A stretch of DNA of 45,713 nucleotides from a virus. The stretch is taken from the UHGV virus genome UHGV-0265688; one strand, written 5' to 3'. Both the position numbers and the translations under genes were made by a program. The notes under the pieces were generated by a model. It worked only from the letters and a program-made list of their open reading frames with translations, made no database searches and was not told where the DNA came from. This document shows positions 1-45,713 of this stretch, one piece after another; within the stretch, counting starts at the first letter, position 1, and every line of letters starts with the position of its first letter.

Positions 1-393
1 GAAATGCAAGCCCTTGGTTCGTCTATCACATATATGCGCCGCTACCTCTACATGATGGCACTGGACATTTGCGAGAGTGATTCCATTGACGCAAACGCTG
101 GCAAGCCGGTGTCTGCTCCCGCTCCTGCGGAAGCCGCACCAAAAGCACCTGCCACCCCTCAACAGCGTCAGGAAGTTAAAGAAGAACTGACTGCCCCTGC
201 TGATAATGCCACCACCTTGCAGATTAAGGGTCTCAAGAGTGTTCTCAAGAAGCTCAAGGACGCTGACCCCACTAAGGAAGAAATGATTGCTCAGATTGCG
301 GTGCAGACAAAGGGGTTCACTGAGATCAGCAAGTCTGACTGCGAAGCTCTGATTACCAGAATCACCACCATGTTGGAAGGAGGACAGGAGTAA
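1..393 (+). CDS. Hypothetical phage protein, 5'-truncated at the window edge. Possibly the C-terminal part of a single-strand annealing / recombination protein preceding the YqaJ exonuclease.
   Basis: Open frame from nt 1 (gaa atg in frame). Pro/Ala-rich linker then a helical tail. Position immediately upstream of YqaJ-like exonuclease. Confidence 0.4.
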   Translation, partial: EMQALGSSITYMRRYLYMMALDICESDSIDANAGKPVSAPAPAEAAPKAPATPQQRQEVKEELTAPADNATTLQIKGLKSVLKKLKDADPTKEEMIAQIAVQTKGFTEISKSDCEALITRITTMLEGGQE

Positions 394-767
394 TGAAGAA
401 AGCTATGTTATCTCAGCCTATGGCTGGAAAAACCGATGAAGAAATCATTGCAACCAGAGAAAAAGCAATCAAAGTTTTGGAAAGCAAAGGATATGAGCTT
501 GTAAACACTCTGTTTACAGATGAGCGGTACAACAAAGAAAACATGGAACAGCGTGGTGTTGTTCAGATTCCACTTTGCTTCCTTGCAAAATCTCTGGAAA
601 ACATGAGTCTGTGTCATGCCGCTTACTTCTGCAAAGGATGGGAAAAAGCTCGTGGGTGCAGAATCGAGCATGAAGCCGCTTGTGCTTATGGACTCACTGT
701 AATTTATGAAGATGGTTATAACATCTTAAATGAAGCGGAAGGAGGTCTGAAAGATGGCGAATATTAA
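393..767 (+). CDS. DUF4406-like small phage protein (nucleoside deoxyribosyltransferase-like fold)
   Basis: ATGA overlap with the upstream stop. N-terminus MKKAMLSQPMAGKTDEE resembles DUF4406 family openings. Weak recollection only. Confidence 0.35.
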   Translation: MKKAMLSQPMAGKTDEEIIATREKAIKVLESKGYELVNTLFTDERYNKENMEQRGVVQIPLCFLAKSLENMSLCHAAYFCKGWEKARGCRIEHEAACAYGLTVIYEDGYNILNEAEGGLKDGEY

Positions 768-1785
768 ATGGCTTGACTCTAACCAGATTCAGATTACACC
801 GCCGAAGCGCACCAAGAAAGTGACCGGCACCCGGTTTGCGACCATTCTCGGTCTGAATCCTTGGTCTACTCCTTTTGAAATGTGGTGCGCCATTACCAAG
901 ACCTATGAGAAGCCCTTCGAGGACACCATCTATACCGCCGCTGGTAAGGCCATTGAGCCGAAACAGGCTGAGTATATGAAGAAATCCTACGGCATGGATT
1001 TGATTACTCCTACCGACCGTTACGGTGAGGATTACTTCAACAAGACTTGGGGAGATTTCTTCCCTGAGAATCCGCACTTTGGCGGTATGTGGGACTACCT
1101 TGGAGTAGACGAGGAGGGCAAGGTCGATACCGTCCTCGAAATGAAAACCACCAAACGCATTGAGGACTGGCAGAATGACGCTCCCGAATACTACGCTTTA
1201 CAGGCGGCTCTCTACGCTTATCTTCTCGGAGTGGACAATGTAATCATGGTGGCTTCCTTCCTTGAGGAGAAGGACTACACAGACCCCTCCAAGTATGTTC
1301 CCAACATCAAGAATACCATTACGGTGGAGTTTAAGGTGTCCGAGCGTTACCCGGATTTTGCGAGAATGGTAGCCGAGGTAGAGTCTTGGTGGGGCGAGTA
1401 TGTGGCTGGTGGTGTTTCCCCTGTCTATGACGAGAAGAAGGACGCTGAGATTTTGGCGGCTCTGCGTACTCACAATCTCACCCCCGACACCGACATCAAC
1501 GCTCTCATTAAGGAAGCAGAAGGTCTCAAGGCAGAGGTGGACAAGGCCACTTCCGCAATCGCTGACAAGGAGAAGCGTCTGAAAGAGGTCAACGACATCA
1601 TCAAGGAACACGCTATGAAACAGTTCCGGGACGGTGACAAAAAGGTGGAGATTAAGGGGTCTGCCTACACATGGACGGTCTCTCGCTCTGAAACCACTAC
1701 GATAGACAAAAAGGCACTGGAAGCTGACGGTCTGCTTGAGAAGTACCAGAAGAAATCTGAGCAGTACCGCATGACTGTGAAATAA
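754..1785 (+). CDS. YqaJ-like viral recombinase exonuclease (lambda Exo-type, PD-(D/E)XK)
   Basis: Motifs TGTRFATILGLNPWSTPFEMW and EMKT typical of YqaJ domain. RBS GGAAGGAGG upstream. C-terminal coiled-coil extension. Confidence 0.7.
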   Translation: MANIKWLDSNQIQITPPKRTKKVTGTRFATILGLNPWSTPFEMWCAITKTYEKPFEDTIYTAAGKAIEPKQAEYMKKSYGMDLITPTDRYGEDYFNKTWGDFFPENPHFGGMWDYLGVDEEGKVDTVLEMKTTKRIEDWQNDAPEYYALQAALYAYLLGVDNVIMVASFLEEKDYTDPSKYVPNIKNTITVEFKVSERYPDFARMVAEVESWWGEYVAGGVSPVYDEKKDAEILAALRTHNLTPDTDINALIKEAEGLKAEVDKATSAIADKEKRLKEVNDIIKEHAMKQFRDGDKKVEIKGSAYTWTVSRSETTTIDKKALEADGLLEKYQKKSEQYRMTVK

Positions 1786-1799
1786 GGAGGATTTTCACC

Positions 1800-2276
1800 A
1801 TGAAATTTCAGAAATTTGTAAAGGCTCTTGGTTCTGACGGTATCGTCTACAATCGCAAGAACGGCGAACGCTGGCTCGCTTCCGACAAGGTATTTATGAA
1901 AATCCCTGAGGATATTCGTAGCGTCACCTGCACCGAGGTTGCCGATATGCCCGAATTTGTAGAGAACATCATCAATTACGACAGCTTCACCGACCCCTGT
2001 GACCTCCACAAGGCTGTCATGCCGTATGCCGATGGCGTTATCAAGGATTGCGTTCGTATCTACGCTACGGAGGGCGCACAGAACAAGGTCGCAATCGACA
2101 ATAGTGCCTACGCCCTCATTGAGCGAAAAGACATCGTGGAAATGTTTGTCAAGTTCAACGCCGAGGAGGAAACCAGCGAGGGCAAGGCTCTGGTCATCAA
2201 GCGTCCTGCGAAGTTCTCCTCTGCTGAGGACGAGGAAGTACTTGGTCTGATTTTCCCGACCGATTATGAGGAATAA
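1800..2276 (+). CDS. hypothetical protein
   Basis: Complete ORF with RBS AAGGAGGA 7 nt upstream of ATG. Confidence 0.5.
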   Translation: MKFQKFVKALGSDGIVYNRKNGERWLASDKVFMKIPEDIRSVTCTEVADMPEFVENIINYDSFTDPCDLHKAVMPYADGVIKDCVRIYATEGAQNKVAIDNSAYALIERKDIVEMFVKFNAEEETSEGKALVIKRPAKFSSAEDEEVLGLIFPTDYEE

Positions 2277-2286
2277 GGAGGACGCT

Positions 2287-2388
2287 ATGTATATTGACCC
2301 TTTCGTTGCCGGTGTAATCACCACTATTCTGGTGGAATTGGTGTTGATTGTCGGCTACGCCATGTATGTGAGTTCTAAGAAGAAATAA
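2287..2388 (+). CDS. 33-aa hydrophobic membrane peptide (MYIDPFVAGVITTILVELVLIVGYAMYVSSKKK)
   Basis: Strong RBS AAGGAGGA 5 nt before ATG 2287. Single transmembrane helix with basic tail. Below the ORF-track size cutoff. Confidence 0.3.
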   Translation: MYIDPFVAGVITTILVELVLIVGYAMYVSSKKK

Positions 2389-2402
2389 GGAGGATAAAGA
2401 CA

Positions 2403-2639
2403 ATGGCAAGCAAAACCAAAGCTCAGTTGGAGCAGGAAATTAAAAACAGCCGTGAGCAGATCGAGTGTCTGAAATTAGAGCTGGCAAAGGCAAACCGTGT
2501 TGAAACGAAGAACGATGCCGCACAAGAGCTTTATGAGATGTATGAAGCCTATACAAAAGCCGGTTTCACTGAGGAACAGGCTTGGGAGCTTATGAAAATC
2601 ATTGTGAACAATGGCACAACAAAGCGTGGCCTGTTTTAA
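2403..2639 (+). CDS. hypothetical coiled-coil protein
   Basis: RBS AAGGAGGATAAAGACA then ATG. The 24-bp RBS-start block is duplicated at 2638-2661. Confidence 0.45.
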   Translation: MASKTKAQLEQEIKNSREQIECLKLELAKANRVETKNDAAQELYEMYEAYTKAGFTEEQAWELMKIIVNNGTTKRGLF

Positions 2640-2653
2640 GGAGGATAAAGACA

Positions 2654-3187
2654 ATGGCAAGAATCCCTATGACAAGCGGGTTTACTCTCATTCCCGAAGG
2701 AACCTATGTGTTCCGAGTATATGGTGCGACCTATGACGAGGAGTTTGGCAAGATCGAGGTAAAGCTGGTGAACGCCGCTGGTATGACCCACACCGAGCGT
2801 TTTTCCATCAAAGACAAGAATGACGAGCTGAATGAAAAGGCTCTGAACGCTTTCTCCTACTTTGCCAAAACGGTAATGGGTGATTACACCTTGGAGGACA
2901 TTGACCCCTCTGAGCTTATCGACCACTTCATCTGCGCCGAGGTCGTTCACACTAAGCTCCCGTCCAACAAAGACCCCAACAAGATGGTTACTTTCGCCAA
3001 TTTTGGTGACAAGTCCCCGGCAGAATACTTCGACACTGAGCCTGTCGCTCGTGCGCTGACGCTTGGCAAAGAGGGGGCTACTGCTCCTGCTACCCCTAAA
3101 GCCACTGCCGCTCCTACCCCCTCTCCCACTCCTGCGGCGCAACCCGCAAGGGGGCTTGACCTTGACGCACTGCTCGGCGGTCTGTAA
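2654..3187 (+). CDS. DUF669-like phage protein (possible ssDNA-binding protein) with Pro/Ala/Thr-rich C-terminal tail
   Basis: Start ATG 2654 after the duplicated RBS AAGGAGGATAAAGACA. N-terminal beta-rich core TLIPEGTYVFRVYGATYDEEFGKIEVKL. Location in the recombination module. Confidence 0.4.
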   Translation: MARIPMTSGFTLIPEGTYVFRVYGATYDEEFGKIEVKLVNAAGMTHTERFSIKDKNDELNEKALNAFSYFAKTVMGDYTLEDIDPSELIDHFICAEVVHTKLPSNKDPNKMVTFANFGDKSPAEYFDTEPVARALTLGKEGATAPATPKATAAPTPSPTPAAQPARGLDLDALLGGL

Positions 3188-3189
3188 GC

Positions 3190-3390
3190 GTGGGCATAAA
3201 GTGTTGCAAAGATTGTGTAGCACCTAAACGCCATGCGGGTTGTCACGCCACTTGCGCCGAATACCTCTCCGAGAAGAAAGCACACGATGAACTCAGGGAG
3301 AAAGAGCGCAAGTGGCGTGAAGCCGCAAATAGTTTGTATGTGCAAAGGTCAAAAGGTGTTCAGAGGGCTTTGCGGAGCAGGAGGAAATGA
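3190..3390 (+). CDS. small Cys-rich, basic protein (CC-x2-C...C-x3-C, putative zinc ribbon)
   Basis: GTG start, no clear RBS. Four Cys in the first 25 aa, lysine/arginine-rich tail. Stop is 1 nt before the next start. Confidence 0.3.
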   Translation: MGIKCCKDCVAPKRHAGCHATCAEYLSEKKAHDELREKERKWREAANSLYVQRSKGVQRALRSRRK

Positions 3391-3391
3391 A

Positions 3392-3679
3392 ATGGAGATT
3401 GCTAAGGACGATAAAGGGAAAGCCAAGCTGTCCCTTGTCCCTGTTCAAATTATCCGTGATATTGCGGTTGTCCGGGAGTATGGAACGGAAAAATACCATG
3501 ACCCGGATAATTGGAGGAAAGTCGAACTGCAACGGTATGTAGACGCTTTTTACCGCCACTGGCTTTCCTTCGTTGAAGATCACCGCTCAAAGGACGCTGA
3601 GAGCGGTATCGAACATTATAAGCACATGGCCTGTAATATGGCGTTTATCTGTGAACTGATGAAGGAGGGAGACCAATGA
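3392..3679 (+). CDS. dATP/dGTP pyrophosphohydrolase N-terminal domain-like protein
   Basis: RBS GGAGCAGGAGGAAATGAA then ATG 3392. Sequence KLSLVPVQIIRDIAVVREYGTEKYHDPDNWRKV resembles phage dNTP diphosphohydrolase N-domain. Memory-based. Confidence 0.35.
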   Translation: MEIAKDDKGKAKLSLVPVQIIRDIAVVREYGTEKYHDPDNWRKVELQRYVDAFYRHWLSFVEDHRSKDAESGIEHYKHMACNMAFICELMKEGDQ

Positions 3680-4248
3680 CAGAACGGGAAAGATTGCAGT
3701 TATTTGAAGCCGCTGGTCTTGATAAGATTATCTCTCAGGACTTCAAAACCTATCTGCTGGCGAATGGGTTCTTCCGCTCCCCGGCAAGCACAAAATACCA
3801 TGGAGCTTACGAGGGAGGGCTGTTCGACCATTCTCTGATGGTGATGAACTCTCTGGTAGACCTGTCTGCGAAGAATGGTCTGAAATGGCAGAGAGCCGAA
3901 AGCCCCTTCATCGTAGGTATGTTCCATGACCTATGTAAAATCGACCAGTACCGTCACCCGGTTAAAGAAATCATTGCAGATTGGTATGGGGAGTGTCCTG
4001 TCTATGACGAACAGGCGTGGGAATACAACCCCGACACTGCTATCAAAGGACATGGTGACAAGTCGGTCATTCTTCTCTCTCAGTACATGACGCTGACCGA
4101 GGAGGAAGTCATGTGCGTTCTTCATCACATGGGTGCTTTCACCGACCGGGAACATTGGCGTGAGTTCACCAATGCTGTACAGAGATTCCCGAATGTGCTC
4201 TGGACGCACCATGCGGATATGATCGCTTCCCATGTGGTAGGTGTCTGA
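3676..4248 (+). CDS. HD-domain phosphohydrolase
   Basis: H..HGAYEGGLFDHSL then MFHDLCK motifs (HD metal ligands). ATGA overlap with upstream gene. Confidence 0.65.
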   Translation: MTERERLQLFEAAGLDKIISQDFKTYLLANGFFRSPASTKYHGAYEGGLFDHSLMVMNSLVDLSAKNGLKWQRAESPFIVGMFHDLCKIDQYRHPVKEIIADWYGECPVYDEQAWEYNPDTAIKGHGDKSVILLSQYMTLTEEEVMCVLHHMGAFTDREHWREFTNAVQRFPNVLWTHHADMIASHVVGV

Positions 4249-4585
4249 TATGCCGGTTTTCAAAAGAAACAGGGGTCGTATCTTCGGAGTACAGTTCAGC
4301 GCAAAGGAACAGAAAGCCATAGACGCTGAGATTCTTCGCCAATGCGCCGAGTTCGACAAAAAGAATGAGCATGAAATGGACGCTCTGATTTTATGGCTAC
4401 TCCATGAAAAGTTCGGTTTTGGAAAGAAACGCTTACGGGCTTTTTACGACAGCTTTTCCACCGAACTGGACGCTCTTGTGAAGCGGTATGAAATGGGTGA
4501 CGAGGACAAAGCGTGGCTGTGTGCTTACAAATTAAAACAATACGGCATTGACATTGCCGAATGGAATGAGGAGGTCAGAGAATGA
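4241..4585 (+). CDS. hypothetical protein
   Basis: Complete ORF, overlapping start/stop with neighbours (operon). Confidence 0.45.
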   Translation: MSDMPVFKRNRGRIFGVQFSAKEQKAIDAEILRQCAEFDKKNEHEMDALILWLLHEKFGFGKKRLRAFYDSFSTELDALVKRYEMGDEDKAWLCAYKLKQYGIDIAEWNEEVRE

Positions 4586-4812
4586 ATTACAGGCTGAAAA
4601 ATACGAACGGAAAGGTGACTTTCCTGCTTCGCACTGGAAAAGACTTGGTGAAAAACCAGATGGCGATTGCGTCTGCCCAGCACATCATTGACCATGGGAA
4701 GCTGCTGAAATCGGATGTCAGCGGCTACCCCATCAACATCGACAACAAATGGTACTTTGAGGGCGAGGTTTCCAAGAGGACAGCTCCCCGCAAAGCGGAG
4801 GGTGAAGAATGA
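4582..4812 (+). CDS. hypothetical protein
   Basis: ATGA-coupled ORF. Confidence 0.4.
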   Translation: MNYRLKNTNGKVTFLLRTGKDLVKNQMAIASAQHIIDHGKLLKSDVSGYPINIDNKWYFEGEVSKRTAPRKAEGEE

Positions 4813-5102
4813 GGACATACTACTCTGACTATATCCAGCACTGCATGAGATTTTATGCCAGACACCCTAACCCGAAGTTTCGTTCTGACGCTGATAAGCA
4901 GAACTGGTACGCCTGTGAACACGCTCTAAAGGGTTTCGCTGACGCTGACAGGGACATTCTGCTGTTTATCTACCGGGAGGGTGATACCATTCCTGATAAT
5001 GTTTACAGGGTGTCTGTGCAGAAAAACATCAAGCAGGACAAGATTTGGGCTTTGGTAAACGAGTTGGAGCGCAAAATTGCAAAAAGGAGGAGCCTGATTT
5101 GA
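4809..5102 (+). CDS. hypothetical protein
   Basis: ATGA-coupled ORF. Its stop TGA overlaps the TTG start of the primase. Confidence 0.4.
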   Translation: MRTYYSDYIQHCMRFYARHPNPKFRSDADKQNWYACEHALKGFADADRDILLFIYREGDTIPDNVYRVSVQKNIKQDKIWALVNELERKIAKRRSLI

Positions 5103-5887
5103 CACGATACGAGAACATACCCGAAGAATTGAAAAGGTTGAATCAATGGGTCTGTACTCGCAGTGACAGCAAGGTTCCGATGAAAGCGTTTGAGCGGGAA
5201 GCCGCTTCCTCCACCAATCCAGAAACATGGTCTTCCTTCGACACGGCTCTCAAGGCTGTGTCGGAGGGACACTATGACTACTGCGGGTTCGTCTTTAACG
5301 ACAATGGTTATGTGGGAATTGACATAGACGATGGCTACGATCAGGACGGGTTTCTGTCCCCGCTGGCGGCTGAAATCATAGGGTTGTGTGAAAGCTACAC
5401 CGAGAAGTCCAAGAGCGGTAGGGGCTTTCACATTCTCCTTAAAGGGACACTCCCTTTTAAGGGAAAAAACAACCTCGCAGGAGTGGAGATTTACAAGGCG
5501 GCTCGGTACTTCATCATGACTGGCGATACGCTCTTATATGACACCATTGAGGAAGACCAAGGTGCGATTGACTATGTGATAGAGAAGTTCTTTCCCGAAA
5601 CCAGAGAGGAAAAAGACGGGGAGCGGTACGGAGGTCGGATTTATTCACCGATATGGGCATGGCCTGAGAACAACCGAATCAAACTTCGTCCCGTTTATCC
5701 CCGGATTCCAGACGGGAGCAGAAATATCTGTCTGACCTCGCTGGCGGGTATGTTACACAATCAGGGTTACAGCAAGCAACAGATTTACGATGAACTTCTG
5801 TATGCGAACATGGTAGCCTGTGACCCGCCCCTTGACCGAAATGAGATTAGAACTATCTGCAACAGCGTCACCCGATACAAAAGATAG
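5099..5887 (+). CDS. DNA primase, prim-pol (bifunctional primase/polymerase N-domain) plus PriCT_1 C-terminal domain
   Basis: TTG start 5099, 6 nt after AAGGAGGAG, TTGA-coupled to the previous stop. Motifs GFVFNDNGYVGIDIDDG, SKSGRGFHIL, GVEIY..RYFIMTG (prim-pol). GSRNICLTSLAGML (PriCT_1). The track's TTG 5045 start lacks an RBS. Confidence 0.6.
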   Translation: MTRYENIPEELKRLNQWVCTRSDSKVPMKAFEREAASSTNPETWSSFDTALKAVSEGHYDYCGFVFNDNGYVGIDIDDGYDQDGFLSPLAAEIIGLCESYTEKSKSGRGFHILLKGTLPFKGKNNLAGVEIYKAARYFIMTGDTLLYDTIEEDQGAIDYVIEKFFPETREEKDGERYGGRIYSPIWAWPENNRIKLRPVYPRIPDGSRNICLTSLAGMLHNQGYSKQQIYDELLYANMVACDPPLDRNEIRTICNSVTRYKR

Positions 5888-5926
5888 GATATAACACGAA
5901 AAAGATAAAAATTATTCCCACAAGGG

Positions 5927-5955
5927 TTGACAAACAATCTTTTTCGTGTTATTAT
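5927..5955 (+). promoter_or_regulatory. sigma70-type promoter TTGACA-N17-TATTAT driving the mazF-dam-thyX block
   Basis: TTGACA 5927-5932, 17-nt spacer, TATTAT 5950-5955, in a 120-bp AT-rich gap. Flanking sequence is homologous to the promoter region at 11395-11500. Confidence 0.55.
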
Positions 5956-6006
5956 CTAATCACAAAAGGACAATAAATTGTCTTAATTAGATTGGGAGGT
6001 AATTTT

Positions 6007-6474
6007 ATGGTTCAAGAATATTGCCGGGGAGACATTTTCTTCATCACAGAAGGTACATACACTGGCTCGGAGCAGAGCGGCGGCAGACCCGGTGTTATCG
6101 TCTCGAACGATCTCGGCAACAAGCACTCGCCCAATGTTGAGGTTGTATTCCTCACCTCACGAGAAAAGAAGCCCATGCCGACCCATGTAGAGGTGCTGTG
6201 CAAAGTTCCGTCTACTGCGCTCTGCGAGAACATTCAGACGGTCTCAAAAGAGCGACTGGACACTTTTATCCGCTCTTGCACTACGAGTGAAATGAAGAAC
6301 ATCGACCATGCGCTCCTGTGTTCGCTCGGTCTTCACGCTCCTGCGGCTGTCGGGGGGGGGACTCAGGTTTCCGCTTCTCCTTCGACAGAGGTTTCAAAGG
6401 CCGAAATCGAGCGGGATTTGTTCAAGAATTTGTATGAACAGCTTTTAGACAAAGTGATGGTGAATAAACCTTGA
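6007..6474 (+). CDS. mazF: MazF/PemK/EndoA-family endoribonuclease toxin with ~45-aa C-terminal extension. No adjacent antitoxin.
   Basis: ATG 6007 after GGGAGGTAATTTT. GDIFFI...GSEQSGGRPGVIVSNDLGNKHSPNVEVVFLTS...PTHVEV...IQTVSKERLDTF closely parallels B. subtilis EndoA/NdoA. Extension begins at a G9 tract (6352-6360). Confidence 0.75.
   Translation: MVQEYCRGDIFFITEGTYTGSEQSGGRPGVIVSNDLGNKHSPNVEVVFLTSREKKPMPTHVEVLCKVPSTALCENIQTVSKERLDTFIRSCTTSEMKNIDHALLCSLGLHAPAAVGGGTQVSASPSTEVSKAEIERDLFKNLYEQLLDKVMVNKP
6352..6360 (+). repeat. G9 homopolymer at the junction of the MazF domain and its C-terminal extension
   Basis: ggg ggg ggg encodes GGG in AAVGGGTQ. Long mononucleotide tract. Candidate slipped-strand or sequencing-error hotspot. 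Confidence 0.6.
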
Positions 6475-6485
6475 ACACTGATGTA

Positions 6486-6936
6486 ATGTTTAGTAGCAAA
6501 ACCGATGATTGGGCAACACCACAAGATTTCTTTGACAAATTGGATTTAGAATTTCAGTTCACACTCGACCCATGCGCCGATCTTCATAACCACAAGTGCG
6601 CTCGGTATTACAACCGGGAGCAGGACGGTCTATCTCATGATTGGGGGGGAACGAGTATTCTGCAATCCCCCATACGGAAAAGAAATCGCAAAATGGGTTC
6701 AAAAATCTTTTGAGGAAAGTCGTAAGAAAAACACGCTCGTGGTTATGCTCATTCCAGCAAGAACTGACACAAAGTATTTTCACGACTTCATATACGGGAA
6801 GGCCGAGATAAGATTCATTCGTGGGCGGTTAAAGTTTGGAAATGCGAAAACCGCCGCTCCCTTCCCCTCCATGGTCGTGATATTCAGAAATGAGGAGGAT
6901 TCCAATGACAGTAACACTCATACAGGCAACGCCTGA
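6486..6936 (+). CDS. dam: Phage Dam-type DNA N6-adenine methyltransferase, interrupted by a frameshift at a G7 tract (6643-6649). Intact ~155-aa reading frame if the tract were G6.
   Basis: Frame A: MFSSKTDDWATPQDFFDKLDLEFQFTLDPCA...SHDWGG. Frame B (+1): ERVFCNPPYGKEIAKWV...LVVMLIPARTDTKYFHDF. NPPY catalytic motif. Removing one G yields SHDWGERVFCNPPYG. Start could also be TTG 6471. Confidence 0.6.
6643..6649 (+). repeat. G7 homopolymer at the dam frameshift point
   Basis: ttggggggga. The two halves of the methyltransferase are in frames 0 and +1 on either side. Confidence 0.6.
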
Positions 6937-7525
6937 CCCCATCGAAACCATTGCGAAAATCGCAAGTATCTGCTATGACAGCGACCCCAAGAACCCGCTC
7001 GGACTGGTGAAACACCTGTACCGCAATGGACATCACAGTGTCTTTGAACACATCTATTTTACCTTCAAAATCGAGGGTATCTCTCGTGCCTGTTCTCACC
7101 AGCTCGTGCGGCACCGGCACTGTAGTTTCACTCAGAGGTCTCAGAGGTACTGTTCCGAGGACGGTTTCAAAGTCGTGTGTCCCGGCACTGTCGTTGCCAT
7201 GGGTGGGCAGTATGACTACGGAGCCGTAGTGAATCGTATCTCAGAGTTTTACGAAGAAGCTCAACAAGTCGGTATTCCCAACGAGGACGCAAGGTACATT
7301 CTCCCCAACGCCTGTGAGACCTCGATGTATCTCTCCTGCAACTTGAGAGAGCTTATTCACATGGCGAACGAGCGACTGTGCATGAGAGCGCAGTGGGAAA
7401 TCCGGGAGCTGGTACAACAGATGGTCTACTGTGTGAACGCTGACCTGTGGTTCATGCTGGTTCCCAAGTGTAAGAGCGGTCGTATTATCTGCAATGACCC
7501 CTGTGGGAAAGTAGGTGCTTTGTGA
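6905..7525 (+). CDS. thyX: Flavin-dependent thymidylate synthase ThyX
   Basis: RBS GAGGAGGA then ATG 6905. HHSVFEH and the RHR...S..Q.SQRY ThyX signature (QLVRHRHCSFTQRSQRY). Start overlaps the dam 3' end. Confidence 0.8.
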   Translation: MTVTLIQATPDPIETIAKIASICYDSDPKNPLGLVKHLYRNGHHSVFEHIYFTFKIEGISRACSHQLVRHRHCSFTQRSQRYCSEDGFKVVCPGTVVAMGGQYDYGAVVNRISEFYEEAQQVGIPNEDARYILPNACETSMYLSCNLRELIHMANERLCMRAQWEIRELVQQMVYCVNADLWFMLVPKCKSGRIICNDPCGKVGAL

Positions 7526-7683
7526 TGGACGAAGGCAATAAAATCTGCCCTCTCTTTTACGCTTCTTCGGAGTGTAACACTCTAAAGGCTTGTGAGTGCC
7601 AGAAAGAGAGATGCGCATGGTGGGTTGAGGATAAACAGAAATGCGCTATTGCAGTAGGAGGTGAACGCAGTCGTGGCAAGTGA
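7525..7683 (+). CDS. 52-aa Cys-rich small protein (MDEGNKICPLFYASSECNTLKACECQKERCAWWVEDKQKCAI...)
   Basis: ATG overlaps the thyX stop (TGATGG). Seven Cys. Below the ORF-track cutoff. 3' end overlaps the primase-helicase start region. Confidence 0.3.
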   Translation: MDEGNKICPLFYASSECNTLKACECQKERCAWWVEDKQKCAIAVGGERSRGK

Positions 7684-9196
7684 TAGAGAGCTTTTTGAAC
7701 TCCGCAACGGAAGGGTTATCATGGACGAAGACCTGTCCGAAAAAATGTATATCATCAAGTCATATCACCCTGAGAAAGCCGATGAAACCAGTTCCGGGTT
7801 TGAATGGTCGGAAATGGGCATGGCAAACCTGTTTGGTATGCTCTACAACCGGGAAGCCCGATACTGCACAGAGCATAAGAGCTGGTACACCTACTTCGAG
7901 GGCGCATGGCGCAAAGACGAGGGGGCAATCCTTGTCTCTGAGAAAATCAAGGACTTTGTGCGGCTGATGATTCTCTACTGCGGGGAGATCGTGGACGATG
8001 AAATCCGAAAAGCCTACACCTCTTTTGTGAACAAAATGGGTGACAGGCGCATGAGGGACAGAATACTCAAAGACGCTACAGGCGAGCTTCGTATCTCTGC
8101 CACTGAGTTTGACGCTGACCCATACCTTATAAACTGTCTGAACGGCACCTACTCCCTCCGGGATTTTTCTTTTCGGGAAGCTAAGTGGGACGATTTTCTC
8201 ACCATGCAGACCAATTTTCGTCACACTGTCCGCAGGGACATCAAGTGTGAACGGTGGGAGCAGTTTATTGACGAAGTTACACAGGGCGATAAGGACAAGG
8301 CCGATTTCCTACAACGCTCCCTTGGTTATTCTATCCTTGGTATGAGCAATGAGGAGTGTATGTTCATTCTTCATGGTAAAACGACCCGTAACGGAAAATC
8401 CACCTTGCTCAACACCATTGAAACCATGCTTGGTGATTACGCCAAGGTTGCACCTGTCGGTATGATCTGCCGGGGAGACAGGCAGAAGGACGCAGAAGCG
8501 GCTTCCCCTACCCTTGCTGGTCTAAAAGGCAAGCGGTTTGTTACCATGTCGGAAAGCAATGAGTACGGTAAACTGGACGAGGAGAAAATCAAGCATTTTA
8601 CAGGCGGTGAAGAAATTTCAGCTCGTGCGCTGTACCAGTCAGCAATCACTTTCAAACCGCAATTTACGCTCTGGCTTTCCTGTAACGACCTGCCCATGGT
8701 GACAGACAAGAGCTTGTTCGCTTCGGAGCGTATCAAGGTTATTGAGTTTAACCGGCACTTCTCCCCCGCCGAGCAGGACACGCACCTTAAAGACGAGCTT
8801 ACTTCTCAGGAAGCCATGAGCGGTATCTTCATGTGGCTGGTGCGTGGGTACATCAAGTACAAAGAGCATGGGCTTACCATGTCGGAGCCGCTAAGGTCTG
8901 TCGTGGCAAGGTATGAGCGAGACAATGACCTTGTGCTCCAATTCCTTGAAAACCGCTGTGTACGGGTTCCAGAGGAAGAATACAACCCGCTTGGTGAGAA
9001 GAATAAGTGGACAACTATCAGAGCCAAAGACCTCTACCAAGCGTTCAAAATATGGGCGAAATCCGAGGGTGCTTATGTACTCTCTGCAAGAAAATTCAAC
9101 TCTGAAATGGAGCGTCACCCTGAGTGGTTTGACCGCAAATCGACTTCCAGCGGTTTCGTAATCTATTGGGGCTTGAAGCTCAAGGAGATAGTGTGA
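7661..9196 (+). CDS. Phage/plasmid primase-helicase, P4/D5 family (D5_N plus SF3 P-loop NTPase)
   Basis: Walker A ILHGKTTRNGKST, Walker B-like VTMSES. Typical D5 C-terminal region. Start ambiguous (GTG 7661/7673 after GGAGGTG, or ATG 7721). Confidence 0.75.
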   Translation: MNAVVASDRELFELRNGRVIMDEDLSEKMYIIKSYHPEKADETSSGFEWSEMGMANLFGMLYNREARYCTEHKSWYTYFEGAWRKDEGAILVSEKIKDFVRLMILYCGEIVDDEIRKAYTSFVNKMGDRRMRDRILKDATGELRISATEFDADPYLINCLNGTYSLRDFSFREAKWDDFLTMQTNFRHTVRRDIKCERWEQFIDEVTQGDKDKADFLQRSLGYSILGMSNEECMFILHGKTTRNGKSTLLNTIETMLGDYAKVAPVGMICRGDRQKDAEAASPTLAGLKGKRFVTMSESNEYGKLDEEKIKHFTGGEEISARALYQSAITFKPQFTLWLSCNDLPMVTDKSLFASERIKVIEFNRHFSPAEQDTHLKDELTSQEAMSGIFMWLVRGYIKYKEHGLTMSEPLRSVVARYERDNDLVLQFLENRCVRVPEEEYNPLGEKNKWTTIRAKDLYQAFKIWAKSEGAYVLSARKFNSEMERHPEWFDRKSTSSGFVIYWGLKLKEIV

Positions 9197-9197
9197 T

Positions 9198-9368
9198 ATG
9201 GAAAATGAGTGCATGATGTGCGACTTTAATGACCCTGACTTCGGCTGTACCTGCCCTTCTTCCGAAATGTGGTACGCTTGCCTTCTTACTCCTGACCCGT
9301 CACCAGAAGATTTTATGACAGAGGAGGATTTTAGCAATGGCACGATACTTCAAACTGATCGAAATTGA
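9198..9368 (+). CDS. 56-aa Cys-rich small protein
   Basis: ATG 9198 overlaps the upstream stop. MENECMMCDFNDPDFGCTCPSS. Below the ORF-track cutoff. Confidence 0.3.
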   Translation: MENECMMCDFNDPDFGCTCPSSEMWYACLLTPDPSPEDFMTEEDFSNGTILQTDRN

Positions 9369-9534
9369 CCGTGATAGTTTTATCGAAGCCACTGGCGAAG
9401 ACTTGGATTGTTATTCTCAGTTGGTTGTTCCTGTAGATGGGTTGGTATATGGCGCAGTCGATGATACCGATGAAGAAGAACTCGCTGTTCCATTGTACAC
9501 TTTTGACACCGCAGTCAACGGCGAGGAGGATTGA
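9337..9534 (+). CDS. small acidic hypothetical protein
   Basis: RBS AGAGGAGGATTTTAGCA then ATG. Confidence 0.4.
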   Translation: MARYFKLIEIDRDSFIEATGEDLDCYSQLVVPVDGLVYGAVDDTDEEELAVPLYTFDTAVNGEED

Positions 9535-9536
9535 TT

Positions 9537-9740
9537 ATGAACGCAAGCTGTATTGACGAAAACGCTAAGTTCAAGCTCTGCCCTTATCGTGTCTACACCG
9601 AAGAACACCCACCTATTCTGCGTGGGAACGGGGCGATCACTACTCAGCAGTTTTATCCCTGTTTGGGAGAAGCGTGTGTTGCGTATCATGTGGGTGTTTG
9701 TCTTAGACTGTCAAAGCGTGTGAAGGAGGTATCGAAATGA
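9537..9740 (+). CDS. small Cys-rich hypothetical protein
   Basis: RBS GAGGAGGATTGATT then ATG 9537. Confidence 0.35.
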   Translation: MNASCIDENAKFKLCPYRVYTEEHPPILRGNGAITTQQFYPCLGEACVAYHVGVCLRLSKRVKEVSK

Positions 9741-9997
9741 AAATCAAAGTTGAGCATGAAGTTTCTCCCGAAAAAGAAACTTGCACTCACGATGGAGACT
9801 TTTGGGGAAAGAGCGTTTGTCGGTATCATACCCACAAGGATAGAACGCATGGTAGAAAGGCTCCTATTGAGCGACACCTGCCCAAATGTACACTGTTTGA
9901 CTGCTGGCTCGAAAAAGATTATATGAAATGCGAAGCCTGTAAAAAGGCGTGTGATAAAGCCGAAGGAGAGAAAGATGTTTGCGATACAAAATATTAA
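9737..9997 (+). CDS. small Cys/His-rich hypothetical protein (putative zinc-binding)
   Basis: RBS GAAGGAGGTATCGAA then ATG. Many C/H residues. Confidence 0.4.
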   Translation: MKIKVEHEVSPEKETCTHDGDFWGKSVCRYHTHKDRTHGRKAPIERHLPKCTLFDCWLEKDYMKCEACKKACDKAEGEKDVCDTKY

Positions 9998-10241
9998 GAC
10001 AGGTAAGTTTGTGTATGGCACAGACTATCGGTATTTCCCTCGACACCAGCGCACAAGCAGAACTCAAATGCGCACATACAACTGTTTGAATCTTGCACGA
10101 GCCGACTTTATCTCTCGTGGGTGTGGTAACGATTACCGCATTGTATGTCTCAAGAGCGTGGAGGTCGAACGAGTGATCGAGTTTGATTCTCCCGATGGAT
10201 ATGAGCTACAAAATGGTGATTGGGGGTCGGACGATGAATGA
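9975..10241 (+). CDS. hypothetical protein
   Basis: ATG 9975 after GAAGGAGAGAAAG. The track's ATG 9951 has no RBS. Confidence 0.35.
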   Translation: MFAIQNIKTGKFVYGTDYRYFPRHQRTSRTQMRTYNCLNLARADFISRGCGNDYRIVCLKSVEVERVIEFDSPDGYELQNGDWGSDDE

Positions 10242-10457
10242 CCTTTTAGGACTGATTGCAGACATCAATCCAACCGAAATTGCGGCACATATCGCAGACG
10301 GAAATCTCGCTGAATGGTGTGAGACTTGGCGGCAGGTAGCGACTGTTGCGGCTGAAAACCTCAAACAATCCGAATAGGATTGAAAAATAATCAAAAACGA
10401 CATTTAGGAAGTAGTCTGGAATGGATTGTCATTTGTCTTTTTGAGAGGTTATGGATG

Positions 10458-10563
10458 AAGTAGTTAAAGTAGTTCAAATCTTGAATTTGCGTAAAAGTCC
10501 TCTATAAGGGGGTCTATATAGTAAAAGTTTACGCAAAAACCGATTTTTAACTACTTTAACTAC
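10458..10563. repeat. Copy A of a ~110-bp palindromic element. Terminal inverted repeats AAGTAGTTAAAGTAGTT / AACTACTTTAACTAC. Inner inverted repeat TTTGCGTAAAAGT / ACTTTTACGCAAAAA around a TATA-rich centre.
   Basis: Near-identical terminal repeats recur at 15009-15117 and 37783-37891. A and C also share the flanking ATAAGAAnAAGAAGAA. Contains a plausible TTGAAT-N16-TATAAG promoter. Confidence 0.7.
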
Positions 10564-10633
10564 GCAATAAGAATAAGAAGAAAGAGGACTCTTTCGGCTC
10601 GAAAAGAGGACTCTCAGAGGAGGTAAAACGACT

Positions 10634-11236
10634 ATGGCAGTGAAGAAAAACGCCGATGGTGAGAACAAGCCGCAGGTGATTAAGAAGAAGCCGAGGGGCG
10701 GTAACTCCCCTGTGATTGGTATGAATGGGTACGATTTAGAGCCGGGTGATAATACGAAGTATTTGCAAAACTCCATGCACCTGATGAACTTACCCGACAT
10801 TGATTTGCATGATGTGGAGCAAGTGACAAATCGACTGAATGAGTATTTTGAGTTCATGGCTTCCAGTGATATGAAACCTACGGTTTCTGGTATGGCATTG
10901 GCGTTGAACGGTATGAGCAGACGGACTTTGATTGCTATTGTGAACGACTATGCCACTGGTGGGTCTGGATATAAGACTGCGTTGCCGCAGGAAGTGGCAC
11001 TCGTTATTAAAAAAGCCTACAGAATTATGGAGGTTCTGTGGGAGAACTACTCTCAAAACGGCAAGATCAATCCCGTCATGGGTATCTTCCTCGGCAAGAA
11101 CAACTATGGCTATCAGGACAAGACCGAATATGTTGTCACTCCGAATGTTCAGCAGGACAACGACTATGACCCCGACTCTATCAGACAGCGATACCTTATC
11201 GACTCTGACAGCGACTCCGACTCTGACAGCGACTAA
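10634..11236 (+). CDS. terS: Terminase small subunit (Terminase_2 family) with C-terminal (SD)n tail
   Basis: RBS AGAGGAGGTAAAACGACT then ATG. HTH segment SGMALALNGMSRRTLIAIVNDY. PVMGIFLGKNNYGYQDKTEYVV matches the TerS hallmark (..IFLLKNNFGY.DK). DSDSDSDSDSD tail from an 18-bp tandem repeat at 11202-11234. Confidence 0.75.
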   Translation: MAVKKNADGENKPQVIKKKPRGGNSPVIGMNGYDLEPGDNTKYLQNSMHLMNLPDIDLHDVEQVTNRLNEYFEFMASSDMKPTVSGMALALNGMSRRTLIAIVNDYATGGSGYKTALPQEVALVIKKAYRIMEVLWENYSQNGKINPVMGIFLGKNNYGYQDKTEYVVTPNVQQDNDYDPDSIRQRYLIDSDSDSDSDSD

Positions 11237-11251
11237 CGACTATCGACTATG

Positions 11252-11306
11252 AAACCGCCGCTCGTATTCTCTGGTTTCCACCGGGGAAAAGCGGCGGTTT
11301 TTCTAT
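11252..11306 (+). terminator. rho-independent terminator after terS
   Basis: AAACCGCCGCT ... AGCGGCGGTTTTTCTATT stem-loop with T tract. Confidence 0.6.
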
Positions 11307-11432
11307 TGGCGGCAGATCGTCCCCCGGTGGAAGTGGAGCCGGTGGAGCGTTGGCGGGTTTTTGGTTTTTCCCTATATAATGTATAGGAGACAATAAACAA
11401 TCCAAAAAAGATAAAATTTTTCTGAAAACCTC

Positions 11433-11461
11433 TTGACAATTCGGAAAAGCTGAATTATACT
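11433..11461 (+). promoter_or_regulatory. sigma70-type promoter TTGACA-N17-TATACT for the cargo operon
   Basis: TTGACA 11433-11438, 17-nt spacer, TATACT 11456-11461. Flanked by AAACAATCC(A/G)AAAAAGAT direct repeats. Homologous to the 5890-5995 promoter region. Confidence 0.55.
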
Positions 11462-11516
11462 ATAATCACAACAGGACAACAAACAATCCGAAAAAGATTG
11501 AACGGAGGTTTTCAAA

Positions 11517-11747
11517 ATGAGAAAATACGAATTGATCCCGGCAGACGGTAGAAAAAGCTTTTACGGGAAAGCGGTTGTAATTGTGGAGGACAACGGGACA
11601 GAAACGCTATACAGCTACGGAACGCCCATTATTAAAAGGCTTGTTTCCGGGGAATTAGTCAAGCTGTGGAGCGATTGGACAGCAACGACAGGCCGACACA
11701 TTAAAGCGTTTTGCGGATTGAGCAAAGCGGAATATATGAGCTTGTAA
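11517..11747 (+). CDS. hypothetical protein
   Basis: RBS AACGGAGGTTTTCAAA then ATG. Composition shifts here (GGG, CGG, CCG codons, A-runs). Confidence 0.45.
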   Translation: MRKYELIPADGRKSFYGKAVVIVEDNGTETLYSYGTPIIKRLVSGELVKLWSDWTATTGRHIKAFCGLSKAEYMSL

Positions 11748-11762
11748 GAGGAGGTAAAAGAA

Positions 11763-12296
11763 ATGTATATCAGCAGAGAAAACGAAAAATTATACTTGCG
11801 TCCGCTTGATTTCAATGTGTGTCGTATTATGACACAATTAGCGGAGATCGTAAAAAACAACGGCGGCAAAGTAAAGCCCATTAGAAACGCCCTTGTGTGT
11901 GATAGGAATTTAGAAAATTCTGAATTTGTGCAAGTGACCCACACAACATATATTACTTTTGTTTGTGATGAAATCGCCTACTATTTTCAAGTTGATCAAA
12001 ACCCGTTTTTCCCGTTCTACTACACCAAGACGCCCGTTAGAAATGGGAAATTTTCAAAAGACGCTTGTCTTGATGAATTTACTAAAAAATGGCTATTTGA
12101 TTGCCTTTTTAGATCAGAAGTACCAGACGCAATTATTAAACAGGCGGCGCAGATTATTTTTGAAGAGCTTATAAAAGCACGATTTTCTATAATTCGCCGG
12201 GATAGTCACCGGGAAAAAGTCGCTAATACATTTTCCCCCGGTTGGCATTGGGAAACGGTGCAAGCACCCGAACGAATGGAAAAAGTAGATTTTTAA
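11763..12296 (+). CDS. hypothetical protein
   Basis: RBS AGAGGAGGTAAAAGAA then ATG. Confidence 0.45.
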   Translation: MYISRENEKLYLRPLDFNVCRIMTQLAEIVKNNGGKVKPIRNALVCDRNLENSEFVQVTHTTYITFVCDEIAYYFQVDQNPFFPFYYTKTPVRNGKFSKDACLDEFTKKWLFDCLFRSEVPDAIIKQAAQIIFEELIKARFSIIRRDSHREKVANTFSPGWHWETVQAPERMEKVDF

Positions 12297-12309
12297 GGGG
12301 GTGCAATAA

Positions 12310-12666
12310 ATGAGGGCTTACACCTTTACTGAAAACGGCTACACATTCAAGCGGATAAACAAGAAACAGGCAAGGCAGGCATATAGCAACGGTTTAACGG
12401 TTCGCTTTTGTCCTTGCAATTTGCGCCCCGGTTCCCCGTTTCGGCTTGATATGGATATAAACAAAATCAATCAGAATTGCGCCGGGGAAACATTCGATAG
12501 CATTGTAAATGCTTTTGAGCAATATAACTGCCGGGACAGTGAAACGGGAAAATATACCGCCTTTTATATACCGGTTGAGACGGTGGACAGGTTCACCGGG
12601 GAAACGCCCACGGCGGGAACATTGGGAACGGTGGAGCAATACGCATATAGCTATATGGAGGGTTAA
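12310..12666 (+). CDS. hypothetical protein
   Basis: RBS AAGGGGGTGCAATAA then ATG. Confidence 0.4.
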   Translation: MRAYTFTENGYTFKRINKKQARQAYSNGLTVRFCPCNLRPGSPFRLDMDINKINQNCAGETFDSIVNAFEQYNCRDSETGKYTAFYIPVETVDRFTGETPTAGTLGTVEQYAYSYMEG

Positions 12667-12669
12667 AAA

Positions 12670-13191
12670 ATGGGTGCAGTGAATTACTTTACAAGCGATT
12701 ATATAACAATGGGCTTGCGTCCTTATGATTCGTTGGAGCTTGAAAACGATTTGGAGTTTATGGAGGAAATGCAAACGCAAGTAAACGAGTACGGCGGCAC
12801 GATTGAAAACGCCATAGCGGAATACATAGAAGATTACTATAACTGCGATTATGAGAACATCAAAACAGAATTAGGCAAGCACAATTTCCATTACTACCAC
12901 ATTACCATAAAGCCGGGATATTATGAGGGCTTTACACTGGATATTGAAAATAATTTCCCGGTTGCGCTGGACAGTTGGGAGGATCGCCGGGACGCAAACA
13001 AGGAAATAACAGAAATAAAGCAATTTTTAATTGCCTGTGCCGGTTTGGGTTTGGTTGAGTGTTCGCCGGGTTGGTGTACAGGCTATAGCGATTACAACGG
13101 CACAATTAAGGCAATCAAAGCGGCAGTAAAGGAAATGCGGGACGAAATGCGCACTATTCCCACATGGGCGCAATATAACCGGGCCTGCTAA
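12670..13191 (+). CDS. hypothetical acidic protein (possible DNA-mimic / anti-restriction-like, unverified)
   Basis: ORF with ATGGAGGGTTAAAAA then ATG. Strongly acidic N-terminal half. No motif recognised confidently. Confidence 0.4.
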   Translation: MGAVNYFTSDYITMGLRPYDSLELENDLEFMEEMQTQVNEYGGTIENAIAEYIEDYYNCDYENIKTELGKHNFHYYHITIKPGYYEGFTLDIENNFPVALDSWEDRRDANKEITEIKQFLIACAGLGLVECSPGWCTGYSDYNGTIKAIKAAVKEMRDEMRTIPTWAQYNRAC

Positions 13192-13208
13192 AAATGGAGG
13201 GTTTGACA

Positions 13209-13502
13209 ATGACAAATTACAATCAGATTGCAACAGACAATCTAAACGCACTTATGAAAGAAATTGCAGAATATACCCGGATGGCTGAGGAGATCGGCGC
13301 AACGCTTGACGGGTTGACAGACAAACTAAAAAAGCACATGGAGGAAAACGGGCTTGAAAGTATCGCCGGGAATGAACACAAGGCCAGTTATAAAGCCGTG
13401 ACAAGTTCCCGAATTGATACAACGGCATTAAAGCGGGATATGCCCGATATTGCCGCAACATATACCAAAACGACAGTTACAAAACGCTTTAGATTCGTGT
13501 AA
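13209..13502 (+). CDS. hypothetical protein
   Basis: ATG 13209 after AATGGAGGGTTTGACA. The track's ATG 13194 is an alternative start. Confidence 0.4.
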   Translation: MTNYNQIATDNLNALMKEIAEYTRMAEEIGATLDGLTDKLKKHMEENGLESIAGNEHKASYKAVTSSRIDTTALKRDMPDIAATYTKTTVTKRFRFV

Positions 13503-13592
13503 GGGGGTTGTTAAAATGGGGCTTGTAATTTTGCTTGTGTTTCCGTTTATGCTGATGGCTGAAATTCTGAAAAGAAATAAATAATACATATA

Positions 13593-13668
13593 CCCCGCCC
13601 AATATAGGCGGGGTTTTTCTACGCCCTCTATAATCGGCCTGTAATGCCCTGTAGAGGGCTTTTTTATT
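13593..13668 (+). terminator. two tandem rho-independent terminators ending the cargo operon
   Basis: CCCCGCCCaatataGGCGGGGTTTTTCT followed by GCCCTCTAtaatcggcctgtaatgccctgTAGAGGGCTTTTTTATT. Confidence 0.65.
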
Positions 13669-13689
13669 ATGGGGGGTGTTCCTATACCC

Positions 13690-13960
13690 GGCTATTATAT
13701 GGGCTTGTGTGGCTTGCTATGGGCTTATATACAAGGGCTTTATATAAGGGGCTTTATATTGTGATCGTTGCTTTATTGTGTGGGCTTGTTATGTTGTGCG
13801 CCTGTGTTCTTGCGTTTCTCTATTATGTTCTTGTGTTATGGGCTTGTGTGTTGTGTTCCTGTGTGCGCTATGGGATAATATAGCGGCTTGCGCTGTCCTG
13901 CATTGTGGGCGGCTTGTTTGGTGTCGTTGGGGTGTCCTCTATTGGGTATTATGATAATGC
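13690..13960. repeat. GT-rich noncoding region with about 7 iteron-like copies of (T)ATGGGCTT(GTGTG/ATATA). Candidate origin or recombinase/terminase binding array.
   Basis: TATGGGCTTGTGTGG, CTATGGGCTTATATA, GGGCTTTATATAA x2, GTGTGGGCTTGTTATG, TTATGGGCTTGTGTG, CTATGGGATAATATAG. The ORFs predicted here (13644-13883, 13888-14139) are low-complexity artefacts. Confidence 0.5.
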
Positions 13961-14164
13961 TATTTTTAGAATTATGTTTTTCTGTTTTGATAGTGCTATC
14001 AAATGGGCGGGGGTTCAATGATAGTGGAGCGGATAGCCCCGGAGGGCATACCCCCGGAGGGGGACAGCGACCCGCCGCACGAGCCGCAGGGAGTGGCTTG
14101 AGTAGCCGAAAAATCGAAAAAGAAACAAAAAGGATATAAAGTTATCTTATAAGTATTGACAACA

Positions 14165-14193
14165 CACTCTGTTATATGATAATATTATCTCAC
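14165..14193 (+). promoter_or_regulatory. sigma70-type promoter TTGACA-N17-ATAATA for the HTH-recombinase pair
   Basis: TTGACA 14165-14170, 17-nt spacer, ATAATA 14188-14193. RBS AAGGAGGA follows. Confidence 0.5.
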
Positions 14194-14215
14194 AAAGATA
14201 AAGGAGGATTTTTCG

Positions 14216-14431
14216 ATGGCAGTTTTGAACGATATTGAAATTGATGTGAAGACCCTGTGTGTGCAGAACCGCACCACTCAGGAGCAAATCGCAAAGGCTG
14301 TTGGCACAACGGGTCAGTATGTCAACCGGGTCATTCACAAAGAGGACGGTCTTATCAATCGCACCTTCATCAACATCATGGAAGCTCTTGGTTACGACAT
14401 CAAACTGACTTATGTTCCACGAGAACCGTAA
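14216..14431 (+). CDS. XRE-family helix-turn-helix DNA-binding protein
   Basis: RBS AAAGGAGGATTTTTCG then ATG. HTH-like TTQEQIAKAVGTTGQYVNRV. Confidence 0.5.
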   Translation: MAVLNDIEIDVKTLCVQNRTTQEQIAKAVGTTGQYVNRVIHKEDGLINRTFINIMEALGYDIKLTYVPREP

Positions 14432-14437
14432 CAGGAG

Positions 14438-15019
14438 GTGAGCCACATGAAGGTGGGGTATGTGCGGGTGAGCACCGTTGAGCAAAACCTTGCCCGGCAG
14501 TTGGAGCTGATGAAGACCCTCGGTGTGGAGAAAATCTACTGTGATAAAATGAGTGGGAAAAACACTGAGCGCACTGAGTTTAAGGAAATGATGGAGTTCC
14601 TGCGGGAGGGTGACACCCTGTATGTGGAGTCCTTCTCCCGGCTTTCCAGAAGCACCCTCGACTTCTTAAACACTGTGAGCAAGTTACAGGCCAAGAGCGT
14701 GAATCTTGTGTCCGACAAGGAAAAGATGGATATGTCCACTCCGCAAGGTAAGTTCATGGTGACGGTGTTTGCCGCACTCTCCGAGCTGGAACGAACCAGT
14801 ATGCTTGAGAGACAGCGGGAGGGAATTGAGATTGCCAAGGCCGAGGGGAAATACAAAGGGCGAAAACCCATTCCCGCCAATGAAAAGTTCTTTGCGGTGG
14901 CAAATGCTTGGGCGGGAGGTAAGATCGCTCTCAAAGACGCAATCCGGGAGTCTGGTATGTCCTCCTCCACTTTCTTTCGCAAATGTAAGCAGTATGAAAT
15001 CAGCAAAAGAAGTAGTTAA
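14438..15019 (+). CDS. Small serine recombinase (resolvase/invertase family, N-terminal catalytic domain plus C-terminal HTH)
   Basis: RBS CAGGAGGTGAGCCAC then ATG. VGYVRVSTVEQ catalytic-Ser motif, SRLSRS, C-terminal HTH. Its TAA stop lies inside the terminal repeat of element B. Confidence 0.75.
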   Translation: MSHMKVGYVRVSTVEQNLARQLELMKTLGVEKIYCDKMSGKNTERTEFKEMMEFLREGDTLYVESFSRLSRSTLDFLNTVSKLQAKSVNLVSDKEKMDMSTPQGKFMVTVFAALSELERTSMLERQREGIEIAKAEGKYKGRKPIPANEKFFAVANAWAGGKIALKDAIRESGMSSSTFFRKCKQYEISKRSS

Positions 15020-15117
15020 AGTAGCGGAAAATCAGGTTTTGCGTGTAACTTCCTCTTAGTATGTGCATATATAGCAAAAGTTTACGGAAAAATTGAAAAA
15101 CAACTACTTTAACTACT
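15009..15117. repeat. Copy B of the ~110-bp palindromic element (GAAGTAGTTAAAGTAG ... AACTACTTTAACTACTT)
   Basis: Same 15-17-bp terminal inverted repeats and inner TTTGCGT / ACGGAAAAA arms as copies A and C. Interior more diverged. Overlaps the recombinase stop codon. Confidence 0.7.
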
Positions 15118-15135
15118 TGATGGGAGGGAAACGCC

Positions 15136-15711
15136 ATGGGGCGATACGATAATTTTCACAACACCAAGAATATTGAAAAGGCGCAGAAAAAGCTCGACAA
15201 GCTCATGAGCAAGCGAAAGCCCGACCAGTATCAAATTGATCTGGCAAGGGAAGCTCTCGACAATGCGAAATTGTTTGAAAGCTGTCAGATTTTTAAGAGC
15301 TTCAACGGTCGTGCGCCGAATGAGAACATCATGTTTAGTGACGATAACCGAGTGATATGGTTCATCAAGTATCTCATTCCCTATGACGAAATCACTTCGT
15401 ATTCTATCGTGGAGAATGTGGTACAAAAAGCTCAAACCCAGACCAAGAGCAAAGGCGTTATCTCACGAGCTATCATCGGAGGAGCGATTGCAGGTGGGGT
15501 TGGTGCGGTCGTTGGGGCGGCTTCTGCGGGGTCACAGTCTCAAACAACCTACTACACCGAGGGCGAAGGATTCTTCCTGCAAATTTTCACCAAGGGCGGA
15601 GACCGATATAGCTGTCATATCGAAAGTGACGGTTTTATTTCAAACAAAGTACACCCGAAATGGCTTGAGCTTGGAACGAAGTTGCAATCCATCATTGACG
15701 GGAAGGTGTAA
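15136..15711 (+). CDS. hypothetical protein with Gly/Ala-rich hydrophobic segment (AIIGGAIAGGVGAVVGAASAG)
   Basis: RBS GGGAGGGAAACGCC then ATG. Sits between element B and terL. Confidence 0.45.
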   Translation: MGRYDNFHNTKNIEKAQKKLDKLMSKRKPDQYQIDLAREALDNAKLFESCQIFKSFNGRAPNENIMFSDDNRVIWFIKYLIPYDEITSYSIVENVVQKAQTQTKSKGVISRAIIGGAIAGGVGAVVGAASAGSQSQTTYYTEGEGFFLQIFTKGGDRYSCHIESDGFISNKVHPKWLELGTKLQSIIDGKV

Positions 15712-15723
15712 AATTGATTTAGA

Positions 15724-15777
15724 ATGGCGCATGATTGCGAGAGCGTAATGCTCAAACGGTCAAGCGCCATTTTCTTT
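15724..15777 (+). promoter_or_regulatory. Leader hairpin R1 upstream of terL: TGGCGCatgattgcgag...caaGCGCCA then TTTTCTTTT (terminator/attenuator-like)
   Basis: Shares the 16-nt core GGCGCATGATTGCGAG and the upstream AAAATT..T.GA context with the hairpin at 17541-17600. Confidence 0.5.
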
Positions 15778-15787
15778 TGGAGGTATT

Positions 15788-17428
15788 ATGCGAAAGTTAC
15801 TTGAGACAATTTTTGAAAAAATCAAAAAGAGCCATGAGTACCAGTCTATGGAAGACCTGTACTACATGAGCAAGGAAGCCATGAAAACCGACAACGGTCT
15901 TGGTGTAGAGTTTTTGAAACTCCTCTCTGCTGAGTGTGAGAGAGTCATGCGTGACAGGTCTATATCCGGGGAACAGGTGCGGCTGGTTTATGATTTGCAC
16001 AGGCGAGTTTGTCTTACTGCCGCTCCTTACGATTTTGACTGCTATCTGCTCTATGTGGAATGGAACCGGGAGCCCGACAAGAAGTTTTACCCTCCCCGCC
16101 GTAAGGTTTTGAAGCAGGTGGTGGACGCTCTGCAAGAGCTGGCAGACGATAAGCTGGATTTGTTGGCGGTCTCTCTCCCACCGGGCGCAGGAAAAACCAC
16201 TTTGGCTATCTTCTACCTCACATGGCTCGGCGGGAAAATCCCCAATGACCCAATGTTGACCGGCTCGCACTCCAACAGCTTTGTACGAGGGGTGTACGAT
16301 GAATGTCTGCGCATATTTGACCGCAACGGAGATTATCTGTGGCACGATGTTTTTCCCGACATCAAAGTGTCCAACACCAACGCCAAAGACTGCCGCATTG
16401 ACCTTGACAAGAGACAGCGTTTTGAGACCTTGGAGTTCACCTCCATCGGAACCGGCAATGCTGGTCTGTATCGTGCGGCTACTCTGCTCTACTGTGACGA
16501 TCTGGTGTCGGGTATTGAAGTCGCATTGTCAAAAGAGCGTCTGGATAAGCTGTGGGAAACCTATACCACTGACCTTCGACAGCGTAAAATCGGAGACCAC
16601 TGTAAGGAGCTTCACATTGCAACCCGTTGGTCTGTCCACGATGTCATTGGTCGGCTTGAGCGGGAGTATATCGACAGTGACCGGGCAAAATTCATTGTGA
16701 TTCCCGCTCTTGATGAAAACGATGAATCCAATTTTGACTACGCTTATGGCGTGGGGTTCAACACAACATTTTACCATGAGCAGAGGAACATCATGGACGA
16801 TGTGAGCTGGCGAGCACTGTATATGAACGAGCCGATTGAGCGTGAGGGCTTGGTTTATGCACAAGACGAGCTTCGCCGTTACTTCGAGTTGCCGAAGGAA
16901 GACCCTGACGCAATCATCGGTATCTGCGACACCAAGGACAAAGGAGCGGACTACGCTTTCCTGCCGGTGGCGTATGTGTATGGGCAGGATTATTATATTG
17001 ACGATTGCGTGTGCGACAATGGGCTACCCAACATCGTGGACGCTCGGCTGACGGAAATCCTTGTGCGAGACAAGGTGAAATCCTGCCGGTTTGAGTCTAA
17101 TTCCGCTGGGCGGCGGGTCGCTGAGAAGATACAGGAGGAAGTGAAGAAAAAAGGCGGTATCACGCACATCACTACCAAATTTACCACCGCCAACAAGGAA
17201 ACGAAAATCATCGTAAACAGCGCATGGGTCAAGGAACACTGCCTGTTCAAAGACGCTTCTCTCTACCAGCGGAAGTCAGACTACGGCAAGATGATGGATA
17301 TGCTCTGCTCTTACACAATGGCTGGTAAGAATAAGCATGATGATGTTCCCGATGGAATGGCAATGCTGGCTGAATATGCCCAAAGCCTGAGCGGACAAAA
17401 GGTGGAAGTTTTCAAACGACCTTGGTAA
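15788..17428 (+). CDS. terL: Terminase large subunit
   Basis: RBS TTGGAGGTATT then ATG. Walker A LPPGAGKTTLAI. C-terminal nuclease-like region. 546 aa. Confidence 0.8.
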   Translation: MRKLLETIFEKIKKSHEYQSMEDLYYMSKEAMKTDNGLGVEFLKLLSAECERVMRDRSISGEQVRLVYDLHRRVCLTAAPYDFDCYLLYVEWNREPDKKFYPPRRKVLKQVVDALQELADDKLDLLAVSLPPGAGKTTLAIFYLTWLGGKIPNDPMLTGSHSNSFVRGVYDECLRIFDRNGDYLWHDVFPDIKVSNTNAKDCRIDLDKRQRFETLEFTSIGTGNAGLYRAATLLYCDDLVSGIEVALSKERLDKLWETYTTDLRQRKIGDHCKELHIATRWSVHDVIGRLEREYIDSDRAKFIVIPALDENDESNFDYAYGVGFNTTFYHEQRNIMDDVSWRALYMNEPIEREGLVYAQDELRRYFELPKEDPDAIIGICDTKDKGADYAFLPVAYVYGQDYYIDDCVCDNGLPNIVDARLTEILVRDKVKSCRFESNSAGRRVAEKIQEEVKKKGGITHITTKFTTANKETKIIVNSAWVKEHCLFKDASLYQRKSDYGKMMDMLCSYTMAGKNKHDDVPDGMAMLAEYAQSLSGQKVEVFKRPW

Positions 17429-17482
17429 TTCACAATTTCCACCGAGTTTTCAACAAATAATTCTTAAAATAAGAACCACAAC

Positions 17483-17511
17483 TTGACTTTTGAGAATTGA
17501 AATGCTATAAT
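17483..17511 (+). promoter_or_regulatory. sigma70-type promoter TTGACT-N17-TATAAT upstream of the portal gene leader
   Basis: TTGACT 17483-17488, 17-nt spacer, TATAAT 17506-17511. Followed directly by hairpin R2. Confidence 0.55.
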
Positions 17512-17540
17512 ATATGCGAAAAATTATAGTTTGAGTTTGG

Positions 17541-17600
17541 CGCATGATTGCGAGTATAGCGAAAGCCTTACGAACAGTCATGCGTCTTTTTATTTTCGAG
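17541..17600 (+). promoter_or_regulatory. Leader hairpin R2 upstream of portal: GCGCATGAttgcgag...cagTCATGCGT then CTTTTTATTTT
   Basis: Same GGCGCATGATTGCGAG core as R1. Stem partner changed in a compensatory way (GCGCC in R1 versus TCATGCG in R2). Confidence 0.5.
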
Positions 17601-17617
17601 GAAAGGAGGGAGCAATC

Positions 17618-19078
17618 TTGGGAAATGTGATCGACACCTCAAAGCCGGTGAGCAAAACCCGGCAAATGAGCGGCAGACGGGTTATCAAGTCCAGCGTGAA
17701 GGAGATTACCAACGAGAATGTGGTTACGGTTTTGCAGAAAGCACTCAACGACCACGCTCTCAACCGCAGTGAGATTGATTACCTGTGGAAGTACTACAAG
17801 GGCGAGCAACCCATTCAGAATCGGACAAAAGAAGTCCGTCCCGAAATCTGCAACAGGATTGTGGAGAACCGGGCGAACGAGATTGTTTCCTTTAAGGTCG
17901 GTTATCTCTGCGGAGAACCTATCCAGTATATCGGCAGGAGCACCGAGGAAAGCGTCACCGCTGGTATTACGGCTCTCAATGAGCTGATGTTCGCCGAGGA
18001 CAAGGCCACGCAAGACCAAGAGATTGTGGAATGGCAGATGATTTGCGGAACCGCTTTCCGCTTGGTGTTACCCGATGAAGCAGACGATGAAGACGAGTCC
18101 CCGTTTGAAATGTACACGCTCGACCCCCGTGACACCTTCATAGTGTACTCCAATGAAATCGGGAACAAGCCGCTGATGGCGGTAAAGTACAGCAAAGACG
18201 AGGACGAGGTAACGCACTATTCCGTTTACACCGAGAACTACTACTGGCTGATTGATGGGGACATCATCAATCGGGAGGAGTCCAAGGCTCACGCTCTGGA
18301 CATGATTCCGATTTTTGAGTACCCGGCGAACAACGCTCGGCTCGGCTCTTTTGAGATTGTCCTTCCCCTTCTGGACGCAATCAACAACACTGAGTCCAAC
18401 CGTATGGACGGTGTGGAGCAGTTCATTCAAGCGTTCTGGAAATTCATCGGTTGCCACATCGAGAAAGAGAAATTCAAAGAATTTCTTGCGGAGGGAGCCA
18501 TTCTCGTGCCGCCTAACGACAATGGCGGCAACATTGATGTTGACCTCGTTGTAAAGGAACTGAATCAGGGGCAGACGCAGACGCTCAAAGACGATCTGTA
18601 CAACGCTGTTCTCACCATCTGCGGTATGCCCAACAGAAACGGCGGCAGTTCTACTTCCGACACCGGGGCGGCGGTGCTCCTGCGTGATGGCTGGTCGCTT
18701 GCGGAAGCGAGGGCAAAAGACAGCGAGCATATGTTCAAAAAAGCCGAAAAGAAAATGCTCAAGCTGGTTCTCCGTATCTGCCGAGACCTGTCTGACATCA
18801 ATCTCCGCTTGAAGGACATCGAATTGCAGTTTACCAGACGCAATTACGAGAATATTCAGAGCAAGTCTCAGGTGTTGGTGTCCATGCTACAGCAGTCGAA
18901 GATTCACCCTCTGTTGGCGTTCCAGCACAGCGGCCTATTCGTAGACCCGGAGAGGGCGTACACCATGAGCATGGAGTATTACGAGGAACAGCAGGAAAAG
19001 CTGGCGCAACAGCAGATGGCGGCGCAGAACAACCCGAACAATCCGAAAAACCCGGACAGTTCGGACGAAGACGAATAA
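17618..19078 (+). CDS. Portal protein (SPP1 gp6-like)
   Basis: TTG 17618 five nt after AAAGGAGGGAG. The track's ATG 17531 would read through the leader hairpin. Size and position after terL. C-terminal acidic tail. Confidence 0.7.
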   Translation: MGNVIDTSKPVSKTRQMSGRRVIKSSVKEITNENVVTVLQKALNDHALNRSEIDYLWKYYKGEQPIQNRTKEVRPEICNRIVENRANEIVSFKVGYLCGEPIQYIGRSTEESVTAGITALNELMFAEDKATQDQEIVEWQMICGTAFRLVLPDEADDEDESPFEMYTLDPRDTFIVYSNEIGNKPLMAVKYSKDEDEVTHYSVYTENYYWLIDGDIINREESKAHALDMIPIFEYPANNARLGSFEIVLPLLDAINNTESNRMDGVEQFIQAFWKFIGCHIEKEKFKEFLAEGAILVPPNDNGGNIDVDLVVKELNQGQTQTLKDDLYNAVLTICGMPNRNGGSSTSDTGAAVLLRDGWSLAEARAKDSEHMFKKAEKKMLKLVLRICRDLSDINLRLKDIELQFTRRNYENIQSKSQVLVSMLQQSKIHPLLAFQHSGLFVDPERAYTMSMEYYEEQQEKLAQQQMAAQNNPNNPKNPDSSDEDE

Positions 19079-19198
19079 TTAAAGCGATTTTCGCTTGGTT
19101 ATGGTGAGGGAACACCTTAAAACGCAACAGGGAGACAACCCTTCAAACAGAAAACCGTGTAGAGTGAACTACCTATGAAACGCAAGGAGGAAATCAGT

Positions 19199-19774
19199 AT
19201 GAACCTTAAAGAAGTGCTTGGGGACGCTTACAAAGAGGGTATGACCTTTGAAGAGGTCGAAGCCGCTCTGGAAAAGGTAACTGTCCCGGAAGACCATTCC
19301 GCTGAAATTGAAAGGCTGAAAAATGCCCTCTCCAAGAGCAACAGCGAAGCCGCTGGGTATAAGAAACAGCTCCGGGAGAAAATGACCGAGGACGAGCAGA
19401 AAAAGCAGAAGGAACAGGAGGAGCGAGAGGAACTTCAAAACAAGTACGACAAGCTCCTGCGTGAGTCTGTTATCGCCAAGAACAAGGCGAAGCTGGTTGC
19501 TCTCGGCTATGAAGAAGCACTTGCCGATGAAACGGCAGAAGCTATGGCAGACGGCGATTCTGAAAAGGTGTTTGCCAATCAGCAGAAGCACCTCGCTTCT
19601 TTTGAGAAAAAGGTTCGTGCCGAAGCTCTCAAGAATACACCGAAACCTACTCCCGATGGAGATTCCAAGACCATGACGCTTGAAAAGTTCCGAAAGCTCG
19701 ATCCGATGGAGCGTCATAAGTTCTCTCTGGAACACCCAGAGGAATACAAAGAATTTTATGGAGGTAAAGAATAA
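19199..19774 (+). CDS. Scaffolding protein
   Basis: RBS CAAGGAGGAAATCAGT then ATG 19199. Highly charged coiled-coil protein between portal and capsid. Confidence 0.6.
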   Translation: MNLKEVLGDAYKEGMTFEEVEAALEKVTVPEDHSAEIERLKNALSKSNSEAAGYKKQLREKMTEDEQKKQKEQEEREELQNKYDKLLRESVIAKNKAKLVALGYEEALADETAEAMADGDSEKVFANQQKHLASFEKKVRAEALKNTPKPTPDGDSKTMTLEKFRKLDPMERHKFSLEHPEEYKEFYGGKE

Positions 19775-20592
19775 TGGCTTTTACACACACTATTTATGAC
19801 AATTTCTTCCTCTCCAACGAGGTGGAAGACCAGTATAAATCTCACCTTGACCTGCAACAGTTTTGCACCGTTGACAACTCTCTGGTGGGTCAGCCCGGTA
19901 TGAAGCGCAAGATCAATGTCTACAAGGCTACTGATGGTACTGAGAAGCTGGCTATGGGTGCTGGTAACAGCAAGACCATTCAGGTTTCCTACACCGAGGA
20001 GGAATATGAGATTCTGCTTGCTCAGAACCGTTTCGAGTACTATGACGAGCAGGCTATGACCGACCCCATGCTCATTCCTGTCGGCGTTCGCCACATGGGT
20101 ACGGATATGTTCAACACCGTCAACAAGGACATCTTCGCAGAGTTTAACAAGGCCACTCTCTCTGTTGCGGCTACCGATTACGGCTTTGGCTCTTTCGCTG
20201 ATGCTGTGGCGAAGCTAAACCTTGAGCAGATTGAGGGTGTGAACATCTTCGGTTTCGTCAATGCGGCTGACATGGCTTCTGTCCGTAAGGCTTTGAAGGA
20301 AGACCTCAAGTATGTCGAGTCCTTTGCCCGTACCGGCTATGTCGGCACTGTTGCGGGTGTGAACCTGTACACCAAGAAGGACGCTGTGACCGGCACTATC
20401 ATCATCGGTACTCGTGAAGCTGTCACCCTGTTCAACAAGAAGGGTGTGGAGATCGAGCAGGTTACTGCCAACAGCCGTTCTGAGACTGCGGCAAACACCC
20501 GTCTGAACACCATTTTCTCCCGTAAGTACTATCTTGCGGCTCTGACGGACGCTACCAAGGCAGTTAAGATTACCGTCAGCCCCGGCGTGTAA
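19774..20592 (+). CDS. Major capsid protein
   Basis: ATG overlaps the scaffold stop (TAATGG). 272 aa. Position after scaffold. Confidence 0.65.
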   Translation: MAFTHTIYDNFFLSNEVEDQYKSHLDLQQFCTVDNSLVGQPGMKRKINVYKATDGTEKLAMGAGNSKTIQVSYTEEEYEILLAQNRFEYYDEQAMTDPMLIPVGVRHMGTDMFNTVNKDIFAEFNKATLSVAATDYGFGSFADAVAKLNLEQIEGVNIFGFVNAADMASVRKALKEDLKYVESFARTGYVGTVAGVNLYTKKDAVTGTIIIGTREAVTLFNKKGVEIEQVTANSRSETAANTRLNTIFSRKYYLAALTDATKAVKITVSPGV

Positions 20593-20615
20593 TCGCAATA
20601 TAAGGAGGACAGAAA

Positions 20616-20861
20616 ATGTATCGAGTAATCAGCCCGTTTCGGGATTTGAAAAACGATGAACACCTCTATCAGGAAGGTGATATGTACCCTGTGGAGGGGT
20701 ACAAGCCCACCAAGGCTCGTATCAAAGAGCTTGCGGAGGGTAAAAACCCGCTGAACCGGGTGTTCATCGTGAAGGACACTACCGAGGAGACCCCCGGCGA
20801 TTCCACCGAGGGTGAACCTGAGAAGGACACTACCGAAGAGACCTCGGAAACTAACGAATGA
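20616..20861 (+). CDS. small acidic head protein, function unknown
   Basis: RBS AAGGAGGACAGAAA then ATG. TTEET-repeat acidic tail. Confidence 0.45.
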   Translation: MYRVISPFRDLKNDEHLYQEGDMYPVEGYKPTKARIKELAEGKNPLNRVFIVKDTTEETPGDSTEGEPEKDTTEETSETNE

Positions 20862-20878
20862 AAGGAAGGTGAGACAGC

Positions 20879-21193
20879 ATGACGCAGGAAGAAAAACTGA
20901 CCGCTCTCAAGGCCATGGTAGGAAGTTCTGACCCTGACGAAGTGTTGTCCACCTACCTCACTCTTGCGGGAAGAAAGGTTCTTGCGAAAGCCTATCCGTA
21001 CCAGAACGATGTAACCGAAGTCCCGGCACAGTACGCCTACCTCCAAGTGGAGATTGCGGCGTATATGCTGAACAAGCGGGGAGCCGAGGGACAGACCTCT
21101 CACTCGGAGAACGGCGTATCGAGGAGTTATGAGAACGGTGATGTCCCCTCCTCCATGCTGAAAGCGGTCGTTCCATATTGCGGGGTGATTTGA
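20879..21193 (+). CDS. Head-tail connector protein (gp6-like)
   Basis: RBS GGAAGGTGAGACAGC then ATG. Size and position. Confidence 0.5.
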   Translation: MTQEEKLTALKAMVGSSDPDEVLSTYLTLAGRKVLAKAYPYQNDVTEVPAQYAYLQVEIAAYMLNKRGAEGQTSHSENGVSRSYENGDVPSSMLKAVVPYCGVI

Positions 21194-21600
21194 TGAAGTG
21201 TATGAGCAGAAATAAAGCCCGATTCTTCTATGCCCTGTATGATGGTAAAACTCCTATCACAGACGATTATGGAAATGTGACCGGCGAATACGACATTCAC
21301 CATGGCAAGCCTACAGAGTTTTTCGCCAACATTTCGGCGGCAAAGGGAGAAACACAGACCCGGCAGTTTGGGGAAAACGAGTCCTATGACAAGGTGATCG
21401 TCATGGACGGTGACGCTCCCCCGATTGACGAATACGCTGTGCTTTGGGTTGACCGCACACCACAACTGGACGAGGAGGGCAATCTTGCGGTGAATGAAAA
21501 GGACGAGGTTATTACTCCCCATGATTACATCGTGAAAAAGGTTGCTAAAAGTCTCAATGTGGTGTCGCTGGCGATAAGCAAGGTGAGCGTAAGTGGGTAA
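21193..21600 (+). CDS. head closure / head-tail adaptor protein (putative)
   Basis: ATG 21193 (TTG 21178 alternative) overlapping the upstream stop. Confidence 0.4.
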   Translation: MKCMSRNKARFFYALYDGKTPITDDYGNVTGEYDIHHGKPTEFFANISAAKGETQTRQFGENESYDKVIVMDGDAPPIDEYAVLWVDRTPQLDEEGNLAVNEKDEVITPHDYIVKKVAKSLNVVSLAISKVSVSG

Positions 21601-22120
21601 AAAGGTCATTCGTATCAGCCTGTCAGAAAAGGACATCGACCGGGCTATCAAAGAGCTTGAGCAATACAAGCAAGAGATTATCCGTAAAACGGAACTTCTT
21701 CGCACCAAAGTTGCGGAACGGATTGCGAACCTTGCGCAGAGCGGGTTTAACGGTGCTGTTGTGGACGATCTCACCAATGAGAGCGGCGGCGCAAAGACAG
21801 CCGAGGTACAAGTTTCCATTGACGAACGGGAGAATGTCTCAATCGTTATCGCCGCTGGCGAGGACGCTGTTTGGGTGGAGTTTGGCGCAGGTGTGTATCA
21901 CAACGGTTCAGCCGGGAGTTCCCCTCACCCGAAAGGCTCTGAGCTTGGTTTCACCATCGGCGGGTATGGCGAGGGTATGGGCAAGCGTCAGACATGGGGC
22001 TTCTATGAAGACGGTGAGCTTCGTCTGACACATGGTACACCCGCTATCATGCCCATGTACAACGCACTGAAAACCGTCTGTGACGAAATTGCGGGGATTG
22101 CAAAGGAGGTGTTCGGATGA
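21593..22120 (+). CDS. tail-proximal structural protein (HK97 gp10-like, putative)
   Basis: GTG start overlapping the upstream stop. Position. Confidence 0.4.
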   Translation: MGKKVIRISLSEKDIDRAIKELEQYKQEIIRKTELLRTKVAERIANLAQSGFNGAVVDDLTNESGGAKTAEVQVSIDERENVSIVIAAGEDAVWVEFGAGVYHNGSAGSSPHPKGSELGFTIGGYGEGMGKRQTWGFYEDGELRLTHGTPAIMPMYNALKTVCDEIAGIAKEVFG

Positions 22121-22521
22121 TCGACATGGAGAACGAGATTTTCAACGAAGTGTCGGCACAGGTGCGAGAACAGTACCCGGACATCTTCATGACTGGCGAA
22201 TATGTGAAAACGCCACCGTCCTTCCCCTGTGTTTCTCTCGTGGAGGTGGACAACGCTACCTTCCGCAACACACAGACCGCAGAGGGCAAGGAAAACCATG
22301 TGGCGGTCATGTATGAGCTGAATGTCTACTCCAACCGCACGAAGGGGAAAAAGGCCGAGTGCAAGGAAATCGCCGCTTTCATAGACGAAATCCTGATGGG
22401 GTTGAACTTCACCCGCACCATGCTTGAGCCTGTCCCCAATCAAGACAATGCGACCATTTATCGTATGCTCGGTCGATACCGGGCTGTGATTTCTAAAGAA
22501 AAGACAATTTACAGGAGGTAA
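22117..22521 (+). CDS. tail terminator-like protein (putative)
   Basis: ATGA-coupled. Position before the major tail protein. Confidence 0.4.
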   Translation: MIDMENEIFNEVSAQVREQYPDIFMTGEYVKTPPSFPCVSLVEVDNATFRNTQTAEGKENHVAVMYELNVYSNRTKGKKAECKEIAAFIDEILMGLNFTRTMLEPVPNQDNATIYRMLGRYRAVISKEKTIYRR

Positions 22522-22527
22522 TGAATC

Positions 22528-22959
22528 ATGGCGATTTCTACTTACAAGATTTTCCTTATGAAGAAGTCCAGTGAGGGTGATACTTACGAGAAATTGATTG
22601 ACATTAAAGAATTTCCTGATCTCGGCGGCGCACCTGAAATGCTGGAAACCACTACCCTGTCTGACAATATGCAGACCTATATTCCGGGTGTTCAGTCTCT
22701 CGACGCTCTTGAGTTCACGGCGAACTACACCAAAGTGGACTTTACCAAGCTGAAAGCTCTTGAAGGTCAGGAAATCGACTTTGCCGTTTGGTTTGGCGGT
22801 ACTGGCGAGGGTAACACTCTTGCCCCCACCGGCTCTGACGGTAAATTTGAGTTCAAGGGTCAACTCTCCGTATTCCCGGTTGGCGGCGGTGTCAACGAAG
22901 TCGTGGACATGACTATCACTATTGCTCCGTCCACTCCCATCACTGCGGCTGAGGACTAA
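22528..22959 (+). CDS. Major tail (tube) protein
   Basis: RBS ACAGGAGGTAATGAATC then ATG. 143 aa. Position immediately upstream of the G/G-T chaperone pair. Confidence 0.6.
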   Translation: MAISTYKIFLMKKSSEGDTYEKLIDIKEFPDLGGAPEMLETTTLSDNMQTYIPGVQSLDALEFTANYTKVDFTKLKALEGQEIDFAVWFGGTGEGNTLAPTGSDGKFEFKGQLSVFPVGGGVNEVVDMTITIAPSTPITAAED

Positions 22960-22988
22960 TAACTAAGATTTAACAGGAGGACAGACAA

Positions 22989-23318
22989 ATGGCAAAGCAG
23001 TTGCATTTCACCTATGACGGTAAGGATTACACACTGGAATTTACCCGCAGAACGGTTGCGGAAATGGAGAAGAAGGGTTTTATCGCTTCCGACATTACGG
23101 AGAAGCCCATGACTACTCTCCCCGCATTGTTCGCAGGTGCGTTCCTTGCCCATCATCGTTTCGTCAAGAGCGACATCATTGACAACATCTATTCCAAACT
23201 TACCAAGAAAGAAGACCTGATCGGCAAGCTCGCTGAAATGTATAATGAGCCTATTTTGACTCTGGTAGAGGAGCCAGAGGAAGCCGAGGGAAACTTGGAC
23301 TGGACAGCGACTTGGTAA
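22989..23318 (+). CDS. Tail assembly chaperone (gpG analogue)
   Basis: RBS ACAGGAGGACAGACAA then ATG. Slippery heptamer near its 3' end. Confidence 0.65.
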   Translation: MAKQLHFTYDGKDYTLEFTRRTVAEMEKKGFIASDITEKPMTTLPALFAGAFLAHHRFVKSDIIDNIYSKLTKKEDLIGKLAEMYNEPILTLVEEPEEAEGNLDWTATW

Positions 23319-23755
23319 GTGAATCGCTGTCCTCCACTGAGGGGAGTGGTGGTAGTTCTGCCACTGCTCCCCTCTCCACTTACACGGAAAAATTCAACGA
23401 GTTGTTTCCCCATTACCTGTCCTTCGGCATGACCGAGGAGCAGTATTGGGATAAAGATTGTACGCTTGTGGCGGCGTACCGTAAAGCGGAAGAACTCAGA
23501 ATGAATCGCAGAAATCAGGAAATGTGGCTACAAGGCGCATATTTCTATGACGCTCTGTGCCGGGTATCTCCTATTCTTCACGCTTTCGCCAAAAAGGGCG
23601 CAAAGCCTGTGCCGTATCTTTCGGAAGCCTACGCGCTTACTGAAAAACAGGTGGAACTCCGACAGGAGGAACACGCCAAGGGGGTGTACGACAAGGGCAA
23701 GAAACTGATGGAAGGGTTCATGGCAAGCCACAATAAAAAGTTTGAAGGGAAGTGA
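22989..23755 (+). CDS. Tail assembly chaperone G-T fusion produced by -1 programmed frameshift at 23288-23294
   Basis: The downstream ORF (23312-23755) is in the -1 frame, overlaps the G stop, and is read continuously after slippage on G GGA AAC. Confidence 0.6.
23288..23294 (+). promoter_or_regulatory. -1 programmed ribosomal frameshift slippery heptamer GGGAAAC (X XXY YYZ in the G frame)
   Basis: Zero-frame codons are gag|gga|aac, so the heptamer is correctly phased. Conserved G-T arrangement upstream of the tape measure. Confidence 0.65.
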
Positions 23756-26700
23756 GCATTATGTCTACCACAATCGAGCAGTTGGAGCTTGAAATACAAT
23801 CTAATTCTACATCTGCCGTTGGCGGGATAGACGCACTTTCCGAGTCTCTGAGACGGTTGAAAGCCGCTACCGCTCCTGTAAGCAAGGGCGGCGTTGGGCT
23901 TGGCGCACTGTCTAACTCTTTGAAGAAATTCAGCCAGAGTGTTTCTGGTTTGACCGGGCTTACTCTTGCAAGGGAGCAGGTGCAAGGGCTTGTAGACGCT
24001 CTCAAGCCTTTAGAGAGCGTTCAAAAATCCGGGTTCAATTCTCTGGCTTCCGGGCTGGATAAGCTCGTAAAAATTGCTCCGCAGATTGACACTGTTACAG
24101 AATCGCTGAAAAAGACTGACCTTGATTCTTTCGCAGACCAGTGCAATCGGGTTGCTACCGCTATCACCCCTCTTGCCACTCAGATGGAGAAGGTGGCGGC
24201 TGGTTTCTCTGCCTTTCCTGCCAAGATTCAGAGGTTGCTCAAGGGGAACACGAACCTTGCCGCAAGCAACACTGTGTTGGGCAAGTCCTATGTGAACCTC
24301 GCCGCAAAAATCAGTGCGGCTTACATCGGGCTGAAATCCATCACGAGCGTTATTGCCGGGTGGATTACCGCTTCAAACAGCTACATCGAAAACCTCAACC
24401 TGTTCAATGTGTCCATGGGGCAGTATGCAGAGGAAGCCCGAAATTACGCAGAGCAGGTCGGAGAAGTTATGGGTATCAACCCCGGCGAGTGGATGCGCAA
24501 TCAGGGTGTCTTTATGACAATCACTGAGGGCTTCGGCGTTGCGAGCGACCGGGCTTACACCATGAGCAAAAACCTCACCCAGCTCACCTACGATTTGGCT
24601 TCGTTCTTCAATATCAGCACCTCTGACGCTTTCCAGAAGTTGGAGTCTGGTATCTCCGGTGAGCTTGAGCCGCTTCGTAGGCTTGGTTACGACCTATCTG
24701 TGGCTCGTCTGCAACAGGAAGCATACAACCTTGGCATTGAGAAAAGCGTTACGGCAATGACTCAGGCTGAAAAAGCCGAGTTGCGCTACTACGCAATCAT
24801 GACGCAGGTTACAAACGCACAGGGCGATATGGCTCGTACACTGGAAGCCCCGGCAAACCAGCTTCGTATTCTGCAAGCTCAGGTGGAACAGGCCACTCGT
24901 GCGCTGGGTAATCTGTTCCTTCCCATTCTGAAAGCTATTCTGCCGTATGCAATCGCTCTGGCGAAAGCAATCCGCATGGTCGCTGAAATTATTGCCGGTT
25001 TCTTCGGTGTCTCGATTCCTGAGTTTGACATGGGGACAGACGCAATCGGCGGCGTAGCGAGCGGCGCAGGTGAAGCGGCTGACGGTTTGGGAGACGCTTC
25101 CAAAAAGGCAAAAGAGCTGAAAAACGCACTGCTCGGTATTGACGAGCTGAATGTTATCTCTCCCCCGGAGGATTCCAGTGGCGGTGCCGGTGGTGCTGGT
25201 GGCATTGGCGGCGGGGGCGGTCTTGGCTTTGAGCTTCCCACCTATGACTTCATTGCAGACGCAGTGAACGAACAGGTTGACAAGATCATGGCGAAAATTC
25301 AGCCCTTCCTCGATTGGGTAAGGGAAAACATTGATGAAATCCTTGCAGGTGTGCTCGCTGTTGGTGCGGCGTTCCTTGCTTGGAGAATCGCCAAGAGTGT
25401 ACAGGACTTCCTGCGGTGGCTGTCCACCATGAAGGGATTTAACATCACAGGTAGTATTGCTTTCAAAATTGCGGGGCTTGGCCTGTTCTTGGACGCATGG
25501 AACACCATGAAGGAAGCCATTCAAGACATCATGGCGAACGGCCCCAACTTCACCAATGTTACCAAGCTCATGAGCGGTTTCGCAGAAGCCCTCGGAGCGG
25601 CGTTCCTGCTCTTTGGCAATATCAAAATGGCGGGAGCTATGTTGGTTATTTCCGGGCTTACAGGTATTGTCTCCGCTATCAGCGACATGGTGAACAACGG
25701 TGTGAATTGGGACAATGCGCTCTTTCTGGTGAAAAACCTCGGCCTGTTCCTAAGTGGGCTGGGTATGCTGACAGGAAACACAAAGCTGGCTGGCATTGGT
25801 CTGATTATCAGCGGTGCTACGCTCATTGTGGACAACCTTAAAGGATTCCTTGAAGCAATCAGAACCGGCGATTGGTCGAATGTCAACATGGTGGAGGTTG
25901 CCGCTGGTGCGCTCATGCTGGTCGGTGGGTTTATCCTCACTCTCAAGAAACTGGACGCACTGAAAGACAGCGCAACCGCAGGTCAAGCGGCAAAACAGGC
26001 ACTTGAAACGGTAACTGACACAACCTCCAAAATCGACACTACAGTCAGCACCGGCCTTTCTCCCAAGCTCACTTCTCTGGCGAAAAACCTTGGGTTGGGT
26101 CTGGTAGTCATAGCGGAAGTCACAGCGGCGGCACTGCTCATTGTAGGTGCAATCGCACTGCTCGGTATGGAACTGGAACAGGTCGGTATTGCTTGGGAAC
26201 CTGTCATTGCCAATGGTGAGACGGTTGCAATCGCAATCGGTCTTGGTGCGGCGATCTTGGGCGCAGTCGGTTTAGCCGCTTATGCCCTCGGTACAGGCGG
26301 TGCGACCATTGCGCTGAACATCGGTATCGGTACTGCCATTTTGCTTGAACTCGGTGTAGCCGCTGGACTGTTCATCGTTGAGATATGGGCTATCGGTAAG
26401 GGCTTGGACGAAATCGGTCAGGCATGGCAACCTGTTCTGGATAACGGAGAAGCTATTGCAACCGCTATTGGTATCGGCACTGGTCTACTGGTCGGTATCG
26501 GCGTTGTTACGGCGGCTCTCGGCGTGGCTACGGTTGCTTCGGCGGGTCTGTTGCCTTTGGCTATCGGGCTTGGTACAGCTCTGCTTGTGGAGCTTGCGGC
26601 GGCATTTATCCTCTTTGTGGAAAGTCTGGTCGCTGTAGCGGACGAGCTGAACTATCGGCTCGACCCGCCTTTGATGGCGTTGAACGAAAAGCTCCCCGGC

Positions 26701-28092
26701 TTGTCCAGCAATATGAGCGATTTCGTTGACTTCATGACGGAGTTTGCGGGACAGGTGGTGCGGTACACAGAGGTGTCCGCTATCGCTGGCCTGAGCGCAA
26801 CGATTGACACCATCATCGGCTGGTTTACGCAAGACCCTATTGAGAAGCTGGCAAGTGATGTGGAGAATATTTCCGAGCAGACCTCCAACCTCAACGACAA
26901 GCTGGCAATCGCTGTTCCTGAGTTGCAGACTGCCGCAGACCTGTTGCAGGAATATAAAGACCTCCTGACGCAGATTGAGAACCTGTGTGACAGCAATGTG
27001 GAGCTATCCACTGGTATGTTTGTCAACATGAAGGAGGTCGGACAGAGCCTTGTAACCGGCTTTGTGGACGGTATTCAGTCGAAATCCGGGGACTTCAAAA
27101 ATGCGGCGAGGGATTTGGTAGAGGGCTTCAAGACACAGCTCACCAGCAGTGCCGAGACCTGCCGCTCCACCATGACCGCTTGGGCTTCTAATGTAAAGAA
27201 CTGGTTCACGCAGAGCAGTTACGGCGCAATCAACCGTACCACCTTCCAGAACTACGCAAAAGATGTGGTGTCTGGCTTCGCTTCTGGTATCACCAGCTTC
27301 TACAATAGCTCAAAATCGAGCGTCACCACATGGGCTTCCAATGTGAAGCAGTGGTTTACTGGAAGCGGCTATGGTGCGGTAAACCGTACCACCTTCCAGA
27401 ACTACGCAAAGGACATCGTAAGCGGTTTTGGTAGCGGCGTTACCAGCTCCTACAATAGCTCAAAGTCCAGCATTACTTCTTGGGCTTCCAATGTGAAATC
27501 GTGGTTCAGCGACATTGCTTCCCGCAGTGCGTTCTACGAAATCGCAAGGGATGTTGTGAACGGTTTTAACTCTGGTATCAACGACCTGTACTACACCTCC
27601 CGCCGCTATATGCGTGAGTGGGCAAATGACGCAATCGCCGCATTTAAGTCTGAATTGGATTCCAATTCTCCCTCCAAGGTGTTCGAACGCATTGGCGGGG
27701 ACACCGTTCTTGGCTACAACAACGGGATTACCACTCTTGGAAAGACCACCAAGGGTGTTGTGGACAGTTGGGCAAACTCCTTCACCAGCGTAAGCCCTGT
27801 CATGCGGTTTGCGGTAGACACCTCCGCTCTCAAATATTACACCAGTGATTCGTTCGCCAAGTCGGTATCTGCCGATGTAACAAGCAACCGCAATCTCTCT
27901 GTCACCGGCTTTGAGGAGTGCATGAAGGAGTTCTACAAGGAGTATGTCGAACCCACGCTGTCTCAGATGGCAGACGATATGCGCCGACAGGCTGATAAAA
28001 ACGAGCAGACCATTGTTCAGATCGGCAACCGCACTGTCACTGACGCTGTAACCACTCAGCGCAAAGCCAACGGTTATGAGTTCGTGAAGTAA
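23752..28092 (+). CDS. Tape measure protein (1446 aa)
   Basis: Coiled-coil N-terminal part, multiple transmembrane/Gly-Ala-rich segments, C-terminal tandem ~50-aa repeats. Canonical position. Confidence 0.8.
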   Translation: MSIMSTTIEQLELEIQSNSTSAVGGIDALSESLRRLKAATAPVSKGGVGLGALSNSLKKFSQSVSGLTGLTLAREQVQGLVDALKPLESVQKSGFNSLASGLDKLVKIAPQIDTVTESLKKTDLDSFADQCNRVATAITPLATQMEKVAAGFSAFPAKIQRLLKGNTNLAASNTVLGKSYVNLAAKISAAYIGLKSITSVIAGWITASNSYIENLNLFNVSMGQYAEEARNYAEQVGEVMGINPGEWMRNQGVFMTITEGFGVASDRAYTMSKNLTQLTYDLASFFNISTSDAFQKLESGISGELEPLRRLGYDLSVARLQQEAYNLGIEKSVTAMTQAEKAELRYYAIMTQVTNAQGDMARTLEAPANQLRILQAQVEQATRALGNLFLPILKAILPYAIALAKAIRMVAEIIAGFFGVSIPEFDMGTDAIGGVASGAGEAADGLGDASKKAKELKNALLGIDELNVISPPEDSSGGAGGAGGIGGGGGLGFELPTYDFIADAVNEQVDKIMAKIQPFLDWVRENIDEILAGVLAVGAAFLAWRIAKSVQDFLRWLSTMKGFNITGSIAFKIAGLGLFLDAWNTMKEAIQDIMANGPNFTNVTKLMSGFAEALGAAFLLFGNIKMAGAMLVISGLTGIVSAISDMVNNGVNWDNALFLVKNLGLFLSGLGMLTGNTKLAGIGLIISGATLIVDNLKGFLEAIRTGDWSNVNMVEVAAGALMLVGGFILTLKKLDALKDSATAGQAAKQALETVTDTTSKIDTTVSTGLSPKLTSLAKNLGLGLVVIAEVTAAALLIVGAIALLGMELEQVGIAWEPVIANGETVAIAIGLGAAILGAVGLAAYALGTGGATIALNIGIGTAILLELGVAAGLFIVEIWAIGKGLDEIGQAWQPVLDNGEAIATAIGIGTGLLVGIGVVTAALGVATVASAGLLPLAIGLGTALLVELAAAFILFVESLVAVADELNYRLDPPLMALNEKLPGLSSNMSDFVDFMTEFAGQVVRYTEVSAIAGLSATIDTIIGWFTQDPIEKLASDVENISEQTSNLNDKLAIAVPELQTAADLLQEYKDLLTQIENLCDSNVELSTGMFVNMKEVGQSLVTGFVDGIQSKSGDFKNAARDLVEGFKTQLTSSAETCRSTMTAWASNVKNWFTQSSYGAINRTTFQNYAKDVVSGFASGITSFYNSSKSSVTTWASNVKQWFTGSGYGAVNRTTFQNYAKDIVSGFGSGVTSSYNSSKSSITSWASNVKSWFSDIASRSAFYEIARDVVNGFNSGINDLYYTSRRYMREWANDAIAAFKSELDSNSPSKVFERIGGDTVLGYNNGITTLGKTTKGVVDSWANSFTSVSPVMRFAVDTSALKYYTSDSFAKSVSADVTSNRNLSVTGFEECMKEFYKEYVEPTLSQMADDMRRQADKNEQTIVQIGNRTVTDAVTTQRKANGYEFVK
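27187..27560 (+). repeat. About 2.5 tandem copies of a 150-bp (50-aa) repeat inside the tape measure gene (WASNVK.WF...NRTTFQNYAKD.VSGF.SG.TS.YNSSKSS)
   Basis: Nucleotide units start at 27190, 27341 and 27491 with high identity. Confidence 0.7.
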
Positions 28093-28104
28093 GGAGGTGC
28101 GGAA

Positions 28105-28476
28105 ATGTCCTATATCGCAATCAACGGCTACGAGCTACCCCCTCCGAAGCGAGGGGTGCGCCCCATTGTAACCACTGTCGTGGACGCTGGCAGAAACGCC
28201 AACGGCTCGGTTGTCGGTCAGCGTGTGGGTCGAGACCAGTACAAGATTGACGGTCTTGAATGGCCTTGGCTCACCGCTGAACAGTGGGGGCAGATTCTAA
28301 ACGCATTGAGCAATTTCTTTGTCTATGTAACTTTCGTAGACCCCGTTACCAATTCCCGGAAGACCATCAAAATGTACCCCGGCGATAGGACGGGAGAACC
28401 TTATTGGACAGACAGTAGCGGAAAACCGACACACTACAGGAATTGTAAAGTGAATCTGGTGGACTGCGGAGAGTAA
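28105..28476 (+). CDS. small tail protein (distal tail-associated, putative)
   Basis: RBS TAAGGAGGTGCGGAA then ATG. Position after the tape measure. Confidence 0.45.
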   Translation: MSYIAINGYELPPPKRGVRPIVTTVVDAGRNANGSVVGQRVGRDQYKIDGLEWPWLTAEQWGQILNALSNFFVYVTFVDPVTNSRKTIKMYPGDRTGEPYWTDSSGKPTHYRNCKVNLVDCGE

Positions 28477-28488
28477 GGAGGGGATTTT

Positions 28489-30738
28489 ATGCAGAAGGTT
28501 TCAAAGGCATACAAGGAGAGCATGAAATCCTCTCTCCGGGAGAGAGCATACATCATGCTCTCTTTCGGTCTTATTAACCAAGAAGCACAGGCAAAAGCCA
28601 CCGTTGAGGAGGGCGATTTTGCGTACTACGCAAACGCCAAAAATGTTCTCGGTGAAAAAAGTGACGATACGGTCTACGCCACCCTCGAGGAAAACTTCAC
28701 CAAGGTGGACGGGTCGATGTTTTTCCTCCCACGGAGAAATCAGTCGGGCGCATACCTTGACACCGGGATTATCAGCGACAAGCTCCTGACAGAAGCAATT
28801 TTCGAGCTTACGATCAACCTCAATATCGTGGCTACCGATTTCAAGGGTATCACCATCAATTTCGGGGAGAACTACCCTGTGGATTTTGACATGGTAAGCA
28901 GTAGCGGACAGGTCATAGAGTTCCGGGGCAATGACCAAGCGGTTTTCTCCACTGAGGAAGTACTGACAGACACAACGCAGGTGCGGCTCATATTTTATAC
29001 CATGAAGAACCCTCAGAGCCGGGTGCGCATTTACTCCATCCGCTTCGGGTATGGACTGGTGTACTACAACCAAGATGTCATGAGTTCTTCCCTTGAGAGC
29101 TATGTGTCCCCCATTGGGGCAGATGTGCCGCAGATTGATTTCTCGGTACAGCTTAAAAACTACGACCATTATTTCAATGTGGACAACCCCAAGTCTGCGA
29201 TAAACTTCCTTGAAACCGGGCAGGAAATGGAAATCTACTACGGCTACCAGCTCCCGGAGACCGGGGAGATTGAGTGGATTCGTGGAAACCGCCTGTTATG
29301 CTCCGAATGGGAGTCGGACGATTATACCGCCACTATCCGCTGTCAGGACATTTTCAGAAATATGGATTCTGAGTACTACAAGGGAATGTACAACAGCGCA
29401 GGTGTGAGCTACTACGAGCTGACAGAAGATGTCCTGCGAGACGCAGGACTGACCGATTATTATATCGACCCCCAGCTCAGGACGCTTTTCACCAAGAACC
29501 CCATACCGAGGGTACAGCACAAAGAAGCGTTACAGATTATTGCCAACGCTTGCAGGTGTGTTCTCACACAGACCAGATTTGGCACTATCCAGATTAAGTC
29601 CAATTTCGTCCCGGAAGCCACCGCAAGCGCAAAGACCCAAGCGGCGTATTCCAATGCGGACAAGATTCTGGACGATAGCGTTAAGGACGAATACGCTTCG
29701 CTGAACACGAACTACACCACGGCTGACGGGAAGATGTTCTTCCTGCCCCGCAATCTCAGCGGAAAAACATTCAACGCCGGCTTCGTATCTGCGGAGCTGT
29801 CCGATGAAAACGGACTGTTTGCAAGTAACCCTGTGGTTACGATTGAGCAGGAGGTGGCCTGTATGTACTACGGCGCAAAGTTTGTGTTCGGCAATGCGAT
29901 TCCTGCGGAGTTTGTTATCCGCACCTACAACGACCGTCAGCTTGTGACGGAGTACACGGTGGGCGCAGACGAAATCGAACGGGTCACAATACTGCATATC
30001 GACCTTGACGATTTTGACACCATGGAGATCGAGTTCACCAAAACCGCAGAGCCGTACAACCGCATTGTGCTGAACAATTTCAGCTTTGGCGATATTACGG
30101 ATTTCACCATGACCCGAACCGACATGACCTCCTCACCGAAAGCCATCAAGCAGGAGCTTATCAAAGAGGTAATCGTACCCTGTTACAGTTACCAGAACGG
30201 TACGCAGGAAGATAACCTTGTCGGAGAAGATGTGGAGGTCAAGGCAGGTGATGTGGAAACCTTCTTCATTGGCGAACCCTCCTACGGCTTCCGGGCAGTG
30301 CTGGAAGATACAACAGGCGGCGTTACGATTGAGGATTGGGGCAACTACTACATCACGGTGCGGTTCAGCGTAACAGGGAAATACCGCTTGGAGATTTACG
30401 GCTACCGATGCAAAATCGTGGAGCGGTACGCAGTCAAAACCCTTAATAACCGGGGCAAGACCATTAAGTGGGAAAACCCGCTGATGTCCGACATCGGCAT
30501 GGCTACCGACCTTGCGAACTGGCTGGGCGATTATTACGCTTCCGGCATTGAGTACGAATACGACACGAGAGGAAACCCGGAGATTGATGTGAACGACATC
30601 GTGTATCAGGAAAACGAGTTCCACAACGACATGAAGGTGAACATCTACCGGCAGACCCTCAATTTCAATCAAAGTTTTTCGGGCAAGGTGACTGCCCGAA
30701 GGGTAGGAGGTGCGAAATATGGCTTGGCAAACCCCTAA
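28489..30738 (+). CDS. Large tail tip / baseplate protein (Dit/Tal-like, 749 aa)
   Basis: RBS TAAGGAGGGGATTTT then ATG. Size and position. Confidence 0.5.
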   Translation: MQKVSKAYKESMKSSLRERAYIMLSFGLINQEAQAKATVEEGDFAYYANAKNVLGEKSDDTVYATLEENFTKVDGSMFFLPRRNQSGAYLDTGIISDKLLTEAIFELTINLNIVATDFKGITINFGENYPVDFDMVSSSGQVIEFRGNDQAVFSTEEVLTDTTQVRLIFYTMKNPQSRVRIYSIRFGYGLVYYNQDVMSSSLESYVSPIGADVPQIDFSVQLKNYDHYFNVDNPKSAINFLETGQEMEIYYGYQLPETGEIEWIRGNRLLCSEWESDDYTATIRCQDIFRNMDSEYYKGMYNSAGVSYYELTEDVLRDAGLTDYYIDPQLRTLFTKNPIPRVQHKEALQIIANACRCVLTQTRFGTIQIKSNFVPEATASAKTQAAYSNADKILDDSVKDEYASLNTNYTTADGKMFFLPRNLSGKTFNAGFVSAELSDENGLFASNPVVTIEQEVACMYYGAKFVFGNAIPAEFVIRTYNDRQLVTEYTVGADEIERVTILHIDLDDFDTMEIEFTKTAEPYNRIVLNNFSFGDITDFTMTRTDMTSSPKAIKQELIKEVIVPCYSYQNGTQEDNLVGEDVEVKAGDVETFFIGEPSYGFRAVLEDTTGGVTIEDWGNYYITVRFSVTGKYRLEIYGYRCKIVERYAVKTLNNRGKTIKWENPLMSDIGMATDLANWLGDYYASGIEYEYDTRGNPEIDVNDIVYQENEFHNDMKVNIYRQTLNFNQSFSGKVTARRVGGAKYGLANP

Positions 30739-31150
30739 AACCGATTGGCATGGGGCTACAGATTCCGCAGGTGATTACACAGGGGACAGGTTTAATGCGG
30801 CAGATTTCAACCGTATCAAAAACAACCTTGACTATCTGCGGGATTTGGCAAGCCGCCTGTATGACGAGTTTACTATCGTCTCCCTTGGGGAAGACCGCAC
30901 TCCGGCAGATTACTTCTACGCTGACGAAATCAATCAGCTTGAGGAGAATCTGAAAACGGTGAACAACGGCTCCCTCAACATGGATTACGGCAACCCGCCG
31001 ATCTATGTTGACAACGGGAATGTGATGGATTTTTACGAACTCAACCGTCTGGAAGGGGCGATTCTCGACCTCTACGACAGGCTCACCAATGAGTTCGAGG
31101 GGAGACGGATGTTCACATGGAATTTTGGAACGAAGGGAGGAGAACTATAA
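30719..31150 (+). CDS. tail fiber-associated protein (N-terminus MAWQTPKTDW)
   Basis: ATG 30719 after GTAGGAGGTGCGAAAT. Starts like its downstream neighbour (MAW...). Confidence 0.45.
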   Translation: MAWQTPKTDWHGATDSAGDYTGDRFNAADFNRIKNNLDYLRDLASRLYDEFTIVSLGEDRTPADYFYADEINQLEENLKTVNNGSLNMDYGNPPIYVDNGNVMDFYELNRLEGAILDLYDRLTNEFEGRRMFTWNFGTKGGEL

Positions 31151-31845
31151 TGGCATGGGAACTGTTACCAGTCAATTACACGGACGCTACTTGGAGTGGG
31201 CTAAAGCGGTACACCGAAATCCAAAACAGTGACGGAACAGTCTCGTTCCAAGATGTGACGGTGTACAGCCAGAAAGAAAACTCGTTCTTCGGGGCAAAGG
31301 AAGCCAACCGCATGAACGAAGCTCTGAACACCCTCATGTCGATGGTGGAGAGCGGCACAGACCTCTATACTGCCTTTCAGAATTACTTCAACACGCAGAA
31401 GGGCTTGTTTGAGGACACCGCAGACGCTACACAGGCTGGTTTCACCGCCTATATTGCAAAGCTGGAAGCCGAGGGTGACGGTATCGTTGAGACCATCAAA
31501 ACGGATTACCGCAATGAGATCACCGCCTTTGAAAACCAGCAGGAACAGCTATTCAACACTTGGTTTGAGTTTATCAAGAGCCAGCTCGGTGACGATGTGG
31601 CGGGAAACCTGCAAAACCAGATTGATTTGCTCGATGTGAAGACAGACGGTTTTGACCCTCGCAATACTGTTTTCTCTGCCGATGGGCAGACCATCACCGA
31701 GACTTACGACGATAAGAAAATCGAAACTACTTTCGTTTCGGCAGACAAAATCATCCAAAAGCTGTACGAGAACGAGCTGTTGACCCTGACAAAGACCGTC
31801 ACCTTCGGCAGTGATGGGCTGACAATTAGCGAGGAGGTAAAGTAA
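31150..31845 (+). CDS. tail fiber-associated protein (N-terminus MAWELLPVNY)
   Basis: ATG 31150 after GAAGGGAGGAGAACTATA. The track's ATG 31117 lacks an RBS. Confidence 0.45.
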   Translation: MAWELLPVNYTDATWSGLKRYTEIQNSDGTVSFQDVTVYSQKENSFFGAKEANRMNEALNTLMSMVESGTDLYTAFQNYFNTQKGLFEDTADATQAGFTAYIAKLEAEGDGIVETIKTDYRNEITAFENQQEQLFNTWFEFIKSQLGDDVAGNLQNQIDLLDVKTDGFDPRNTVFSADGQTITETYDDKKIETTFVSADKIIQKLYENELLTLTKTVTFGSDGLTISEEVK

Positions 31846-33780
31846 ATGAGCTGGGCAGAAGCAAAATGGGTGGTAGATAATATCCTGCAAAAGACAGGAC
31901 AGGCACCCAACAACATGAGAGCGTTTACCGCTTTCGCAAAATCCAGCACCACCATTGGGCTGAGATTTCTGGAACCCGAAGACAGCTATGACAGCGTAGG
32001 TAATCTGCTCTGTTCGGTCGGCGGCGTAATGATTCGCATGGGTGAAGATGGCTACCCCGCCAGCACCACCGAAGGTACGCTGGTTATCGACAACAAAGAG
32101 CTTGGAAAATATGCAACCGAGGAGTACACCGTGAGCGGTCTGACCGAGGGGAAGACCTACTACTTCTCCGCTTTCCCGTATTCCTCTCAGGGCGTGTACA
32201 ACCTGTCAAGCAATGAGAAAAACCGGGCGAGTGCCGCTCCTGCCGATGGGGAAACGGCAAATGTCACCATCAACATTGACGATGACAGCGCATTTAACAG
32301 CGTCACAATCACCTGTGTGGACGAGACGGACGGGCAGTACACCAAGACCGCCACTCTCACCAAGACGCAGAAAAAGGCTTCTTTCACCGTCCCCATCGGA
32401 CACACCTATCACATCGAGTACGGTGCGGAGGACGGGTATTCCAAGCCTGAGAACACCGAAGTCAAGGTGTCTGTGGCGGGTGCTGTATCGAACTATGAAG
32501 CAACCTACTACTATTTTACCGCCACCATTGATGTCACCTACCCGGCAGGAGCGACCTGTACCTGCTCCCTCGATAGCACGACCTATACCGCAACCGGCAC
32601 CAGCGGCAGGTATCAGTTCAAGGTACACAAGGTCGGCACATGGACTGTGAAAGCGACCAGCGGCGGCGAGTCCGCTTCCGAGCAGGTTGTGATTACATCG
32701 GATGGGCAGAGCGAAACGGTGGAGCTGTCTTTTGTGAAAATCTTCGGTATCAGCCGGGATATTAAAGCGTCCTCCCCTGTGTGGGCGAGAACCGACATGG
32801 CAGTGGGCATGACCGCCACCGCTTCTATCGGCACAAACGCAGGTCACAGCGATTTCGATGATGTCATGCCTTGGAAGGGCATGGTGCGGGAAACCCTCTC
32901 TACCAACGATGTGATGGTGAAAATCCCGAAATTCTACTACCGCCGCTATCGTGAGGGGACGGTTGAGCACATTCAGATCGCAGACAAGCCTACGGCTGGT
33001 TTCTCGGTACACCCCCTGTTCAATCACGCAGGTCGGGAGTGCGACCATGCCTATGTGGGTGCGTACAAGACTTCCAGCAACAATAAATCCGTCTCCGGGG
33101 CAAGTCCGCAAGCGTCACAGACAAGAGCCACTTTCCGCAGTAACGCCAAGGCGAAGGGCGCAGGATGGAGCCTGATTGACATTGCGGCGGTGTCTGCCAT
33201 TCAAATGCTCATGCTGGTGGAGTTTGCAAACAACAATGTGCAGAGCGTTATTGGCAGAGGATATTGTGACGGAAGCAGCGGCTCGCTGAGAACCGGGTCT
33301 TGCAACAGCGTTCCCAACCTCACCGGCAGACCTTCTGGCACAGACGGTAAGACCGGAGTTGTCTACAGAGGTATCGAGGACTTCTGGGGCAATGTATGGG
33401 AATGGGTCGATGGCGTGAACTGGAACGGCGGCACTTACTACATCTGCAACGACCCTTCCAAGTACGCTGACGATACTGCAACCGGCTACACTCAGCTTTC
33501 CTTCAAGGGAGCGACAAACTGGGGTAGCTCCTATATCACCGAGGAGGGTCTGGACACCGGGGCAAATCCCCATGTCATGCTTCCTTCTGCGGCTGGTAGC
33601 GGCAGTGAGTCCACTTATATGTGTGACGCTTGTTGGAGTAGCACAGGATGGCGGGTGTTCCGGCACGGCGGTTATTGGGTTAATGGGTTGGAGTGCGGTC
33701 TGTTTACGGCTGATTTGTACTACACTTCGTCTGATTCCGGCGCGCGCGTTGGCTCTCGCCTGCTTTATATCCCCTCCTGA
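31846..33780 (+). CDS. Tail fiber / receptor-binding protein with C-terminal C-type-lectin / FGE-sulfatase-like domain. This is the target gene of the diversity-generating retroelement (DGR).
   Basis: ATG overlaps the upstream stop (TAAATGAG). C-terminal RGIEDFWGNVWEWVDG is the FGE/CLec-fold signature, the fold used by DGR variable proteins such as Bordetella phage Mtd. The last ~40 codons are the variable repeat. Confidence 0.7.
   Translation: MSWAEAKWVVDNILQKTGQAPNNMRAFTAFAKSSTTIGLRFLEPEDSYDSVGNLLCSVGGVMIRMGEDGYPASTTEGTLVIDNKELGKYATEEYTVSGLTEGKTYYFSAFPYSSQGVYNLSSNEKNRASAAPADGETANVTINIDDDSAFNSVTITCVDETDGQYTKTATLTKTQKKASFTVPIGHTYHIEYGAEDGYSKPENTEVKVSVAGAVSNYEATYYYFTATIDVTYPAGATCTCSLDSTTYTATGTSGRYQFKVHKVGTWTVKATSGGESASEQVVITSDGQSETVELSFVKIFGISRDIKASSPVWARTDMAVGMTATASIGTNAGHSDFDDVMPWKGMVRETLSTNDVMVKIPKFYYRRYREGTVEHIQIADKPTAGFSVHPLFNHAGRECDHAYVGAYKTSSNNKSVSGASPQASQTRATFRSNAKAKGAGWSLIDIAAVSAIQMLMLVEFANNNVQSVIGRGYCDGSSGSLRTGSCNSVPNLTGRPSGTDGKTGVVYRGIEDFWGNVWEWVDGVNWNGGTYYICNDPSKYADDTATGYTQLSFKGATNWGSSYITEEGLDTGANPHVMLPSAAGSGSESTYMCDACWSSTGWRVFRHGGYWVNGLECGLFTADLYYTSSDSGARVGSRLLYIPS
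33647..33766 (+). repeat. DGR variable repeat (VR) at the 3' end of the tail fiber gene
   Basis: Gap-free ~120-bp alignment to 33861-33980 (offset 214). 22 mismatches lie at TR adenine positions; 1 mismatch is not at an A. Confidence 0.8.
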
Positions 33781-33785
33781 GGGGG

Positions 33786-33808
33786 TGTGGGGGATTTCCT
33801 CCCCCACA
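33786..33808 (+). other. GC-rich hairpin immediately downstream of VR (TGTGGGGGA-tttcc-TCCCCCACA)
   Basis: Perfect 9-bp stem 6 nt after the tail-fiber stop. DGR target sites commonly carry such a hairpin/cruciform downstream of the initiation-of-mutagenic-homing region. Confidence 0.55.
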
Positions 33809-33860
33809 TAAGTGGGCGAACACACCGTATTGAAAATCGAAACACGCTAAGGCGAACAGT

Positions 33861-33980
33861 AAAAGCGAGTGTTCCAACACGGCAGTAATTGGAATAATGG
33901 GTCGAAATGCGGTCTGTTTACGGCTAATTTGAACAACACTTCGTCTGATTCCAACACGAACATTGGCTCTCGCCTACTTT
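33861..33980 (+). repeat. DGR template repeat (TR), noncoding, A-rich (AAC-codon-phased) copy of the VR
   Basis: See VR. TR has A where VR has G/T/C at 22 positions (for example CCAACACGAACATT versus CCGGCGCGCGCGTT). Lies between the target gene and the reverse transcriptase. Confidence 0.8.
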
Positions 33981-34095
33981 TGTTAAAAGGTAATATCATT
34001 GGTCGCTGTTTCGCCGTACCCATTGGTAAAAAATAGTTTGGAGGGACAGGGTTAGTAGGTTCACTCTCGAAAACCCTGTAAGAAACAAAAAGCAG

Positions 34096-35193
34096 ATGAA
34101 AAGGTTTGGATTCCTCTATGAACGGATAGTTTCAGTGGAAAATTGCAGACTGGCTATCCTCAACGCTTCTCAAAAGAAGAAAAAGCGAAAAATGGTGAAA
34201 GAAGTCCTTGATAATTTGGAGCATTACGCCAACGACCTTTCCGAGCGAATGAGCCGCATGGATTTTCTCTCCCCATATAAGACCCGTATCATCAAGGACG
34301 GGTTATCTGGAAAAGAACGGGAACTGCAAGTCCCAGCGTTCTACCCCGACCAGTGCGCACACCACGCCATTATGCAGATTCTCAAGCCGATTATTGAGAA
34401 ATCGTCCTACCGATGGAGTTGCGCCAATATCCCCAACCGGGGCATTGACCTTGCTTGCAAGGGTGTGGAGAGAGCCACTGTGCGGGACAGGAAACACGCT
34501 AAATATTGCGTGAAAATGGACATTAGCAAGTTCTACCCGTCTATTCCTCATGGCAAGCTGAAAGCCCGACTGCGAGAGAAAATCAAAGACGAAAAGGCTT
34601 TGCAAATCATCTTCAAGGTGATTGACTCCCACAATCCGGGGCTTCCCATCGGGAACTATACTTCCCCTTGGCTGGCAGAACTATACTTGCAACCGCTGGA
34701 TTACCTTATCAAGCAAAAGCACCGAATACGACACTATATCCGCTACGCTGACGATCTGGTGCTGATAGACAGCAATAAACGAAAACTGAGGAAAGCTCTT
34801 CACGACATTTTCCTATTTGTGGAGGAGCTGGGCATGACAGTGAAACACGACTACCAGTTGTTTCGTATTCAGCCATACTGCAAGGAACGGACAGGCCGCA
34901 GGGGACGGAAGATAGATTTTGTAGGGAGGTGTTTCGGAATTGGTTTTACCACCATCCGAAAGAGGAGGGCGTTGGCACTTATGCGGCAGAGCAGGTTTAT
35001 TCAGAAGCTACAGCGGCAGAACCGGCCTGTCTCATACAGAATGGCTTCCGGGTTTCTCTCCCGGTGCGCCTGTTTCAAGCACACCAATTCATACGCCATG
35101 AAGAAAAAGTACTATGAAACGGTCAACATCAAAAAGTTAAAGGAGGTTGTTAGCAATGAGAGTAAGAGGAAATGTCTCGCCCAACTCGCTTAG
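34096..35193 (+). CDS. DGR-type reverse transcriptase
   Basis: N-terminus FLYERIVSVENCRLAILNASQKKKKRK typical of DGR RTs. Motifs QVPAFYPDQ, SPWLAELYL (SP.LAN-like), catalytic YADD (IRYADDLVLI). Confidence 0.8.
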   Translation: MKRFGFLYERIVSVENCRLAILNASQKKKKRKMVKEVLDNLEHYANDLSERMSRMDFLSPYKTRIIKDGLSGKERELQVPAFYPDQCAHHAIMQILKPIIEKSSYRWSCANIPNRGIDLACKGVERATVRDRKHAKYCVKMDISKFYPSIPHGKLKARLREKIKDEKALQIIFKVIDSHNPGLPIGNYTSPWLAELYLQPLDYLIKQKHRIRHYIRYADDLVLIDSNKRKLRKALHDIFLFVEELGMTVKHDYQLFRIQPYCKERTGRRGRKIDFVGRCFGIGFTTIRKRRALALMRQSRFIQKLQRQNRPVSYRMASGFLSRCACFKHTNSYAMKKKYYETVNIKKLKEVVSNESKRKCLAQLA

Positions 35194-35473
35194 TATTGAG
35201 CCGTTCGCACCCATGCCGGGATATGTGGAAGTTCGTCTGCGGGAGAACATCAAAGAGGTCACGGAAGTCGATGAAATGACGGAGCAGGAAATCCCGATGT
35301 TCGAGTATGACGAATATACCTTCCATCTGGCGAACAAAGAGGGTCTGCGGGAGGAAATCGAAGGAAATCTGAGCGACTGGCTTGTCACTGGCAGGACGCT
35401 TGAAATCAACGAGGGCGCAAGCATTGTGCAGGACATGAAAGAAGCTCTGGAAATCGTGGGGGTGAATATATGA
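35156..35473 (+). CDS. small acidic hypothetical protein
   Basis: ATG 35156 after AAGGAGGTTGTTAGCA. Overlaps the RT 3' end. Acidic, so unlike the basic Avd. Confidence 0.4.
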   Translation: MRVRGNVSPNSLSIEPFAPMPGYVEVRLRENIKEVTEVDEMTEQEIPMFEYDEYTFHLANKEGLREEIEGNLSDWLVTGRTLEINEGASIVQDMKEALEIVGVNI

Positions 35474-35895
35474 ACATGATCGAACAGGCACAGGCAATCC
35501 GGGAAGCTATGGACTACGCAGGAGCAAGCCTTGACGAGGACACCGCTCTGATTTGCGTTGCGCTCTACCGCCCATGGGAAGTTGGCGTTGCGTATAAGCA
35601 GAACGACCGCTTCACCTACGGCGTAAACAGTGTGGGAGACCCCCAGCTTTACAAGGTGGCACAGGCACACACCTCTCAGGCTGACTGGCTACCCGATAAG
35701 ACCCCGGCGTTGTACACCCCAATCGGGCTTGACGAGAGTGGCTACCCCATCTGGTCGAAGCCCACGGGGGCGCATGACGCTTACAACAAAGGGGACATCG
35801 TGAACTACAACGGCAAGCTGTACCAGTCTACGATTGACGGAAACACTTGGTCTCCCGATGAATACCCGGCAGGTTGGGTCGAATACACCGAGTAA
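35470..35895 (+). CDS. protein with C-terminal CBM5/12-like carbohydrate-binding motif
   Basis: ATGA-coupled. C-terminus YNKGDIVNYNGKLYQSTIDGNTWSPDEYPAGW resembles the chitin-binding type 3 motif (GD.V.YNG..Y.A.....W.P....W). Confidence 0.45.
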   Translation: MNMIEQAQAIREAMDYAGASLDEDTALICVALYRPWEVGVAYKQNDRFTYGVNSVGDPQLYKVAQAHTSQADWLPDKTPALYTPIGLDESGYPIWSKPTGAHDAYNKGDIVNYNGKLYQSTIDGNTWSPDEYPAGWVEYTE

Positions 35896-35916
35896 ACACA
35901 GAGAGGACAACAGGAA

Positions 35917-36240
35917 ATGATTTCGGAAACCACGCTGATTATCAGTATCGTTACCGCCGTATTTGCAAGCGCCGGCTTTTGGGCATTTATCACCTTTCTC
36001 ATTCAGAGGAAAGACAAGAAGGAAAGCACAGAAGGGAAAATGCTCAGAGGACTTGGGCATGACCGTATTTGTTACCTTGGGGCTTGCTACATCAAGCAAG
36101 GGTTCATCACCAAGGACGATTACGAGAATTTGCATGACTATCTGTACCTTCCCTACAAAGAACTCGGCGGTAACGGTACGGCTGAAAAAATCATGAAAGA
36201 AGTGGAAAGGCTTCCGCTTCTCAAAGACAAGGAGGATTAA
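35917..36240 (+). CDS. small membrane protein with one N-terminal transmembrane helix (holin-like, putative)
   Basis: RBS AGAGAGGACAACAGGAA then ATG. TM segment LIISIVTAVFASAGFWAFITFLI. Immediately upstream of the endolysin. Confidence 0.4.
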   Translation: MISETTLIISIVTAVFASAGFWAFITFLIQRKDKKESTEGKMLRGLGHDRICYLGACYIKQGFITKDDYENLHDYLYLPYKELGGNGTAEKIMKEVERLPLLKDKED

Positions 36241-36243
36241 ACC

Positions 36244-37194
36244 ATGGCCTACACAAACAGTCCGTTGGTGAGCTACACAAAGCTGTCACCAAACCATTCC
36301 GGGCAGAGGACGCACAGCATTGACCGAATTACTCCTCACTGCGTTGTGGGGCAGTGTTCGGTGGAAACGCTGGGGAACATCTTCTTGCCCACTTCCAGAC
36401 AAGCAAGCTGTAACTACGGTATTGGTTCTGACGGCAGAGTCGGTATGTACTGCGAGGAGAAGAACCGCTCGTGGTGTTCTTCCAGCAATGCAAACGACCA
36501 GAGAGCCGTTACCATCGAGTGCGCTTCCGACACCTCCGCTCCCTATGCGTTCAAAACGGTTGTCTACAACAAGCTCATTGACTTGTGTGTGGACATCTGC
36601 AAGCGCAACGGCAAAAAGAAACTGCTCTGGCTGGAGGACAAAAACAAGACGCTGAATTACAACCCGAAAACCGATGAAATGGTACTCACCGTTCACCGCT
36701 GGTTCGCCAATAAAAGCTGTCCCGGCGATTGGATGTACAATCGCATGGGAGACCTCGCTAAGGCCGTCACAGAGCGTCTGAGCGGCGTTTCTGGTGGAGG
36801 TAGTACAACTACACCCCCTACCTCTAAAACGCTCTACAGAGTGCGTAAGAGCTGGTCTGACGCTAAGAGCCAGATTGGTGCTTACTCTGTTCTGGAAAAC
36901 GCCAAGAAACAGGCCGACTTGAACCCCGGATATGAGGTGTATGATGAAAACGGTAAAGTGGTATATGGTGGTAAGACCGCCGTGACAACCCCATTCAAAC
37001 CGTACACTGTGCGTGTGACAATTCCTGATTTATATATCCGCAAGGGAGCGGGTACGAATTACGGAACCAACGGCTTCATCAAGCCGGGTGTCTACACCAT
37101 CGTGGCAGAGCAGAGCGGTCAGGGTGCTTCCAAGTGGGGCAAGCTGAAATCCGGGGCTGGCTGGATTTCTCTTGACCATGCGAAGAAGCTCTAA
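36244..37194 (+). CDS. Endolysin: N-acetylmuramoyl-L-alanine amidase (Amidase_2-type) plus C-terminal SH3b cell-wall-binding repeats
   Basis: N-terminal catalytic region with conserved H/C. C-terminal YTVRVTIPDLYIRKGAGTNYGTNGFIKPGVYTIVAEQSGQGASKWGKLKSGAGWISLDHAKKL is a typical SH3_3/SH3b. Confidence 0.7.
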   Translation: MAYTNSPLVSYTKLSPNHSGQRTHSIDRITPHCVVGQCSVETLGNIFLPTSRQASCNYGIGSDGRVGMYCEEKNRSWCSSSNANDQRAVTIECASDTSAPYAFKTVVYNKLIDLCVDICKRNGKKKLLWLEDKNKTLNYNPKTDEMVLTVHRWFANKSCPGDWMYNRMGDLAKAVTERLSGVSGGGSTTTPPTSKTLYRVRKSWSDAKSQIGAYSVLENAKKQADLNPGYEVYDENGKVVYGGKTAVTTPFKPYTVRVTIPDLYIRKGAGTNYGTNGFIKPGVYTIVAEQSGQGASKWGKLKSGAGWISLDHAKKL

Positions 37195-37493
37195 TGGCAA
37201 GGCGCAGACGGAAGAAGCAAAGACCCGCTTCGGAGTTTTCCAAGAAAATCGTGGTCGCAGTTTTCGCTATCAACATCGTGGTGATCGCTTTCACTCTGAT
37301 AATGATATGGCGCACAAACGACCTCTCTCCGCTGGCTTACCTCATACCAGCCGTTGCCGCTGAGACCGCAACGGGGACAGGCTTCTATTACGCAAAAGCC
37401 AAAGTGGAAAACCGCATAAAGCTGATGAAGCATTACGACATCACGCCAACCGAACAATCTTTTAACGAACAAGGAGGATATTACAATGGTTGA
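37194..37493 (+). CDS. small membrane protein with basic N-terminus and two transmembrane helices (holin/antiholin-like)
   Basis: ATG overlaps the endolysin stop (TAATGG). TM helices IVVAVFAINIVVIAFTLIMIW and LAYLIPAVAAE. Confidence 0.45.
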   Translation: MARRRRKKQRPASEFSKKIVVAVFAINIVVIAFTLIMIWRTNDLSPLAYLIPAVAAETATGTGFYYAKAKVENRIKLMKHYDITPTEQSFNEQGGYYNG

Positions 37494-37788
37494 CCTTACC
37501 CCTATCATCACCGCAGTTCTGACCCTCATTTTCTCGCTGATTACCGCTTTCCTCATTCCCTATATCAAGACCAAGGTGAGTGCGGAACAATTCGCCACCA
37601 TCAAGCTGTGGGTGCAGGTCGCTGTACAGGCGGCAGAAATGCTCTATGTCGGTAGCGGCAGAGGAGAGGAAAAGAAGAAATATGTGATTGAGTTTCTGAA
37701 CAGCAAGGGGTTCACGCTGAACGCAGAGGAGATTGAAAACCTCATTGAATCCGCTGTCTTGGAGCTGAAACAGTCGCAGGTAAAGTAG
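37486..37788 (+). CDS. Holin, LL-H family
   Basis: RBS ACAAGGAGGATATTACA then ATG. N-terminal TM helix AVLTLIFSLITAFLIPYIK followed by LWVQVAVQAAEMLYVGSGRGEEKKKYV, typical of the LL-H holin family. TAG stop lies inside element C. Confidence 0.6.
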   Translation: MVDLTPIITAVLTLIFSLITAFLIPYIKTKVSAEQFATIKLWVQVAVQAAEMLYVGSGRGEEKKKYVIEFLNSKGFTLNAEEIENLIESAVLELKQSQVK

Positions 37789-37891
37789 TTAAAGTAGTTC
37801 AAAATCGGTTTTTGCGTAAACTTTCTCTATATACACGCGTACTATGCAAAAGTTACACGCAAAAACCAAAGAACAACTACTTTAACTACTT
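37783..37891. repeat. Copy C of the ~110-bp palindromic element, between the lysis module and the serine integrase gene. Candidate attP.
   Basis: AAGTAGTTAAAGTAGTTC ... GAACAACTACTTTAACTACTT with inner TTTTTGCGTAAAC / TTACACGCAAAAA and a central CTCTATATACACGCGTACTATGC. Followed by ATAAGAACAAGAAGAA as in copy A. Confidence 0.7.
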
Positions 37892-37927
37892 GTATAAGAA
37901 CAAGAAGAATAATTTACAAACAAAACA

Positions 37928-37958
37928 AGAGGAGGTGGGCGTTTAACCTACCTCCTCT
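37928..37958. terminator. bidirectional hairpin terminator (AGAGGAGGTgggcgtttaACCTACCTCCTCT) overlapping the integrase stop codon
   Basis: 9-bp GC-rich stem. T-rich on the minus strand beyond it (GTTTTGTTTGTAAATTATT). Confidence 0.5.
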
Positions 37959-39490
37959 ATATTCATAACAAACCCGAAACAGTGTTTTACAAAAAACAAG
38001 GTGTTCGGATTTGCACCTTTTGGTGGAGCCACACACGCTATATCCGAACACGAAAGTGTAGCTGTATTCTGTCCTGACATATTGAAGGTAAATACGATTC
38101 TTCTCCCCTTATCCCCATCGTCATAGATATATACGGAGTTCACCAGTGTGTCTATCACTCTGCGTCTGTACTCAATATCATTCACATTACCACTCTTGAA
38201 CGAATTGAGCCAGTGCATTATGCGCTCTTTCGTCAGGAGTGGTTTTTTCATTTCCTCACGAGCAATCTTCCCCTCCAAGTCGTTCTTCTCAGCTTCCAGC
38301 TCGTCCATTCGTTCCTTGGTGGTGGGTGTGATTATCCCCTGTTCGATGGCGTTCATGAGGTTTTTTATTTTCTTCTTAATGTCTTTCAGCTCGTTTTGAA
38401 GTCCGTTGAGGTAAGAGGTGTCAGCCGACTCCTTTTCGATAATCTCCATGGTCTTTCTGGCAATACGCTCTATGGTTTCATCATTCAATACATTTTGAAC
38501 GGTGAACCGCACCACCAGCTCCTCTATCCAATCCTTTTTCTCCACCGCCTTTTTGCACTTGTGATTTCGCTTACGGTCAATGCACTTGTAGTAGTGGTGG
38601 AGCTTGCCCGATCTGGAAGTGCCGCTTTCTCCGACCATGGAGGAGCCGCAATGACCGCAGAACAATTTTGTGGTGAGAAGATAATCGTCTTTAGCCTTAT
38701 TCCTCGCACGAGCCGAATAGTTGTGCCTGAGAGTGGCTTGGACTTTCTCAAATAACTCCCGGCTTATGATAGGCGGCACACCGTCCTCTACCACAACATC
38801 TGCGAAACGGTAGACCCCGATATACCTGTCGTTTTTCAGCATTGTGCGCAGACTGTTTTTGTTAAAGGCGTTCCCTCGTGAGGTTTTATACCCTCGTCTG
38901 TTGCACTCGTTGATAATCTGAGTTGCCGACATACCATCTGCATACATCTGAAAGATTTCTTGTACAATTTTCGCCCCAACGGGGTCGATTTTATACTTTC
39001 TATCTTCCCCTACAGTGTAGCCCAAGGGCATACCTGCCCCTCCTACGGCAAGGCACTGTAGGGCATTTTCTTTTAATCCTCGCTTGATGTTCCGGGACAG
39101 GTTCTCTGAATAGTATTCTGCGTACCCTTCCAGCACTGATTCCAGGATAATCCCTTCCGGGGTATCAGGCATGGGCTGTTTGGCGTAATAGACTTTCACG
39201 CCATTCTTTTTCAGCTTTGCTTTGTAAATAGCTGAATCATATCGGTTTCGGGCAAAGCGGTCAAGGGTGTACATTATCACCGCTTCAAATTGCCCCTTTT
39301 CACTGTCCTTTATGAGCCTTTGAAAGTTTGGACGATTATCGGTTTTACCTGAGATTGCTCTGTCGCAATATTCACCGATGATCGTCATTCCATTTTTCAG
39401 TGCAAAGTCGTGACACTCACGGAGCTGTCCCTCTATGGATTCCTCTCTCTGGTTATGGCTCGAATATCTGGCATAGATTACCGCTTTCGT
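37943..39490 (-). CDS. Large serine recombinase (phage integrase). No canonical start codon upstream of the catalytic serine.
   Basis: Minus-strand frame reads ...TTKAVIYARYSSHNQREESIEGQLRECHDFALKNGMTIIGEYCDRAISG then recombinase domain and a zinc ribbon (CGHCG...YYKC) with coiled-coil. The track starts at ATG 39388, downstream of the YARYSS active site. RBS GGAGGTGAT at 39493-39501. Codons between it and YAR are ACT ACG AAA GCG GTA ATC, with an in-frame TAA at 39512-39514. Confidence 0.65.
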   Translation of the reverse strand, partial: TKAVIYARYSSHNQREESIEGQLRECHDFALKNGMTIIGEYCDRAISGKTDNRPNFQRLIKDSEKGQFEAVIMYTLDRFARNRYDSAIYKAKLKKNGVKVYYAKQPMPDTPEGIILESVLEGYAEYYSENLSRNIKRGLKENALQCLAVGGAGMPLGYTVGEDRKYKIDPVGAKIVQEIFQMYADGMSATQIINECNRRGYKTSRGNAFNKNSLRTMLKNDRYIGVYRFADVVVEDGVPPIISRELFEKVQATLRHNYSARARNKAKDDYLLTTKLFCGHCGSSMVGESGTSRSGKLHHYYKCIDRKRNHKCKKAVEKKDWIEELVVRFTVQNVLNDETIERIARKTMEIIEKESADTSYLNGLQNELKDIKKKIKNLMNAIEQGIITPTTKERMDELEAEKNDLEGKIAREEMKKPLLTKERIMHWLNSFKSGNVNDIEYRRRVIDTLVNSVYIYDDGDKGRRIVFTFNMSGQNTATLSCSDIACVAPPKGANPNTLFFVKHCFGFVMNIEEVG

Positions 39491-39511
39491 AGTATCACCT
39501 CCAAGTGCTTC

Positions 39512-39901
39512 TTATGCCTGAGCAATTCTATGGGGATTATCCTCGCTGTGCGTAGAAGATTCTTTATCCCCCTCTAATTCCTCTCGGTTTTCAAATTCGT
39601 ACACCATAGCCATGAACTCATGCTTGGTTCGTCTGGAAAGCGAGCGATAGACCCTGAGAATGTCTTTCTCGTCCTCGTTTTGCGGCTCATTCTGCGGCGC
39701 AAGGTCTTCTTCGTCCATGAAGAAATCGAGGACGGAACAATGCAGTATCTTTGCCATTTCCACCATTTCATCTTCTTTCGGGAGCGACCCCTTATTGATG
39801 GCACTGGTGAATGAGGATGAGCCTTTGACCTGCTTCACGACAGCGGTGAGATTTGTCCCACGCTGAATACAAATTCGATTGATGTTTTCTCTGAAAGACA
39901 T
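39512..39901 (-). CDS. cI-like XRE-family repressor (N-terminal HTH, acidic C-terminal domain)
   Basis: Minus-strand RBS AAAGGAGAATCGTT then ATG 39901. HTH IQRGTNLTAVVKQV. Divergent from the Cro-like gene across an operator-rich region. Confidence 0.6.
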   Translation of the reverse strand: MSFRENINRICIQRGTNLTAVVKQVKGSSSFTSAINKGSLPKEDEMVEMAKILHCSVLDFFMDEEDLAPQNEPQNEDEKDILRVYRSLSRRTKHEFMAMVYEFENREELEGDKESSTHSEDNPHRIAQA

Positions 39902-39952
39902 AACGATTCTCCTTTCACAAATTTTAATTCTGATTTTTTTGAATTTATCTAT

Positions 39953-40107
39953 TGACAATTCGTGAAAGAAGAACTATAATAAGACCAAGAAGTTCGGGAT
40001 TTACGAATTGGCAATAAGAAACCGACCCCCTTGAAAGTGGCAATTTCGAGGAGGAGCGAGGATTGAGTAGTCCTATAAGAATAATAACATCAATTCGCTT
40101 TGTTGTC
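39953..40107 (+). promoter_or_regulatory. Genetic switch region: perfect sigma70 promoter TTGACA-N17-TATAAT (39953-39981) with three CAATTCG-containing operator half-sites
   Basis: ACAATTCGTG at 39957, CGAATTGG (inverted) at ~40006, TCAATTCGCT at ~40097. CAATTCGT / ACGAATTG form an inverted repeat pair spanning the promoter. Confidence 0.55.
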
Positions 40108-40149
40108 AAGGTAATTCCTGTTTTCTGAATTGCGAAAGGAGGTAAAAAT

Positions 40150-40344
40150 ATGAGCCACATTCAGGAACGAATGAAGAAGCTCGGTGTCAAGCAGGTGGAT
40201 TTGATTCTCGAACTGCGTAAGCGAGGTATCACAGTTCAGCCGCCCGAAATGTCGAGCATTATCCGGGGTGTCTACACCTACCCAAAGGCAAAGGTGGTTC
40301 TTGATGAATGTGACAAAATCCTCTCTGAATGTGAATCTCAGTGA
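40150..40344 (+). CDS. Cro-like HTH regulator
   Basis: RBS GAAAGGAGGTAAAAAT then ATG. HTH KKLGVKQVDLILELRKRGITV. 64 aa. Confidence 0.55.
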   Translation: MSHIQERMKKLGVKQVDLILELRKRGITVQPPEMSSIIRGVYTYPKAKVVLDECDKILSECESQ

Positions 40345-40480
40345 TTCACAGATTACAGACCTCGCAAGACCACTGGTGGGTATTTTGCAGAAGTTCTACG
40401 AAGACCCGAAAAATGAGGAGGATTTTCAAAAATGGCTACGCAATGTAGAGAAAGCAAAAGAAAACCAAGACGCAACCTGA
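40304..40480 (+). CDS. small hypothetical protein (overlaps both neighbours; doubtful)
   Basis: ATG 40304 after AAGGTGGTTCTTG. 58 aa. Confidence 0.25.
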   Translation: MNVTKSSLNVNLSDSQITDLARPLVGILQKFYEDPKNEEDFQKWLRNVEKAKENQDAT

Positions 40481-41079
40481 TACGCCTGTATGGTGTTCTC
40501 GTAGGGTTGGCGGTCGCAGGAATGGCAATGGGCTTTGCCGTTGGGAAATTCACCACCCCGCAGAAAACGGTGACAATCACCGAGAAGGTGGAAGTCCCGG
40601 TGTATGAGTCTGGTGCGCTCCCCGAAAACGCAGATGTGTTTCTGTATGACATTCCGTTATCAGATTCTTTGCAGAGATACATTTACGAAATTTGCGCAGA
40701 GAAAAGCGTCCCGGTAACGCTGGCTCTTGCCATGATTGAGCATGAGAGCGGCTTCAACCCGGAAGTTGTCAGTTCCACAAACGATTACGGTCTCATGCAG
40801 ATCAACGCTGTAAACCATGGCTGGCTTGAGGAGCAATACCGAACCGCAGACTTCCTCAACCCTTATCAGAACGCTTTTTGCGGTATCACGATTATTGGCG
40901 GTTACATCGAAAAATATGGTGATTATGGCAAGGCTCTGATGGCGTACAACATGGGCGATTATGGAGCGCAAAAGGCTTGGGAAAGCGGAGTTACCAACAC
41001 AAATTACTCCTCCACGATTCTTGAGCTTATGCAAGAGTACGAGGAGGTGTCACGCAATGCCAAGCACGATGGAGCTTAA
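40432..41079 (+). CDS. Membrane-anchored lytic transglycosylase (SLT domain)
   Basis: RBS GAGGAGGATTTTCAAAA then ATG. N-terminal TM helix LIRLYGVLVGLAVAGMAMGFAV. SLT catalytic motif ...EHESGFNPE...YGLMQINAVNHGW. Confidence 0.65.
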   Translation: MATQCRESKRKPRRNLIRLYGVLVGLAVAGMAMGFAVGKFTTPQKTVTITEKVEVPVYESGALPENADVFLYDIPLSDSLQRYIYEICAEKSVPVTLALAMIEHESGFNPEVVSSTNDYGLMQINAVNHGWLEEQYRTADFLNPYQNAFCGITIIGGYIEKYGDYGKALMAYNMGDYGAQKAWESGVTNTNYSSTILELMQEYEEVSRNAKHDGA

Positions 41080-41485
41080 AGATACTTCTATGGCTATCAG
41101 GGGGGGGCAAGTGAAATCGGGCGAAAGGGTGCGATTGCCAAAATCATTCTACGAACACCCTCTGACTGCAAAAGAAGCGCAATTTGCCGAAGATAATCTT
41201 TACATTGTCTGGTGGTACTTGGATCGGCGGGGACTTGACCGGGAGGAATGGTTCGATGTAGTGATTTTACGCTATCTGATAAGTGTAAAACGGTGGTTTG
41301 CCCTCCCCGATTTGCAAAAAGTGAAGTTCGTCACTGTGGCCTGTAATGCTATGAAATCAGCCATCGGAAATGAATGGCACAAAAGGGCTAATGAACCTAA
41401 GATTGTTAGCTTATATGAATCTATTCCCGGAACAGATGATTTGCTGTATATCGACACAATAGCGGCTTCGGAGATTTTTTTTTAA
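41056..41485 (+). CDS. Sigma-70 region-2-like (ECF-like) small protein, possible late-gene regulator
   Basis: RBS GAGGAGGTGTCACGCA then ATG. AEDNLYIVWWYLDRRGL...EEWFDVVILRYLISVKRW...VACNAMKSAIGNEWHKRANEPK parallels the ECF sigma region 2 pattern (DLVQE.FL..W..LD.F....F..WL..IARN..ID..RRR). No region 4 evident. G8 tract at 41100-41107 near the 5' end. Confidence 0.35.
41100..41107 (+). repeat. G8 homopolymer inside the 5' end of the sigma-like gene
   Basis: atcaggggggggcaag encodes RGG. Third long G tract in the window. Confidence 0.55.
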
Positions 41486-41499
41486 GAGGAGGTAATGTA

Positions 41500-41784
41500 A
41501 TGGAAATCAAATACAATGTTCAAGCCCCGCCCAAGAAATGTTTCAACGGTGGAGCCAAGAGTGAGGAAGTCAAAGCCATTGAAGATTTCCTGACCAGCGG
41601 AAATGTCAAGAATATGTGCTTTGAGTATGACACCGATAAAGAAGCCAAAACCAAACTTTCCACGGTTTCTTCCCACAAGCGCAAATGGAATGAGAAAAAC
41701 TCCAAAATGTATGACGCTTACCGAGTGGGTAACTGCATTTATATCATTCGTCTACGCAGTCAGGATATGAGAAAGCAATCGTGA
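41500..41784 (+). CDS. hypothetical protein
   Basis: RBS AAGAGGAGGTAATGTA then ATG. Confidence 0.45.
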   Translation: MEIKYNVQAPPKKCFNGGAKSEEVKAIEDFLTSGNVKNMCFEYDTDKEAKTKLSTVSSHKRKWNEKNSKMYDAYRVGNCIYIIRLRSQDMRKQS

Positions 41785-41800
41785 TAGGAGGACGAGGAGT

Positions 41801-42196
41801 ATGACGAATAAAAAGCTCGGCAACGATTTTGAGTCTGCTTTCTGTGAAATCCTCTTTGAACAAGGCTTCTGGTGTCACAACCTCGCTCAGAATCAGGCAG
41901 GTCAACCGGCAGATGTGATTGCGGTTAGAAATGGCAAAGCATATCTCATTGACTGTAAGGTGTGTTCGAGAGGAAGATTCACATTTTCCAGAATTGAGGA
42001 CAATCAGCACACTGCTATGGAAGCATGGCAGAACAGCGGAAATGATAAGGGTTGGTTCGCTCTCCTGTATTTAGACCATGTTCTCATGCTTGATTATGAA
42101 ACGCTGAAACGCCTTTCCAAGACCCAATCGAGTATAAACTTTGACGAAATGTGCTTTTACGGGTGCGCTCTGGAAGCGTGGGTGGTGTTCGCATGA
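41801..42196 (+). CDS. PD-(D/E)XK-family nuclease (putative Holliday-junction resolvase, RecU/Hjc-like)
   Basis: RBS GATAGGAGGACGAGGAGT then ATG. GNDFESAFCEIL then PADVIAVRNGKAYLIDCK fits the PD...(D/E)xK arrangement. Confidence 0.45.
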   Translation: MTNKKLGNDFESAFCEILFEQGFWCHNLAQNQAGQPADVIAVRNGKAYLIDCKVCSRGRFTFSRIEDNQHTAMEAWQNSGNDKGWFALLYLDHVLMLDYETLKRLSKTQSSINFDEMCFYGCALEAWVVFA

Positions 42197-43584
42197 TTAT
42201 CACCGTTTCCAACACACTCACAATCGAAAACCCATCGGCAGAAATGCAGATGTGGTGCAAAAAGCACTTGACGATTCCGAATCCAGATTTTCAGAAAAAA
42301 GCTCGCATGAATCTGTGGCTCGGTAACACCCCAAAGGTTCTCAGCCTGTATGAACAGAGAGGAAACATTCTTGTCCTGCCTTTTGGAACATTGAGAACAC
42401 TACCTGATTTTGTGAAGGAAAATGCCCTGTTTGTGGGCGATTTCCAAGCCCCTGAGAGGGTTTTGTATGGAGGGGTAGATATTCCCCTGTATGACTACCA
42501 AAAGGCCGCTGTGGACGCTGTGGCGGCTGGACAGTACGGTATTCTGCAAAGCCCCGCAGGTAGCGGTAAAACGCAGATGGGGATAGCTCTTGTAAAGCGA
42601 TTTGAAAAGAAAGCCCTCTGGCTAACCCATACGCTTGACCTGCTCAGACAGAGCAAGGAACGAGCGGAGCGATACATGGACAAACGGCTGATTGGCACAA
42701 TCACCGAGGGCAAGGTCAACATTGGAAGCGGTATCACATTCGCTACCATTCAGACCATGTGCAAGCTCGACCTCTCCCAGTATAAAGACCTGTGGGACAC
42801 CATCATTGTGGACGAGTGCCACCGCTGTTCCGGGACACCCACCGCCATGACGCAGTTTTACAAGGTTTTGAACAGTTTAGCGGCTCGACATAAAATCGGT
42901 CTCTCAGCTACCGTACACAGGTCAGACGGTATGATTGAAGCCACCTACGCACTTCTCGGTCATGTGATCTACACCGTTCCTGACGAAGCCGTTGGTGACA
43001 AGATCATGAAAGTCGGTATTCTCCCTGTCTCAACAGGAGTGGAGCTTGGACGAGCGTGTCTGAATACTGACGGTACGCTGAACTACTCGAAGCTGATTAC
43101 TTACCTCACCGAAAATCTTTGCCGGGAAGAAATTATCATCAACGCAATCAAGCTCAACGAGGGTAAGAGTTGCCTAATTCTCTCTGACAGGCTCAGTCAC
43201 TTAGAGCACCTTATGAGCTGGCTCCCGGCGCACATGAGACGGGACGCTGTGATGGTGAGCGGAAAAATGACAACGAAAAAGGGCAAGGCCGAACGGGAAA
43301 AAGCCATTGAGGATATGCGGGTAGGAAAGAAAAAGTACCTGTTCGCTACCTACTCACTGGCAAAAGAAGGTCTGGATATACCTTGCTTAGAGCGGCTGTT
43401 CCTCACTACACCTCAAAAGGATTATGCGGTGGTGACACAGAGCATTGGCAGAATCGCTCGTGTCTGCGAGGGCAAGTCAAACCCCATTGCCTATGATTTT
43501 GTTGACAATATCGCTTACCTTGTAAAGTCCTACAAGAAGCGTTGTACGACCTACCGTAAGAACGGTTGCTGTTTCGTGGAATAG
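42193..43584 (+). CDS. SF2 DNA helicase (DEAD/DEAH-like, Walker A SPAGSGKT, Walker B DECH)
   Basis: ATG 42193 overlapping the upstream stop. Motifs ILQSPAGSGKTQMG, IIVDECHRC, C-terminal helicase domain. Confidence 0.65.
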   Translation: MIITVSNTLTIENPSAEMQMWCKKHLTIPNPDFQKKARMNLWLGNTPKVLSLYEQRGNILVLPFGTLRTLPDFVKENALFVGDFQAPERVLYGGVDIPLYDYQKAAVDAVAAGQYGILQSPAGSGKTQMGIALVKRFEKKALWLTHTLDLLRQSKERAERYMDKRLIGTITEGKVNIGSGITFATIQTMCKLDLSQYKDLWDTIIVDECHRCSGTPTAMTQFYKVLNSLAARHKIGLSATVHRSDGMIEATYALLGHVIYTVPDEAVGDKIMKVGILPVSTGVELGRACLNTDGTLNYSKLITYLTENLCREEIIINAIKLNEGKSCLILSDRLSHLEHLMSWLPAHMRRDAVMVSGKMTTKKGKAEREKAIEDMRVGKKKYLFATYSLAKEGLDIPCLERLFLTTPQKDYAVVTQSIGRIARVCEGKSNPIAYDFVDNIAYLVKSYKKRCTTYRKNGCCFVE

Positions 43585-43595
43585 GAGGTGAGACA

Positions 43596-45713
43596 GTGAG
43601 ATTGATTGTTTACGATGTAGAGGTCTTTTGCGAAGACTGGCTGGTAGTCCTCAAGGATATGGGAAGCGGTAAATACACCGTTGTCCATAACGACAATGAG
43701 GTGTTGAAGCAGTGTATCACAGAGGACAACATCTATGTCGGATTTAACAGCAAGCACTACGATCAGTTCATCATCAAGGCAATCTGCTGTGGGTTTATCC
43801 CGCAGGAGGTGAAACAGGTCAACGATTACCTTATCGGCGGCGGTCAGGGCTGGGAATACCCACCTCTGAAAGACTTCTTTTTCCGCTTCAACAATGTGGA
43901 CATCAAAGACGATATGCAGATGGGCTTGTCCCTAAAGGCTATCGAAGGACACTTGGGGTTATCTGTTGAGGAGTCCACCGTACCCTTTGACATCGACAGG
44001 GCATTGACCGAAGCGGAGCTGAAAGAAACTGCCAAGTACTGTATGCACGATGTTGACACGACAGAGCGGCTGGTGGAGCTTCGGAAGGATTACCTCAAGA
44101 ACAAAATCCATATCGGAAAGCTCGCAGGTCTGGACGATGTGAAAGCGATGGGTATGACAAATGCGAAACTGACTGCGGCTCTGCTGAAAGCAACGAAGCA
44201 ACCCCATGATGATGAACGCAAATATGTGTACCCCGATCACCTCAAGCGTGAGTATATCCCGCAGGAAATCTTCGATTTCTTTGACAAGATGTATGACCCT
44301 GAGATTTCCGACAAGGAGCTGTTCAGCGACAAGCAGACCTTTTCCATTGGGGAGTGTCCGGGCGTTGTGGGGTACGGTGGGATTCATGCCGCCATTCCCA
44401 ACTACTTTTTCGAGGAAACCGCAGACCGGGTTATCCGCAACAAAGATGTGGCGAGCTACTATCCCCACCTCATGACACTGTGCGGCTACACCTCCCGCAA
44501 TATTCCTTCGGCGCAGGTCTTTGAAGATGTGCTGGAAACCAGAATGAAAGCCAAAGCAAGCGGTGATAAAGCCACTGCCAATGCGCTCAAGCTGGTTGTG
44601 AACACAACCTATGGCGCACTACTGAACAAGTACAACGACCTGTTTGACCCTCTGATGGGACGCTCTGTGTGTATCACCGGGCAGTTGTTCCTGCTGGAAT
44701 TGGCTGAACACCTCTACGCCGACATTCCGGGGCTGAAAATAGTTCAGCTCAATACAGACGGTATCATGGTCGAGTGCGACCGGACAGACCTTAGAAAGCT
44801 GGACGAAATCTGTGACGAATGGCAACAGCGGACAGGATTTGAGCTGGAAGAAGATTCCGTTGTGAAGATTGCGCAGAAAGATGTAAACAACTACATCGAA
44901 GTTCAGCCAAGCGGAGAGGTCAAGGAAAGAGGCGGCTATCTTGTCAAAGGTATCTCCAATGTGAGCGCATGGAAAATCAACAATTCCTGCTGTATCGTGG
45001 CAACCGCCCTCCGGGAGTATTTTGTCAACGGTACACCAGTGGAGGACACCATCAACTGCTGTGACGATATTTTCCAGTTTCAGATTATTGCAAAAGCTGG
45101 TGTGAAGTATCGTGAAGCATATCACCTTGTCGATGGTGAGCAAGTCCCGGTACAGCGAGTGAACCGTGTATATGCCACGGCAGACGAGCGGTACGGAAAA
45201 TTGTTCAAGGTAAAAGCCGAGAATGACTCCACCGCCAAAATAGAAATGCTCCCTGAGCATTGTATCATCGACAACGATAACCATTTAACCATCGCCGATG
45301 TGGACAAGCAGTTCTACATCGACATGGCGAAAAAGAGAGTCAATGACTTTTTGGGCATTAAACCCGAAAAGAAAAAATCAACGAGGAGGACAAAAACAAT
45401 GGCAACGACCACCAAGACAGAGAATGTCTATCAGAAGCTCATTAAGGCAAGAGAGCTGTTTCTCAACGCCGATGTCCAAAAGACTGGCAAGAATATGCAC
45501 CTGTCGTTCAAGTACTTCGAGTTGGACGATATTGTTCCCACCGCAATTCGCATTTTCTCAACAGTGGGACTTGTGCCGGTTGTGAATTTCACTACCGATA
45601 CTGCCACCATGACGATTGTGAGCACCGATAACCCGGAGGACACTGTGGCATTTGTGGCTCCGTTTAACCAGATCGCTCCTATTGTGAGCAACACCGGGAA
45701 ACAGGCTACCAAT
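43596..45713 (+). CDS. Family B DNA polymerase, 3'-truncated at the window end (at least 706 aa)
   Basis: GTG 43596 five nt after AGGAGGTGAG. Frame open to the end of the window and absent from the ORF track because it has no stop. Exo motifs YDVEVF, YVGFNSKHYDQF, KYCMHDVD. Polymerase motifs DVASYYPHLM (A), KLVVNTTYGAL (B, K...N..YG), LNTDGIMV (C, DTD-like). Confidence 0.7.
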   Translation, partial: MRLIVYDVEVFCEDWLVVLKDMGSGKYTVVHNDNEVLKQCITEDNIYVGFNSKHYDQFIIKAICCGFIPQEVKQVNDYLIGGGQGWEYPPLKDFFFRFNNVDIKDDMQMGLSLKAIEGHLGLSVEESTVPFDIDRALTEAELKETAKYCMHDVDTTERLVELRKDYLKNKIHIGKLAGLDDVKAMGMTNAKLTAALLKATKQPHDDERKYVYPDHLKREYIPQEIFDFFDKMYDPEISDKELFSDKQTFSIGECPGVVGYGGIHAAIPNYFFEETADRVIRNKDVASYYPHLMTLCGYTSRNIPSAQVFEDVLETRMKAKASGDKATANALKLVVNTTYGALLNKYNDLFDPLMGRSVCITGQLFLLELAEHLYADIPGLKIVQLNTDGIMVECDRTDLRKLDEICDEWQQRTGFELEEDSVVKIAQKDVNNYIEVQPSGEVKERGGYLVKGISNVSAWKINNSCCIVATALREYFVNGTPVEDTINCCDDIFQFQIIAKAGVKYREAYHLVDGEQVPVQRVNRVYATADERYGKLFKVKAENDSTAKIEMLPEHCIIDNDNHLTIADVDKQFYIDMAKKRVNDFLGIKPEKKKSTRRTKTMATTTKTENVYQKLIKARELFLNADVQKTGKNMHLSFKYFELDDIVPTAIRIFSTVGLVPVVNFTTDTATMTIVSTDNPEDTVAFVAPFNQIAPIVSNTGKQATN

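What the first reader, a model, noticed from the sequence alone, without database searches (positions are those of the whole stretch)
5888..7525. Promoter-driven MazF(EndoA-like)-Dam-ThyX island splitting the prim-pol primase from the D5 primase-helicase; toxin has no antitoxin but a C-terminal tail
A 120-bp gap with a clean TTGACA-N17-TATTAT promoter starts a three-gene block inserted between two genes that are normally adjacent or fused (prim-pol 5099-5887 and D5 helicase 7661-9196). Gene 1 is an unmistakable EndoA/MazF endoribonuclease (GSEQSGGRPGVIVSNDLGNKHSPNVEVVFLTS...PTHVEV). No MazE/EndoAI-like ORF lies upstream or downstream. The toxin instead carries a 45-aa extension (HAPAAVGGGTQVSASPSTEVSKAEIERDLFKNLYEQLLDKVMVNKP) containing a predicted amphipathic helix. 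Speculatively this is a fused in-cis inhibitor, analogous to the MazE C-terminal helix that occupies the MazF groove. The join is a G9 tract. Genes 2 and 3 are a Dam methyltransferase and ThyX. A phage-borne solitary MazF tied to a methylase could work in host takeover, anti-defence or superinfection exclusion.
Basis: partly seen in the sequence, partly recalled or inferred. Interest (0 to 1): 0.65.

Follow-up and report, generated by a model that had tools for sequence, protein, structure and literature searches.

The report
Antitoxin-less phage MazF with switchable tail
A gut-bacterial virus carries an RNA-cutting toxin gene with no antidote gene but a conserved built-in tail, and runs of G in this gene and in the neighbouring DNA-methylase gene change length often enough between near-identical viruses to look like on/off switches.

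Summary
A near-consensus promoter (5927-5955) precedes a MazF/EndoA-type endoribonuclease (6007-6474), a T1-type Dam and ThyX, between a prim-pol (5099-5887) and a D5 helicase (7661-9196).

Three corrections:
- MazF is a conserved gene of this phage lineage, not a recent insert. Only Dam, ThyX and the like are exchangeable cargo.
- Dam is frameshifted here at a G7 tract (6643-6649).
- The tail belongs to a large phage family (PHROG 1936, hundreds of 50% clusters).

The family has an EndoA-like core, a disordered linker and an ERDLYKxLYEQLL helix as conserved as the core. No tail-bearing member examined has a recognisable antitoxin partner.

The main new point is the G9 "join". It stays a pure homopolymer although synonymous sites around it are scrambled. 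Its length runs from G7 to G12, and about half of related contigs have the tail out of frame. Dam has a similar tract (13 of 34 out of frame, and split in cultured phage FP_Lagaffe). A third methylase carries a (GA)n tract.

Tail and Dam therefore look like contingency loci. Whether the tail is a cis-antitoxin remains untested; structure prediction could not show docking.

The parts
5099..5887 (+). Prim-pol primase with PriCT_1 C-terminus (upstream context). The TTG start at 5099 overlaps the stop of the preceding ORF.
   Evidence: Pfam PriCT_1 E 1e-10. PHROG DNA primase families, E 3e-46. Conserved upstream of MazF in L001-L064 and L079.
5891..5952 (.). Perfect 16-nt inverted repeat, ATAACACGAAAAAGAT / ATCTTTTTCGTGTTAT, bracketing the -35 hexamer. 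Possible operator, RNA hairpin or origin element.
   Evidence: Conserved in relatives, with changes on both arms in L008 and L018.
5927..5955 (+). Sigma-70/sigma-A type promoter, TTGACA-17-TATTAT, with TG extended -10.
   Evidence: 11 of 12 matches. The same promoter lies 52-76 nt upstream of MazF in nearly all lineage loci.
6007..6330 (+). MazF/EndoA-type endoribonuclease core (residues 1-108). Arg27 and Thr50 align with the catalytic Arg/Thr of Bacillus and S. aureus MazF.
   Evidence: Pfam PF02452 E 2e-19. PDB S. aureus MazF E 3e-19. AF2 pLDDT above 90. Foldseek 4mzm TM 0.84. T50 is invariant and R27 invariant or nearly so in the family alignments.
6331..6384 (+). Disordered, variable linker (residues 109-126).
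   Evidence: pLDDT below 50 for residues 112-125. Across the family the sequence differs and the region between core and helix ranges from roughly 20 to 80 residues.
6352..6360 (+). G9 tract encoding Gly-Gly-Gly in the linker. Hypermutable; it sets the reading frame of the tail.
   Evidence: G7-G12 in relatives. Two frame-blind DNA scans give 4 of 8 and 7 of 13 in frame. G10 in a 99.8% identical genome. It stays a pure homopolymer while only 4 of 61 invariant-residue codons are identical across 11 lineages.
6385..6474 (+). Conserved C-terminal amphipathic helix (residues 127-152, motif AEIERDLFKNLYEQLLDKV) plus the stop codon.
   Evidence: Motif conserved down to about 40% core identity. Predicted helix with pLDDT about 80. 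Matches positions 153-184 of phrog_1936.
6471..6936 (+). T1-type Dam (PF05869) DNA adenine methyltransferase. Frameshifted, so off, in this window. Its start overlaps the MazF stop (TTGA).
   Evidence: The two halves match PF05869 positions 7-62 and 61-146. G6 or G9 restores one ORF.
6643..6649 (+). G7 tract at the Trp-Gly-Gly site of Dam. Hypermutable on/off switch.
   Evidence: G9 in frame in L001, L002, L007 and L042; G7 or G8 out of frame in L003, L006 and L039-41. Frame-blind DNA scan: 21 in frame, 13 out of frame among 34 Dam genes. FP_Lagaffe Dam is split at a G7 tract.
6890..7525 (+). ThyX flavin-dependent thymidylate synthase (exchangeable cargo).
   Evidence: PF02511 E 3e-59. Present in 31 loci; a second 213-235-aa family (phrog_6721, unknown function) occupies the same slot in 28 others.
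7522..7683 (+). 53-aa Cys-rich ORF overlapping the ThyX stop and the D5 start. Function unknown.
   Evidence: No Pfam, PHROG or PADLOC hit. Conserved in 27 loci. Lies directly upstream of MazF in L057, L061 and L079.
7661..9196 (+). D5-type primase-helicase (downstream context).
   Evidence: D5_N, DUF5906 and Pox_D5.

Best explanation
The region is the promoter-proximal part of a conserved operon in the replication module of a temperate siphovirus of gut Clostridia.

Shown:
- The first gene belongs to a large phage/prophage MazF subfamily (PHROG 1936). Members have an EndoA-like catalytic core, a disordered linker of variable length, and a roughly 20-residue C-terminal helix (E-x-ERD-L-Y-K-x-LYEQLL) as conserved as the core.
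- No tail-bearing member examined has a recognisable antitoxin gene next to it.
- MazF is a fixed gene of this lineage. Dam, ThyX and others are exchangeable cargo behind it.
- The MazF linker and the Dam ORF each contain a poly-G tract kept as a pure homopolymer against synonymous drift.
- Tract length differs between near-identical phages. The tail helix and the methylase are independently in or out of frame. In this window the tail is on (G9) and Dam is off (G7).

Inferred:
- The tracts act as contingency (phase-variation) switches, so a phage population holds all four states.
- MazF is made from its own strong promoter after infection or induction and cuts RNA, either for host shut-off or for turnover of phage messages.
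- The helix regulates the enzyme itself. Most likely it acts as a tethered inhibitor or clamp on the MazF dimer, replacing the missing MazE. I put that sub-claim at about 0.4.
- Slippage then yields a subpopulation with a tail-less enzyme.
- Dam on protects the 55 remaining GATC sites from GATC-cutting restriction. Dam off avoids methyl-dependent restriction.
For: Identity:
- Pfam, PDB and Foldseek matches. Equivalents of the catalytic Arg/Thr are invariant or nearly so.

Family and tail:
- The tail motif is conserved in more than 100 clusters and in subfamilies with 38-62% core identity.
- phrog_1936 includes the tail.
- Exhaustive HMMER finds 905 representatives at E<=1e-30. Most of the top 150 match through the tail.
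- AF2 predicts a confident core, a disordered linker and a helix at pLDDT about 80.

No antitoxin:
- Pfam on the non-structural genes of the window and on antisense ORFs, plus Rfam, find none.
- Neighbours of distant tail-bearing MazFs are unrelated to each other and have no antitoxin hit.
- Tail-less relatives do have an overlapping upstream MazE of AbrB or RHH type.

Core gene:
- Synteny holds in 65 loci and the promoter is conserved.

Switches:
- MazF tract: G9 or G12 in frame in about 25 loci; G7, G8, G10 or G11 out of frame in 20. Frame-blind DNA scans give 4 of 8 and 7 of 13 in frame.
- All four on/off combinations occur among phages at least 96% identical.
- A 99.8% identical genome differs by four indels over 20.4 kb. 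Three are in MazF or Dam, and two of those are at the tracts.
- The only uncompensated coding indels against relatives at 96-98.5% identity are at the tracts.
- Prim-pol, ThyX and D5 together show only three frameshifts across all loci.
- Conserved core Gly codons vary freely, and only 4 of 61 invariant-residue codons are identical in 11 lineages, yet the tract stays pure G. GGG is 20% of Gly codons.
- Other repeats sit at the same linker position: (GA)n in L059-62, G10 in L074, G7 in L073-78. L059 and L060 are out of frame.
- Lineages without a repeat are all in frame.
- Dam: 13 of 34 genes out of frame. Tracts of G7-G13 occur in many Dam lineages. Cultured phage FP_Lagaffe is split at a G7 tract.
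- A phrog_757 methyltransferase in the same slot carries (GA)6, (GA)14 or (GA)18, with (GA)14 out of frame.

Context:
- Restriction-site avoidance is extreme. GATC is only partly depleted, 55 observed against 146 expected.
- UACAU is modestly depleted on the sense strand (24 against about 39, z about -3.3). Its reverse complement is not depleted.
Against: - No read-level data. Within-population, reversible switching is not shown, and some length differences could be assembly error at long G runs.
- An intergenic G tract (41100-41107) varies just as much, G8-G14. Variability alone therefore does not prove function.
- In the frame-blind sets the in-frame share (11 of 21) is not significantly above the neutral one third.
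- For the tail as inhibitor: no contacts can be read from the AF2 monomer model.
- BFVD models of homologues superpose only on the core, with rmsd above 15 A once the tail is included.
- The helix is nearly neutral in charge, unlike acidic MazE tails. Its only, non-significant, PDB resemblances are to leucine zippers.
- Tail-off genomes are common, and one occurs in a bacterial genome assembly (L095). A tail-less enzyme is therefore not lethal to phage or lysogen, or is not expressed in lysogens.
- The cleavage specificity is unknown, so the UACAU test rests on an assumption.
Confidence: 0.55

Rival explanations
1. The tail is a positive element. It could be a short coiled coil that pairs the two tails of a MazF dimer or builds higher oligomers, or a handle for a partner such as a replication protein or the ribosome. 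MazF would need it to function, so tract slippage simply switches MazF function off and on, as in a classical phase-variable gene.
For: The best, though non-significant, PDB resemblances of the helix profile are leucine-zipper segments: MafA 'ERDLYKEKYEKL' and MYPT1 'FKKLYEQIL'. Hydrophobic residues recur with a 3-4 spacing. Tail-off genomes are frequent and viable, including in a bacterial genome, which is easy to explain if off means null. No consistent docking on the core appears in predicted viral homologues.
Against: Canonical MazFs work as dimers without any such helix. Nearly every helix position is conserved, polar ones included, which suggests enclosure in a groove rather than a simple zipper. 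The complementary distribution with MazE is not explained.
Confidence: 0.25
2. The tract-length differences have no biological role. They would be neutral slippage, or assembly error, at G runs that exist only because the linker needs glycines and Dam has a Trp-Gly-Gly motif. The finding then reduces to an ordinary phage MazF-like gene plus a Dam pseudogene.
For: An intergenic G tract varies as much, G8-G14. The in-frame share in the frame-blind sets, 11 of 21, is statistically compatible with one third. Some lineages have lost the tract and are fine. No read-level data are available.
Against: The tract stays a pure homopolymer while synonymous sites are scrambled, and GGG is only 20% of Gly codons. 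A single synonymous change would remove a harmful tract. Different repeats recur at the same linker position in unrelated subfamilies. Repeats occur in two unrelated methyltransferase families in the same slot. Other genes in the same contigs almost never carry frameshifts. A cultured reference phage shows the same off state.
Confidence: 0.15
3. The antitoxin is supplied in trans. Candidates are the small Cys-rich ORF (7522-7683), which sits directly upstream of MazF in some relatives, or the host's own MazE/EndoAI. The tail would then have another role.
For: The ORF lies immediately upstream of MazF in L057, L061 and L079, with an ATGA overlap in L079. That is the canonical antitoxin position. 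It is in the same operon in the window.
Against: The ORF is absent from the other tail-bearing MazF contexts: L065-L078, L080, FP_Lagaffe, FP_Brigit and the bacterial prophages. It has no similarity to any antitoxin family. In the window lineage it is coupled to D5, not to MazF.
Confidence: 0.07
4. The gene is a prophage-encoded defence module expressed in the lysogen from its own promoter. It would be a single-chain toxin-antitoxin in the manner of CapRelSJ46, whose tail is released when a superinfecting phage is sensed, causing abortive infection.
For: The gene has its own strong conserved promoter. It is a single polypeptide with a tethered conserved element. It is frequent in prophages of gut Clostridia isolates. 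PHROG places the family among 'moron / host takeover' genes.
Against: No PADLOC defence model matches. The gene sits inside the replication operon, translationally coupled to Dam and followed by the D5 helicase, so the promoter probably serves lytic replication genes. The inverted repeat over the promoter suggests repression.
Confidence: 0.1

Closest known systems
EndoA/MazF of Bacillus subtilis and Staphylococcus aureus (type II toxin-antitoxin endoribonucleases; PDB 4MDX, 4ME7, 4MZM)
   Same: Same fold and family: E about 1e-19, 42% identity, TM 0.84. Equivalents of the catalytic Arg and Thr are conserved. About 110-residue core.
   Different: No mazE gene. A 45-residue C-terminal extension with a conserved helix. 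Encoded in a phage replication operon. Linker contains a hypermutable G tract.
PHROG 1936 'MazF-like growth inhibitor', e.g. Faecalibacterium phage FP_Lagaffe gp50 and FP_Brigit gp83
   Same: Same family, tail included: profile match 7-153 and tail against positions 153-184. FP_Lagaffe gp50 is 44% identical with the motif ETERDLYRNLYNELL. Also located in a replication module next to DNA methyltransferases.
   Different: FP_Lagaffe and FP_Brigit have no repeat in the linker. Full-text searches found no paper on these proteins or on a fused MazF toxin-antitoxin.
Single-chain (fused) toxin-antitoxins such as CapRelSJ46 and EzeT (from my own knowledge)
   Same: A toxin domain and a tethered C-terminal element in one polypeptide, with no separate antitoxin gene. 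Carried by mobile elements or prophages.
   Different: Different toxin fold. Here autoinhibition is only inferred. The tether carries a frame-switching repeat, which I have not seen described for those systems.
Hypermutable polyG tracts of Campylobacter phages (Sorensen et al. 2021, Cell Rep 35:109214; cited as ref. 58 in PMC12823448)
   Same: Poly-G tracts inside phage genes whose length varies and switches reading frames, creating subpopulations.
   Different: As I recall, those tracts lie in receptor-binding genes of Campylobacter myoviruses. Here they lie in a toxin linker and in methyltransferases of temperate Clostridia phages.
Phasevarions: phase-variable Mod/Type III methyltransferases of Haemophilus, Neisseria and Moraxella (e.g. 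PMC6902483)
   Same: A simple-sequence repeat inside a DNA methyltransferase ORF switches methylation on and off.
   Different: Those are chromosomal and bacterial, and regulate host gene expression. Here the methylases are orphan phage enzymes (T1-type Dam and phrog_757), most plausibly serving anti-restriction.
Phage T4 RegB (from my own knowledge)
   Same: A phage-encoded sequence-specific endoribonuclease related to toxin-antitoxin toxins, used without an antitoxin during lytic growth.
   Different: RelE/YoeB-like fold rather than MazF. No tail and no repeat.

Membership tests
MazF/PemK endoribonuclease family (PF02452) | Profile match above the curated threshold | tested here: met
   70.1 bits against a cutoff of 23.1, residues 7-103.
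MazF/PemK endoribonuclease family (PF02452) | SH3-like barrel fold of solved MazF structures | tested here: met
   AF2 core pLDDT above 90. Foldseek 4mzm_A TM 0.84, rmsd 2.2 A.
MazF/PemK endoribonuclease family (PF02452) | Catalytic Arg and Thr (Arg25/Thr48 in B. subtilis numbering, recalled from the literature) | tested here: met
   R27 and T50 align with them. T50 is invariant and R27 invariant or nearly so in the family alignments.
MazF/PemK endoribonuclease family (PF02452) | Sequence-specific RNA cleavage | not testable with these tools
   Needs an RNase assay. The only indirect hint is modest UACAU depletion.
Type II MazEF toxin-antitoxin module | Adjacent, usually overlapping, cognate antitoxin gene (MazE of AbrB or RHH type) | tested here: not met
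   119 bp of promoter lie upstream. No antitoxin family among the scanned window ORFs, antisense ORFs or neighbours of relatives. Canonical relatives do have one.
Single-chain (fused) toxin-antitoxin | A cis element that binds and neutralises the toxin domain | tested here: inconclusive
   A conserved helix on a disordered tether, but contacts cannot be read. There is no consistent placement in BFVD homologues and no similarity to MazE.
Simple-sequence-repeat contingency locus (phase variation) | A repeat inside the ORF whose length changes shift the frame | tested here: met
   G9 in MazF and G7 in Dam; simulated lengths.
Simple-sequence-repeat contingency locus (phase variation) | Length polymorphism among closely related genomes | tested here: met
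   G7-G12 for MazF and G7-G13 for Dam, including genomes 96-99.8% identical.
Simple-sequence-repeat contingency locus (phase variation) | The repeat is maintained by selection rather than by chance | tested here: met
   Pure homopolymer kept while only 4 of 61 invariant-residue codons are identical in 11 lineages. Different repeats recur at the same site.
Simple-sequence-repeat contingency locus (phase variation) | High-frequency, reversible switching within one clonal population, with a phenotypic consequence | not testable with these tools
   Needs read-level or single-plaque data and phenotype assays.
T1-type Dam (PF05869) | Profile match and an intact ORF with the NPPY motif | tested here: not met
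   Both halves match the profile and NPPY is present, but the ORF is broken at the G7 tract in this window. It is intact in L001, L002, L007 and L042.
ThyX (PF02511) | Profile match over the full domain | tested here: met
   200 bits, profile positions 1-185 of 191.

The most novel reading that the evidence does not exclude
The C-terminal helix is a tethered antitoxin, and the G tract in the tether is a selected stochastic switch that uncouples toxin from antitoxin in a fraction of genomes, or of transcripts through polymerase slippage. This would be a phase-variable single-chain toxin-antitoxin. It would let a temperate phage hedge between a benign state and a host-killing or host-shut-off state. 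It would run alongside independently phase-variable DNA methylases that hedge between methylation-sensitive and methylation-dependent host restriction.
Probability: 0.2. Interest if true: 0.85.

Novelty: new variant of a known kind. Interest (0 to 1): 0.66.

Why it matters
MazF toxins are defined by their antitoxin partner. This is a large, unstudied phage family (hundreds of 50% clusters in gut Clostridia phages and prophages) that has dropped the partner and gained a conserved tethered helix. That gives a simple test case for how a toxin is controlled in one polypeptide, and for what a phage does with an mRNA interferase.

The repeat tracts add a second point. Repeat-driven on/off switching, well known in bacterial pathogens and shown for receptor-binding genes of Campylobacter phages, seems here to act on a toxin regulator and on at least two orphan methyltransferase families of gut phages. 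The same genome also carries a diversity-generating retroelement and extreme restriction-site avoidance.

If confirmed, phage populations in the gut are mixtures of epigenetic and toxin states. That would affect host-range prediction, methylome-based host assignment and annotation, because these genes are routinely called pseudogenes or fragments, as in the FP_Lagaffe reference.

Tried and rejected
- **Antitoxin search.** Pfam on the non-structural ORFs of the window (concatenated; structural genes at about 15.8-34 kb were not scanned), on seven antisense ORFs in 5888-7620, on the 53-aa ORF and on the tail alone. Rfam at gathering threshold on the whole window and at E<=1 on 5700-7800. Nothing found. 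Antisense open stretches are not conserved between relatives.
- **The 53-aa Cys-rich ORF as antitoxin.** Judged unlikely, because it is missing from all other tail-bearing MazF contexts.
- **First AF2 run.** An alignment of sequences at least 60% identical gave a useless model, pLDDT 55. A more diverse alignment fixed the core but coordinates are not returned, so docking could not be read.
- **Indirect docking test.** The AlphaFold database library was not available. BFVD gave no consistent tail placement.
- **Tail profile against PDB.** Only non-significant coiled-coil matches and no MazE.
- **PADLOC.** No defence model matched.
- **Literature.** No paper found on a fused MazF toxin-antitoxin, on the FP_Lagaffe MazF, or on phase-variable phage methylases.
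- **Dual coding.** Out-of-frame tails are not conserved in length or sequence, and some stop immediately after the tract.
- **Protein-based Dam scan.** It is biased towards in-frame genes, so I replaced it with a frame-blind DNA pattern scan.
- **Homopolymer control.** A6 runs are invariant in close relatives, but they are too short to be a fair control for G9. The T9 run is not conserved in relatives.
Full report
**1. Observation**

- A TTGACA-17-TATTAT promoter with a TG extended -10 lies at 5927-5955 (11 of 12). It sits in the 119-bp gap after the prim-pol/PriCT_1 gene (5099-5887).
- Next come a PemK/MazF gene (6007-6474; PF02452, E 2e-19, residues 7-103), a PF05869 Dam, a ThyX (6890-7525, E 3e-59) and the D5_N/DUF5906/Pox_D5 helicase (7661-9196).
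- Two points were missed. Dam is split into two ORFs by a frameshift at a G7 tract (6643-6649); G6 or G9 would give one 154/155-aa protein. A 53-aa Cys-rich ORF (7522-7683) lies between ThyX and D5.
- Runs of G6 or longer are rare: four in 45.7 kb, two of them in this block, and no C runs of that length.

**2. Genome context**

- The window is a complete temperate siphovirus-like genome. It has a YqaJ exonuclease, a MazZ-like domain gene, an amidase endolysin and a holin, a large serine recombinase, and a diversity-generating retroelement.
- Relatives of its MazF occur in prophages of gut Clostridia such as Blautia, Fusicatenibacter, Coprococcus and Lawsonibacter, and in MAGs of Faecousia, Acetatifactor and Oscillospiraceae.
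- Cultured Faecalibacterium phages FP_Lagaffe and FP_Brigit also carry one.
- The D5 helicase has no close cultured relative; the best annotated phage hits are about 30% identical.

**3. MazF is not part of an inserted island**

- I retrieved 80 viral loci through the MazF protein. In all 65 that belong to this phage lineage (D5 at 80-100% identity), the order is small ORF, prim-pol, MazF, D5.
- The promoter lies at the same distance upstream of MazF in nearly all of them.
- What varies is the stretch between MazF and D5: nothing (L057-62, L079), or ThyX (31 loci), a second 213-235-aa family (phrog_6721; 28 loci), Dam (10), a dCMP deaminase, a phrog_757 methyltransferase and others.
- So the prim-pol/D5 junction is a cargo slot. 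The two proteins are fused in Lactobacillus phage A2 ORF35. MazF, however, is a fixed resident. Because the loci were found through MazF, relatives without it were not sampled.

**4. The tail is a family feature**

- Homologues down to about 40% core identity keep the C-terminal motif E-x-ERD-[LIV]-[YF]-K-x-LYEQLL. The region between core and helix differs in sequence and ranges from roughly 20 to 80 residues.
- Nearly every position of the helix is conserved, polar ones included.
- phrog_1936 'MazF-like growth inhibitor' covers the whole protein. The tail alone matches profile positions 153-184.
- An exhaustive HMMER search of 1.84 billion representatives gave 905 hits at E<=1e-30. Most of the top 150 match through the tail.
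- With a diverse alignment, AF2 gives a confident MazF barrel (pLDDT above 90), a disordered linker (residues 112-125, below 50) and a helix at 127-152 (about 80).
- The core superposes on S. aureus and B. subtilis MazF at TM 0.81-0.85. The equivalents of the catalytic Arg and Thr are conserved.

**5. No antitoxin**

- Nothing resembling MazE, AbrB, RHH or Phd was found among the non-structural genes of the window, the antisense ORFs of the block, or Rfam. The structural genes were not scanned.
- Neighbours of distant tail-bearing MazFs are unrelated to one another and have no antitoxin hit.
- Tail-less canonical relatives picked up in the same scan (Streptomyces, Acholeplasma-like) have an overlapping upstream RHH or AbrB-type MazE.
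- A 54%-identical Acetatifactor MazF with a different C-terminus has an upstream AbrB/SpoVT-like ORF.
- This complementary pattern is the best indirect support for the idea that the helix replaces MazE. It rests on few cases.

**6. The G tract**

- Lengths in relatives are G7 (3 loci), G8 (6), G9 (about 24), G10 (8), G11 (3) and G12 (1). Only G9 and G12 keep the tail in frame.
- Frame-blind DNA scans of two sublineages give 4 of 8 and 7 of 13 in frame.
- Out-of-frame products either stop at once or carry unrelated tails.
- Lineages without a repeat in the linker are all in frame.
- L059 and L060 carry a (GA)n repeat at the same spot and are out of frame relative to L061, L062 and P0104. Distant subfamilies carry G10 (L074) or G7 (L073-78) in their linkers. 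One of these is truncated at the tract in a bacterial genome assembly (L095).
- Between the window and relatives at 96-98.5% identity, the only uncompensated coding indels are at the two G tracts.
- A 99.8% identical genome differs over 20.4 kb by 17 substitutions and 4 indels. The indels are MazF G10, a 15-nt duplication in the tail region, Dam G8 and one A-run change.
- Prim-pol, ThyX and D5 are almost never frameshifted in the same contigs, so general assembly quality is good.
- Most tellingly, the five invariant glycines of the core use all four codons across 11 lineages. Only 4 of 61 invariant-residue columns share one codon in all 11. Yet the linker tract remains pure G. GGG is 20% of glycine codons in this genome, and this is its only GGG-GGG-GGG triplet.

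**7. Dam and a third methylase**

- The Dam tract at the Trp-Gly-Gly site is G9 (in frame) in L001, L002, L007 and L042. It is G7 or G8 (out of frame) in the window, L003, L006 and L039-41.
- All four MazF-tail/Dam combinations occur among near-identical phages.
- Tracts of G7-G13 occur at this site in many Dam lineages at 47-99% identity. Others have interrupted codons.
- A frame-blind scan for CATGATT followed by at least seven G found 34 Dam genes: 21 in frame and 13 out.
- The reference genome of cultured phage FP_Lagaffe has its Dam split at a G7 tract at the same site and annotated as a 97-aa fragment.
- In the same cargo slot, a phrog_757 DNA methyltransferase carries (GA)18 (in frame), (GA)6 (in frame) or (GA)14 (out of frame).

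**8. Caveats on the switches**

- An intergenic G tract just upstream of the 41111 gene varies from G8 to G14 among 51 relatives. Long G runs therefore vary in these phages whether or not frame matters.
- The in-frame share of the MazF tract (11 of 21) is not significantly above one third.
- No reads were available, so reversible within-population switching is inferred, not shown.
- The argument for function rests on three things: nucleotide-level maintenance of the tracts, their recurrence in different forms at the same sites, and their concentration in accessory genes of one operon.

**9. What the tail does**

This remains open.
- The AF2 monomer output gives no contacts.
- BFVD models of viral homologues align only on the core, with rmsd above 15 A when the tail is included.
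- The helix profile finds no MazE. It finds only non-significant leucine-zipper segments. The helix is close to neutral in charge.
- Tail-off genomes are common and viable.
- I therefore rate 'tethered inhibitor' at about 0.4. A zipper or partner-binding role is the main rival.

**10. Supporting context**

- The genome avoids many restriction sites almost completely: ACGT 0 observed against 106 expected, CTAG 0 against 49, CGCG 5 against 152. GCWGC, GGWCC and CCWGG are nearly absent.
- It keeps 55 GATC sites against 146 expected. That fits a phage that relies on Dam part of the time.
- UACAU, the motif cut by the closest characterised MazFs (from my own knowledge), is modestly depleted in sense strands: 24 against about 39, z about -3.3. 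Its reverse complement is not depleted. This is suggestive only, because the specificity of this enzyme is unknown.

**11. Comparison and novelty**

- The protein is a member of the MazF family and of PHROG 1936. It is not a member of a MazEF module, because the defining partner is absent.
- It resembles single-chain toxin-antitoxins in layout only.
- The tracts resemble the polyG switches of Campylobacter phages (ref. 58 in PMC12823448) and bacterial phasevarions (for example PMC6902483). Here they sit in a toxin linker and in orphan phage methylases.
- Full-text searches found no description of this.
- Verdict: a new variant of known kinds, and interesting mainly for the switchable tail and methylases.

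Noticed in passing
window 33651-35193: Diversity-generating retroelement. Reverse transcriptase at 34096-35193 (RVT_1). Template repeat at 33865-33980 and variable repeat at 33651-33766, at the 3' end of the 644-aa gene 31846-33780. 19 of 20 mismatches fall on template adenines. Rfam RT-18/RT-17 RNA at 34012-34099.
   Followed up: partly
window 1-45713: Extreme restriction-site avoidance (observed against expected): ACGT 0 vs 106, CTAG 0 vs 49, CGCG 5 vs 152, GCWGC 2 vs 100, GGWCC 0 vs 75, CCWGG 1 vs 63, GAGGC 1 vs 60. Many 6-mers have 0 occurrences. GATC is only partly depleted, 55 vs 146.
   Followed up: partly
window 41100-41107: G8 tract directly upstream of the start of the 41111-41485 gene (phrog_37022, unknown function), probably within its ribosome-binding region. 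In 51 relatives the tract is G8-G14, with the mode at G10.
   Followed up: yes
window 5891-5906 and 5937-5952: Perfect 16-nt inverted repeat bracketing the -35 of the MazF promoter. Conserved in diverged relatives, with changes on both arms (L008, L018). Could be an operator, an RNA hairpin or a replication-origin element.
   Followed up: partly
L008 7308-7350, L037 7307-7340, L063 7362-7380: A phrog_757 DNA methyltransferase in the MazF-D5 cargo slot carries a (GA)n tract: 18 units (in frame), 6 units (in frame) and 14 units (out of frame).
   Followed up: yes
L214 (NC_047911 FP_Lagaffe) about 5870-6331, G7 at 6025: The Dam gene of cultured Faecalibacterium phage FP_Lagaffe is split at a G7 tract at the Trp-Gly-Gly site (G8 would be in frame). 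Only the C-terminal 97 aa are annotated (gp54).
   Followed up: yes
proteins P0121, P0122, P0274, P0275: Single-chain tandem MazF-MazF proteins of 266-287 aa, apparently covalent pseudo-dimers without the ERD tail.
   Followed up: no
protein P0030: A deletion variant fuses the MazF core (up to ...SLGLH) directly to Dam at ...LHNHKC. Its Dam tract is G10, also out of frame.
   Followed up: no
L397 (jgi Ga0495776_097627): A 99.8% identical, circularly permuted genome differs from the window over 20.4 kb by 17 substitutions and 4 indels: MazF G10, a 15-nt tandem duplication at window 6391, Dam G8, and A5 to A6 at window 11552.
   Followed up: yes
window 7522-7683: Conserved 53-aa Cys-rich ORF (C..C...C.KE.CAWW...C) with no family match. 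Always found in the prim-pol-D5 cluster, either directly before D5 or directly before MazF.
   Followed up: partly
window 3233-3679: Gene with a MazZ-type dATP/dGTP diphosphohydrolase N-terminal domain (PF18909). Together with ThyX, and a dCMP deaminase in relatives, this suggests manipulation of the nucleotide pool.
   Followed up: no
window 14438-15019 and 37943-39388: Two serine recombinases: a small resolvase on the + strand just before the packaging genes, and a large serine recombinase (integrase) on the - strand.
   Followed up: no

Follow-up and report, generated by a model that had tools for sequence, protein, structure and literature searches.

The closest described systems are found in phages and on bacterial chromosomes. 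Campylobacter phages have hypermutable polyG tracts that give rise to mixed progeny, according to Sorensen et al. 2021 (Cell Rep 35:109214) as cited in PMC12823448, and the phages T2 and T4 have contingency loci in agt and rIIA (Gomez, Barrick & Waters 2025 preprint, PMC12633550). Phasevarions, which depend on phase-variable Type III mod or Type I hsdS genes, are described from Haemophilus, Neisseria, Helicobacter, and Moraxella (PMC6902483, PMC5700931), and homopolymeric tracts switch C-terminal sequences in Helicobacter canadensis (PMC2823697). Finally, PamA, a Dam-like methylase from a prophage of Staphylococcus aureus, alters the phenotype of its host (Ulrich et al. 2025, as cited in PMC13076061).

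The DNA that we analyzed (the window, 45,713 nt) represents a whole phage genome, circularly permuted. The phage is temperate and siphovirus-like and belongs to gut Lachnospiraceae, with Gallintestinimicrobium as a lead to its host. From genome comparisons, we think it likely that several long G and T tracts in this phage are slipped-strand contingency loci, which would switch reversibly within the phage population. The related contigs that we compared were drawn from overlapping public collections (IMG/VR, ENA, and Logan), so the same sample may have entered twice (for example, as L248 and L256). In the assembly collection, 130 blocks list the window's exact MazF protein and 276 list its SLT protein. 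Two of the tracts lie in neighboring genes:

About 5895-5906 and 5937-5948: inverted repeat of 12 nt, read from the sequence, that brackets the -35 hexamer of the promoter-like site
5927..5955, + strand: putative sigma-70-type promoter-like site (TTGACA-17-TATTAT, TG-extended, 11/12 matches), in the 120-nt gap 5' of mazF
6007..6474, + strand: mazF-like gene, with a PemK/MazF domain (residues 1 to about 113), a Gly-Gly-Gly linker (G9), and a 37-aa acidic/helical tail; tail ON here
6352..6360, + strand: G9 tract at the junction of MazF domain and tail; the tail is in frame with G6, G9, or G12
6471..6713, + strand: N-terminal part of dam, frame 0; its TTG start overlaps the mazF stop (cTTGA), and with G7 there is a premature stop at 6711-6713
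6643..6649, + strand: G7 tract in dam, in W-G-G-E codons; OFF in the window, the in-frame allele being G9
6650..6936, + strand: C-terminal part of dam, frame +1 (ORF 6637-6936), with the catalytic motif NPPY; intact in itself, although its frame differs from that of the N-terminal part

An earlier note on this DNA had placed long G runs at 6352-6360 (G9), 6643-6649 (G7), and 41100-41107 (G8), and these coordinates are exact. It also considered G runs of 7 or more to be improbable, which is not correct under composition models but is correct empirically. Under an iid or first-order model, the window should contain 2.7-2.9 G runs of at least 7, 0.7 of at least 8, and 0.2 of at least 9, so composition alone gives no significance. 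The actual spectrum is another matter: the window has 94 runs of G4 and 16 of G5, then just one each of G6, G7, G8, and G9, and it has no C runs of 6 or more. In 1.69 Mb of related loci, the histogram of G runs is bimodal (234 of length 5, 17 of 6, 7 of 7, 12 of 8, 20 of 9, 6 of 10, and 3 of 11), as against 425, 8, 1, 1, and 2 C runs of lengths 5 to 9. A contingency locus should have a homopolymer of about 7 nt or more in an ORF or at its 5' end; we found this for the G9, G7, and G8 tracts and also for a T9 tract that the earlier note lacked. Long A and T runs (A8 and T9) vary in length too, so length variability is general to long runs and is no proof of selection.

The earlier note hesitated between sequencing error and real slipped-strand variation, and the tract lengths in related genomes favor the latter. 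Among pairs of contigs with under 0.2% substitutions over 1.1-1.46 kb, the dam tract differs in 25 of 42 and the mazF tract in 30 of 38, and differences are as frequent in these pairs as in pairs that are 8-30% diverged. There are contigs with zero substitutions in 1.46 kb that nevertheless range from G7 to G11 in mazF and from G8 to G10 in dam. Over 20.4 kb, L241 matches the window at 99.9% identity, with 4 indels, of which 2 are the two G tracts; L267 and L272 are also 99.9% identical to it, each with just one indel over 18-20 kb, and that indel is the dam tract. Across seven 99.9%-identical genomes, a single shorter run has changed (an A5 in L241). All four combinations of mazF and dam states are present (in 4, 4, 4, and 5 contigs). 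In other words, near-identical genomes differ at little else than the tracts, and the length of these switches the frame or the product; the dam and mazF tracts each have an in-frame functional length (G9 in both).

Could there instead be one true tract length and an intact dam, with all of the variation due to homopolymer miscalls? Homopolymers are error-prone, the variation in long A/T runs would fit, and several contigs have low coverage (2-9x, going by contig names), so that a few lengths could be miscalled. But the window's G9/G7 pair recurs in independent Illumina-type assemblies (L265, L269, L271, L274, and L248/L256), i.e., in at least six others from different samples and assemblers, with L248 and L256 possibly being one sample. 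The L267 contig, at 22.8x, carries G8. The lengths span 7-11 for G and 6-12 for T, and differences of 2-6 nt (G7 versus G11 or T6 versus T12) are beyond plausible read error; about 55-65% of contigs carry an OFF allele, which is far over any consensus error rate. Nor can errors create tract conservation, a preference for GGG codons, or a bimodal run-length spectrum. Judging by these assemblies, sequencing error cannot be the main cause, and we consider a single true length to be very improbable.

As the earlier note described, the G7 tract splits dam between frame 0 (6471-6713) and frame +1 (6637-6936). The note's repair was to delete one G, but G6 is found in 0 of 35 related contigs and the natural in-frame allele is G9 (SHDWGGERVF). 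These contigs have G7 (8), G8 (11), G9 (12), or G10 (4). With G9 the product is the full 155 aa, while G7, G8, and G10 give an 80-aa fragment that lacks the catalytic half. The repaired Dam matches PF05869 with 117.2 bits (cut-off 28.1); in its G9 form, it covers positions 1-139 of the 140 in the PADLOC orphan MTase PDLC03726 (6.7e-70) and scores 96.7 bits against TIGR01712, just below the cut-off of 97.05. The catalytic (N/D)PP(Y/F) motif is present as NPPY, directly 3' of the tract. We predict from these matches that the repaired product is active as a phage-type orphan N6-adenine methyltransferase. Characterized phage-type Dam proteins methylate the adenine of GATC. The window has 55 GATC sites versus 146 expected (observed/expected 0.38), and ACGT and CTAG do not occur in it at all, which implies that the phage is under strong restriction pressure.

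One rival explanation is that dam is a decaying pseudogene that was lost in the window's lineage, with neutral drift between G7 and G8 at a mutational hot spot that has no adaptive role. The idea that dam is stochastically ON and OFF does not describe the window's own sublineage: in the 11 contigs with the window's exact MazF, we found G7 in 5, G8 in 5, and G9 in 1, and having 10 of 11 OFF looks more like loss than like switching. Also, dam is accessory, as some relatives have mazF adjoining thyX with no dam between them. The dam tract is limited to one clade of 86-100% identity; this clade is young, W-G-G-E codons readily give rise to a G run, and distant homologs have G7-G8 at the same spot. 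The case for selective maintenance is weaker for this tract than for those in mazF and the sigma-like gene, and it holds only within the clade. On the other hand, when reset to G9, all 23 of the 23 OFF alleles yield a full-length ORF without a second lesion in any of them, and their proteins, once repaired, share 99-100% identity with those of ON alleles. ON alleles account for 12 of the 35, the tract is uninterrupted and never below G7 in any contig, and the parallel and much older mazF tract behaves in the same way. So we think it unlikely that dam is simply decaying. No nuclease or specificity gene is adjacent to dam (its neighbors are mazF and thyX), i.e., it is not a canonical phasevarion member; in lysogens, it may work in a phasevarion-like way.

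The mazF ORF matches PF02452 with 70.1 bits (cut-off 23.1), as expected for the PemK/MazF fold; in alignments, residues 6-113 span the whole of the MazF proteins of S. aureus and B. subtilis, and the G9 tract sits just 3' of the end of the fold (residue about 113). The Arg of GGRPG and the Thr of FLTS align with the RP and IT of those proteins, and we take both residues to be catalytic, as in B. subtilis MazF. No neighboring gene in the window or its relatives has an antitoxin Pfam that would indicate an adjacent MazE or similar: on the 5' side are the 120-nt promoter gap and a PriCT primase gene, and on the 3' side is dam or thyX. As had been proposed, the G9 tract controls the tail, in that its length decides whether the conserved 37 aa are made. 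With G8 or G11 a junk tail results, and with G7 or G10 there is early termination. The tail is intact in all OFF alleles, and eight of its residues (E133, E135, L138, K140, L142, Y143, E144, and L147) are invariant across 69 homologs. The tract is G7-G11 in 30 loci from several diverged clades and is kept at the same codons where the flanks have diverged, with an overall span of G6-G12. These codons are always GGG, even though GGG is just 15.5% of the Gly codons here. The linker variants are GG, GGG, and GGGG (in-frame G6, G9, and G12) plus interrupted or "locked" linkers (GEG, VGG, and GMG). This conserved position and over-representation indicate that selection maintains the mazF tract. We infer that the tail acts in cis as a regulatory element, possibly an antitoxin-like one, which is switched in and out. 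The AlphaFold model of MazF with its tail (pLDDT 51) is too poor for use.

The other two tracts are at the ends of a third gene:

41057..41485, + strand: sigma-region-2-like gene; ATG 41057 begins the long form (142 aa, in frame here) and GTG 41111 the short core (124 aa)
41100..41107, + strand: G8 tract, 3 nt 5' of GTG 41111 and within the ORF that is open from ATG 41057
41475..41483, + strand: T9 tract of variable length, at this gene's stop codon

The label "sigma-like" needs qualification: it may hold as a fold resemblance to sigma region 2, but we found no match for the protein among profiles or sequences from Pfam, NCBIfam, PADLOC, or the PDB, including those for sigma regions 2 and 4. 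The protein is assigned to PHROG 37022, of unknown function. Its AlphaFold model has a pLDDT of 88.9, and nearly all of the top 50 Foldseek matches in the PDB are sigma factors, with E-values of only 0.07-0.3; the best is the N-terminal domain of SigE (target-normalized TM 0.67-0.75, at these weak E-values). In 124 aa there is no room for a region-4-like domain. The G8 tract is not a simple ON/OFF switch, as the GTG right after it would give the core protein in any frame. Instead it is predicted to toggle an N-terminal extension of 18 aa, which is in frame with G8 or G11, and as a purine run it probably also serves in ribosome binding for the GTG start. Among 11 contigs with an identical upstream SLT protein, its length is G7 in 1, G8 in 4, G9 in 4, G10 in 1, and G11 in 1. 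About 50 more distant relatives have G8-G14, and there the tract is intergenic (5' UTR). Of 50 related contigs, five break off at this tract or close to it, which is an indirect hint of switching within a population. Here, too, conserved position and over-representation point to maintenance by selection. The T tract has lengths T6 (4), T7 (2), T9 (4), and T12 (1). The protein ends in EIF with T6, EIFF with T9, and EIFFF with T12; T8 adds KRR, and T7 fuses the protein with the next ORF (241 aa).

Another explanation is recoding: RNA polymerase slippage or ribosomal frameshifting would give both forms from any allele, the DNA length would drift, and the polymorphism would be a by-product. The relaxed constraint would account for all three frames being common, and recoding would also account for distant relatives keeping a long tract 5' of the sigma-like gene, in its UTR. 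RNA polymerase is known to slip on runs of 9 or more (for example, the A9 of Thermus dnaX and the poly-A rescue in endosymbionts). However, such slippage is best documented on A/T runs rather than G runs. Furthermore, near-identical genomes have G7, which needs a +1 shift, and G8, which needs a -1 shift, and one programmed ribosomal shift cannot rescue both; also, what the alternative frames encode is not conserved. We consider recoding to be quite unlikely. Separately, we rejected the tract as a programmed ribosomal frameshift site, given its unfixed length, the opposite shifts for G7 and G8, and the unconserved alternative-frame tails.

If these are slipped-strand contingency loci, then mispairing at replication would add or remove a base in these runs at a rate far above that of mutation at ordinary sites, and heritable, reversible variants would thus always be present in the population. 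For dam, G9 would be ON and G7, G8, or G10 would be OFF, as in the window; for mazF, G9 (as in the window), G6, or G12 would add the tail, and other lengths would give tail-less MazF. G8 or G11 would extend the sigma-like protein by 18 aa, with other lengths giving the core from the GTG, and the T9 run would change its C terminus or fuse it to the next ORF. Switching the methylase could hedge between hosts that cut unmethylated sites and hosts that cut methylated sites, and in lysogens it could toggle methylation of the host as well. Most likely, the poly-G and poly-T variation serves for bet-hedging, as is already known from a few other viruses. We are doubtful about a more elaborate idea, a "phasome" of a widespread human-gut prophage that would combine an orphan Dam with bistable methylation (a prophage-borne phasevarion and restriction hedge) and a single-chain MazF with a built-in antitoxin tail. 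Under that idea, poly-G would make methylation of the lysogen and the virion bistable, slippage in the hypermutable Gly-Gly-Gly linker would stochastically arm or disarm MazF, and the overlap of the dam start with the mazF stop would couple both switches translationally.

If switching at the population level is true, then an abundant temperate Lachnospiraceae phage of the human gut has several independent homopolymer switches, and these lie in DNA modification, toxin, and regulator genes rather than in receptor-binding genes. Phage contingency loci would then extend beyond Campylobacter phages and T-even coliphages to temperate phages of gut Firmicutes. The phage would offer a natural setting in which to test bet-hedging against restriction through a phage methylase, and prophages might impose phase-variable methylation on their hosts. 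For gut virome catalogs, frameshifted genes at G or T runs should not be auto-corrected or written off as pseudogenes.

How does this phage compare to the known systems? As in PamA, there is a prophage orphan adenine methylase, and PamA can serve to model the effects of a prophage dam in a lysogen; PamA is not known to be phase-variable, unlike the predicted switching of dam here. As in phasevarions, a repeat tract in a methyltransferase gene should turn methylation ON and OFF, but phasevarions are chromosomal restriction-modification systems with a demonstrated regulon, whereas this is a 155-aa orphan phage Dam without a partner nuclease. The H. canadensis genes are similar to the mazF tract and the T9 run in that a tract near the 3' end swaps the C-terminal tail and the protein is kept, although those are bacterial chromosomal genes from unrelated families. 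The Campylobacter phages, as described in the article that cites them, share G homopolymers of variable length that switch the reading frame of phage genes. They are lytic, their tracts are in receptor-binding genes, their host is itself a heavy user of polyG, and their switching was demonstrated experimentally, while here a temperate Lachnospiraceae phage has tracts in the genes for a methylase, for the tail of a toxin, and for a regulator, and the variation is known from comparing genomes. In T2 agt, a homopolymer in a DNA-modification gene flips it ON or OFF and hedges between restriction of modified and unmodified DNA, which is the logic that we propose for dam. The T2 and T4 tracts are A runs of 6-9 with variant frequencies of about 1e-4 to 1e-3, and their conservation is not reported; here, tracts of G7-G11 show conservation across lineages, and in many samples the OFF alleles are the majority.

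The three G tracts lie exactly where the earlier note placed them, and all three vary in length among related phages, even between near-identical genomes:

6352-6360, G9, in mazF
6643-6649, G7, in dam
41100-41107, G8, in the sigma-like gene (the third tract)

We collected relatives from IMG/VR by protein, from metagenomes and IMG/VR by a length-agnostic DNA pattern, from species genomes, and from ENA/Logan assemblies by exact neighboring proteins. These are contig sequences from public collections, with possible cross-collection duplicates, and some have only 2-9x coverage. Across 35 contigs, the dam tract was G7 (8 contigs), G8 (11), G9 (12), or G10 (4). In the 17 contigs of the window's clade that the DNA pattern selected, the mazF tract was G7 (1), G8 (1), G9 (8), G10 (6), or G11 (1), and all four combinations of mazF and dam being ON or OFF (that is, with the downstream part of the gene in or out of frame) were present at about equal frequency. 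In 11 contigs that encode an identical SLT protein (the upstream neighbor of the sigma-like gene), the third tract was G7 (1), G8 (4), G9 (4), G10 (1), or G11 (1). For pairs with under 0.2% substitutions, the dam tract differed in 25 of 42 and the mazF tract in 30 of 38; tract differences were no more frequent in more diverged pairs. For example, the contig L241 is 99.9% identical to the window over 20.4 kb, and two of its four indels fall at the G tracts. Two other contigs (L267 and L272) have one indel each in 18-20 kb, which is the dam tract, and a 99.99% identical contig (L265) shares G9 and G7 with the window, but its third tract is G9, not G8. We also noticed that an A5/A6 difference at window position 11552 (run 11552-11556) breaks a 76-aa ORF in L241, and that around 13600-13750, where there are T6 and G6 runs, near-identical genomes show a number of small indels as well as a deletion of 14 nt.

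The earlier note offered two explanations for the tract lengths, sequencing error or phase variation. We reject sequencing or assembly error. At least six other assemblies have the window's dam G7, which therefore cannot be put down to a mistake in one assembly. Furthermore, consensus miscalling is incompatible with lengths that differ by 2-6 nt, with OFF alleles in more than half of the contigs, and with a dam G8 in a contig at 22.8x coverage.

Could the tracts have arisen by chance? G runs of 7 or more had been considered improbable, which base composition does not justify: a composition model of the window predicts 2.7-2.9 such runs, 0.7 of 8 or more, and 0.2 of 9 or more. Composition alone does not reject chance; it is the empirical run-length spectrum, together with the conservation of the tracts, that does. 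The window has 94 runs of G4, 16 of G5, and 1 of G6, and then one each of 7, 8, and 9; it has no C runs of 6 or more. Across 1.69 Mb of related loci, the lengths of G runs have a bimodal distribution with its upper mode at 8-10, and C runs just die out. As a control, we considered other homopolymers in all of the related loci: A7, T7, and T8 are mostly invariant, but A8, T9, and C8-9 are variable too, so this control cannot separate G-specific from length-dependent behavior. The 99.9%-identical genomes are a more informative comparison.

Of the tracts, the one in mazF is the oldest and the clearest case. It lies within this gene:

6007-6474, mazF-like ORF, PemK/MazF (PF02452, 70 bits)

The G9 is just past the MazF fold, which aligns with the entire MazF of S. 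aureus and of B. subtilis, to residue ~113. Thirty loci from several clades (with helicases that are 76-99% identical) keep G7-G11 at the same codons, and the flanks have diverged among clades (cctgcggctgtc, gccgttgtc, tcgcccgtt, or tttcctgtc). The linker's glycine codon within the tract is always GGG, though GGG is just 15.5% of the glycine codons in the genome. The frame that G9 selects leads to a tail with eight invariant residues (E.ER.LYK.LYEQLL, in 69 homologues), and the remaining frames either encode junk that is not conserved or stop at once (after GGGD). If the tract is reset, every OFF contig regains an intact tail. Protein databases contain linkers of two, three, or four glycines as well as frameshifted forms; in other entries the linker is interrupted (GEG, VGG, or GMG), and these look like locked-ON alleles. 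Also, distant MazF homologues have the same tail after an ordinary non-glycine linker, so the tail is ancestral and the hypermutable linker was acquired later.

We suspect that the acidic, helical tail is a cis-acting regulatory or antitoxin-like element. No antitoxin-like gene was present beside MazF in any relative that we examined, and comparing a profile of the tail to PDB sequences gave nothing meaningful. An AlphaFold model of MazF with its tail (pLDDT 51) was unusable as a test of whether the tail docks on the toxin and suggested only the tail helix, at residues 131-152. Assemblies often carry alleles that lack the tail, so MazF in this form cannot be simply lethal to lysogens. mazF has a strong promoter-like site of its own upstream. 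A 12-nt perfect inverted repeat (cacgaaaaagat / atctttttcgtg, window 5895-5948) flanks the -35 hexamer of this site and could serve as an operator or else terminate the primase gene. In the 99.9%-identical L241, a 15-nt tandem duplication (GTTTCAAAGGCCGAA; window 6391, L241 10386) adds EVSKA to the tail, which is out of frame in that genome.

As the earlier note described, G7 splits dam: the N-terminal part is in frame 0 (6471-6713) and the rest, including ERVFCNPPYG, is in frame +1 (6637-6936). The repaired Dam matches PF05869 (117 bits) and, from end to end, PADLOC's orphan-methylase model, with TIGR01712 just below its cut-off. The proposed repair to G6 does not correspond to the natural state, as G6 is absent from the 35 contigs and the in-frame allele is G9 (encoding SHDWGGERVF). 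Resetting the tract to G9 gave a full-length Dam of 155/156 aa in 23 of 23 OFF contigs.

Alternatively, the dam tract might be a neutral hot spot or pseudogene, with the loss of dam in progress in the window's lineage. In the sublineage with the window's exact MazF, 10 of 11 contigs have a dam G7 or G8, and many relatives have no dam at all. On the other hand, all 23 OFF dam alleles are intact apart from the tract, and no secondary lesions have accumulated in OFF alleles of either dam or mazF in the contigs that we compared. A neutral hot spot or pseudogene is plausible for dam alone and not for mazF. Ribosomal frameshifting at the dam tract is an unlikely explanation: G7 and G8 both occur in near-identical genomes, and their rescue would take shifts in opposite directions. 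Transcriptional slippage may occur and blur the phenotypes. Since the TTG start of dam overlaps the stop codon of mazF (cTTGA), we speculate that the frame of mazF may influence the translation of dam. We also note that one database relative, the protein P0030, is a 152-aa chimera, with the MazF domain joined straight to mid-Dam (…SLGLH followed by NHKCARYY…DWGGGTSIL…). A deletion between a pair of short repeats produced it, and its dam tract is G10.

The third tract is 3 nt upstream of a GTG (41111) and within an ORF that is open from the ATG at 41057. The window's clade, which includes both G8 and G11 forms, conserves the peptide MPSTMELKDTSMAIRGG(G)Q across the tract. The sigma-like protein is most commonly annotated as a 123-aa form (129 contigs) that begins at the GTG just 3' of the tract. 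Some 50 more distant relatives, in which another gene lies upstream, have a G8-G14 run (mode G10) between the stop of that gene and the start codon, and most of these have an in-frame stop just ahead of the start codon. Therefore, the tract is a conserved 5' feature of the gene, and it is probably the ribosome-binding purine run. In the window, it would toggle an N-terminal extension, not the whole protein. A promoter scan around the tract gave no site, so phase variation of a promoter spacer is unsupported. Three related contigs start no more than 3 nt from the tract, and another two start within ~60 nt, where chance predicts ~0.3; this would fit assembly graphs being broken by a heterogeneous site.

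The name "sigma-like" is acceptable only as a description of a fold resemblance: the structural matches of the protein's confident model (pLDDT 88.9) are almost all sigma factors, with the region 2 domain of SigE as the best, at weak E-values. It does not hold by sequence, as no family matched and comparing the family's profile to PDB and Pfam gave nothing. The gene ends in another variable run:

41475-41483, T9, at the stop codon of the sigma-like gene

In the 11 contigs with identical SLT proteins, this run is T6 (4), T7 (2), T9 (4), or T12 (1), with T8 in one database protein. The T7 allele fuses the gene to the next ORF (a 241-aa product). The sigma-like gene and the next 94-aa ORF form a cassette (window 41083-41782) that is missing from the otherwise collinear contigs L242 and L273, which have a 56-aa ORF in its place; this is a mosaic junction beside the G tract.

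Relatives that were retrieved through the sigma-like gene (L082-L132) have further G or C runs that are conserved and variable in length: gggttccagcaa-G7-10-atcaagttcccg in 27 loci; G9-10 immediately 3' of atgaacaataaaacctttc; C8-10 immediately 3' of atgtatgcacctaata; and C7-10 ahead of gcccggtg. These suggest that many such homopolymer switches exist across the wider phage group.

The window is a complete, circularly permuted phage genome, because L241 (from JGI) continues from window position 41720 to 45713 and on to position 1 without a break. It encodes a terminase, a portal, a tape measure, a helicase, ERF/YqaJ recombination genes, a PriCT primase, ThyX, a D5-type primase-helicase, and cI-like and cro-like genes with divergent perfect promoters between them. 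It also contains:

37943-39388, minus strand, serine recombinase
33651-35193, diversity-generating retroelement (DGR)
33651-33766, DGR variable repeat, at the 3' end of a 644-aa gene (31846-33780)
33865-33980, DGR template repeat, with 19/20 mismatches at template adenines
34096-35193, DGR reverse transcriptase (PHROG 1423, 4e-86)

So this phage has both a DGR and homopolymer switches. Its sequence is also found inside contigs of 109-348 kb, so it occurs as an integrated prophage, and NCBI's annotation of a Gallintestinimicrobium MAG (Lachnospiraceae) includes a MazF that differs from the window's by one residue. Among the cultured phages in INPHARED, there was no close relative: dam matched at only ~68% identity and nothing matched the third tract. 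An ORF at 3233-3679 matches PF18909 (dATP/dGTP diphosphohydrolase N-terminal domain, 2.8e-22), a type of nucleotide-pool enzyme that is seen in phages with modified DNA; we noticed no PurZ-like gene.

Across the whole window, ACGT occurs 0 times (97 expected) and CTAG 0 times (40 expected), there is one CCWGG site, and GGCC and GATC are at 0.30 and 0.38 of expectation. Such extreme avoidance of short palindromes is a signature of heavy restriction pressure. We infer that the G runs gain and lose bases by replication slippage, that the changes are reversible, and that they have adaptive value. Our best guess is that switching dam ON and OFF would hedge against restriction, given the extreme depletion of short palindromes and the precedent of agt in phage T2. 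In lysogens, it could change the methylation of the host as well.

Phase-variable methylases are classic in bacteria. In the literature, we came across neither a phage Dam that is phase-variable nor a MazF with a tail switch or with an antitoxin-like tail at its C-terminus; nor did we see such tracts described for prophages of gut Firmicutes. Phage contingency loci as such are already known; the tract system described here is abundant and multi-locus. A 2025 preprint describes contingency loci in T-even and other phages (PMC12633550), and those of Campylobacter phages are polyG tracts in receptor-binding genes (cited in PMC12823448). PamA, a prophage methylase of S. aureus with no reported phase variation, alters host methylation (cited in PMC13076061), as an ON/OFF Dam could in lysogens. 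For the agt contingency locus of T2, hedging between restriction systems was shown experimentally, for glucosylation (PMC12633550), and we propose the same logic for methylation by the phage Dam.

Follow-up and report, generated by a model that had tools for sequence, protein, structure and literature searches.

A possible family-wide slot for accessory genes, with a conserved HTH-recombinase unit, between the terminase genes of a gut Clostridia prophage

Organization of the interval between terS and terL

The window analysed here, 45,713 nt of the UHGV virus genome UHGV-0265688, stems from a gut Clostridia prophage in which about 4.5 kb lie between the terminase genes terS and terL (Table 1). 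The profile matches give weak support to the identification of terS. An initial sequence-only reading had described a cargo promoter, terminators and a second promoter in this interval, as well as an HTH protein and a resolvase-family recombinase ending in a repeat element (B). All of these features are present in the sequence, both proteins have Pfam matches, and the block is bounded by two such elements, A and B.

Table 1. Features of the terS-terL interval and its surroundings (positions in the window)
Feature	Position	Strand	Evidence or remark
Palindromic boundary element, copy A	10458..10563		Repeat families D3/D4 and I2/I5; upstream of terS
terS, small terminase subunit	10634..11236	+	Pfam GP3_package 3.6e-6, below cut-off; PHROG 606 6.9e-5
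Terminator-like hairpin after terS	11338..11354	+	
Cargo operon promoter, sigma-70-type, TTGACA-17-TATACT	11433..11461	+	11/12 matches
Cargo gene c1, 76 aa	11517..11747	+	PHROG 4264 8.6e-13; some relatives only
Cargo gene c2, 177 aa	11763..12296	+	No family match
Cargo gene c3, 118 aa	12310..12666	+	No family match; variable presence
Cargo gene c4, 173 aa, acidic	12670..13191	+	pI 4.43, net charge -16
c5, near-universal small protein	13194..13502	+	PHROG 6244 6.4e-16; in 70/73 blocks
Conserved hydrophobic micro-ORF, 22 aa (MGLVILLVFPFMLMAEILKRNK)	13516..13584	+	Alignment of relatives
Two tandem intrinsic terminators closing the cargo operon	13592..13614 and 13646..13659	+	
Lineage-specific G+T-rich stretch, loose GGGCTT repeats	13660..13930	+	
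Candidate res/operator array	13944..14030		TGATAR-NN-YTATCA palindromes 13952-13965 and 13988-14001 (perfect), half-site 14019-14024
Two tandem C-run/GGA/G-run hairpins	14036..14063	+	Second, CCCCCGGAGGGGG at 14051-14063, is the family-wide C5-G5 palindrome
Hairpin displaying conserved purine loop (G)GGAGGGAGT	14082..14098	+	Covarying stem
A-tract run, then GATA..TATC inverted repeat beside -35 box, operator-like	14109..14146		Alignments
HTH-recombinase operon promoter	14156..14185	+	TTGACA invariant in relatives
Small Xre-type HTH protein, 71 aa	14216..14431	+	Pfam HTH_3 1e-3 (weak); PHROG 1373
Small serine recombinase, resolvase/invertase family, 193 aa	14438..15019	+	Pfam Resolvase 5e-40; PHROG 125 1e-60
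Palindromic boundary element, copy B	15010..15118		Recombinase stop codon inside B
g191, variable accessory gene, glycine-zipper segment	15136..15711	+	PHROG 888
terL, large terminase subunit	15788..17428	+	PHROG 38 1.5e-61
Palindromic boundary element, copy C	37783..37891		Between last late gene and integrase gene 3' end

Eighty relatives were retrieved from IMG/VR via terL, and block counts refer to the 73 phages and prophages that hold both terS and terL, from Roseburia, Faecalibacterium, Dorea and Oscillospiraceae and with terL identities of about 48-97%. Each of these carries a collinear block at the same place, in the shared order terS, variable cargo, c5, 22-aa micro-ORF, two terminators, G+T-rich non-coding stretch, conserved core, HTH gene, small serine recombinase and terL. 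A serine recombinase is encoded in 73 of the blocks, 72 include the HTH gene and 70 include c5; the conserved core is near universal, and c1-c4 and g191 are gained and lost between relatives. Nucleotide similarity was detected in 42-52 of the 80 relatives for the HTH gene, in 39-48 for the recombinase and in 54 for element B. Neither a rearranged block (inverted or deleted; 73 blocks, IMG/VR and JGI metagenome contigs) nor an empty site joining the left flank of A to the right flank of B (IMG/VR and JGI metagenome contigs) was found. The block had been proposed to be an inserted island; its presence in all 73 relatives rules out a recent foreign insertion. The original observation is confirmed and its interpretation partly supported.

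The accessory genes

Among 215 sliding windows of 2.8 kb, the largest tetranucleotide distance is that of 11401-14200 (z 3.75 strand-specific, 4.59 symmetrised), in agreement with the claim of a cargo operon with its own signals and an atypical composition; the GC content of this segment is 0.426 against a mean of 0.489. The oligonucleotide usage reported for it was correct for GGG (25.0 per kb versus 13.9 in the comparison) and A runs (AAAAA, 6.8 versus 2.6), but CGG is only slightly raised (22.1 versus 17.0) and CCG is not enriched (14.3 versus 14.9). The cargo promoter shares 79% identity over 33 nt with the early promoter region 39949-39981 (repeat family D17).

The five ORFs at 11517-13502 of the window have no match in Pfam, NCBIfam or PADLOC, and the search of the cargo for known families of defence or anti-defence genes gave none. 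The description of these genes as unrecognisable is valid for the three databases but not for PHROG, where c1 and c5 have matches, and the 76-aa gene at the c1 position of relatives carries DUF8033 (precomputed Pfam). The lowest GC content of the block, 0.384, is that of c2, with a GC3 of 0.36 versus about 0.60 in core genes, and nucleotide similarity to c2 and c4 was detected in only 6 and 7 of the 80 relatives, respectively. The strongly acidic nature ascribed to c4, for which a putative role as DNA mimic or anti-defence protein had been proposed, is borne out; the protein has no family match, none of its 603 homologues has a name or a Pfam domain, and its AlphaFold model is unusable (pLDDT 47.7). 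c5, which probably starts at 13209 to give 97 aa, has 820 homologues, a long N-terminal helix (residues 4-46, pLDDT about 90 in AlphaFold) and a further match to the C-terminal part of the RecE-like PHROG 434 (2.2e-10). The peptide pattern of the micro-ORF (a hydrophobic run, then FPF..L.E.LK) and its own ribosome-binding site are kept in distant relatives, as are both terminator hairpins in relatives. Beyond element B, relatives have a 191-aa gene with PH_gly_zipper (precomputed Pfam) at the g191 position, which elsewhere holds other genes, e.g. for a lipoprotein.

After filtering, the variable ORFs group into 76 clusters (minimum length 75 aa), in which Pfam and PADLOC matches are all but absent. 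Gene content differs between relatives, as expected for horizontally exchanged accessory genes and in line with the accessory character first attributed to the cargo. Variable-gene hotspots are an established feature of phages (PMC9122126; bioRxiv 10.1101/2024.10.15.618418), and it has been reported that accessory and defence loci are marked by small serine recombinases (PMC13552941). The hotspot would here consist of c1-c4, served by their own sigma-70-type promoter and two closing terminators, together with g191, and its compositionally atypical genes may be swapped between lineages. By analogy with other such hotspots, the cargo probably benefits the lysogen or takes part in conflict among phages or between phage and host.

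The palindromic elements

The three elements are about 110 bp long, and the polarity of the arm spacers shows that A has the opposite orientation to B and C. The outer motif AAGTAGTnAAAGTAG and the inner motif TTTTGCG do not vary, and no compensatory change between the arms was found. Element A, which lies 70 nt upstream of terS and has a variable centre flanked by two binding-motif pairs, is conserved in its position among relatives. We consider the elements to be most likely transcriptional or regulatory boundary sites, that is, arrays of protein-binding motifs that may border the early, terS-block, late and lysogeny modules and act occasionally as crossover points.

It could be argued that the A-B segment is instead a discrete recombination cassette, and that the serine recombinase, or another site-specific system, uses A, B and C as its sites. 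Whole modules could then be inverted, excised or exchanged, and loss of the late genes would yield a satellite-like mini-prophage with terS retained. This proposal is the closest to the sequence-only reading. The inverted repeats do flank the block, copy B always adjoins a serine recombinase gene and copy C the integrase gene, and homology blocks between relatives start and stop at element edges. Two contigs carry joints within an element: in L304 the 3' end of the recombinase gene is joined to the right flank of C by a crossover (B x C) inside the shared 15-nt terminus, with deletion of all late genes, and in L229 a hybrid element (B x A), whose left arm is of the B type and whose centre and right arm are of the A type, lies between the HTH gene and terS. 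These joints fit a cassette-type mechanism better than passive boundaries. A third contig of 15.9 kb, L154, holds an apparent mini element (about 14 kb) that comprises int, rep, terS, cargo, HTH and recombinase genes but lacks structural genes. However, L304 and L229 are single observations that could be assembly chimeras or ordinary prophage decay, and the deletion derivatives L154 and L264 end 127-244 nt from C and not within it. The uniform collinearity of the 73 blocks argues in the same direction, as does a lineage (L029-type) that has the recombinase without copy B. Furthermore, the consensus of the elements is identical with both types of recombinase found among the relatives, enzymes that share just 27-30% identity, whereas the motifs upstream of the HTH gene change with the type of recombinase. 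A cassette is on these grounds improbable.

Quite improbable, too, is that the elements or the non-coding region constitute a pac site recognised by TerS, with the repeats and A-tracts as the scaffold of a bent nucleoprotein complex likened to SPP1 pacL/pacR. The placement of the region between the terminase genes, its phased A-tracts and repeated boxes, the proximity of element A and its motif pairs to terS, and an HTH segment among the better-conserved parts of TerS all agree with such a site. Yet TerS identity in relatives ranges over 51-98%, and relatives at the lower end keep identical element termini and similar arrays; three copies of the element would mean three pac sites, and contig ends near the region are scattered 33-300 nt upstream of the HTH gene without a common terminus.

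The non-coding region and the serine recombinase

G+T amounts to 66% over 13660-14130, with an AT skew of -0.40 in 13501-14000. The GGGCTT motif occurs seven times on the plus strand (13656-13845) and CCCCGGAGGG twice (14033-14061). The GT-rich array noted at the outset does exist, but its spacing is irregular (14-58 nt) and it includes only one true tandem, of 14 nt x 2.7. Resolvases are common beside plasmid origins, and the array had been suggested to be iterons of a mini-replicon origin; in its fuller form this reading makes 13.5-15.1 kb an origin with its own resolution system. The short repeats beside an A-tract region and GC-rich palindromes, and the nearby resolvase, are reminiscent of this. 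Such an origin is nevertheless very improbable: family searches found no Rep-like protein in the block, no DnaA box occurs within 13.5-14.2 kb, the repeats are cores of 6-9 nt, and a primase and D5-type helicase module is located 5-9 kb upstream, outside the block. The array is also lineage-specific, near identical in the closest relatives and detectably similar in only 8-10 of 80, while its neighbour genes are conserved. Most lineages keep the G+T richness (0.60-0.75) but not the sequence, and the array may be a fast-evolving spacer.

The region 3' of this spacer contains a predicted hairpin in plus-strand RNA. The stem of the purine-loop hairpin changes in sequence by lineage with complementarity kept; its mean helix length is 5.48 versus 4.80 for permuted partners (0/2000, in a permutation that ignores shared ancestry), and the covariation requires G.U pairs on the plus strand (z 3.7 versus 0.5). 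The C5-G5 palindrome accompanies both types of recombinase and occurs in 91% of relatives. One may speculate that the conserved region is mainly an RNA feature, in which the C5-G5 hairpin and the hairpin showing the Shine-Dalgarno-like GGGAGGGAG loop act as a processing or antitermination signal for late read-through, or serve to decoy a factor that binds GGA or SD sequences, and in which G+T richness keeps the untranslated stretch free of Rho loading sites. The conservation of the skew rather than the sequence is consistent with this, and so is the one-directional gene series around the block, in which terL is reached by read-through. Against it, Rfam gave no family match (the sole hit was CsrB at E = 0.62), the stretch from the terminators to the region yielded no promoter, RNAalifold supported the C5-G5 stem alone, and some lineages have a loop-less palindrome where the first hairpin otherwise shows its GGA loop. 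An RNA feature of this kind is rather unlikely.

The recombinase has its closest solved structures in Gin (8.5e-25), Bin3/Sin (1e-24) and gamma-delta resolvase (7.6e-21), and its VRVST catalytic motif aligns with theirs; Gin, Sin and gamma-delta resolvase score alike, and the sequence fits a resolvase as well as an invertase. Upstream of its operon, TGAYAG sites number 2.9 with the 193-aa type of recombinase versus 0.6 with the alternative 254-aa type. The half-site consensus CTATTGAYAGCG lies at constant offsets (-55 and -32) to the C5-G5 palindrome. In the window the perfect TGATAGNNCTATCA occurs a single time, and the upstream members of the array are degenerate.

From these comparisons we infer, with an even chance of being right, that a group of temperate Clostridia phages has, between terS and terL, a permanent slot common to the whole family, in which the accessory hotspot is combined with a conserved HTH-recombinase unit having a single res-like site. 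The conserved unit would comprise c5, the putative membrane micro-peptide, the non-coding region, the HTH regulator and the small serine recombinase. The recombinase may act on the one res-like array of TGAYAG half-sites directly upstream of its own operon, and recombination would pair the sites of two genome copies, as present in concatemers, in dimers or at terminally redundant ends. Phage DNA would be resolved or circularised in this way beside the packaging genes, with no flipping or moving within one genome. The HTH protein is predicted to bind the GATA..TATC repeat beside the -35 box and thereby repress its own operon; the TGAYAG sites could bind this protein rather than the recombinase. 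The slot model leaves the RNA hairpin and the conserved G+T skew without a role. Unrelated clostridial and gut phages, namely CP51, phiSemix9P1, MT835537 and MT839459, likewise carry a small serine recombinase gene immediately 5' of their terminase genes.

Gene layout of the terS-terL interval

The window appears to be the complete 45.7-kb genome of a temperate siphophage, and its main features are collected in the table. No GenBank phage gave a megablast match to it, and the nearest terL of a cultured phage, that of Clostridium phage Maintenon, is 41% identical. The sequence-only reading had described a terminator, promoters, five ORFs, tandem terminators, an HTH gene and a recombinase gene ending in a palindromic element between the terminase genes; all of these were recovered, and the observation as a whole is confirmed. 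No late-gene activator or sigma factor was recognised among the small early ORFs upstream of element A. The replication module contains a homologue of MazF-like growth inhibitors at 5992-6474 (PHROG 1936, 6.5e-35), and the reduced relative L021/L107 appears to lack this module.

Features of the window referred to in the text
Feature	Position	Strand	Remark
Replication module			primase and D5-type helicase; also RecE-like exonuclease
Element A	10458-10563		palindromic element
terS	10634-11236
Weak terminator	11338
Near-consensus promoter	11433
Five ORFs, c1 to c5	11517-11747, 11763-12296, 12310-12666, 12670-13191, 13194-13502		between promoter 11433 and terminator 13592
Micro-ORF	13516-13584		hydrophobic, 22 aa, conserved
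Two strong terminators	13592 and 13646
Non-coding DNA			~500 nt, after the terminators
Second consensus promoter	14156
HTH gene	14216-14431		71 aa, downstream of promoter 14156
Serine recombinase gene	14438-15019		193 aa; stop codon within ~110-nt palindromic element
Element B	15010-15118		palindromic element
g191	15136-15711		glycine-zipper protein, between element B and terL
terL	15788-17428		followed by SPP1-type portal, structural genes and diversity-generating retroelement
Diversity-generating retroelement	31846-35193
Element C	37783-37891		palindromic element
int	37943-39388	minus	large serine integrase
Repressor-like gene			next to the early rightward promoter

Conservation of the interval and turnover of its cargo

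The relatives compared were 80 IMG/VR contigs found by terL (78-97% identity), with further ones added through searches with the integrase, the element pattern and c5. Hosts named in the genome records include Roseburia, Faecalibacterium, Dorea ammoniilytica, Criibacterium bergeronii and Oscillospiraceae. The terS-terL interval was present and collinear in every one of the 73 loci having both genes. A serine recombinase was found in all 73 of these blocks, the HTH gene in 72 and c5 in 70, and c1 to c4 and g191 showed a mosaic of presence and absence. Nucleotide similarity to the window was seen for c2 and c4 in 6-7 of the 80 relatives, for the G+T-rich array of the non-coding region in 8-10, for the recombinase gene in 39-48, for the HTH gene in 42-52 and for element B in 54.

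The block had been proposed to be a self-contained island inserted between the packaging genes. It shares with mobile islands the possession of terminal inverted repeats, given that A is inverted relative to B, and of a recombinase encoded within. No consistent target-site duplication emerged from alignment of the flanks of the elements. All 73 relatives carry the block and no empty site, that is, a joint of A-left and B-right, was found in IMG/VR or JGI metagenomes; a recent insertion is therefore rejected, and the block is regarded as an old, fixed part of the phage family in which only the cargo turns over. The atypical accessory cargo beside an HTH/recombinase pair survives from the earlier interpretation, and insertion and iterons do not.

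On comparison of the sequences, the block would be a phage accessory-gene hotspot, a known kind of locus, joined to a conserved core of HTH gene, recombinase and non-coding region, and we hold this overall picture with even confidence. Hyper-variability hotspots are established in P2-like phages and P4-like satellites (PMC9122126) and are catalogued by annotation tools (bioRxiv 10.1101/2024.10.15.618418). As in these, and as in phage morons, conserved core genes flank a fixed position whose content varies between close relatives, and the cargo is served by a promoter and terminators of its own and is atypical in composition. Unlike the P2 and P4 hotspots, the slot splits two terminase genes, is bounded by 110-bp palindromic elements, has near-universal members (c5, HTH gene, recombinase and structured non-coding region) and contains no known defence or anti-defence family among 59 cargo ORFs. 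It is unusual among hotspots in its position between the terminase genes, in being welded to a conserved core and in its previously undescribed boundary elements. If the picture is true, an abundant family of gut Clostridia prophages keeps a slot in its packaging module for dozens of uncharacterised small proteins, and this slot would be a compact target in a search for new genes of lysogen benefit, defence or counter-defence.

Composition and the cargo genes

The cargo had also been called compositionally foreign and rich in GGG, CGG and CCG. The first part is borne out: in tetranucleotide usage none of 215 sliding 2.8-kb windows deviates as far as 11401-14200 (z 3.75 to 4.6), its GC is 0.426 against a mean of 0.489, and GC3 is low in the cargo genes, down to 0.36 in c2. 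Of the second, CCG shows no enrichment and CGG is raised only a little. In composition the HTH and recombinase genes resemble the rest of the phage.

The scan for cargo functions covered 59 representative interval ORFs from the window and related phages, five of them from the window. Almost none matched Pfam, the exceptions being DUF4352/DUF5067 lipoprotein domains, YwiC and a few weak matches, and PADLOC gave no convincing match among the 59, only a weak one to LmuB (3.6e-4). The c4 protein is acidic (pI 4.43), its 603 homologues are all unnamed, and its AlphaFold model was unusable (pLDDT 47.7); as the sequence-only reading proposed, it may be a DNA mimic. The c5 protein has 97 aa, of which AlphaFold modelled only a long helix with confidence; at profile level it resembles RecE-like exonucleases in their C-terminal part, a likeness that probably accounts for the name 'endonuclease' given to it in sources. 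Neither c5 nor the HTH protein gave a significant match in PDB sequence searches. In an anti-CRISPR/Aca-type operon the cargo would be co-transcribed with the HTH (aca) gene; here the HTH gene has its own promoter and is parted from the cargo by two terminators and ~600 nt.

Over 33 nt, the cargo promoter region (11430-11462) shows 79% identity with the early rightward promoter at 39949-39981, which adjoins the repressor gene, and both regions contain TTGACAATTCG. This likeness suggests that the same repressor may control the cargo operon. The short palindrome CAATCCGAAnAGGATTG is found at 10366-10382, directly ahead of element A, and again in the c1 leader (11484-11500); as a general motif it was discarded, being present in few lineages only.

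The palindromic elements A, B and C

In the relatives 267 copies of the elements were found, almost exclusively in the same three places as in the window: upstream of terS, beside the HTH/recombinase pair, and in the gap from the last late gene to the 3' end of int. Their pattern is AAGTAGTnAAAGTAG, 12-13 nt, TTTTGCG, a variable centre and then the mirror image. Spacers in the arms give the elements a polarity, with A inverted relative to B and C in most lineages, and the edges of the elements are where homology between relatives tends to end.

Folding of the elements is strong (z -4.5 to -8.7), as would be expected of hairpins in RNA or DNA. However, their variable positions show no excess of inter-arm complementarity, some falling below chance, and RNAalifold retains only the invariant termini. 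It is this lack of compensatory change between the arms that leads us to reject hairpins and to read the elements as putative arrays of protein-binding motifs. Their consensus is the same with both types of recombinase found in the family, and one lineage has the recombinase with no copy of B, which argues against the elements being sites of the recombinase. Hix-like sequences in the arms were set aside as well, the likeness being confined to one arm type and not conserved.

Element C was considered as attP and rejected, the integrase crossover apparently lying within the int 3' end, 130-230 nt from C. In many prophage-derived contigs the match to the integrase is confined to residues 1-456, after which other DNA follows. 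The attP crossover thus seems to lie inside the int 3' end, at ~38020 in the window, and integration would change the integrase C-terminus.

In general build the elements resemble attC sites, Correia/MITE-type elements and phage 'boundary sequences', in that they are ~110-bp imperfect palindromes with conserved ends and a variable centre, sited at borders of exchangeable gene sets, with homology between relatives breaking at their edges. They differ from integron attC in that no compensatory changes keep a hairpin and there is no tyrosine integron integrase. They also differ from MITEs, with no more than two or three copies in a genome, all in fixed orthologous places, and with no spread in host genomes; MITEs spreading in hosts were rejected as an explanation, Firmicutes copies occurring only inside prophages of the window's family. 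Intergenic inverted arrays of the same 9-mer, with AAGTAGTNA repeated 2-5 times on each side and lacking the inner TTTTGCG, occur in five Bacteroidales genomes (L269, L278, L280, L283 and L289) and in a Nitrospinia MAG (L284). Those of L283 and L289 sit between ordinary chromosomal genes, and these arrays are apparently a separate repeat family. No description of the elements or of the structured non-coding core was present in Rfam or found in the literature searched. Boundary elements and structured core together offer testable handles on the insulation or exchange of modules.

The non-coding region upstream of the HTH gene

The 5' part of the non-coding region (13660-13930) is 66% G+T. Seven plus-strand copies of GGGCTT lie within 190 nt of it, a density ~40-fold above the rest of the strand. 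The sequence of this array is specific to one lineage, and G+T richness itself is retained in most lineages. That the array is hypervariable between strains was rejected, closest relatives being near identical there. The whole window contains 60 copies of GGGCTT, where shuffling predicts 22.9 and none of 100 shuffles gives as many; the plus strand carries about two thirds of them, and does so outside the array as well.

The sequence-only reading took the array for iterons of a mini-replicon origin or for a binding array of a recombinase or packaging protein. Repeats and an A-tract run are present, but the GGGCTT spacing is irregular (14-58 nt), the repeat cores are 6-9 nt rather than regular direct repeats of 17-22 bp, and the only tandem is one of 14 nt x 2.7. 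No ORF at 11.5-15.7 kb matched a Rep-like protein in Pfam, PHROGs or NCBIfam, and no DnaA box within one mismatch was found at 13.5-14.2 kb. Because there is neither a Rep gene nor a DnaA box, iterons are rejected, and an iteron origin in the array is most improbable.

The 3' part (13944-14150) is conserved even where the terL of relatives is only ~64% identical. This core holds palindromes and half-sites with the consensus CTATTGAYAGCG, set at constant distances from a C-run/G-run palindrome, CCCCCGGAGGGGG, as well as A-tracts and a GATA..TATC repeat adjoining the -35 box of the HTH promoter. Perfect TGATAGNNCTATCA occurs only once in the window. TGAYAG sites average 2.9 where the 193-aa recombinase type is present and 0.6 where a different, 254-aa serine recombinase replaces it.

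The core further contains a hairpin whose stem differs by lineage yet stays complementary around an invariant GGGAGGGAGT loop, with a mean helix length of 5.48 against 4.80 for permuted partners (0 of 2000). Since G.U pairing on the plus strand is needed for this signal (z 3.7 vs 0.5), it points to a plus-strand RNA. Rfam gave nothing at gathering score for 10.3-15.3 kb, the best weak matches being anti-hemB (E = 0.16) and CsrB (E = 0.62), and we consider it unlikely that the non-coding region is an RNA element, a reading that would be compatible with the preferred explanation.

Still less probable is that the region or the palindromic elements serve as a pac site. Contig ends of relatives are strongly over-represented within the G+T-rich region and just 3' of it; among 133 HTH-bearing loci, 37 have under 1.5 kb of sequence ahead of the HTH gene, and roughly a dozen of these 37 stop within 300 nt of the gene. 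A physical genome end in this region was rejected, the ends scattering 33-300 nt upstream of the HTH gene with no single position, which suggests breakage of assemblies there.

The serine recombinase and its candidate site

Residues 6-139 of the recombinase match Pfam Resolvase (PF00239, 5e-40), and its GYVRVST lines up with that of Gin and Bin3, as expected of a catalytic domain with a serine nucleophile. Residues 146-193 follow with the length expected of a C-terminal helix-turn-helix DNA-binding domain (~45 aa), although no separate HTH model scored; PHROG 125 spans residues 2-191. The array of TGAYAG half-sites at fixed offsets accompanies the 193-aa recombinase, with one array per genome, and is a candidate res.

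From the observed architecture, conservation, composition and link between site motif and recombinase type we infer all functions in the following model. The interval would combine an accessory-gene hotspot with a conserved regulator-recombinase unit, in which the HTH protein would autoregulate the HTH-recombinase operon and elements A, B and C would be protein-bound boundaries of modules. The substrate of the recombinase would be the single res-like array that precedes its operon, recombined between two copies of the genome; multimers would thereby be resolved or terminally redundant DNA circularised near the packaging genes, much like Cre-lox in P1. This resolution or circularisation step is put forward tentatively as a possibility.

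The candidate site resembles the res-resolvase modules of Tn3/gamma-delta, Sin and beta recombinase, whose catalytic domains are homologous (E 1e-24 to 8e-21), in having inverted half-sites with varied spacings directly upstream of the recombinase operon and overlapping its control region. The half-site motif and the spacings differ from known res sites, an extra HTH gene stands between site array and recombinase, and half of the relatives have another recombinase in its place, of 254 aa and with a Recombinase domain. The enzyme is also close to the invertases Hin, Gin and Cin, its closest PHROG family being DNA invertase (1e-60) and its closest solved structure Gin. In contrast to these systems, there is one perfect candidate site in the genome and no second, inverted copy flanking a segment, no invertible tail-fibre segment is seen, and host-range variation is here provided by a diversity-generating retroelement. 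The block lay in one orientation in 73 of 73 loci, and no inversion joints were found in public contigs.

In phage P1 the recombinase Cre and its lox site lie near pac, and the system circularises terminally redundant DNA and resolves dimers. Like P1, the window has a putative single-site recombinase module adjoining packaging functions in a temperate phage with a separate lysogeny system; Cre, however, is a tyrosine recombinase.

A small serine recombinase directly 5' of the terminase genes was also found in unrelated phages, namely the Clostridium perfringens phage CP51 (NC_021325.1), the C. difficile phage phiSemix9P1 (KX905163.1) and two uncultured gut phages (MT835537.1 and MT839459.1), none of which has the palindromic elements or the conserved core of the window's family. 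This gene order suggests a hitherto unrecognised link of small serine recombinases to DNA packaging or genome topology. Small serine recombinases have been reported as markers of accessory/defence loci, their role being left open (RADS study, PMC13552941). Those loci likewise pair a ~190-aa resolvase/invertase-type recombinase with variable accessory genes on a mobile element; the recombinase described here differs in being fixed in the phage core layout by the terminase genes, and its neighbours match no PADLOC model.

Apparently rearranged relatives and a possible role of the elements

Two joints and one reduced genome bear on a different role for the elements. In contig L304 (CDZH01048099.1, 5246-5365) a C-type element links the 3' end of the recombinase gene directly to that of the integrase gene. 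All of the late region is missing, as in an exact B x C deletion whose crossover falls in the 15-nt terminus that the elements share; the contig could be a real mini-prophage or an assembly chimera. In L229 a hybrid element (1116-1228) separates an HTH gene from terS, its left arm being of B type and its centre and right arm of A type; this reading covers 1.4 kb of a 6.8-kb contig. Both joints are single observations and may be chimeras or prophage decay, but they keep a cassette-type role alive. The 15.9-kb IMG/VR contig L154 has int, repressor, terS, cargo, HTH gene, element B, the alternative recombinase, a 5' fragment of terL and element C, with no structural genes; int sequence at both ends suggests that it is circular. 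A further relative (L264) retains terL and part of the portal gene beside C.

These three relatives, L304, L229 and L154, are compatible with a recombination cassette, which we nevertheless judge improbable. Its full form, in which the three elements would be a phage-borne cassette system of polar recombination sites that swap, invert or shed modules and B x C recombination would produce satellite mini-prophages, is marginally more doubtful again. Since terS sits in its own A-B cassette apart from terL, B x C recombination would then yield mini-prophages that keep integrase, regulation, terS and cargo and lack structural genes, and these would be ready-made satellites packaged by intact relatives.

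In the diversity-generating retroelement of the window, the variable repeat (33651-33766) lies at the 3' end of a 644-aa ORF and is 83% identical to the template repeat at 33865-33980. An Rfam RT-18/RT-17 RNA scores above gathering at 34012-34099, and the 365-aa ORF at 34096-35193 is probably the reverse transcriptase.

Follow-up and report, generated by a model that had tools for sequence, protein, structure and literature searches.

In this study of a 45,713-nucleotide virus genome (UHGV-0265688), which is referred to as a whole as the window, we describe a hairpin element that is previously undescribed in a large group of gut Clostridia phages and that occupies two fixed sites, one upstream of terL (R1) and one between terL and the portal gene (R2). 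A conserved RNA structure is strongly supported at both sites by the pattern of sequence changes among related phages. Both copies have the anatomy of an intrinsic terminator, i.e., a stable GC-rich stem with a U-rich tract directly behind it on the transcribed strand, and transcription would be expected to stop at these tracts. We propose that R1 and R2 are transcriptional gates, intrinsic terminators that require antitermination for the late genes to be expressed, a reading to which we attach an even chance of being right.

Two homologous hairpins on either side of terL

The following features on the window define the two sites:

15721..15778, + strand: R1 hairpin and U tract (fold; covariance-model match of 66.1 bits, E 3e-13)
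15726-15737 paired with 15757-15768, + strand: P1 of R1 (fold)
15741-15744 paired with 15750-15753, + strand: P2 of R1 (fold)
15770-15778, + strand: U tract of R1, with the RBS GGAGG at 15779-15783
15788..17428, + strand: terL, bracketed by R1 and R2 (phrog_38, E 1.5e-61)
17537..17596, + strand: R2 hairpin and U tract (fold; covariance-model match of 56.2 bits, E 6e-11)
17539-17550 paired with 17575-17586, + strand: P1 of R2 (fold)
within 17555-17571, + strand: P2 of R2, weak and variable (fold)
17587-17596, + strand: U tract of R2, with the RBS AAGGAGG at 17603-17609 and the portal TTG start at 17618
17618..19078, + strand: portal, SPP1-type, TTG start (PF05133, E 3e-103)

R1 and R2 are homologous, can be aligned across ~80 nt and share one layout on the sense strand: a 12-bp stem (P1) with the base GGCGC/GCGCC, a variable upper stem (P2), a U tract and then the RBS. 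R1 begins 10 nt past the stop codon of ORF 15136-15711 and ends 9 nt ahead of the terL ATG. The original prediction, which was made from the sequence alone, placed a stem-loop, a T tract and an RBS in this order ahead of terL and portal. Folding confirmed this order at both sites, with energies of -26.8 kcal/mol (z -3.5) for R1 and -26.3 kcal/mol (z -1.8; centroid hairpin -24.6) for R2, while the minus-strand folds were weaker, and the genes downstream were identified as TerL behind R1 and as an SPP1-type portal behind R2. The identical core that had been noticed is also real, although it spans 17 nt rather than 16 (TGGCGCATGATTGCGAG at 15725-15741 and 17538-17554), and no third match to it occurs in the window even when up to three mismatches are allowed. 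With the covariance model, likewise, R1 and R2 stand alone in the window, with any other match at 14.6 bits or below. A 12-mer at 15306-15317 that resembles the 3' arm has no pairing partner and was dismissed as a chance match.

One argument of the original prediction proved to be wrong. It held that the stems of R1 and R2 have different 3' partners and that this was covariation. In fact, the 5' arm GGCGCATGATTG is identical in both copies and is paired in the same register with each 3' arm, CGGTCAAGCGCC in R1 (15757-15768) and CAGTCATGCGTC in R2 (17575-17586); these two arms are homologous, and all of the differences between the copies are one-sided (A.A vs A-U, G-C vs G.U and U.G vs U-A).

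Covariation and strand specificity among relatives

The conclusion that had been drawn from this argument, a conserved RNA structure, stands nonetheless, with its support coming from the relatives. When the hairpins were folded and searched for in related phages with a covariance model, as had been suggested, the structure was found to be kept. Across the 102 distinct hairpin copies of the model-fitted alignment, pairing reaches 99% in P1, where 10 of the 12 pairs show double changes, and 91.6% in P2, where all four do; with shifted 3' partners as the control, it falls to 30-45%. An alignment that was independent of the model gave 99.3% pairing for P1, with nine of the 12 pairs changed on both sides. 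The clearest exchange, GGCGCAUGAUUG/CAGUCAUGCGCC vs GGUGCGUUAUCG/CGGUAACGCACC, comprises four full base-pair swaps among relatives. In the type-B phages, four pairs of P1 are not the same in R1 and R2, and the structure is kept in both. The two arms change in concert while another copy of different sequence is retained in that genome. The alignment contains 217 G.U cells vs 7 A.C cells, which points to the sense-strand RNA as the complementary strand cannot form the same stem. A U.G wobble at columns 12-60 is almost invariant (89 of 102 copies).

The conserved part of the element is its paired stem, whereas the leader, the loop and P2 are variable. The distance between the arms ranges from ~7 to ~40 nt, and the internal loop is not conserved, being absent, for example, in R2 of L028. 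In contrast, the 8 nt that follow P1 contain four to seven T (mean 6.1) in all 102 distinct copies, and the mean hairpin energy across the copies is -26 kcal/mol. Three short variants (L097, L131 and L171) lack P2 and consist of a 13-bp stem with a loop of ~7 nt; judged by their sequence, these are textbook terminators.

Occurrence and genomic context

The site upstream of terL is occupied in 76/76 relatives and the terL-portal spacer in 77/77 (73 with an uninterrupted stem, four with one mismatch). Both are still occupied in distant relatives with TerL identity of 38% and portal identity of 48-51%. At a TerL identity of ~40%, the element was absent from Clostridium phage Maintenon, the only cultured phage checked, and from two uncultured faecal phage contigs. 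Several relatives carry the hairpin behind a promoter in other settings: ahead of the first gene of a replication-type operon (L082 and L143), ahead of terL (L173), or downstream of terL and followed by an inserted phosphoesterase-like gene and then the portal gene (L140). Exact matches to the 17-mer in high-GC contigs and Proteobacteria were unrelated coding sequences that the covariance model rejected. A search of Rfam 15, at the gathering threshold and at E up to 10, returned no family at R1 or R2, the best sub-threshold match being ctRNA_p42d (20.5 bits vs a threshold of 50), and a literature search on the motif sequence and on stem-loops at terL or portal found no description.

Two features lie upstream of R1:

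15010..15118, no strand: ~108-bp palindromic element (the window has three copies), also present in 52/80 related loci
15136..15711, + strand: variable cargo ORF of 191 aa, between the palindromic element and R1

The cargo ORF has homologues in just 16 loci and is replaced by unrelated sequence in many relatives. It is not recognisable as terS; the terS-like gene is at 10634-11236. Relatives keep the 108-bp element ahead of the cargo slot and R1, and, on this comparison of sequences, it belongs to the conserved architecture around R1. It folds equally well on either strand, which marks it as a DNA-level palindrome.

Promoter, leader and control region at R2

Upstream of R2, three further features were delimited:

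17429..17477, + strand: control region upstream of the R2 promoter (inspection of the window and of relatives' spacers)
17483..17511, + strand: near-consensus sigma-A promoter (motif match; 54/55 distinct spacers of relatives)
17512..17536, + strand: short AU-rich leader, containing the -10-like TATAGT at 17525-17530

The predicted TTGACT-N17-TATAAT promoter was borne out with 11/12 matches: the -35 element TTGACT (17483-17488) and the -10 element TATAAT (17506-17511) are separated by a 17-nt spacer that includes the TG of an extended -10 (17503-17504). The start site would lie near 17518, which would place the hairpin at about +21, and a terminated RNA of ~75-80 nt is predicted. The distance from the -10 element to the hairpin is 28-35 nt in 52 of the 54 promoter-bearing spacers; the one unscored spacer of the 55 (L016) was missed by the hairpin pattern and has the same promoter. 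The order of promoter, hairpin, T tract and gene that had been pointed out at R2 is kept in all 77 terL-portal spacers examined. The long late operon behind R2 (~20 kb, portal to lysis) starts with the portal gene, and the 22-37.8 kb part of the late region contains no other + strand promoter with more than 9/12 matches and no convincing + strand terminator. The transcribed leader, ~21-28 nt long and AU-rich, is variable among relatives. A -10-like hexamer (at least 5/6) occurs in 18/38 leaders vs 12.1 +/- 2.7 in shuffles, which is a weak enrichment; in Q modules, such an element early in the transcript induces a sigma-dependent pause.

The control region contains phased DnaA-box-like repeats, TTCACA (17429-17434), TTTCCAC (17436-17442) and TTTTCAACA (17447-17455), which appear in relatives as perfect TTTTCCACA or TTATCCACA. 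A degenerate AATTC-N9-GAAyy palindrome follows at 17459-17477. The immunity-region promoters and the 11.4-kb promoter have this palindrome as their operator-like motif, and it may be functionally linked to R2.

Candidate factors

Among ~50 window ORFs that were compared with PHROG and Pfam, no antiterminator match to the Q, N, NusG/LoaP, RinA or ArpU families was found, and a PDB-sequence scan of early, middle and late ORFs likewise yielded none. Two ORFs were considered in more detail:

41057-41485: sigma-like ORF (AlphaFold model with pLDDT 82; Foldseek)
14216-14431: 71-aa HTH protein

The original prediction had suggested the sigma-like protein as the factor that controls the hairpins. Its predicted structure is consistent with a sigma domain-2 fold, the best-ranked Foldseek matches being almost all sigma factors aligned on domain 2, all with E of at least 0.1, and one homologue is fused to a Sigma70_r4_2 domain. 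However, the protein is not inherited together with the hairpins: it was found at 52 IMG/VR loci (51 contigs), none of them among the over 100 contigs with the hairpins or a related terL. Nothing links it to R1 or R2, and it was rejected as their cognate factor. The HTH protein has a homologue in 69/80 related loci, which makes it a candidate regulator. As a factor for R1 and R2 it was rejected because its recognition helix TTGQYVNR is near-constant, with at most single substitutions (L047, L019 and L080), whatever the promoter or P1 type; more probably, it pairs with the conserved 108-bp palindrome rather than with R1 and R2.

Many of the window ORFs are without annotation, which leaves room for a novel Q analogue.

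Proposed role and alternatives

The gate model starts from the position of a U tract directly behind a GC-based 12-bp stem, which is the anatomy of an intrinsic (Rho-independent) terminator, and from the location of R2 at ~21-28 nt past the inferred start of the sole strong sigma-A promoter ahead of the portal-to-lysis operon. A strong promoter, a terminator shortly downstream and a late operon behind them is the arrangement of a Q module. RNA polymerase from the R2 promoter would stop by default after ~75-80 nt, and late-gene expression would need a termination-resistant polymerase, as is the case with Q at lambda PR'-tR' and at promoters that depend on AlpA. R1 would do the same for transcripts that enter terL from the variable cargo region, and termination at both sites would presumably be overridden late. 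This proposal aligns well with the frequent pairing of terminators with processive antitermination in mobile elements (PMC8191782, PMC11658703, PMC9371919). Attenuation or antitermination had been suggested originally, and the conserved arrangement fits that idea; however, because the leader is short, AU-rich and variable, classical attenuation is unlikely, which leaves processive antitermination or no regulation. Folds of at least 90 sequences, inspected by eye, contained no conserved alternative pairing over the 5' arm of the terminator.

Several observations weigh against the gate model. The ~50 ORFs compared with PHROG and Pfam included no antiterminator of the families named above, and the pause-type hexamers are only weakly enriched in the leader. 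Generic antitermination needs no conserved terminator sequence, and thus the conservation of P1 requires an extra assumption. R1 is mostly without a promoter of its own, so that a promoter-loaded factor cannot account for both sites. Moreover, a repressor-type operator lies beside the R2 promoter in relatives; lysogens may therefore already keep this promoter silent, which would leave less need for a gate.

The sequence conservation of P1 and its almost invariant wobble suggest that a phage or host factor may recognise the hairpin. It is feasible, though we hold this only tentatively, that the hairpin is both a terminator and a nut-like recognition site for a novel antitermination factor that Oscillospiraceae/Clostridia phages, or the bacteria they infect, would encode. 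By binding the invariant AU-U.G-YR-GC core of P1, this factor would turn the stop into a go, at terL as well as at the late operon, and the satellite-like L082 and L143 would carry the hairpin to eavesdrop on the factor.

It is also possible, if rather doubtful, that the hairpins are constitutive and unregulated, either as partial terminators that set the ratio of terminase to structural proteins or as 3' and 5' stabilising or RNase-processing hairpins, or both; in the processing form, a long transcript would be cut into segments of differing stability, as at T7 RNase III sites or lambda sib. The hairpins are intercistronic and adjoin RBSs, no regulator was found, and T7 provides an established precedent with its repeated, mutually homologous processing hairpins. 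In most copies, P1, the internal loop and P2 stack to ~20 bp, as in RNase III substrates, but the 13-bp variants keep the site while being too short for a classical substrate of this enzyme, and the internal loop is dispensable, as in R2 of L028. The U tract is invariably kept, even though processing sites need none, and placing a strong terminator right after the only late promoter would be a waste unless it were overridden at times.

Less probable still is that the hairpins are recombination linkers, promoter/terminator cassettes at module boundaries that serve the exchange of terL, the cargo slot and the head module, with ordinary regulation. Mosaic breakpoints do coincide with both sites: the sequence upstream of R1 cannot be aligned in 21/65 pairs whose terL is at least 95% identical, and L042 compared with L009, L013, L014, L016 and L017 has a portal that is 98.8% identical and a terL that is only ~85% identical. 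Conversion between the two sites is evident in the L009 lineage: starting at the second core base and ending with the fourth T of the tract, its R1 and R2 hairpins do not differ at all. The cassettes of T4-type phages provide a precedent (PMC4122927, PMC2839356). However, recombination needs identity rather than pairing, which leaves the double changes, the U.G wobble, the strand asymmetry and the U tract unexplained, as well as the four differing pairs between structurally intact R1 and R2 in type-B phages, and in phages one would expect breakpoints at gene boundaries in any case.

We consider it very unlikely that R2 is the gene of a trans-acting small RNA of ~75-80 nt with its own promoter and terminator, with R1 as its copy in a 3' UTR. 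It is true that a short transcript without an ORF is bracketed by a consensus promoter and a terminator, a layout similar to that of the lambda 6S and oop RNAs, but the unpaired leader, the loop and P2 vary and only the stem is conserved, which is the opposite of a seed-driven small RNA; R1 and most of the copies outside R2 lack a promoter, and no complementary target was found in the window. Finally, a DNA-level signal, be it the pac-related or terminase-binding site that was originally offered as an alternative or a cruciform or operator that a dimeric protein would bind, hardly comes into consideration: palindromic arms (TGGCGCATGA...TCATGCGCCA) do flank the packaging gene terL, but the excess of G.U over A.C cells (217 vs 7) and the weaker minus-strand folds make the structure strand-specific, the arm spacing is variable, both arms change together beside a differing copy in the same genome, and the nearby 108-bp element is, by contrast, symmetrical on both strands. 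Some specific RNA functions were also rejected: a K-turn (no tandem G.A pairs in the alignment), a leader peptide (no conserved reading frame) and an anti-Shine-Dalgarno sequence (the CCUC in P2 is not conserved).

Late-gene control is essentially undescribed in the temperate phages of gut Clostridia (Oscillospiraceae, Christensenellales and Lachnospiraceae), which are abundant and uncultured. The element, with ~58 model positions, strong covariation and two fixed positions, one of them promoter-coupled, provides a handle that can be searched for by sequence and is worth an Rfam entry. If the antitermination gate is true, it would be a new late switch for Gram-positive phages that points to a novel factor; if the hairpin is only a fixed attenuator or a linker, it still marks the start of terL, the start of the late operon and the module boundaries.

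Comparison with known systems

The lambda PR'/6S/tR'/Q and AlpA-type switches share with R2 a strong promoter, a close intrinsic terminator and a late operon behind it (PMC9371919, PMC7969949), and the conserved spacer and flanks of the R2 promoter may similarly be a loading site. Unlike in those switches, none of the ~50 ORFs matched a Q or AlpA family protein in PHROG or Pfam. The terminator is also much closer to the start site (~21-28 nt vs 194 nt in lambda), is conserved in sequence and structure, is duplicated at a promoterless second site, and belongs to phages of Clostridia hosts.

With lambda N/nut (boxB) and HK022 put, the element shares two homologous hairpin copies per genome in operon leaders and compensatory changes both between copies and between phages. 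However, nut and put are not terminators and have no U tract, whereas each copy here is one hairpin ending in a U tract, and the element has no boxA-like motif, no N-like protein and no Rfam family above the threshold. The RNAs conAn2 of pLS20 (PMC8191782), canT of Tn916 (PMC11658703) and EAR also belong to mobile elements of Firmicutes, with long operons whose internal terminators must be passed. These RNAs are antiterminators upstream of generic terminators, while here it is the terminator itself that is conserved, and the R2 leader is too short to hold an RNA such as conAn2 (~260-600 nt).

The T7 RNase III sites are, like R1 and R2, mutually homologous intercistronic hairpins with an internal loop just upstream of the RBS. 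They have no obligatory U tract, and in the element described here the internal loop and the upper stem are dispensable. The PeSLs of T4-type phages likewise repeat a promoter and a stem-loop at the boundaries of variable genes, with junctions at breakpoints (PMC2839356, PMC4122927), and breakpoints at both of our sites, as well as conversion between R1 and R2, were observed. PeSLs, however, occur in many copies in hyperplastic regions, with a terminator followed by an early promoter, whereas the element occurs in two copies only, at fixed sites flanking a core gene, with the promoter preceding the stem-loop at R2. Its strong structural covariation, unlike in the case of PeSLs, argues for selection on the RNA.

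Results

Homologous hairpins ahead of terL and portal

The genome is that of a temperate siphovirus-like phage, which encodes an amidase endolysin in addition to the features listed here.

Features of the window and of two contigs of relatives
5992-6474: MazF-like ORF, between the primase/helicase halves
6637-6936: DNA methylase fragment, between the primase/helicase halves
6890-7525: thymidylate synthase ORF, between the primase/helicase halves
10458-10565, 15010-15118 and 37783-37891: imperfect palindrome of ~108 bp, three copies in one orientation
10634-11236: terS-like gene
15788-17428: terL, the gene preceded by R1
17618: TTG start of portal, the gene preceded by R2
33651-33766: variable repeat of the diversity-generating retroelement (DGR), 3' end of ORF 31846-33780
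33865-33980: DGR template repeat, 83% identical to the variable repeat
34012-34099: RT-17/RT-18 RNA (Rfam)
34096-35193: DGR reverse transcriptase ORF (RVT_1)
37943-39388, minus strand: large serine integrase
L082 1-7784 and L143 4500-14394: satellite-like integrative element inside a phage-like contig

The DGR spans 31846-35193. The primase/helicase gene (5045-9196) is seemingly split into an N-terminal part (5045-5887) and a C-terminal part (7661-9196), and the tape-measure ORF (23752-28092; 1446 aa) holds three tandem 150-nt repeats (27166-27508) that are 73-77% identical.

The 17-mer TGGCGCATGATTGCGAG occurs exactly twice in the window, at 15725-15741 and 17538-17554, with no third match when up to three mismatches were allowed. 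The regions around it, R1 (15721-15778) and R2 (17537-17596), could be aligned across ~80 nt, and both fold into a long hairpin that is followed by a T tract and then by a ribosome-binding site. Directly 5' of R1 lies an ORF (15136-15711) to which no function was assigned. Alignment and folds bore out the two homologous leader hairpins that had been proposed in front of the terL and portal ribosome-binding sites, and the promoter TTGACT-N17-TATAAT (17483-17511) upstream of R2 was confirmed and also has a TG extension. The claim that R1 and R2 use different 3' partners was a misreading, as homology extends to the 3' arms (CGGTCAAGCGCC and CAGTCATGCGTC), which pair in the same register with a 5' arm that is identical in both copies, and wherever R1 and R2 differ the change is one-sided. 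The conserved RNA structure itself was upheld, not by a comparison of R1 with R2 but by covariation among relatives in the 12-bp basal stem (P1) and the variable upper stem (P2).

Distribution among relatives

Searching IMG/VR with TerL gave 80 loci (TerL identity 78-100%), and a scan with the 17-mer found the motif in ~60 contigs. Both intergenic regions were taken from all 80 loci, blind to the motif, and the element was scored as present when a stem with at least nine uninterrupted pairs was followed by a T tract. Stem and T tract were found upstream of terL in 76/76 loci and, uninterrupted, in 73/77 terL-portal spacers, while the remaining 4/77 have the same element with one mismatch. Two distant phages, L173 and L184 (TerL 38%, portal 48-51% identity), carry the element at the same two sites. 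It is missing from members of a GenBank-derived phage collection with ~40% TerL identity, among them Clostridium phage Maintenon, the sole cultured phage found. Genome matches placed the group in Clostridia MAGs from animal and human guts (Oscillospiraceae, Candidatus Neochristensenella, Ruminiclostridium and Avilachnospira). No Rfam family fits the element, and the motif sequence left no trace in the searchable literature.

Structure of the element

When 73 distinct copies were aligned with MAFFT, P1 was paired in 99.3% and changed on both sides at 9/12 pairs; in an alignment of 102 distinct copies fitted with a covariance model, the values were 99% and 10/12, and P2 was 91.6% paired with covariation at all four pairs. 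With the 3' partners displaced by one, two or three columns, pairing fell to 30-45%. The clearest covariation, four complete base-pair swaps, separates the P1 forms of R1 designated type B (GGUGCGUUAUCG/CGGUAACGCACC) and type A (GGCGCAUGAUUG/CAGUCAUGCGCC). There were 217 G.U cells versus 7 A.C cells, and one U.G wobble was retained in 89/102 copies; judged from these counts, the structure is strand-specific and belongs to the sense transcript.

Every copy has a T tract (a mean of 6.1 T and a minimum of 4 in the 8 nt after P1), whereas the sequence and length of P2 and of the internal loop vary, and some copies lack both altogether. What stays constant is therefore P1 with the U tract behind it, the layout of an intrinsic terminator. 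The short copies that lack P2 (13-bp stem) are textbook terminators. What is unusual, in the sequence comparison, is that P1 is conserved far beyond what a terminator requires, its 5' arm being identical among phages with a TerL identity of only 38%.

The R2 promoter and its control region

A near-consensus sigma-A promoter always lies upstream of R2, and the promoters of the relatives form two classes, each with its own conserved spacer motifs. The distance from the -10 to the hairpin is 28-35 nt in 52/54 distinct spacers, so that the hairpin would begin at ~+21 to +28 and yield a terminated product of ~75-80 nt. The scanned late region (22-37.8 kb) had no plus-strand promoter with more than 9/12 matches and no convincing plus-strand terminator, and the total number of matches was near the level of shuffled sequence. 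Promoter and R2 together look like the single entry gate to the late operon.

The palindrome AATTC-N9-GAATT occurs just upstream of the late-promoter -35 in the relatives, with a degenerate window copy at 17459-17477. There are three copies in the immunity region of the window (39957-39975, 39991-40009 and 40113-40131) and one at 11438-11456, in the spacer of the 11.4 kb promoter. Of the three consensus promoters that contain or adjoin it, two are in the immunity region, beside a putative repressor gene (39512-39958), and the third is the one at 11.4 kb. The phage repressor or Cro probably uses it as operator, and, since the same palindrome is found at both places, the late promoter is probably also under repressor control.

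Phased repeats 5' of the -35 match the DnaA-box consensus (TTWTNCACA) in the relatives (TTTTCCACA, TTATCCACA). Three or four of them, ~11 nt apart, directly follow the terL stop at 17429-17455 and at the same place in the related loci L018-L067; they are degenerate in the window.

R1 surroundings and other contexts

In most phages R1 has no promoter. It is preceded by a variable cargo slot with the conserved ~108-bp palindrome as its far boundary. The palindrome (outer arms AAGTAGTTAAAGTAGTT / AACTACTTTAACTAC, inner arms TTTTTGCGTAAA) has one copy ahead of the terS-like gene, a second ahead of the cargo ORF and R1 and a third past the end of the late operon, and it is found upstream of terL in 52/80 related loci at -484 to -2373. 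Its two strands fold equally well, which makes it a DNA-level element; it may be the site of the adjacent small serine recombinase or of a 71-aa HTH protein (14216-14431).

Hairpins were also found behind a promoter upstream of terL in L173, upstream of an inserted gene that precedes terL or portal in L184 and L140, and in the satellite-like or integrative element of L082/L143, where one lies behind the element's own promoter heading a replication-type operon and a second in front of a tape-measure gene that is 48-53% identical to that of the window. These contexts indicate a function that serves transcription units in general, not packaging proteins in particular. The L082/L143 element encodes a tyrosine integrase, a small arginine-rich protein, a Xis/AlpA-like HTH protein, a 592-aa primase-like protein and a terS-like protein.

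Candidate factors

PHROG and Pfam scans of ~50 window ORFs found no antitermination factor. The sigma-like protein (41057-41485) had been named as the possible controller of the late genes, and its predicted structure does resemble sigma domain 2 (model pLDDT 82); the top-ranked Foldseek matches are nearly all sigma factors on domain 2, with E-values all of at least 0.1, and one homologue is fused to Sigma70_r4_2 (sigma region 4). The protein encoded at 41057-41485 could be a truncated or split sigma factor, or else a protein that binds RNA polymerase. However, this ORF is found at 52 IMG/VR loci (51 contigs), and none of these contigs belongs to the set with hairpins, in which at least 10 contigs are 43-58 kb long. 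The ORF accompanies a different, mosaic early module and was rejected as the hairpin partner. The ORF itself has no region 4, and its family (~129 aa) is found in Oscillospiraceae prophages (Neglectibacter, Acutalibacter). A homologue of the 71-aa HTH protein is encoded upstream of terL in 69/80 related loci, with a recognition helix that hardly differs between P1 types or between promoter types; a likelier partner of this protein is the 108-bp palindrome, which is equally invariant.

Discussion

R1 and R2 are copies of a genuine RNA element under strong conservation; it has terminator anatomy, occupies two fixed positions bracketing terL and, at R2, is coupled to the late promoter. The reading with most support is that both are terminator gates. 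To have a consensus promoter lead at once into a strong terminator, with 20 kb of essential genes behind it, would be sensible only if termination were overridden at the proper time. The original prediction left the choice between attenuation and processive antitermination of the late genes; an alternative antiterminator structure would not fit into so short and variable a leader, which makes classical attenuation unlikely and leaves processive antitermination. A factor might recognise the hairpin itself, as conservation of the P1 core hints. Termination, read-through and recognition at R1 and R2 are what we infer from comparative sequence data.

It is plausible that the hairpins are fixed attenuators, stabilisers or processing sites, but this would leave unexplained both the obligatory U tract right behind the only late promoter and the short 13-bp variants. 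A role as recombination linkers has real support: the sequence upstream of R1 is unrelated in 21/65 pairs with near-identical terL, some pairs are 98.8% identical in portal but 85% in terL, and in one lineage R2 was converted to an almost complete copy of R1. The compensatory changes, wobble, strand bias and U tract cannot be put down to linkage, which is therefore a second role at most. Strand asymmetry and arms that lie at variable distances speak against a DNA-level signal, and strand specificity makes a DNA cruciform or a palindromic protein site very unlikely. A trans-acting sRNA is unlikely, as conservation is confined to the paired stem.

Terminator gates, as a kind, are already known in phage late control. 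What is new is their occurrence in Clostridia phages with no known antiterminator and a terminator that is conserved in both sequence and structure, duplicated at two fixed sites and placed ~25 nt from the transcription start. The nearest analogues of the gates are lambda PR'-tR'/Q and the AlpA-type switches (PMC9371919), and terminator/antiterminator logic, as in conAn and canT, is common in Gram-positive mobile elements (PMC8191782, PMC11658703).

Follow-up and report, generated by a model that had tools for sequence, protein, structure and literature searches.

The viral genome UHGV-0265688, whose whole 45,713-nt stretch was analysed and is called the window here, very probably carries a diversity-generating retroelement (DGR) of minimal target-TR-RT layout without Avd, located between the tail-fibre and lysis genes of a temperate siphovirus-type phage of gut Clostridia. 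Since Avd-less target-TR-RT DGRs have already been described (75/372; Wu et al. 2018, NAR 46:11, PMC5758913), the element is of a known kind: it is an ordinary case of the well-catalogued DGRs, from a known Avd-less subgroup. Its main components are:

31846–33780, + strand: target tail fibre/receptor-binding protein (644 aa; C-terminal ~300 aa a putative C-type-lectin-fold domain)
33651–33748, + strand: VR proper (~98 nt; codons 603–635 of the 644-aa target)
33865–33980, + strand: TR (template portion 33865–33962, IMH* 33963–33980)
34096–35193, + strand: DGR reverse transcriptase (RT; 365 aa, pI 10.1; begins 115 nt past the TR)

The repeat pair

An ungapped alignment of 33647–33766 with 33861–33980 (120 positions, offset 214) contains no indels and 23 mismatches. 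All but one of these lie at TR adenines (A>G 16, A>T 5, A>C 1), the exception being C>T at TR 33903/VR 33689. Since A makes up 34 of the 120 TR bases, this adenine bias has a hypergeometric p of 1.8e-14. The alignment reproduces exactly the count of the first-pass annotation, which had reported 120 bp, no indels, 22 mismatches at A and one other. The VR start proposed there, 33647, had to be corrected, because positions 33647–33650 lie outside the VR. At these positions the VR reads G-(A/T)-T-G in all 53 relatives described below whereas the TR is mostly AAAA; hence, three of the 22 adenine mismatches represent flank divergence. The true repeat spans 33651–33766, with 19 differences at A sites and one other.

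The VR lies at the 3′ end of the target ORF. It is matched nowhere else in the window except by the TR, and the gap between the two is only ~95 nt. The 29 template adenines are spread over 18 VR codons, so that ~4e15 protein variants are possible. TR position 33884 is A in the window and G in 52 of 53 TRs; judged by this distribution, the A is a mutation private to the TR of the window.

Adenine mutagenesis among related phages

From 65 related phage and prophage loci, 53 distinct TR/VR pairs were obtained. In these pairs the VR is altered at 846 of 1474 TR-adenine sites, compared with 21 of 3826 for all other sites. VR columns facing TR adenines contain several bases (in most of these columns all four), and the remaining columns copy the TR. 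Even where the TR is polymorphic at non-A positions (e.g. repeat positions 11, 41, 56 and 92), nearly identical base counts are found in the VRs. Five more distant relatives (L060, L064, L095, L096 and phage Arawn) possess TR/VR pairs of their own, with 9–16 mismatches per pair; of the 67 mismatches in total, 66 are located at A. Taken together, these comparisons show an adenine-specific and directional transfer from TR to VR.

The closest relatives of the window allow a statement about recent activity. Comparison of the window with L001 gives 16 differences over the 98 VR positions and 12 over the 9302 bases outside the VR; the two TRs disagree at the single position 33884. For L001–L004, divergence from the window is 16–20% within the VR and 0.13–0.47% elsewhere; their TRs are 99.2% identical to that of the window and their VRs 83–87%. 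Thus, phages that are 99.5–99.9% identical to the window differ from it at 16–20 of 98 VR positions, all consistent with adenine mutagenesis, which requires homing events since a very recent common ancestor. The checks by which the first-pass annotation could have been refuted all turned out in favour of a DGR: in the window and in the 53 related pairs the mismatches keep to TR adenines, the RT is closest to a DGR RT (see below), and near-identical phages differ almost solely in the VR. From the family-wide A-specific changes, the copied non-A polymorphisms and the VR-confined divergence, the element is, at the level of sequence, a genuine and recently active DGR.

These near-identical phages also make it very improbable that the DGR is an inactive relic, in which the differences between VR and TR are old and the tail fibre of the window phage is no longer diversified. 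Moreover, the RT ORF with its YADD motif is intact, and so are the TR, the IMH, the hairpins and the helices of the RNA. Loss of function does occur in the family: in L013/L092 and L015, recombination between VR and TR has removed the interval from one repeat to the other, which leaves the target gene fused to the TR. Furthermore, the non-A difference at 33689 and the private TR mutation at 33884 indicate that ordinary drift acts too, and the evidence for activity in the window is a comparison between phages rather than of reads from one population.

The reverse transcriptase

The RT matches RVT_1 (E 1.4e-16) and PHROG 1423 (E 4e-86). Its YADD motif comprises residues 217–220, motif 4 (IGNYTSP) residues 185–191, and the C-terminal 106 aa are very basic (pI 10.9). 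Among solved structures the best match is the Bordetella phage DGR RT (8ub7, E 8.7e-19), followed by group II intron RTs (E ~1e-12) and retron RTs (E ~1e-5). This ranking agrees with the earlier assignment of the gene following the TR as a DGR-type RT with YADD.

DGR RTs are characterized by the signature [I/V/L]GxxxSQ, whereas other RTs contain QGxxxSP (Handa et al. 2021, PMC7826257). The motif of the window RT is a hybrid, in which the DGR-type Ile is kept and the final residue is Pro in place of Gln. Besides the window RT, 114 of the 120 closest homologues listed share IGxxxSP, and the remaining six fell outside the search pattern; more distant RT relatives carry SQ. Since the bRT mutant Q187P retains adenine misincorporation, the deviation to Pro is no argument against function.

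An RT derived from a group II intron or retron, next to a repeat that is an unrelated duplication, deserves hardly any credence. The top NCBIfam match is indeed a group II intron RT/maturase model (95 bits), and some sources label homologues as 'retron-type reverse transcriptase'. However, every NCBIfam score is far below its cut-off (95 vs 300), the Rfam search returned RT-18 and RT-17 alone and detected no intron RNA family, and duplication cannot explain an adenine-only pattern in 53 pairs. This pattern and the VR-confined divergence effectively refute the combination of an intron or retron RT with a chance duplication.

The IMH and inverted repeats downstream of the VR

Two features follow the mutagenized part of the VR:

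33749–33766, + strand: IMH-like VR 3′ end (TTGGCTCTCGCCTGCTTT; 18 nt; no A-type variation 3′ of 33748)
33771–33808, no strand assigned: two GC-rich inverted repeats (5-bp stem 33771–33784 and 9-bp stem 33786–33808)

At repeat position 116 (VR 33762/TR 33976), 52 of 53 VRs carry G and 51 of 53 TRs carry A. By this conservation, the G33762/A33976 difference is the IMH/IMH* distinction and not a product of mutagenesis.

The 5-bp hairpin spans the stop codon of the target. The 9-bp hairpin at 33786–33808 (TGTGGGGGA/TTTCC/TCCCCCACA) is perfect and has a 5-nt loop. Its existence had been noted correctly; its distance of 6 nt, given as measured from the VR, refers to the stop codon, and it begins 19 nt past the VR/TR homology. 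Folded as DNA, the inverted repeats reach -14.3 kcal/mol (z = -3.5). A perfect stem of at least 6 bp begins 19–23 nt past the repeat in 56 of 57 loci; in 48 of the 57 it has 9 bp and lies at 19–20 nt. Its loops vary among the loci, and its pairing is kept through a compensatory change from T-A to C-G. A comparable hairpin after the TR is absent in all 57 loci. By analogy with known DGRs, the inverted repeats at 33771–33808 are a candidate target-site cruciform.

Alternatively, these repeats could mainly serve as transcription terminator or mRNA stabilizer of the tail-fibre gene. Their position at the end of the gene, with one repeat across the stop codon, would fit this role, and Wu et al. 2018 (PMC5758913) state that such repeats might be terminators and find a high-confidence repeat in just 34% of DGRs. 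However, there is no T tail, hence the hairpin is not a canonical terminator, and a terminator scan made no call at the site. The fixed distance to the IMH, the compensatory change and the lack of anything similar after the TR also speak against this role, and we regard a primarily terminating or stabilizing role as rather unlikely. Both roles are mutually compatible.

RNA structures around the TR

The sequences on both sides of the TR contain three structural features:

33851–33860, + strand: 5′ strand of a TR-bracketing duplex (GGCGAACAGT), a conserved island within the variable VR-TR spacer
34005–34015, + strand: 3′ strand of this duplex (GCTGT-T-TCGCC, 34010 bulged), pairing with 33851–33860
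34017–34092, + strand: structured TR-RT spacer RNA, Rfam RT-18 (RF03021), consisting of a 4-bp hairpin (34017–34028), an A-run and a 7-bp hairpin (34046–34079)

Within the bracketing duplex (10 pairs), 94.8% of cells are paired and three pairs show changes on both sides, with compensatory variants in L033, L042 and L060. L096 has a perfect alternative duplex of 11 bp (GGCGATACAAT:ATTGTATCGCC). As supported by this covariation, a 10-bp long-range RNA duplex brackets the TR.

The spacer matches RT-18 over the full length of the model (cmscan; 1–84, 51.3 bits vs gathering 41.3, E 1.4e-7). The second hairpin that had been noticed between TR and RT is therefore real; it lies at 34046–34079 and is part of RT-18. 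In this larger hairpin six of seven pairs show compensatory changes, and covariation backs both RT-18 hairpins independently of the Rfam model. Over all 21 RNA pairs tested, 96.5% are paired, compared with 33–45% when the partners are slid by 1–3 columns, and compensatory changes occur in 10 pairs; the observed values were reached in 0 of 500 shuffles. In the aligned relatives, the RNA helices are thus conserved and covarying; likewise shown are the conservation of the VR-specific hairpin and the absence of Avd.

Weinberg et al. 2017 (NAR 45:10811, PMC5737381) originally described RT-18 solely as 'near RT genes', with speculative roles in retrons or DGRs. Of 15 other loci searched, 11, among them phage LBR48, have RT-18 immediately before the RT, and TR/VR pairs were confirmed for most RT-18-bearing loci, L105 and L114 excluded. 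Its position between a DGR TR and RT in the window and 11 other loci assigns a context to RT-18. A candidate template:primer duplex (33977–33984 with 34084–34092) is invariant among the relatives and consequently lacks covariation support; in L095 it is absent.

The target protein

The target gene lies between tail genes and the holin/endolysin genes. Residues 354–644 match PHROG 5302 'tail protein' (E 3e-70), and the N-terminal 340 aa form a fibre or Ig-like part resembling CarboxypepD_reg below threshold. The C-terminal domain contains the motif GNVWEWV. Its profile matches only TaqVP (PDB 5VF4, E 4.4e-4) and botrocetin (E 6.7e-3); the latter is a C-type lectin-like protein. Pfam found neither an FGE-sulfatase nor a lectin domain in the target, and the AlphaFold model of the C-terminus is of low confidence (pLDDT 43), so the fold assignment rests on a profile match at E 4e-4. 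Of the FGE/C-type-lectin-like domain claimed in the first-pass annotation, the lectin fold is weakly supported by the TaqVP profile and the FGE-sulfatase part finds no counterpart in Pfam. A lectin fold of the diversified receptor-binding tip is probable.

Absence of Avd and the neighbouring ORF105

None of the 100 ORFs of 85–190 aa in the whole window matches Avd (PF05635), in agreement with the earlier statement that no Avd-like gene is recognizable. The cassettes of relatives likewise have no Avd, and RT relatives down to 34–37% identity, including those of the isolated phages LBR48 and Arawn, share the target-TR-RT layout. To call this absence unusual for phage DGRs was overstated, with 75/372 DGRs having no accessory gene (PMC5758913). 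The RT is followed by a small gene:

35156–35473, + strand: ORF105, acidic 105-aa neighbour protein (pI 4.3; its first 38 nt lie within the RT gene)

Its acidity had already been recognized. ORF105 has 349 homologues but no match in Pfam, PHROG or the PDB. Its predicted structure (pLDDT 63) is rich in beta strands and includes two helices. In L181, a homologue with 42% identity directly follows a tail-fibre homologue (53%), and the locus contains neither RT nor TR. Because ORF105 also occurs beside a tail-fibre homologue in this relative, it is probably a tail-module gene, outside the DGR and belonging to the tail-fibre module.

It is improbable, by comparison, that ORF105 is a new accessory factor replacing Avd, similar to the acidic CH1 proteins, which are small (160–169 aa, pI ~4.7) and located beside Avd-less DGRs of Bacteroides lineage 3a (Wu et al. 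2018, PMC5758913). Its pI of 4.3 is close to the 4.7 of CH1, it matches no known family, and it follows the RT in relatives whose RTs are as little as 61–64% identical; the two genes overlap by ~40 nt (38 nt for the window and for L095, 44 nt for L096), which suggests translational coupling. However, homologues occur without RT and TR in L181 and, at 70% identity, in L176 with no RT or target within 3.4 kb upstream. In L095 the homologue is fused to the downstream protein, and in L060 (59% RT identity), Arawn and L064 no homologue is detectable past the RT. In addition, ORF105 is shorter than CH1, and its beta-rich model contains no helical bundle.

Proposed mechanism

In part by analogy with Bordetella phage BPP-1, we propose the following course. 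The transcript of ~33850–34095 would fold such that the 10-bp duplex 33851–33860/34005–34015 brackets the TR and the RT-18 structure comes to lie shortly before the RT start codon. This folded RNA would be bound by the RT, whose gene follows directly. Presumably by cis-priming, the enzyme would copy the TR, beginning with the IMH* at its 3′ end and proceeding to the bracketing duplex, which may act as the stop for cDNA synthesis. Opposite the 29 template adenines, near-random nucleotides would be inserted. The cDNA would then replace VR 33651–33748 in a homing step possibly assisted by a cruciform, in which the IMH (G33762) and, 19 nt further on, the GC-rich inverted repeats would identify the VR as the recipient. 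With 18 of its codons recoded, the receptor-binding protein would have a new C-terminal tip, which is expected to alter host recognition and thereby host range. To our knowledge, Avd is essential in the only DGR with reconstituted reverse transcription; therefore, details derived from BPP-1 may not transfer to the window.

Tentatively, we suggest that this clade represents a self-sufficient two-component DGR, in which the RT and its own RNA perform cis-primed, adenine-mutagenic cDNA synthesis without Avd or another dedicated protein; this seems to us possible rather than probable. The RT part would be the enzyme with the hybrid IGxxxSP motif and the strongly basic C-terminal extension, and the RNA part the TR-bracketing duplex together with the RT-18 scaffold. 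If true, it would be a minimal natural DGR with a related prophage in the cultivable Lacrimispora defluvii, whose RT is 81% identical to that of the window.

Comparison with known systems

The DGR of BPP-1 (mtd-avd-TR-brt), the prototype, likewise diversifies a tail fibre through a VR in the last ~100 nt of the gene. Both elements share adenine-specific transfer from TR to VR, the IMH/IMH* distinction with a GC-rich inverted repeat past the IMH, a structured TR-RT spacer RNA and a duplex between sequences upstream and downstream of the TR, and the BPP-1 RT is the best solved-structure match of the window RT. In contrast to the window element, BPP-1 has avd, and an Avd-binding stem-loop lies immediately 3′ of its TR. 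No conserved stem-loop is present there in the window element, and the corresponding stretch 33985–34004 varies in sequence and length among relatives. The spacer RNA of BPP-1 is RT-10 instead of RT-18, its RT motif 4 is IGSLTSQ instead of IGNYTSP, and the window RT is ~34 C-terminal residues longer than bRT.

Canonical DGRs of architecture B encode avd, a basic four-helix bundle of ~110–130 aa (PF05635), whereas the window cassette has none. It corresponds to architecture A (TR-RT), the 75/372 DGRs without accessory gene in Wu et al. 2018 (PMC5758913), in which target, TR and RT are on one strand without avd, HRDC, MSL or CH1. The same authors report an RT lineage devoid of avd throughout and suggest that homing can proceed independently of Avd; their main text mentions neither the IGxxxSP motif nor the RT-18 spacer. 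ORF105 differs from CH1 by its occurrence in Clostridia phages, its 105 aa and its DGR-free homologue in L181. With respect to Rfam RT-18 (RF03021), the window sequence 34017–34092 retains both hairpins of the model.

TaqVP (5VF4) is the sole solved structure that the target domain matches significantly. This variable protein of a Thermus aquaticus prophage DGR has a C-type-lectin fold of the FGE type, and its VR is C-terminal. The alignment covers the conserved GNVWEWV region; in a second stretch, which stays below threshold, the two VRs are aligned with each other. The likeness is very weak (profile E 4.4e-4), and the target has an additional N-terminal part of 340 aa.

Among deposited phage genomes, the closest RTs (37% identity) are those of Lactobacillus phage LBR48 and Butyrivibrio phages Arawn and Idris, all isolated phages of Bacillota. 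Unlike the window RT they keep the canonical ...SQ motif, and their targets and phage backbones are only distantly related to those of the window. Arawn has no RT-18 match at the gathering threshold, whereas LBR48 carries RT-18 upstream of the RT, like the window. These DGRs occupy the same slot between tail genes and lysis cassette, with the same target-TR-RT order and no Avd.

Adenine-specific divergence of the repeat pair

The VR region 33600-33800 was aligned with the sequence 214 nt downstream, and an ungapped repeat was seen.

31846-33780: tail-fibre gene, target of the DGR
33651-33766: VR, at the 3' end of the tail-fibre gene
33865-33980: TR
34096-35193: RT gene

With the coordinates of the first-pass annotation (VR 33647-33766, TR 33861-33980) there are 23 mismatches, 22 of them at TR adenines (A>G 16, A>T 5, A>C 1) and the remaining one at a cytosine (C>T). 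For a TR with 34 A in 120 nt, this gives a hypergeometric p of 1.8e-14. The indel-free repeat and the adenine bias reported in that annotation are thus confirmed by the alignment. Most VR/TR differences fall at codon positions 1 and 2 of AAC/AAT-type codons, and in frame the TR reads ...NWNNGS...NLNNTSSDSNTN..., a typical DGR template design. The window TR has 29 adenines in 18 codons, corresponding to ~4e15 possible protein sequences. A search of the whole window for a second VR found none.

The RT protein (34096-35193) was used to search IMG/VR, which gave 65 related phage or prophage loci. Both repeats are present in 57 of them, representing 53 distinct TR/VR pairs, and differences were counted over repeat positions 5-104. 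The cognate VR differs at 846/1474 TR-adenine sites (G 438, T 242, C 166) versus 21/3826 non-adenine sites. For non-adenine polymorphisms of the TR (e.g. positions 11, 41, 56, 92, 107 and 110) the base counts are the same or nearly the same in TRs and VRs, as predicted by TR-to-VR copying. Distant relatives each possess a TR/VR pair of their own with 9-16 mismatches, 66 of 67 in total at A; these are L060 (59% RT identity), L095 and L096 (61-64%), Butyrivibrio phage Arawn (37%) and L064 (34%). The adenine-only pattern in the window and in the 53 related pairs shows that the annotation was correct in its main interpretation, a DGR.

Recent homing, and probable loss in a relative

The closest relatives differ from the window mainly in the VR. 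Outside the VR, L001 differs at 12/9302 aligned positions and L002-L004 diverge by 0.46-0.47%; inside it, the values are 16/98 and 16-20%, respectively (L004, a 46.4-kb contig, is 99.5% identical to the window over the compared region). Position 33884 is the sole difference between the TRs of L001-L004 and the window TR. The element has thus undergone homing since these genomes separated, and the DGR is active. Among deposited phage genomes, a DNA search at near identity gave no match.

In one relative, present in two samples (L013:5700-5900, on the same contig as L092, and L015:1900-2110), the VR-to-TR interval is gone and the tail-fibre ORF continues directly into TR sequence and its 3' flank. 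Such a collapse is as expected from homologous recombination between VR and TR. The upstream strand of the duplex that brackets the TR is also missing in this version, so that the DGR is probably defunct and the fibre left with a fixed, Asn-rich "template" tip.

In the deposited record of Lactobacillus phage LBR48 (L098:18-590, NC_027990.1) the target gene is unannotated, and the split of the record puts target, TR and RT at its very start. Ambiguity codes, translated as X, lie within the 3' end of this gene; they suggest VR heterogeneity in the sequenced lysate.

Repeat boundaries and putative target-site hairpins

Comparison of the VRs moves the 5' boundary proposed in the annotation. At 33647-33650 every VR has G-(A/T)-T-G, where the TR mostly has AAAA, and these four positions are therefore flank; the repeat begins at 33651 and VR variation spans 33654-33748. 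The final 18 nt of the VR (33749-33766, TTGGCTCTCGCCTGCTTT) are invariant. At 33762/33976 a nearly fixed difference (G in 52/53 VRs, A in 51/53 TRs) is the expected distinction between IMH and IMH*, the 18-nt 3' ends of VR and TR. The C/T difference at 33903/33689 is a substitution private to the window VR. A second private change, A at TR position 33884 (G in 52/53 TRs), turns codon 609 into AGT in the window TR; the VR still has G (GGT). This G>A exchange opens codon 609 to mutagenesis, adding one mutable position, and illustrates on a small scale how the template, hence the set of diversifiable residues, evolves.

DNA folding of 33760-33815 gave two stems, together -14.3 kcal/mol (z = -3.5).

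33771-33784: 5-bp stem spanning the TGA stop codon
33786-33808: perfect 9-bp stem, starting 19 nt past the repeat end and 6 nt past the stop codon

The perfect 9-bp hairpin had already been noticed, but the 6 nt then measured from the VR are counted from the stop codon. A perfect stem of 6 bp or more begins 19-23 nt past the repeat in 56/57 loci (9 bp in 48), with variable loops and a compensatory change from TGTGGGGGA/TCCCCCACA to TGCGGGGGA/TCCCCCGCA among the 57. No comparable hairpin was found 3' of the TR in any of these loci. The 33786-33808 stem is not followed by a T tract, and a terminator scan gives no call. The VR-side hairpin corresponds to the GC-rich inverted repeat known from BPP-1 and Legionella, where it promotes homing; such repeats occur in 34% of DGRs (Wu et al. 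2018, PMC5758913).

RNA elements around the template repeat

The VR-TR and TR-RT spacers are variable apart from conserved islands, which include the following.

33851-33860: upstream duplex strand GGCGAACAGT, 4 nt upstream of the TR, pairing with 34005-34015
34005-34015: downstream duplex strand GCTGT-T-TCGCC
34017-34028: 4-bp hairpin, followed by an A-run
34046-34079: 7-bp hairpin

The pairing that brackets the TR is kept with other sequences in L033 (CAACC:GGTTG), L042 (CAGC:GCTG) and L060 (GGCGAC...GAUGA : UUAUC...GUCGCC), and the duplex is perfect in L096 (GGCGATACAAT:ATTGTATCGCC). In a 23-sequence alignment, the 21 pairs of the duplex and the two hairpins are 96.5% paired, versus 33-45% with partners slid by 1-3 columns. 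Compensatory changes occur in 10/21 pairs, and the observed values were reached by 0/500 shuffles. RNAalifold recovered the two hairpins independently. These helices are revealed by comparative analysis only; when the RNA 33841-34100 was folded as a single sequence, the result did not surpass shuffles (z = 0.22).

Positions 34017-34092 match Rfam RT-18 (RF03021) with 51.3 bits (gathering score 41.3). The hairpin previously suspected between TR and RT is real, and lies within this element. RT-18 is found directly upstream of the RT in 11 of 15 further loci searched; among these are LBR48 as well as MAGs of Clostridia and Peptococcia whose RTs are only 38% identical. The RNAs RT-1 to RT-19 were known just as lying near RT genes; RT-10 was shown to be the BPP-1 spacer, and DGR roles for others were speculated (Weinberg et al. 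2017, PMC5737381).

RNAalifold predicted a template:primer duplex that joins the TR 3' end CTTTTGTT (33977-33984) to AACAAAAAG (34084-34092); this candidate was set aside. Both strands are invariant and thus offer no covariation, complementarity over 8 nt can readily arise by chance within 260 nt, and L095 lacks the 3' partner. UUUUG could equally well pair with the conserved (U/C)AAAA of the A-run.

No Shine-Dalgarno sequence lies near the RT start codon (AAGAAACAAAAAGCAGATG; 34036-34098 inspected). The sole GGAGG (34040-34045) is located ~50 nt upstream of the ATG, just 5' of the hairpin 34046-34079, which could bring it near the ATG as a split ribosome-binding site. Alternatively, RT translation may be deliberately weak.

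Reverse transcriptase

The RT contains an RVT_1 domain (E 1.4e-16) and matches PHROG 1423 (E 4e-86). Its best relative of solved structure is the BPP-1 DGR RT (8ub7, E 8.7e-19), and the NCBIfam models for group II, retron and defence RTs all scored far below their cut-offs. The YADD named in the annotation is at residues 217-220. The signature motif [I/V/L]GxxxSQ reads IGNYTSP. The Ile known from bRT, the BPP-1 RT, to promote misincorporation at adenines is kept, but the terminal Gln is exchanged for Pro, which group II and retroviral RTs also have there. IGN(Y/F)TSP is present in 114 of the 120 closest homologues listed (the other 6 fell outside the search pattern) and in L060, L095 and L096; the RTs of Arawn, LBR48 and L064, in contrast, retain SQ. 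Since bRT Q187P retains normal adenine misincorporation (Handa et al. 2021, PMC7826257), IGNYTSP is probably a tolerated natural variant. The 106 C-terminal residues are very basic (pI 10.9), and the protein is ~34 residues longer than the aligned end of bRT.

In L096 (64% RT identity) a second, unrelated RT gene of 404 aa, preceded by Rfam RT-2 RNA (122 bits), is located ~1.7 kb downstream of the DGR RT (L096:7476-8959). Its product may be an RT of retron-like or defence type, carried by the same prophage.

Absence of Avd and the gene following the RT

The VR-TR gap of ~95 nt is geneless, and none of the 100 window ORFs of 85-190 aa matches PF05635, in agreement with the earlier statement that no Avd-like gene is recognizable. 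That this is unusual is overstated. Target-TR-RT order without Avd is also found in L064, L095, L096, Arawn and LBR48, and Wu et al. 2018 (PMC5758913) count 75/372 DGRs as this Architecture A, inferring Avd-independent homing for an RT lineage without avd. In the window, the TR-bracketing duplex and the stem-loop with A-run persist without Avd. The nucleotides directly following the TR (33985-34004) are not conserved, in keeping with the lack of an Avd to bind.

35156-35473: ORF105, 105 aa, the small acidic ORF noted before (pI 4.3)

ORF105 has 349 homologues and is a real conserved gene, not Avd-like. It gave no match in Pfam, PHROG, NCBIfam or PDB, and tblastn against phage genomes found nothing; its structural model has beta strands and two helices (pLDDT 63). 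In relatives down to 61% RT identity it follows the RT with a ~40-nt overlap of the RT 3' end. However, a 42% homologue in L181 directly follows a 53% tail-fibre homologue with neither RT nor TR, a 70% homologue in L176 has neither RT nor target upstream, and in L095 ORF105 is joined to the downstream protein in one ORF. On these grounds ORF105 was rejected as an Avd substitute and is probably part of the tail module. In the window, ORF105 and the next gene, encoding a 141-aa CBM5/12 protein, are separate (35156-35895); L095:6061-6843 encodes a single 260-aa protein consisting of ORF105 and a C-terminal extension. If this extension is homologous to the CBM5/12 protein, the pair would cooperate, perhaps forming a tail accessory that binds carbohydrate.

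The DGR-less L181 also carries a DUF3800-VIII RNA motif (L181:5663-5727, Rfam RF03075, 49.9 bits), ~1.4 kb downstream of its tail-fibre module.

Target protein and host

The target is a 644-aa tail protein (PHROG 5302, E 3e-70), preceded by tape-measure and distal-tail genes and followed by genes for the CBM5/12 protein, holin and amidase. The profile of its C-terminal domain matches TaqVP (5VF4, E 4.4e-4), a DGR variable protein whose lectin fold is of the FGE type, and the C-type lectin-like botrocetin, and nothing else; a second, sub-threshold stretch of the TaqVP alignment puts VR opposite VR. The lectin-fold tip claimed at first is thus likely on profile evidence. The AlphaFold model (pLDDT 43), from an alignment of 43 sequences that is deep but spans only 72-83% identity, was unusable.

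Genome matches by RT identity include an Acutalibacter MAG (90%), a prophage of the isolate Lacrimispora defluvii PI-S10-B5A (L101, 81%), an Oscillospiraceae MAG (80%) and Lachnospiraceae MAGs, which places the phage family in Clostridia. The window (1-45713; for example 37943-39388, minus strand) resembles an almost complete genome of a temperate phage, with genes for a large serine recombinase, a PemK/MazF-type toxin, a Dam methylase, a dATP/dGTP diphosphohydrolase, tape-measure protein (23752-28092), holin and amidase.

Comparison with known DGRs

The element is a known type, an Avd-less target-TR-RT DGR of a gut Clostridia phage. Virus-specific DGR clades targeting tail proteins of Firmicutes phages have been described (Roux et al. 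2021), and gut phage tail-fibre DGRs are already catalogued in large numbers, so its existence is not news. Its value is that of a well-documented Avd-less example. To our knowledge the mechanism of Avd-less DGRs is unstudied, biochemistry and cryo-EM to date all coming from the Avd-dependent BPP-1. The survey of conserved DGR RNA elements was likewise limited to DGRs with Avd homologues, and a July 2026 E. coli DGR preprint used BPP-1 bRT plus Avd only, with no precedent for Avd-free activity. A smaller Avd-free DGR would be of interest to the E. coli directed-evolution systems currently under construction from BPP-1 parts. Three modest points stand out: the IGxxxSP motif of the RT, the RT-18 context, which gives an orphan Rfam family a concrete place between TR and RT in these DGRs, and the duplex around the TR, which is maintained in the absence of Avd. 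Together with the retained stem-loop and A-run, these features, including the natural Q-to-P exchange, make Avd-independent homing testable.
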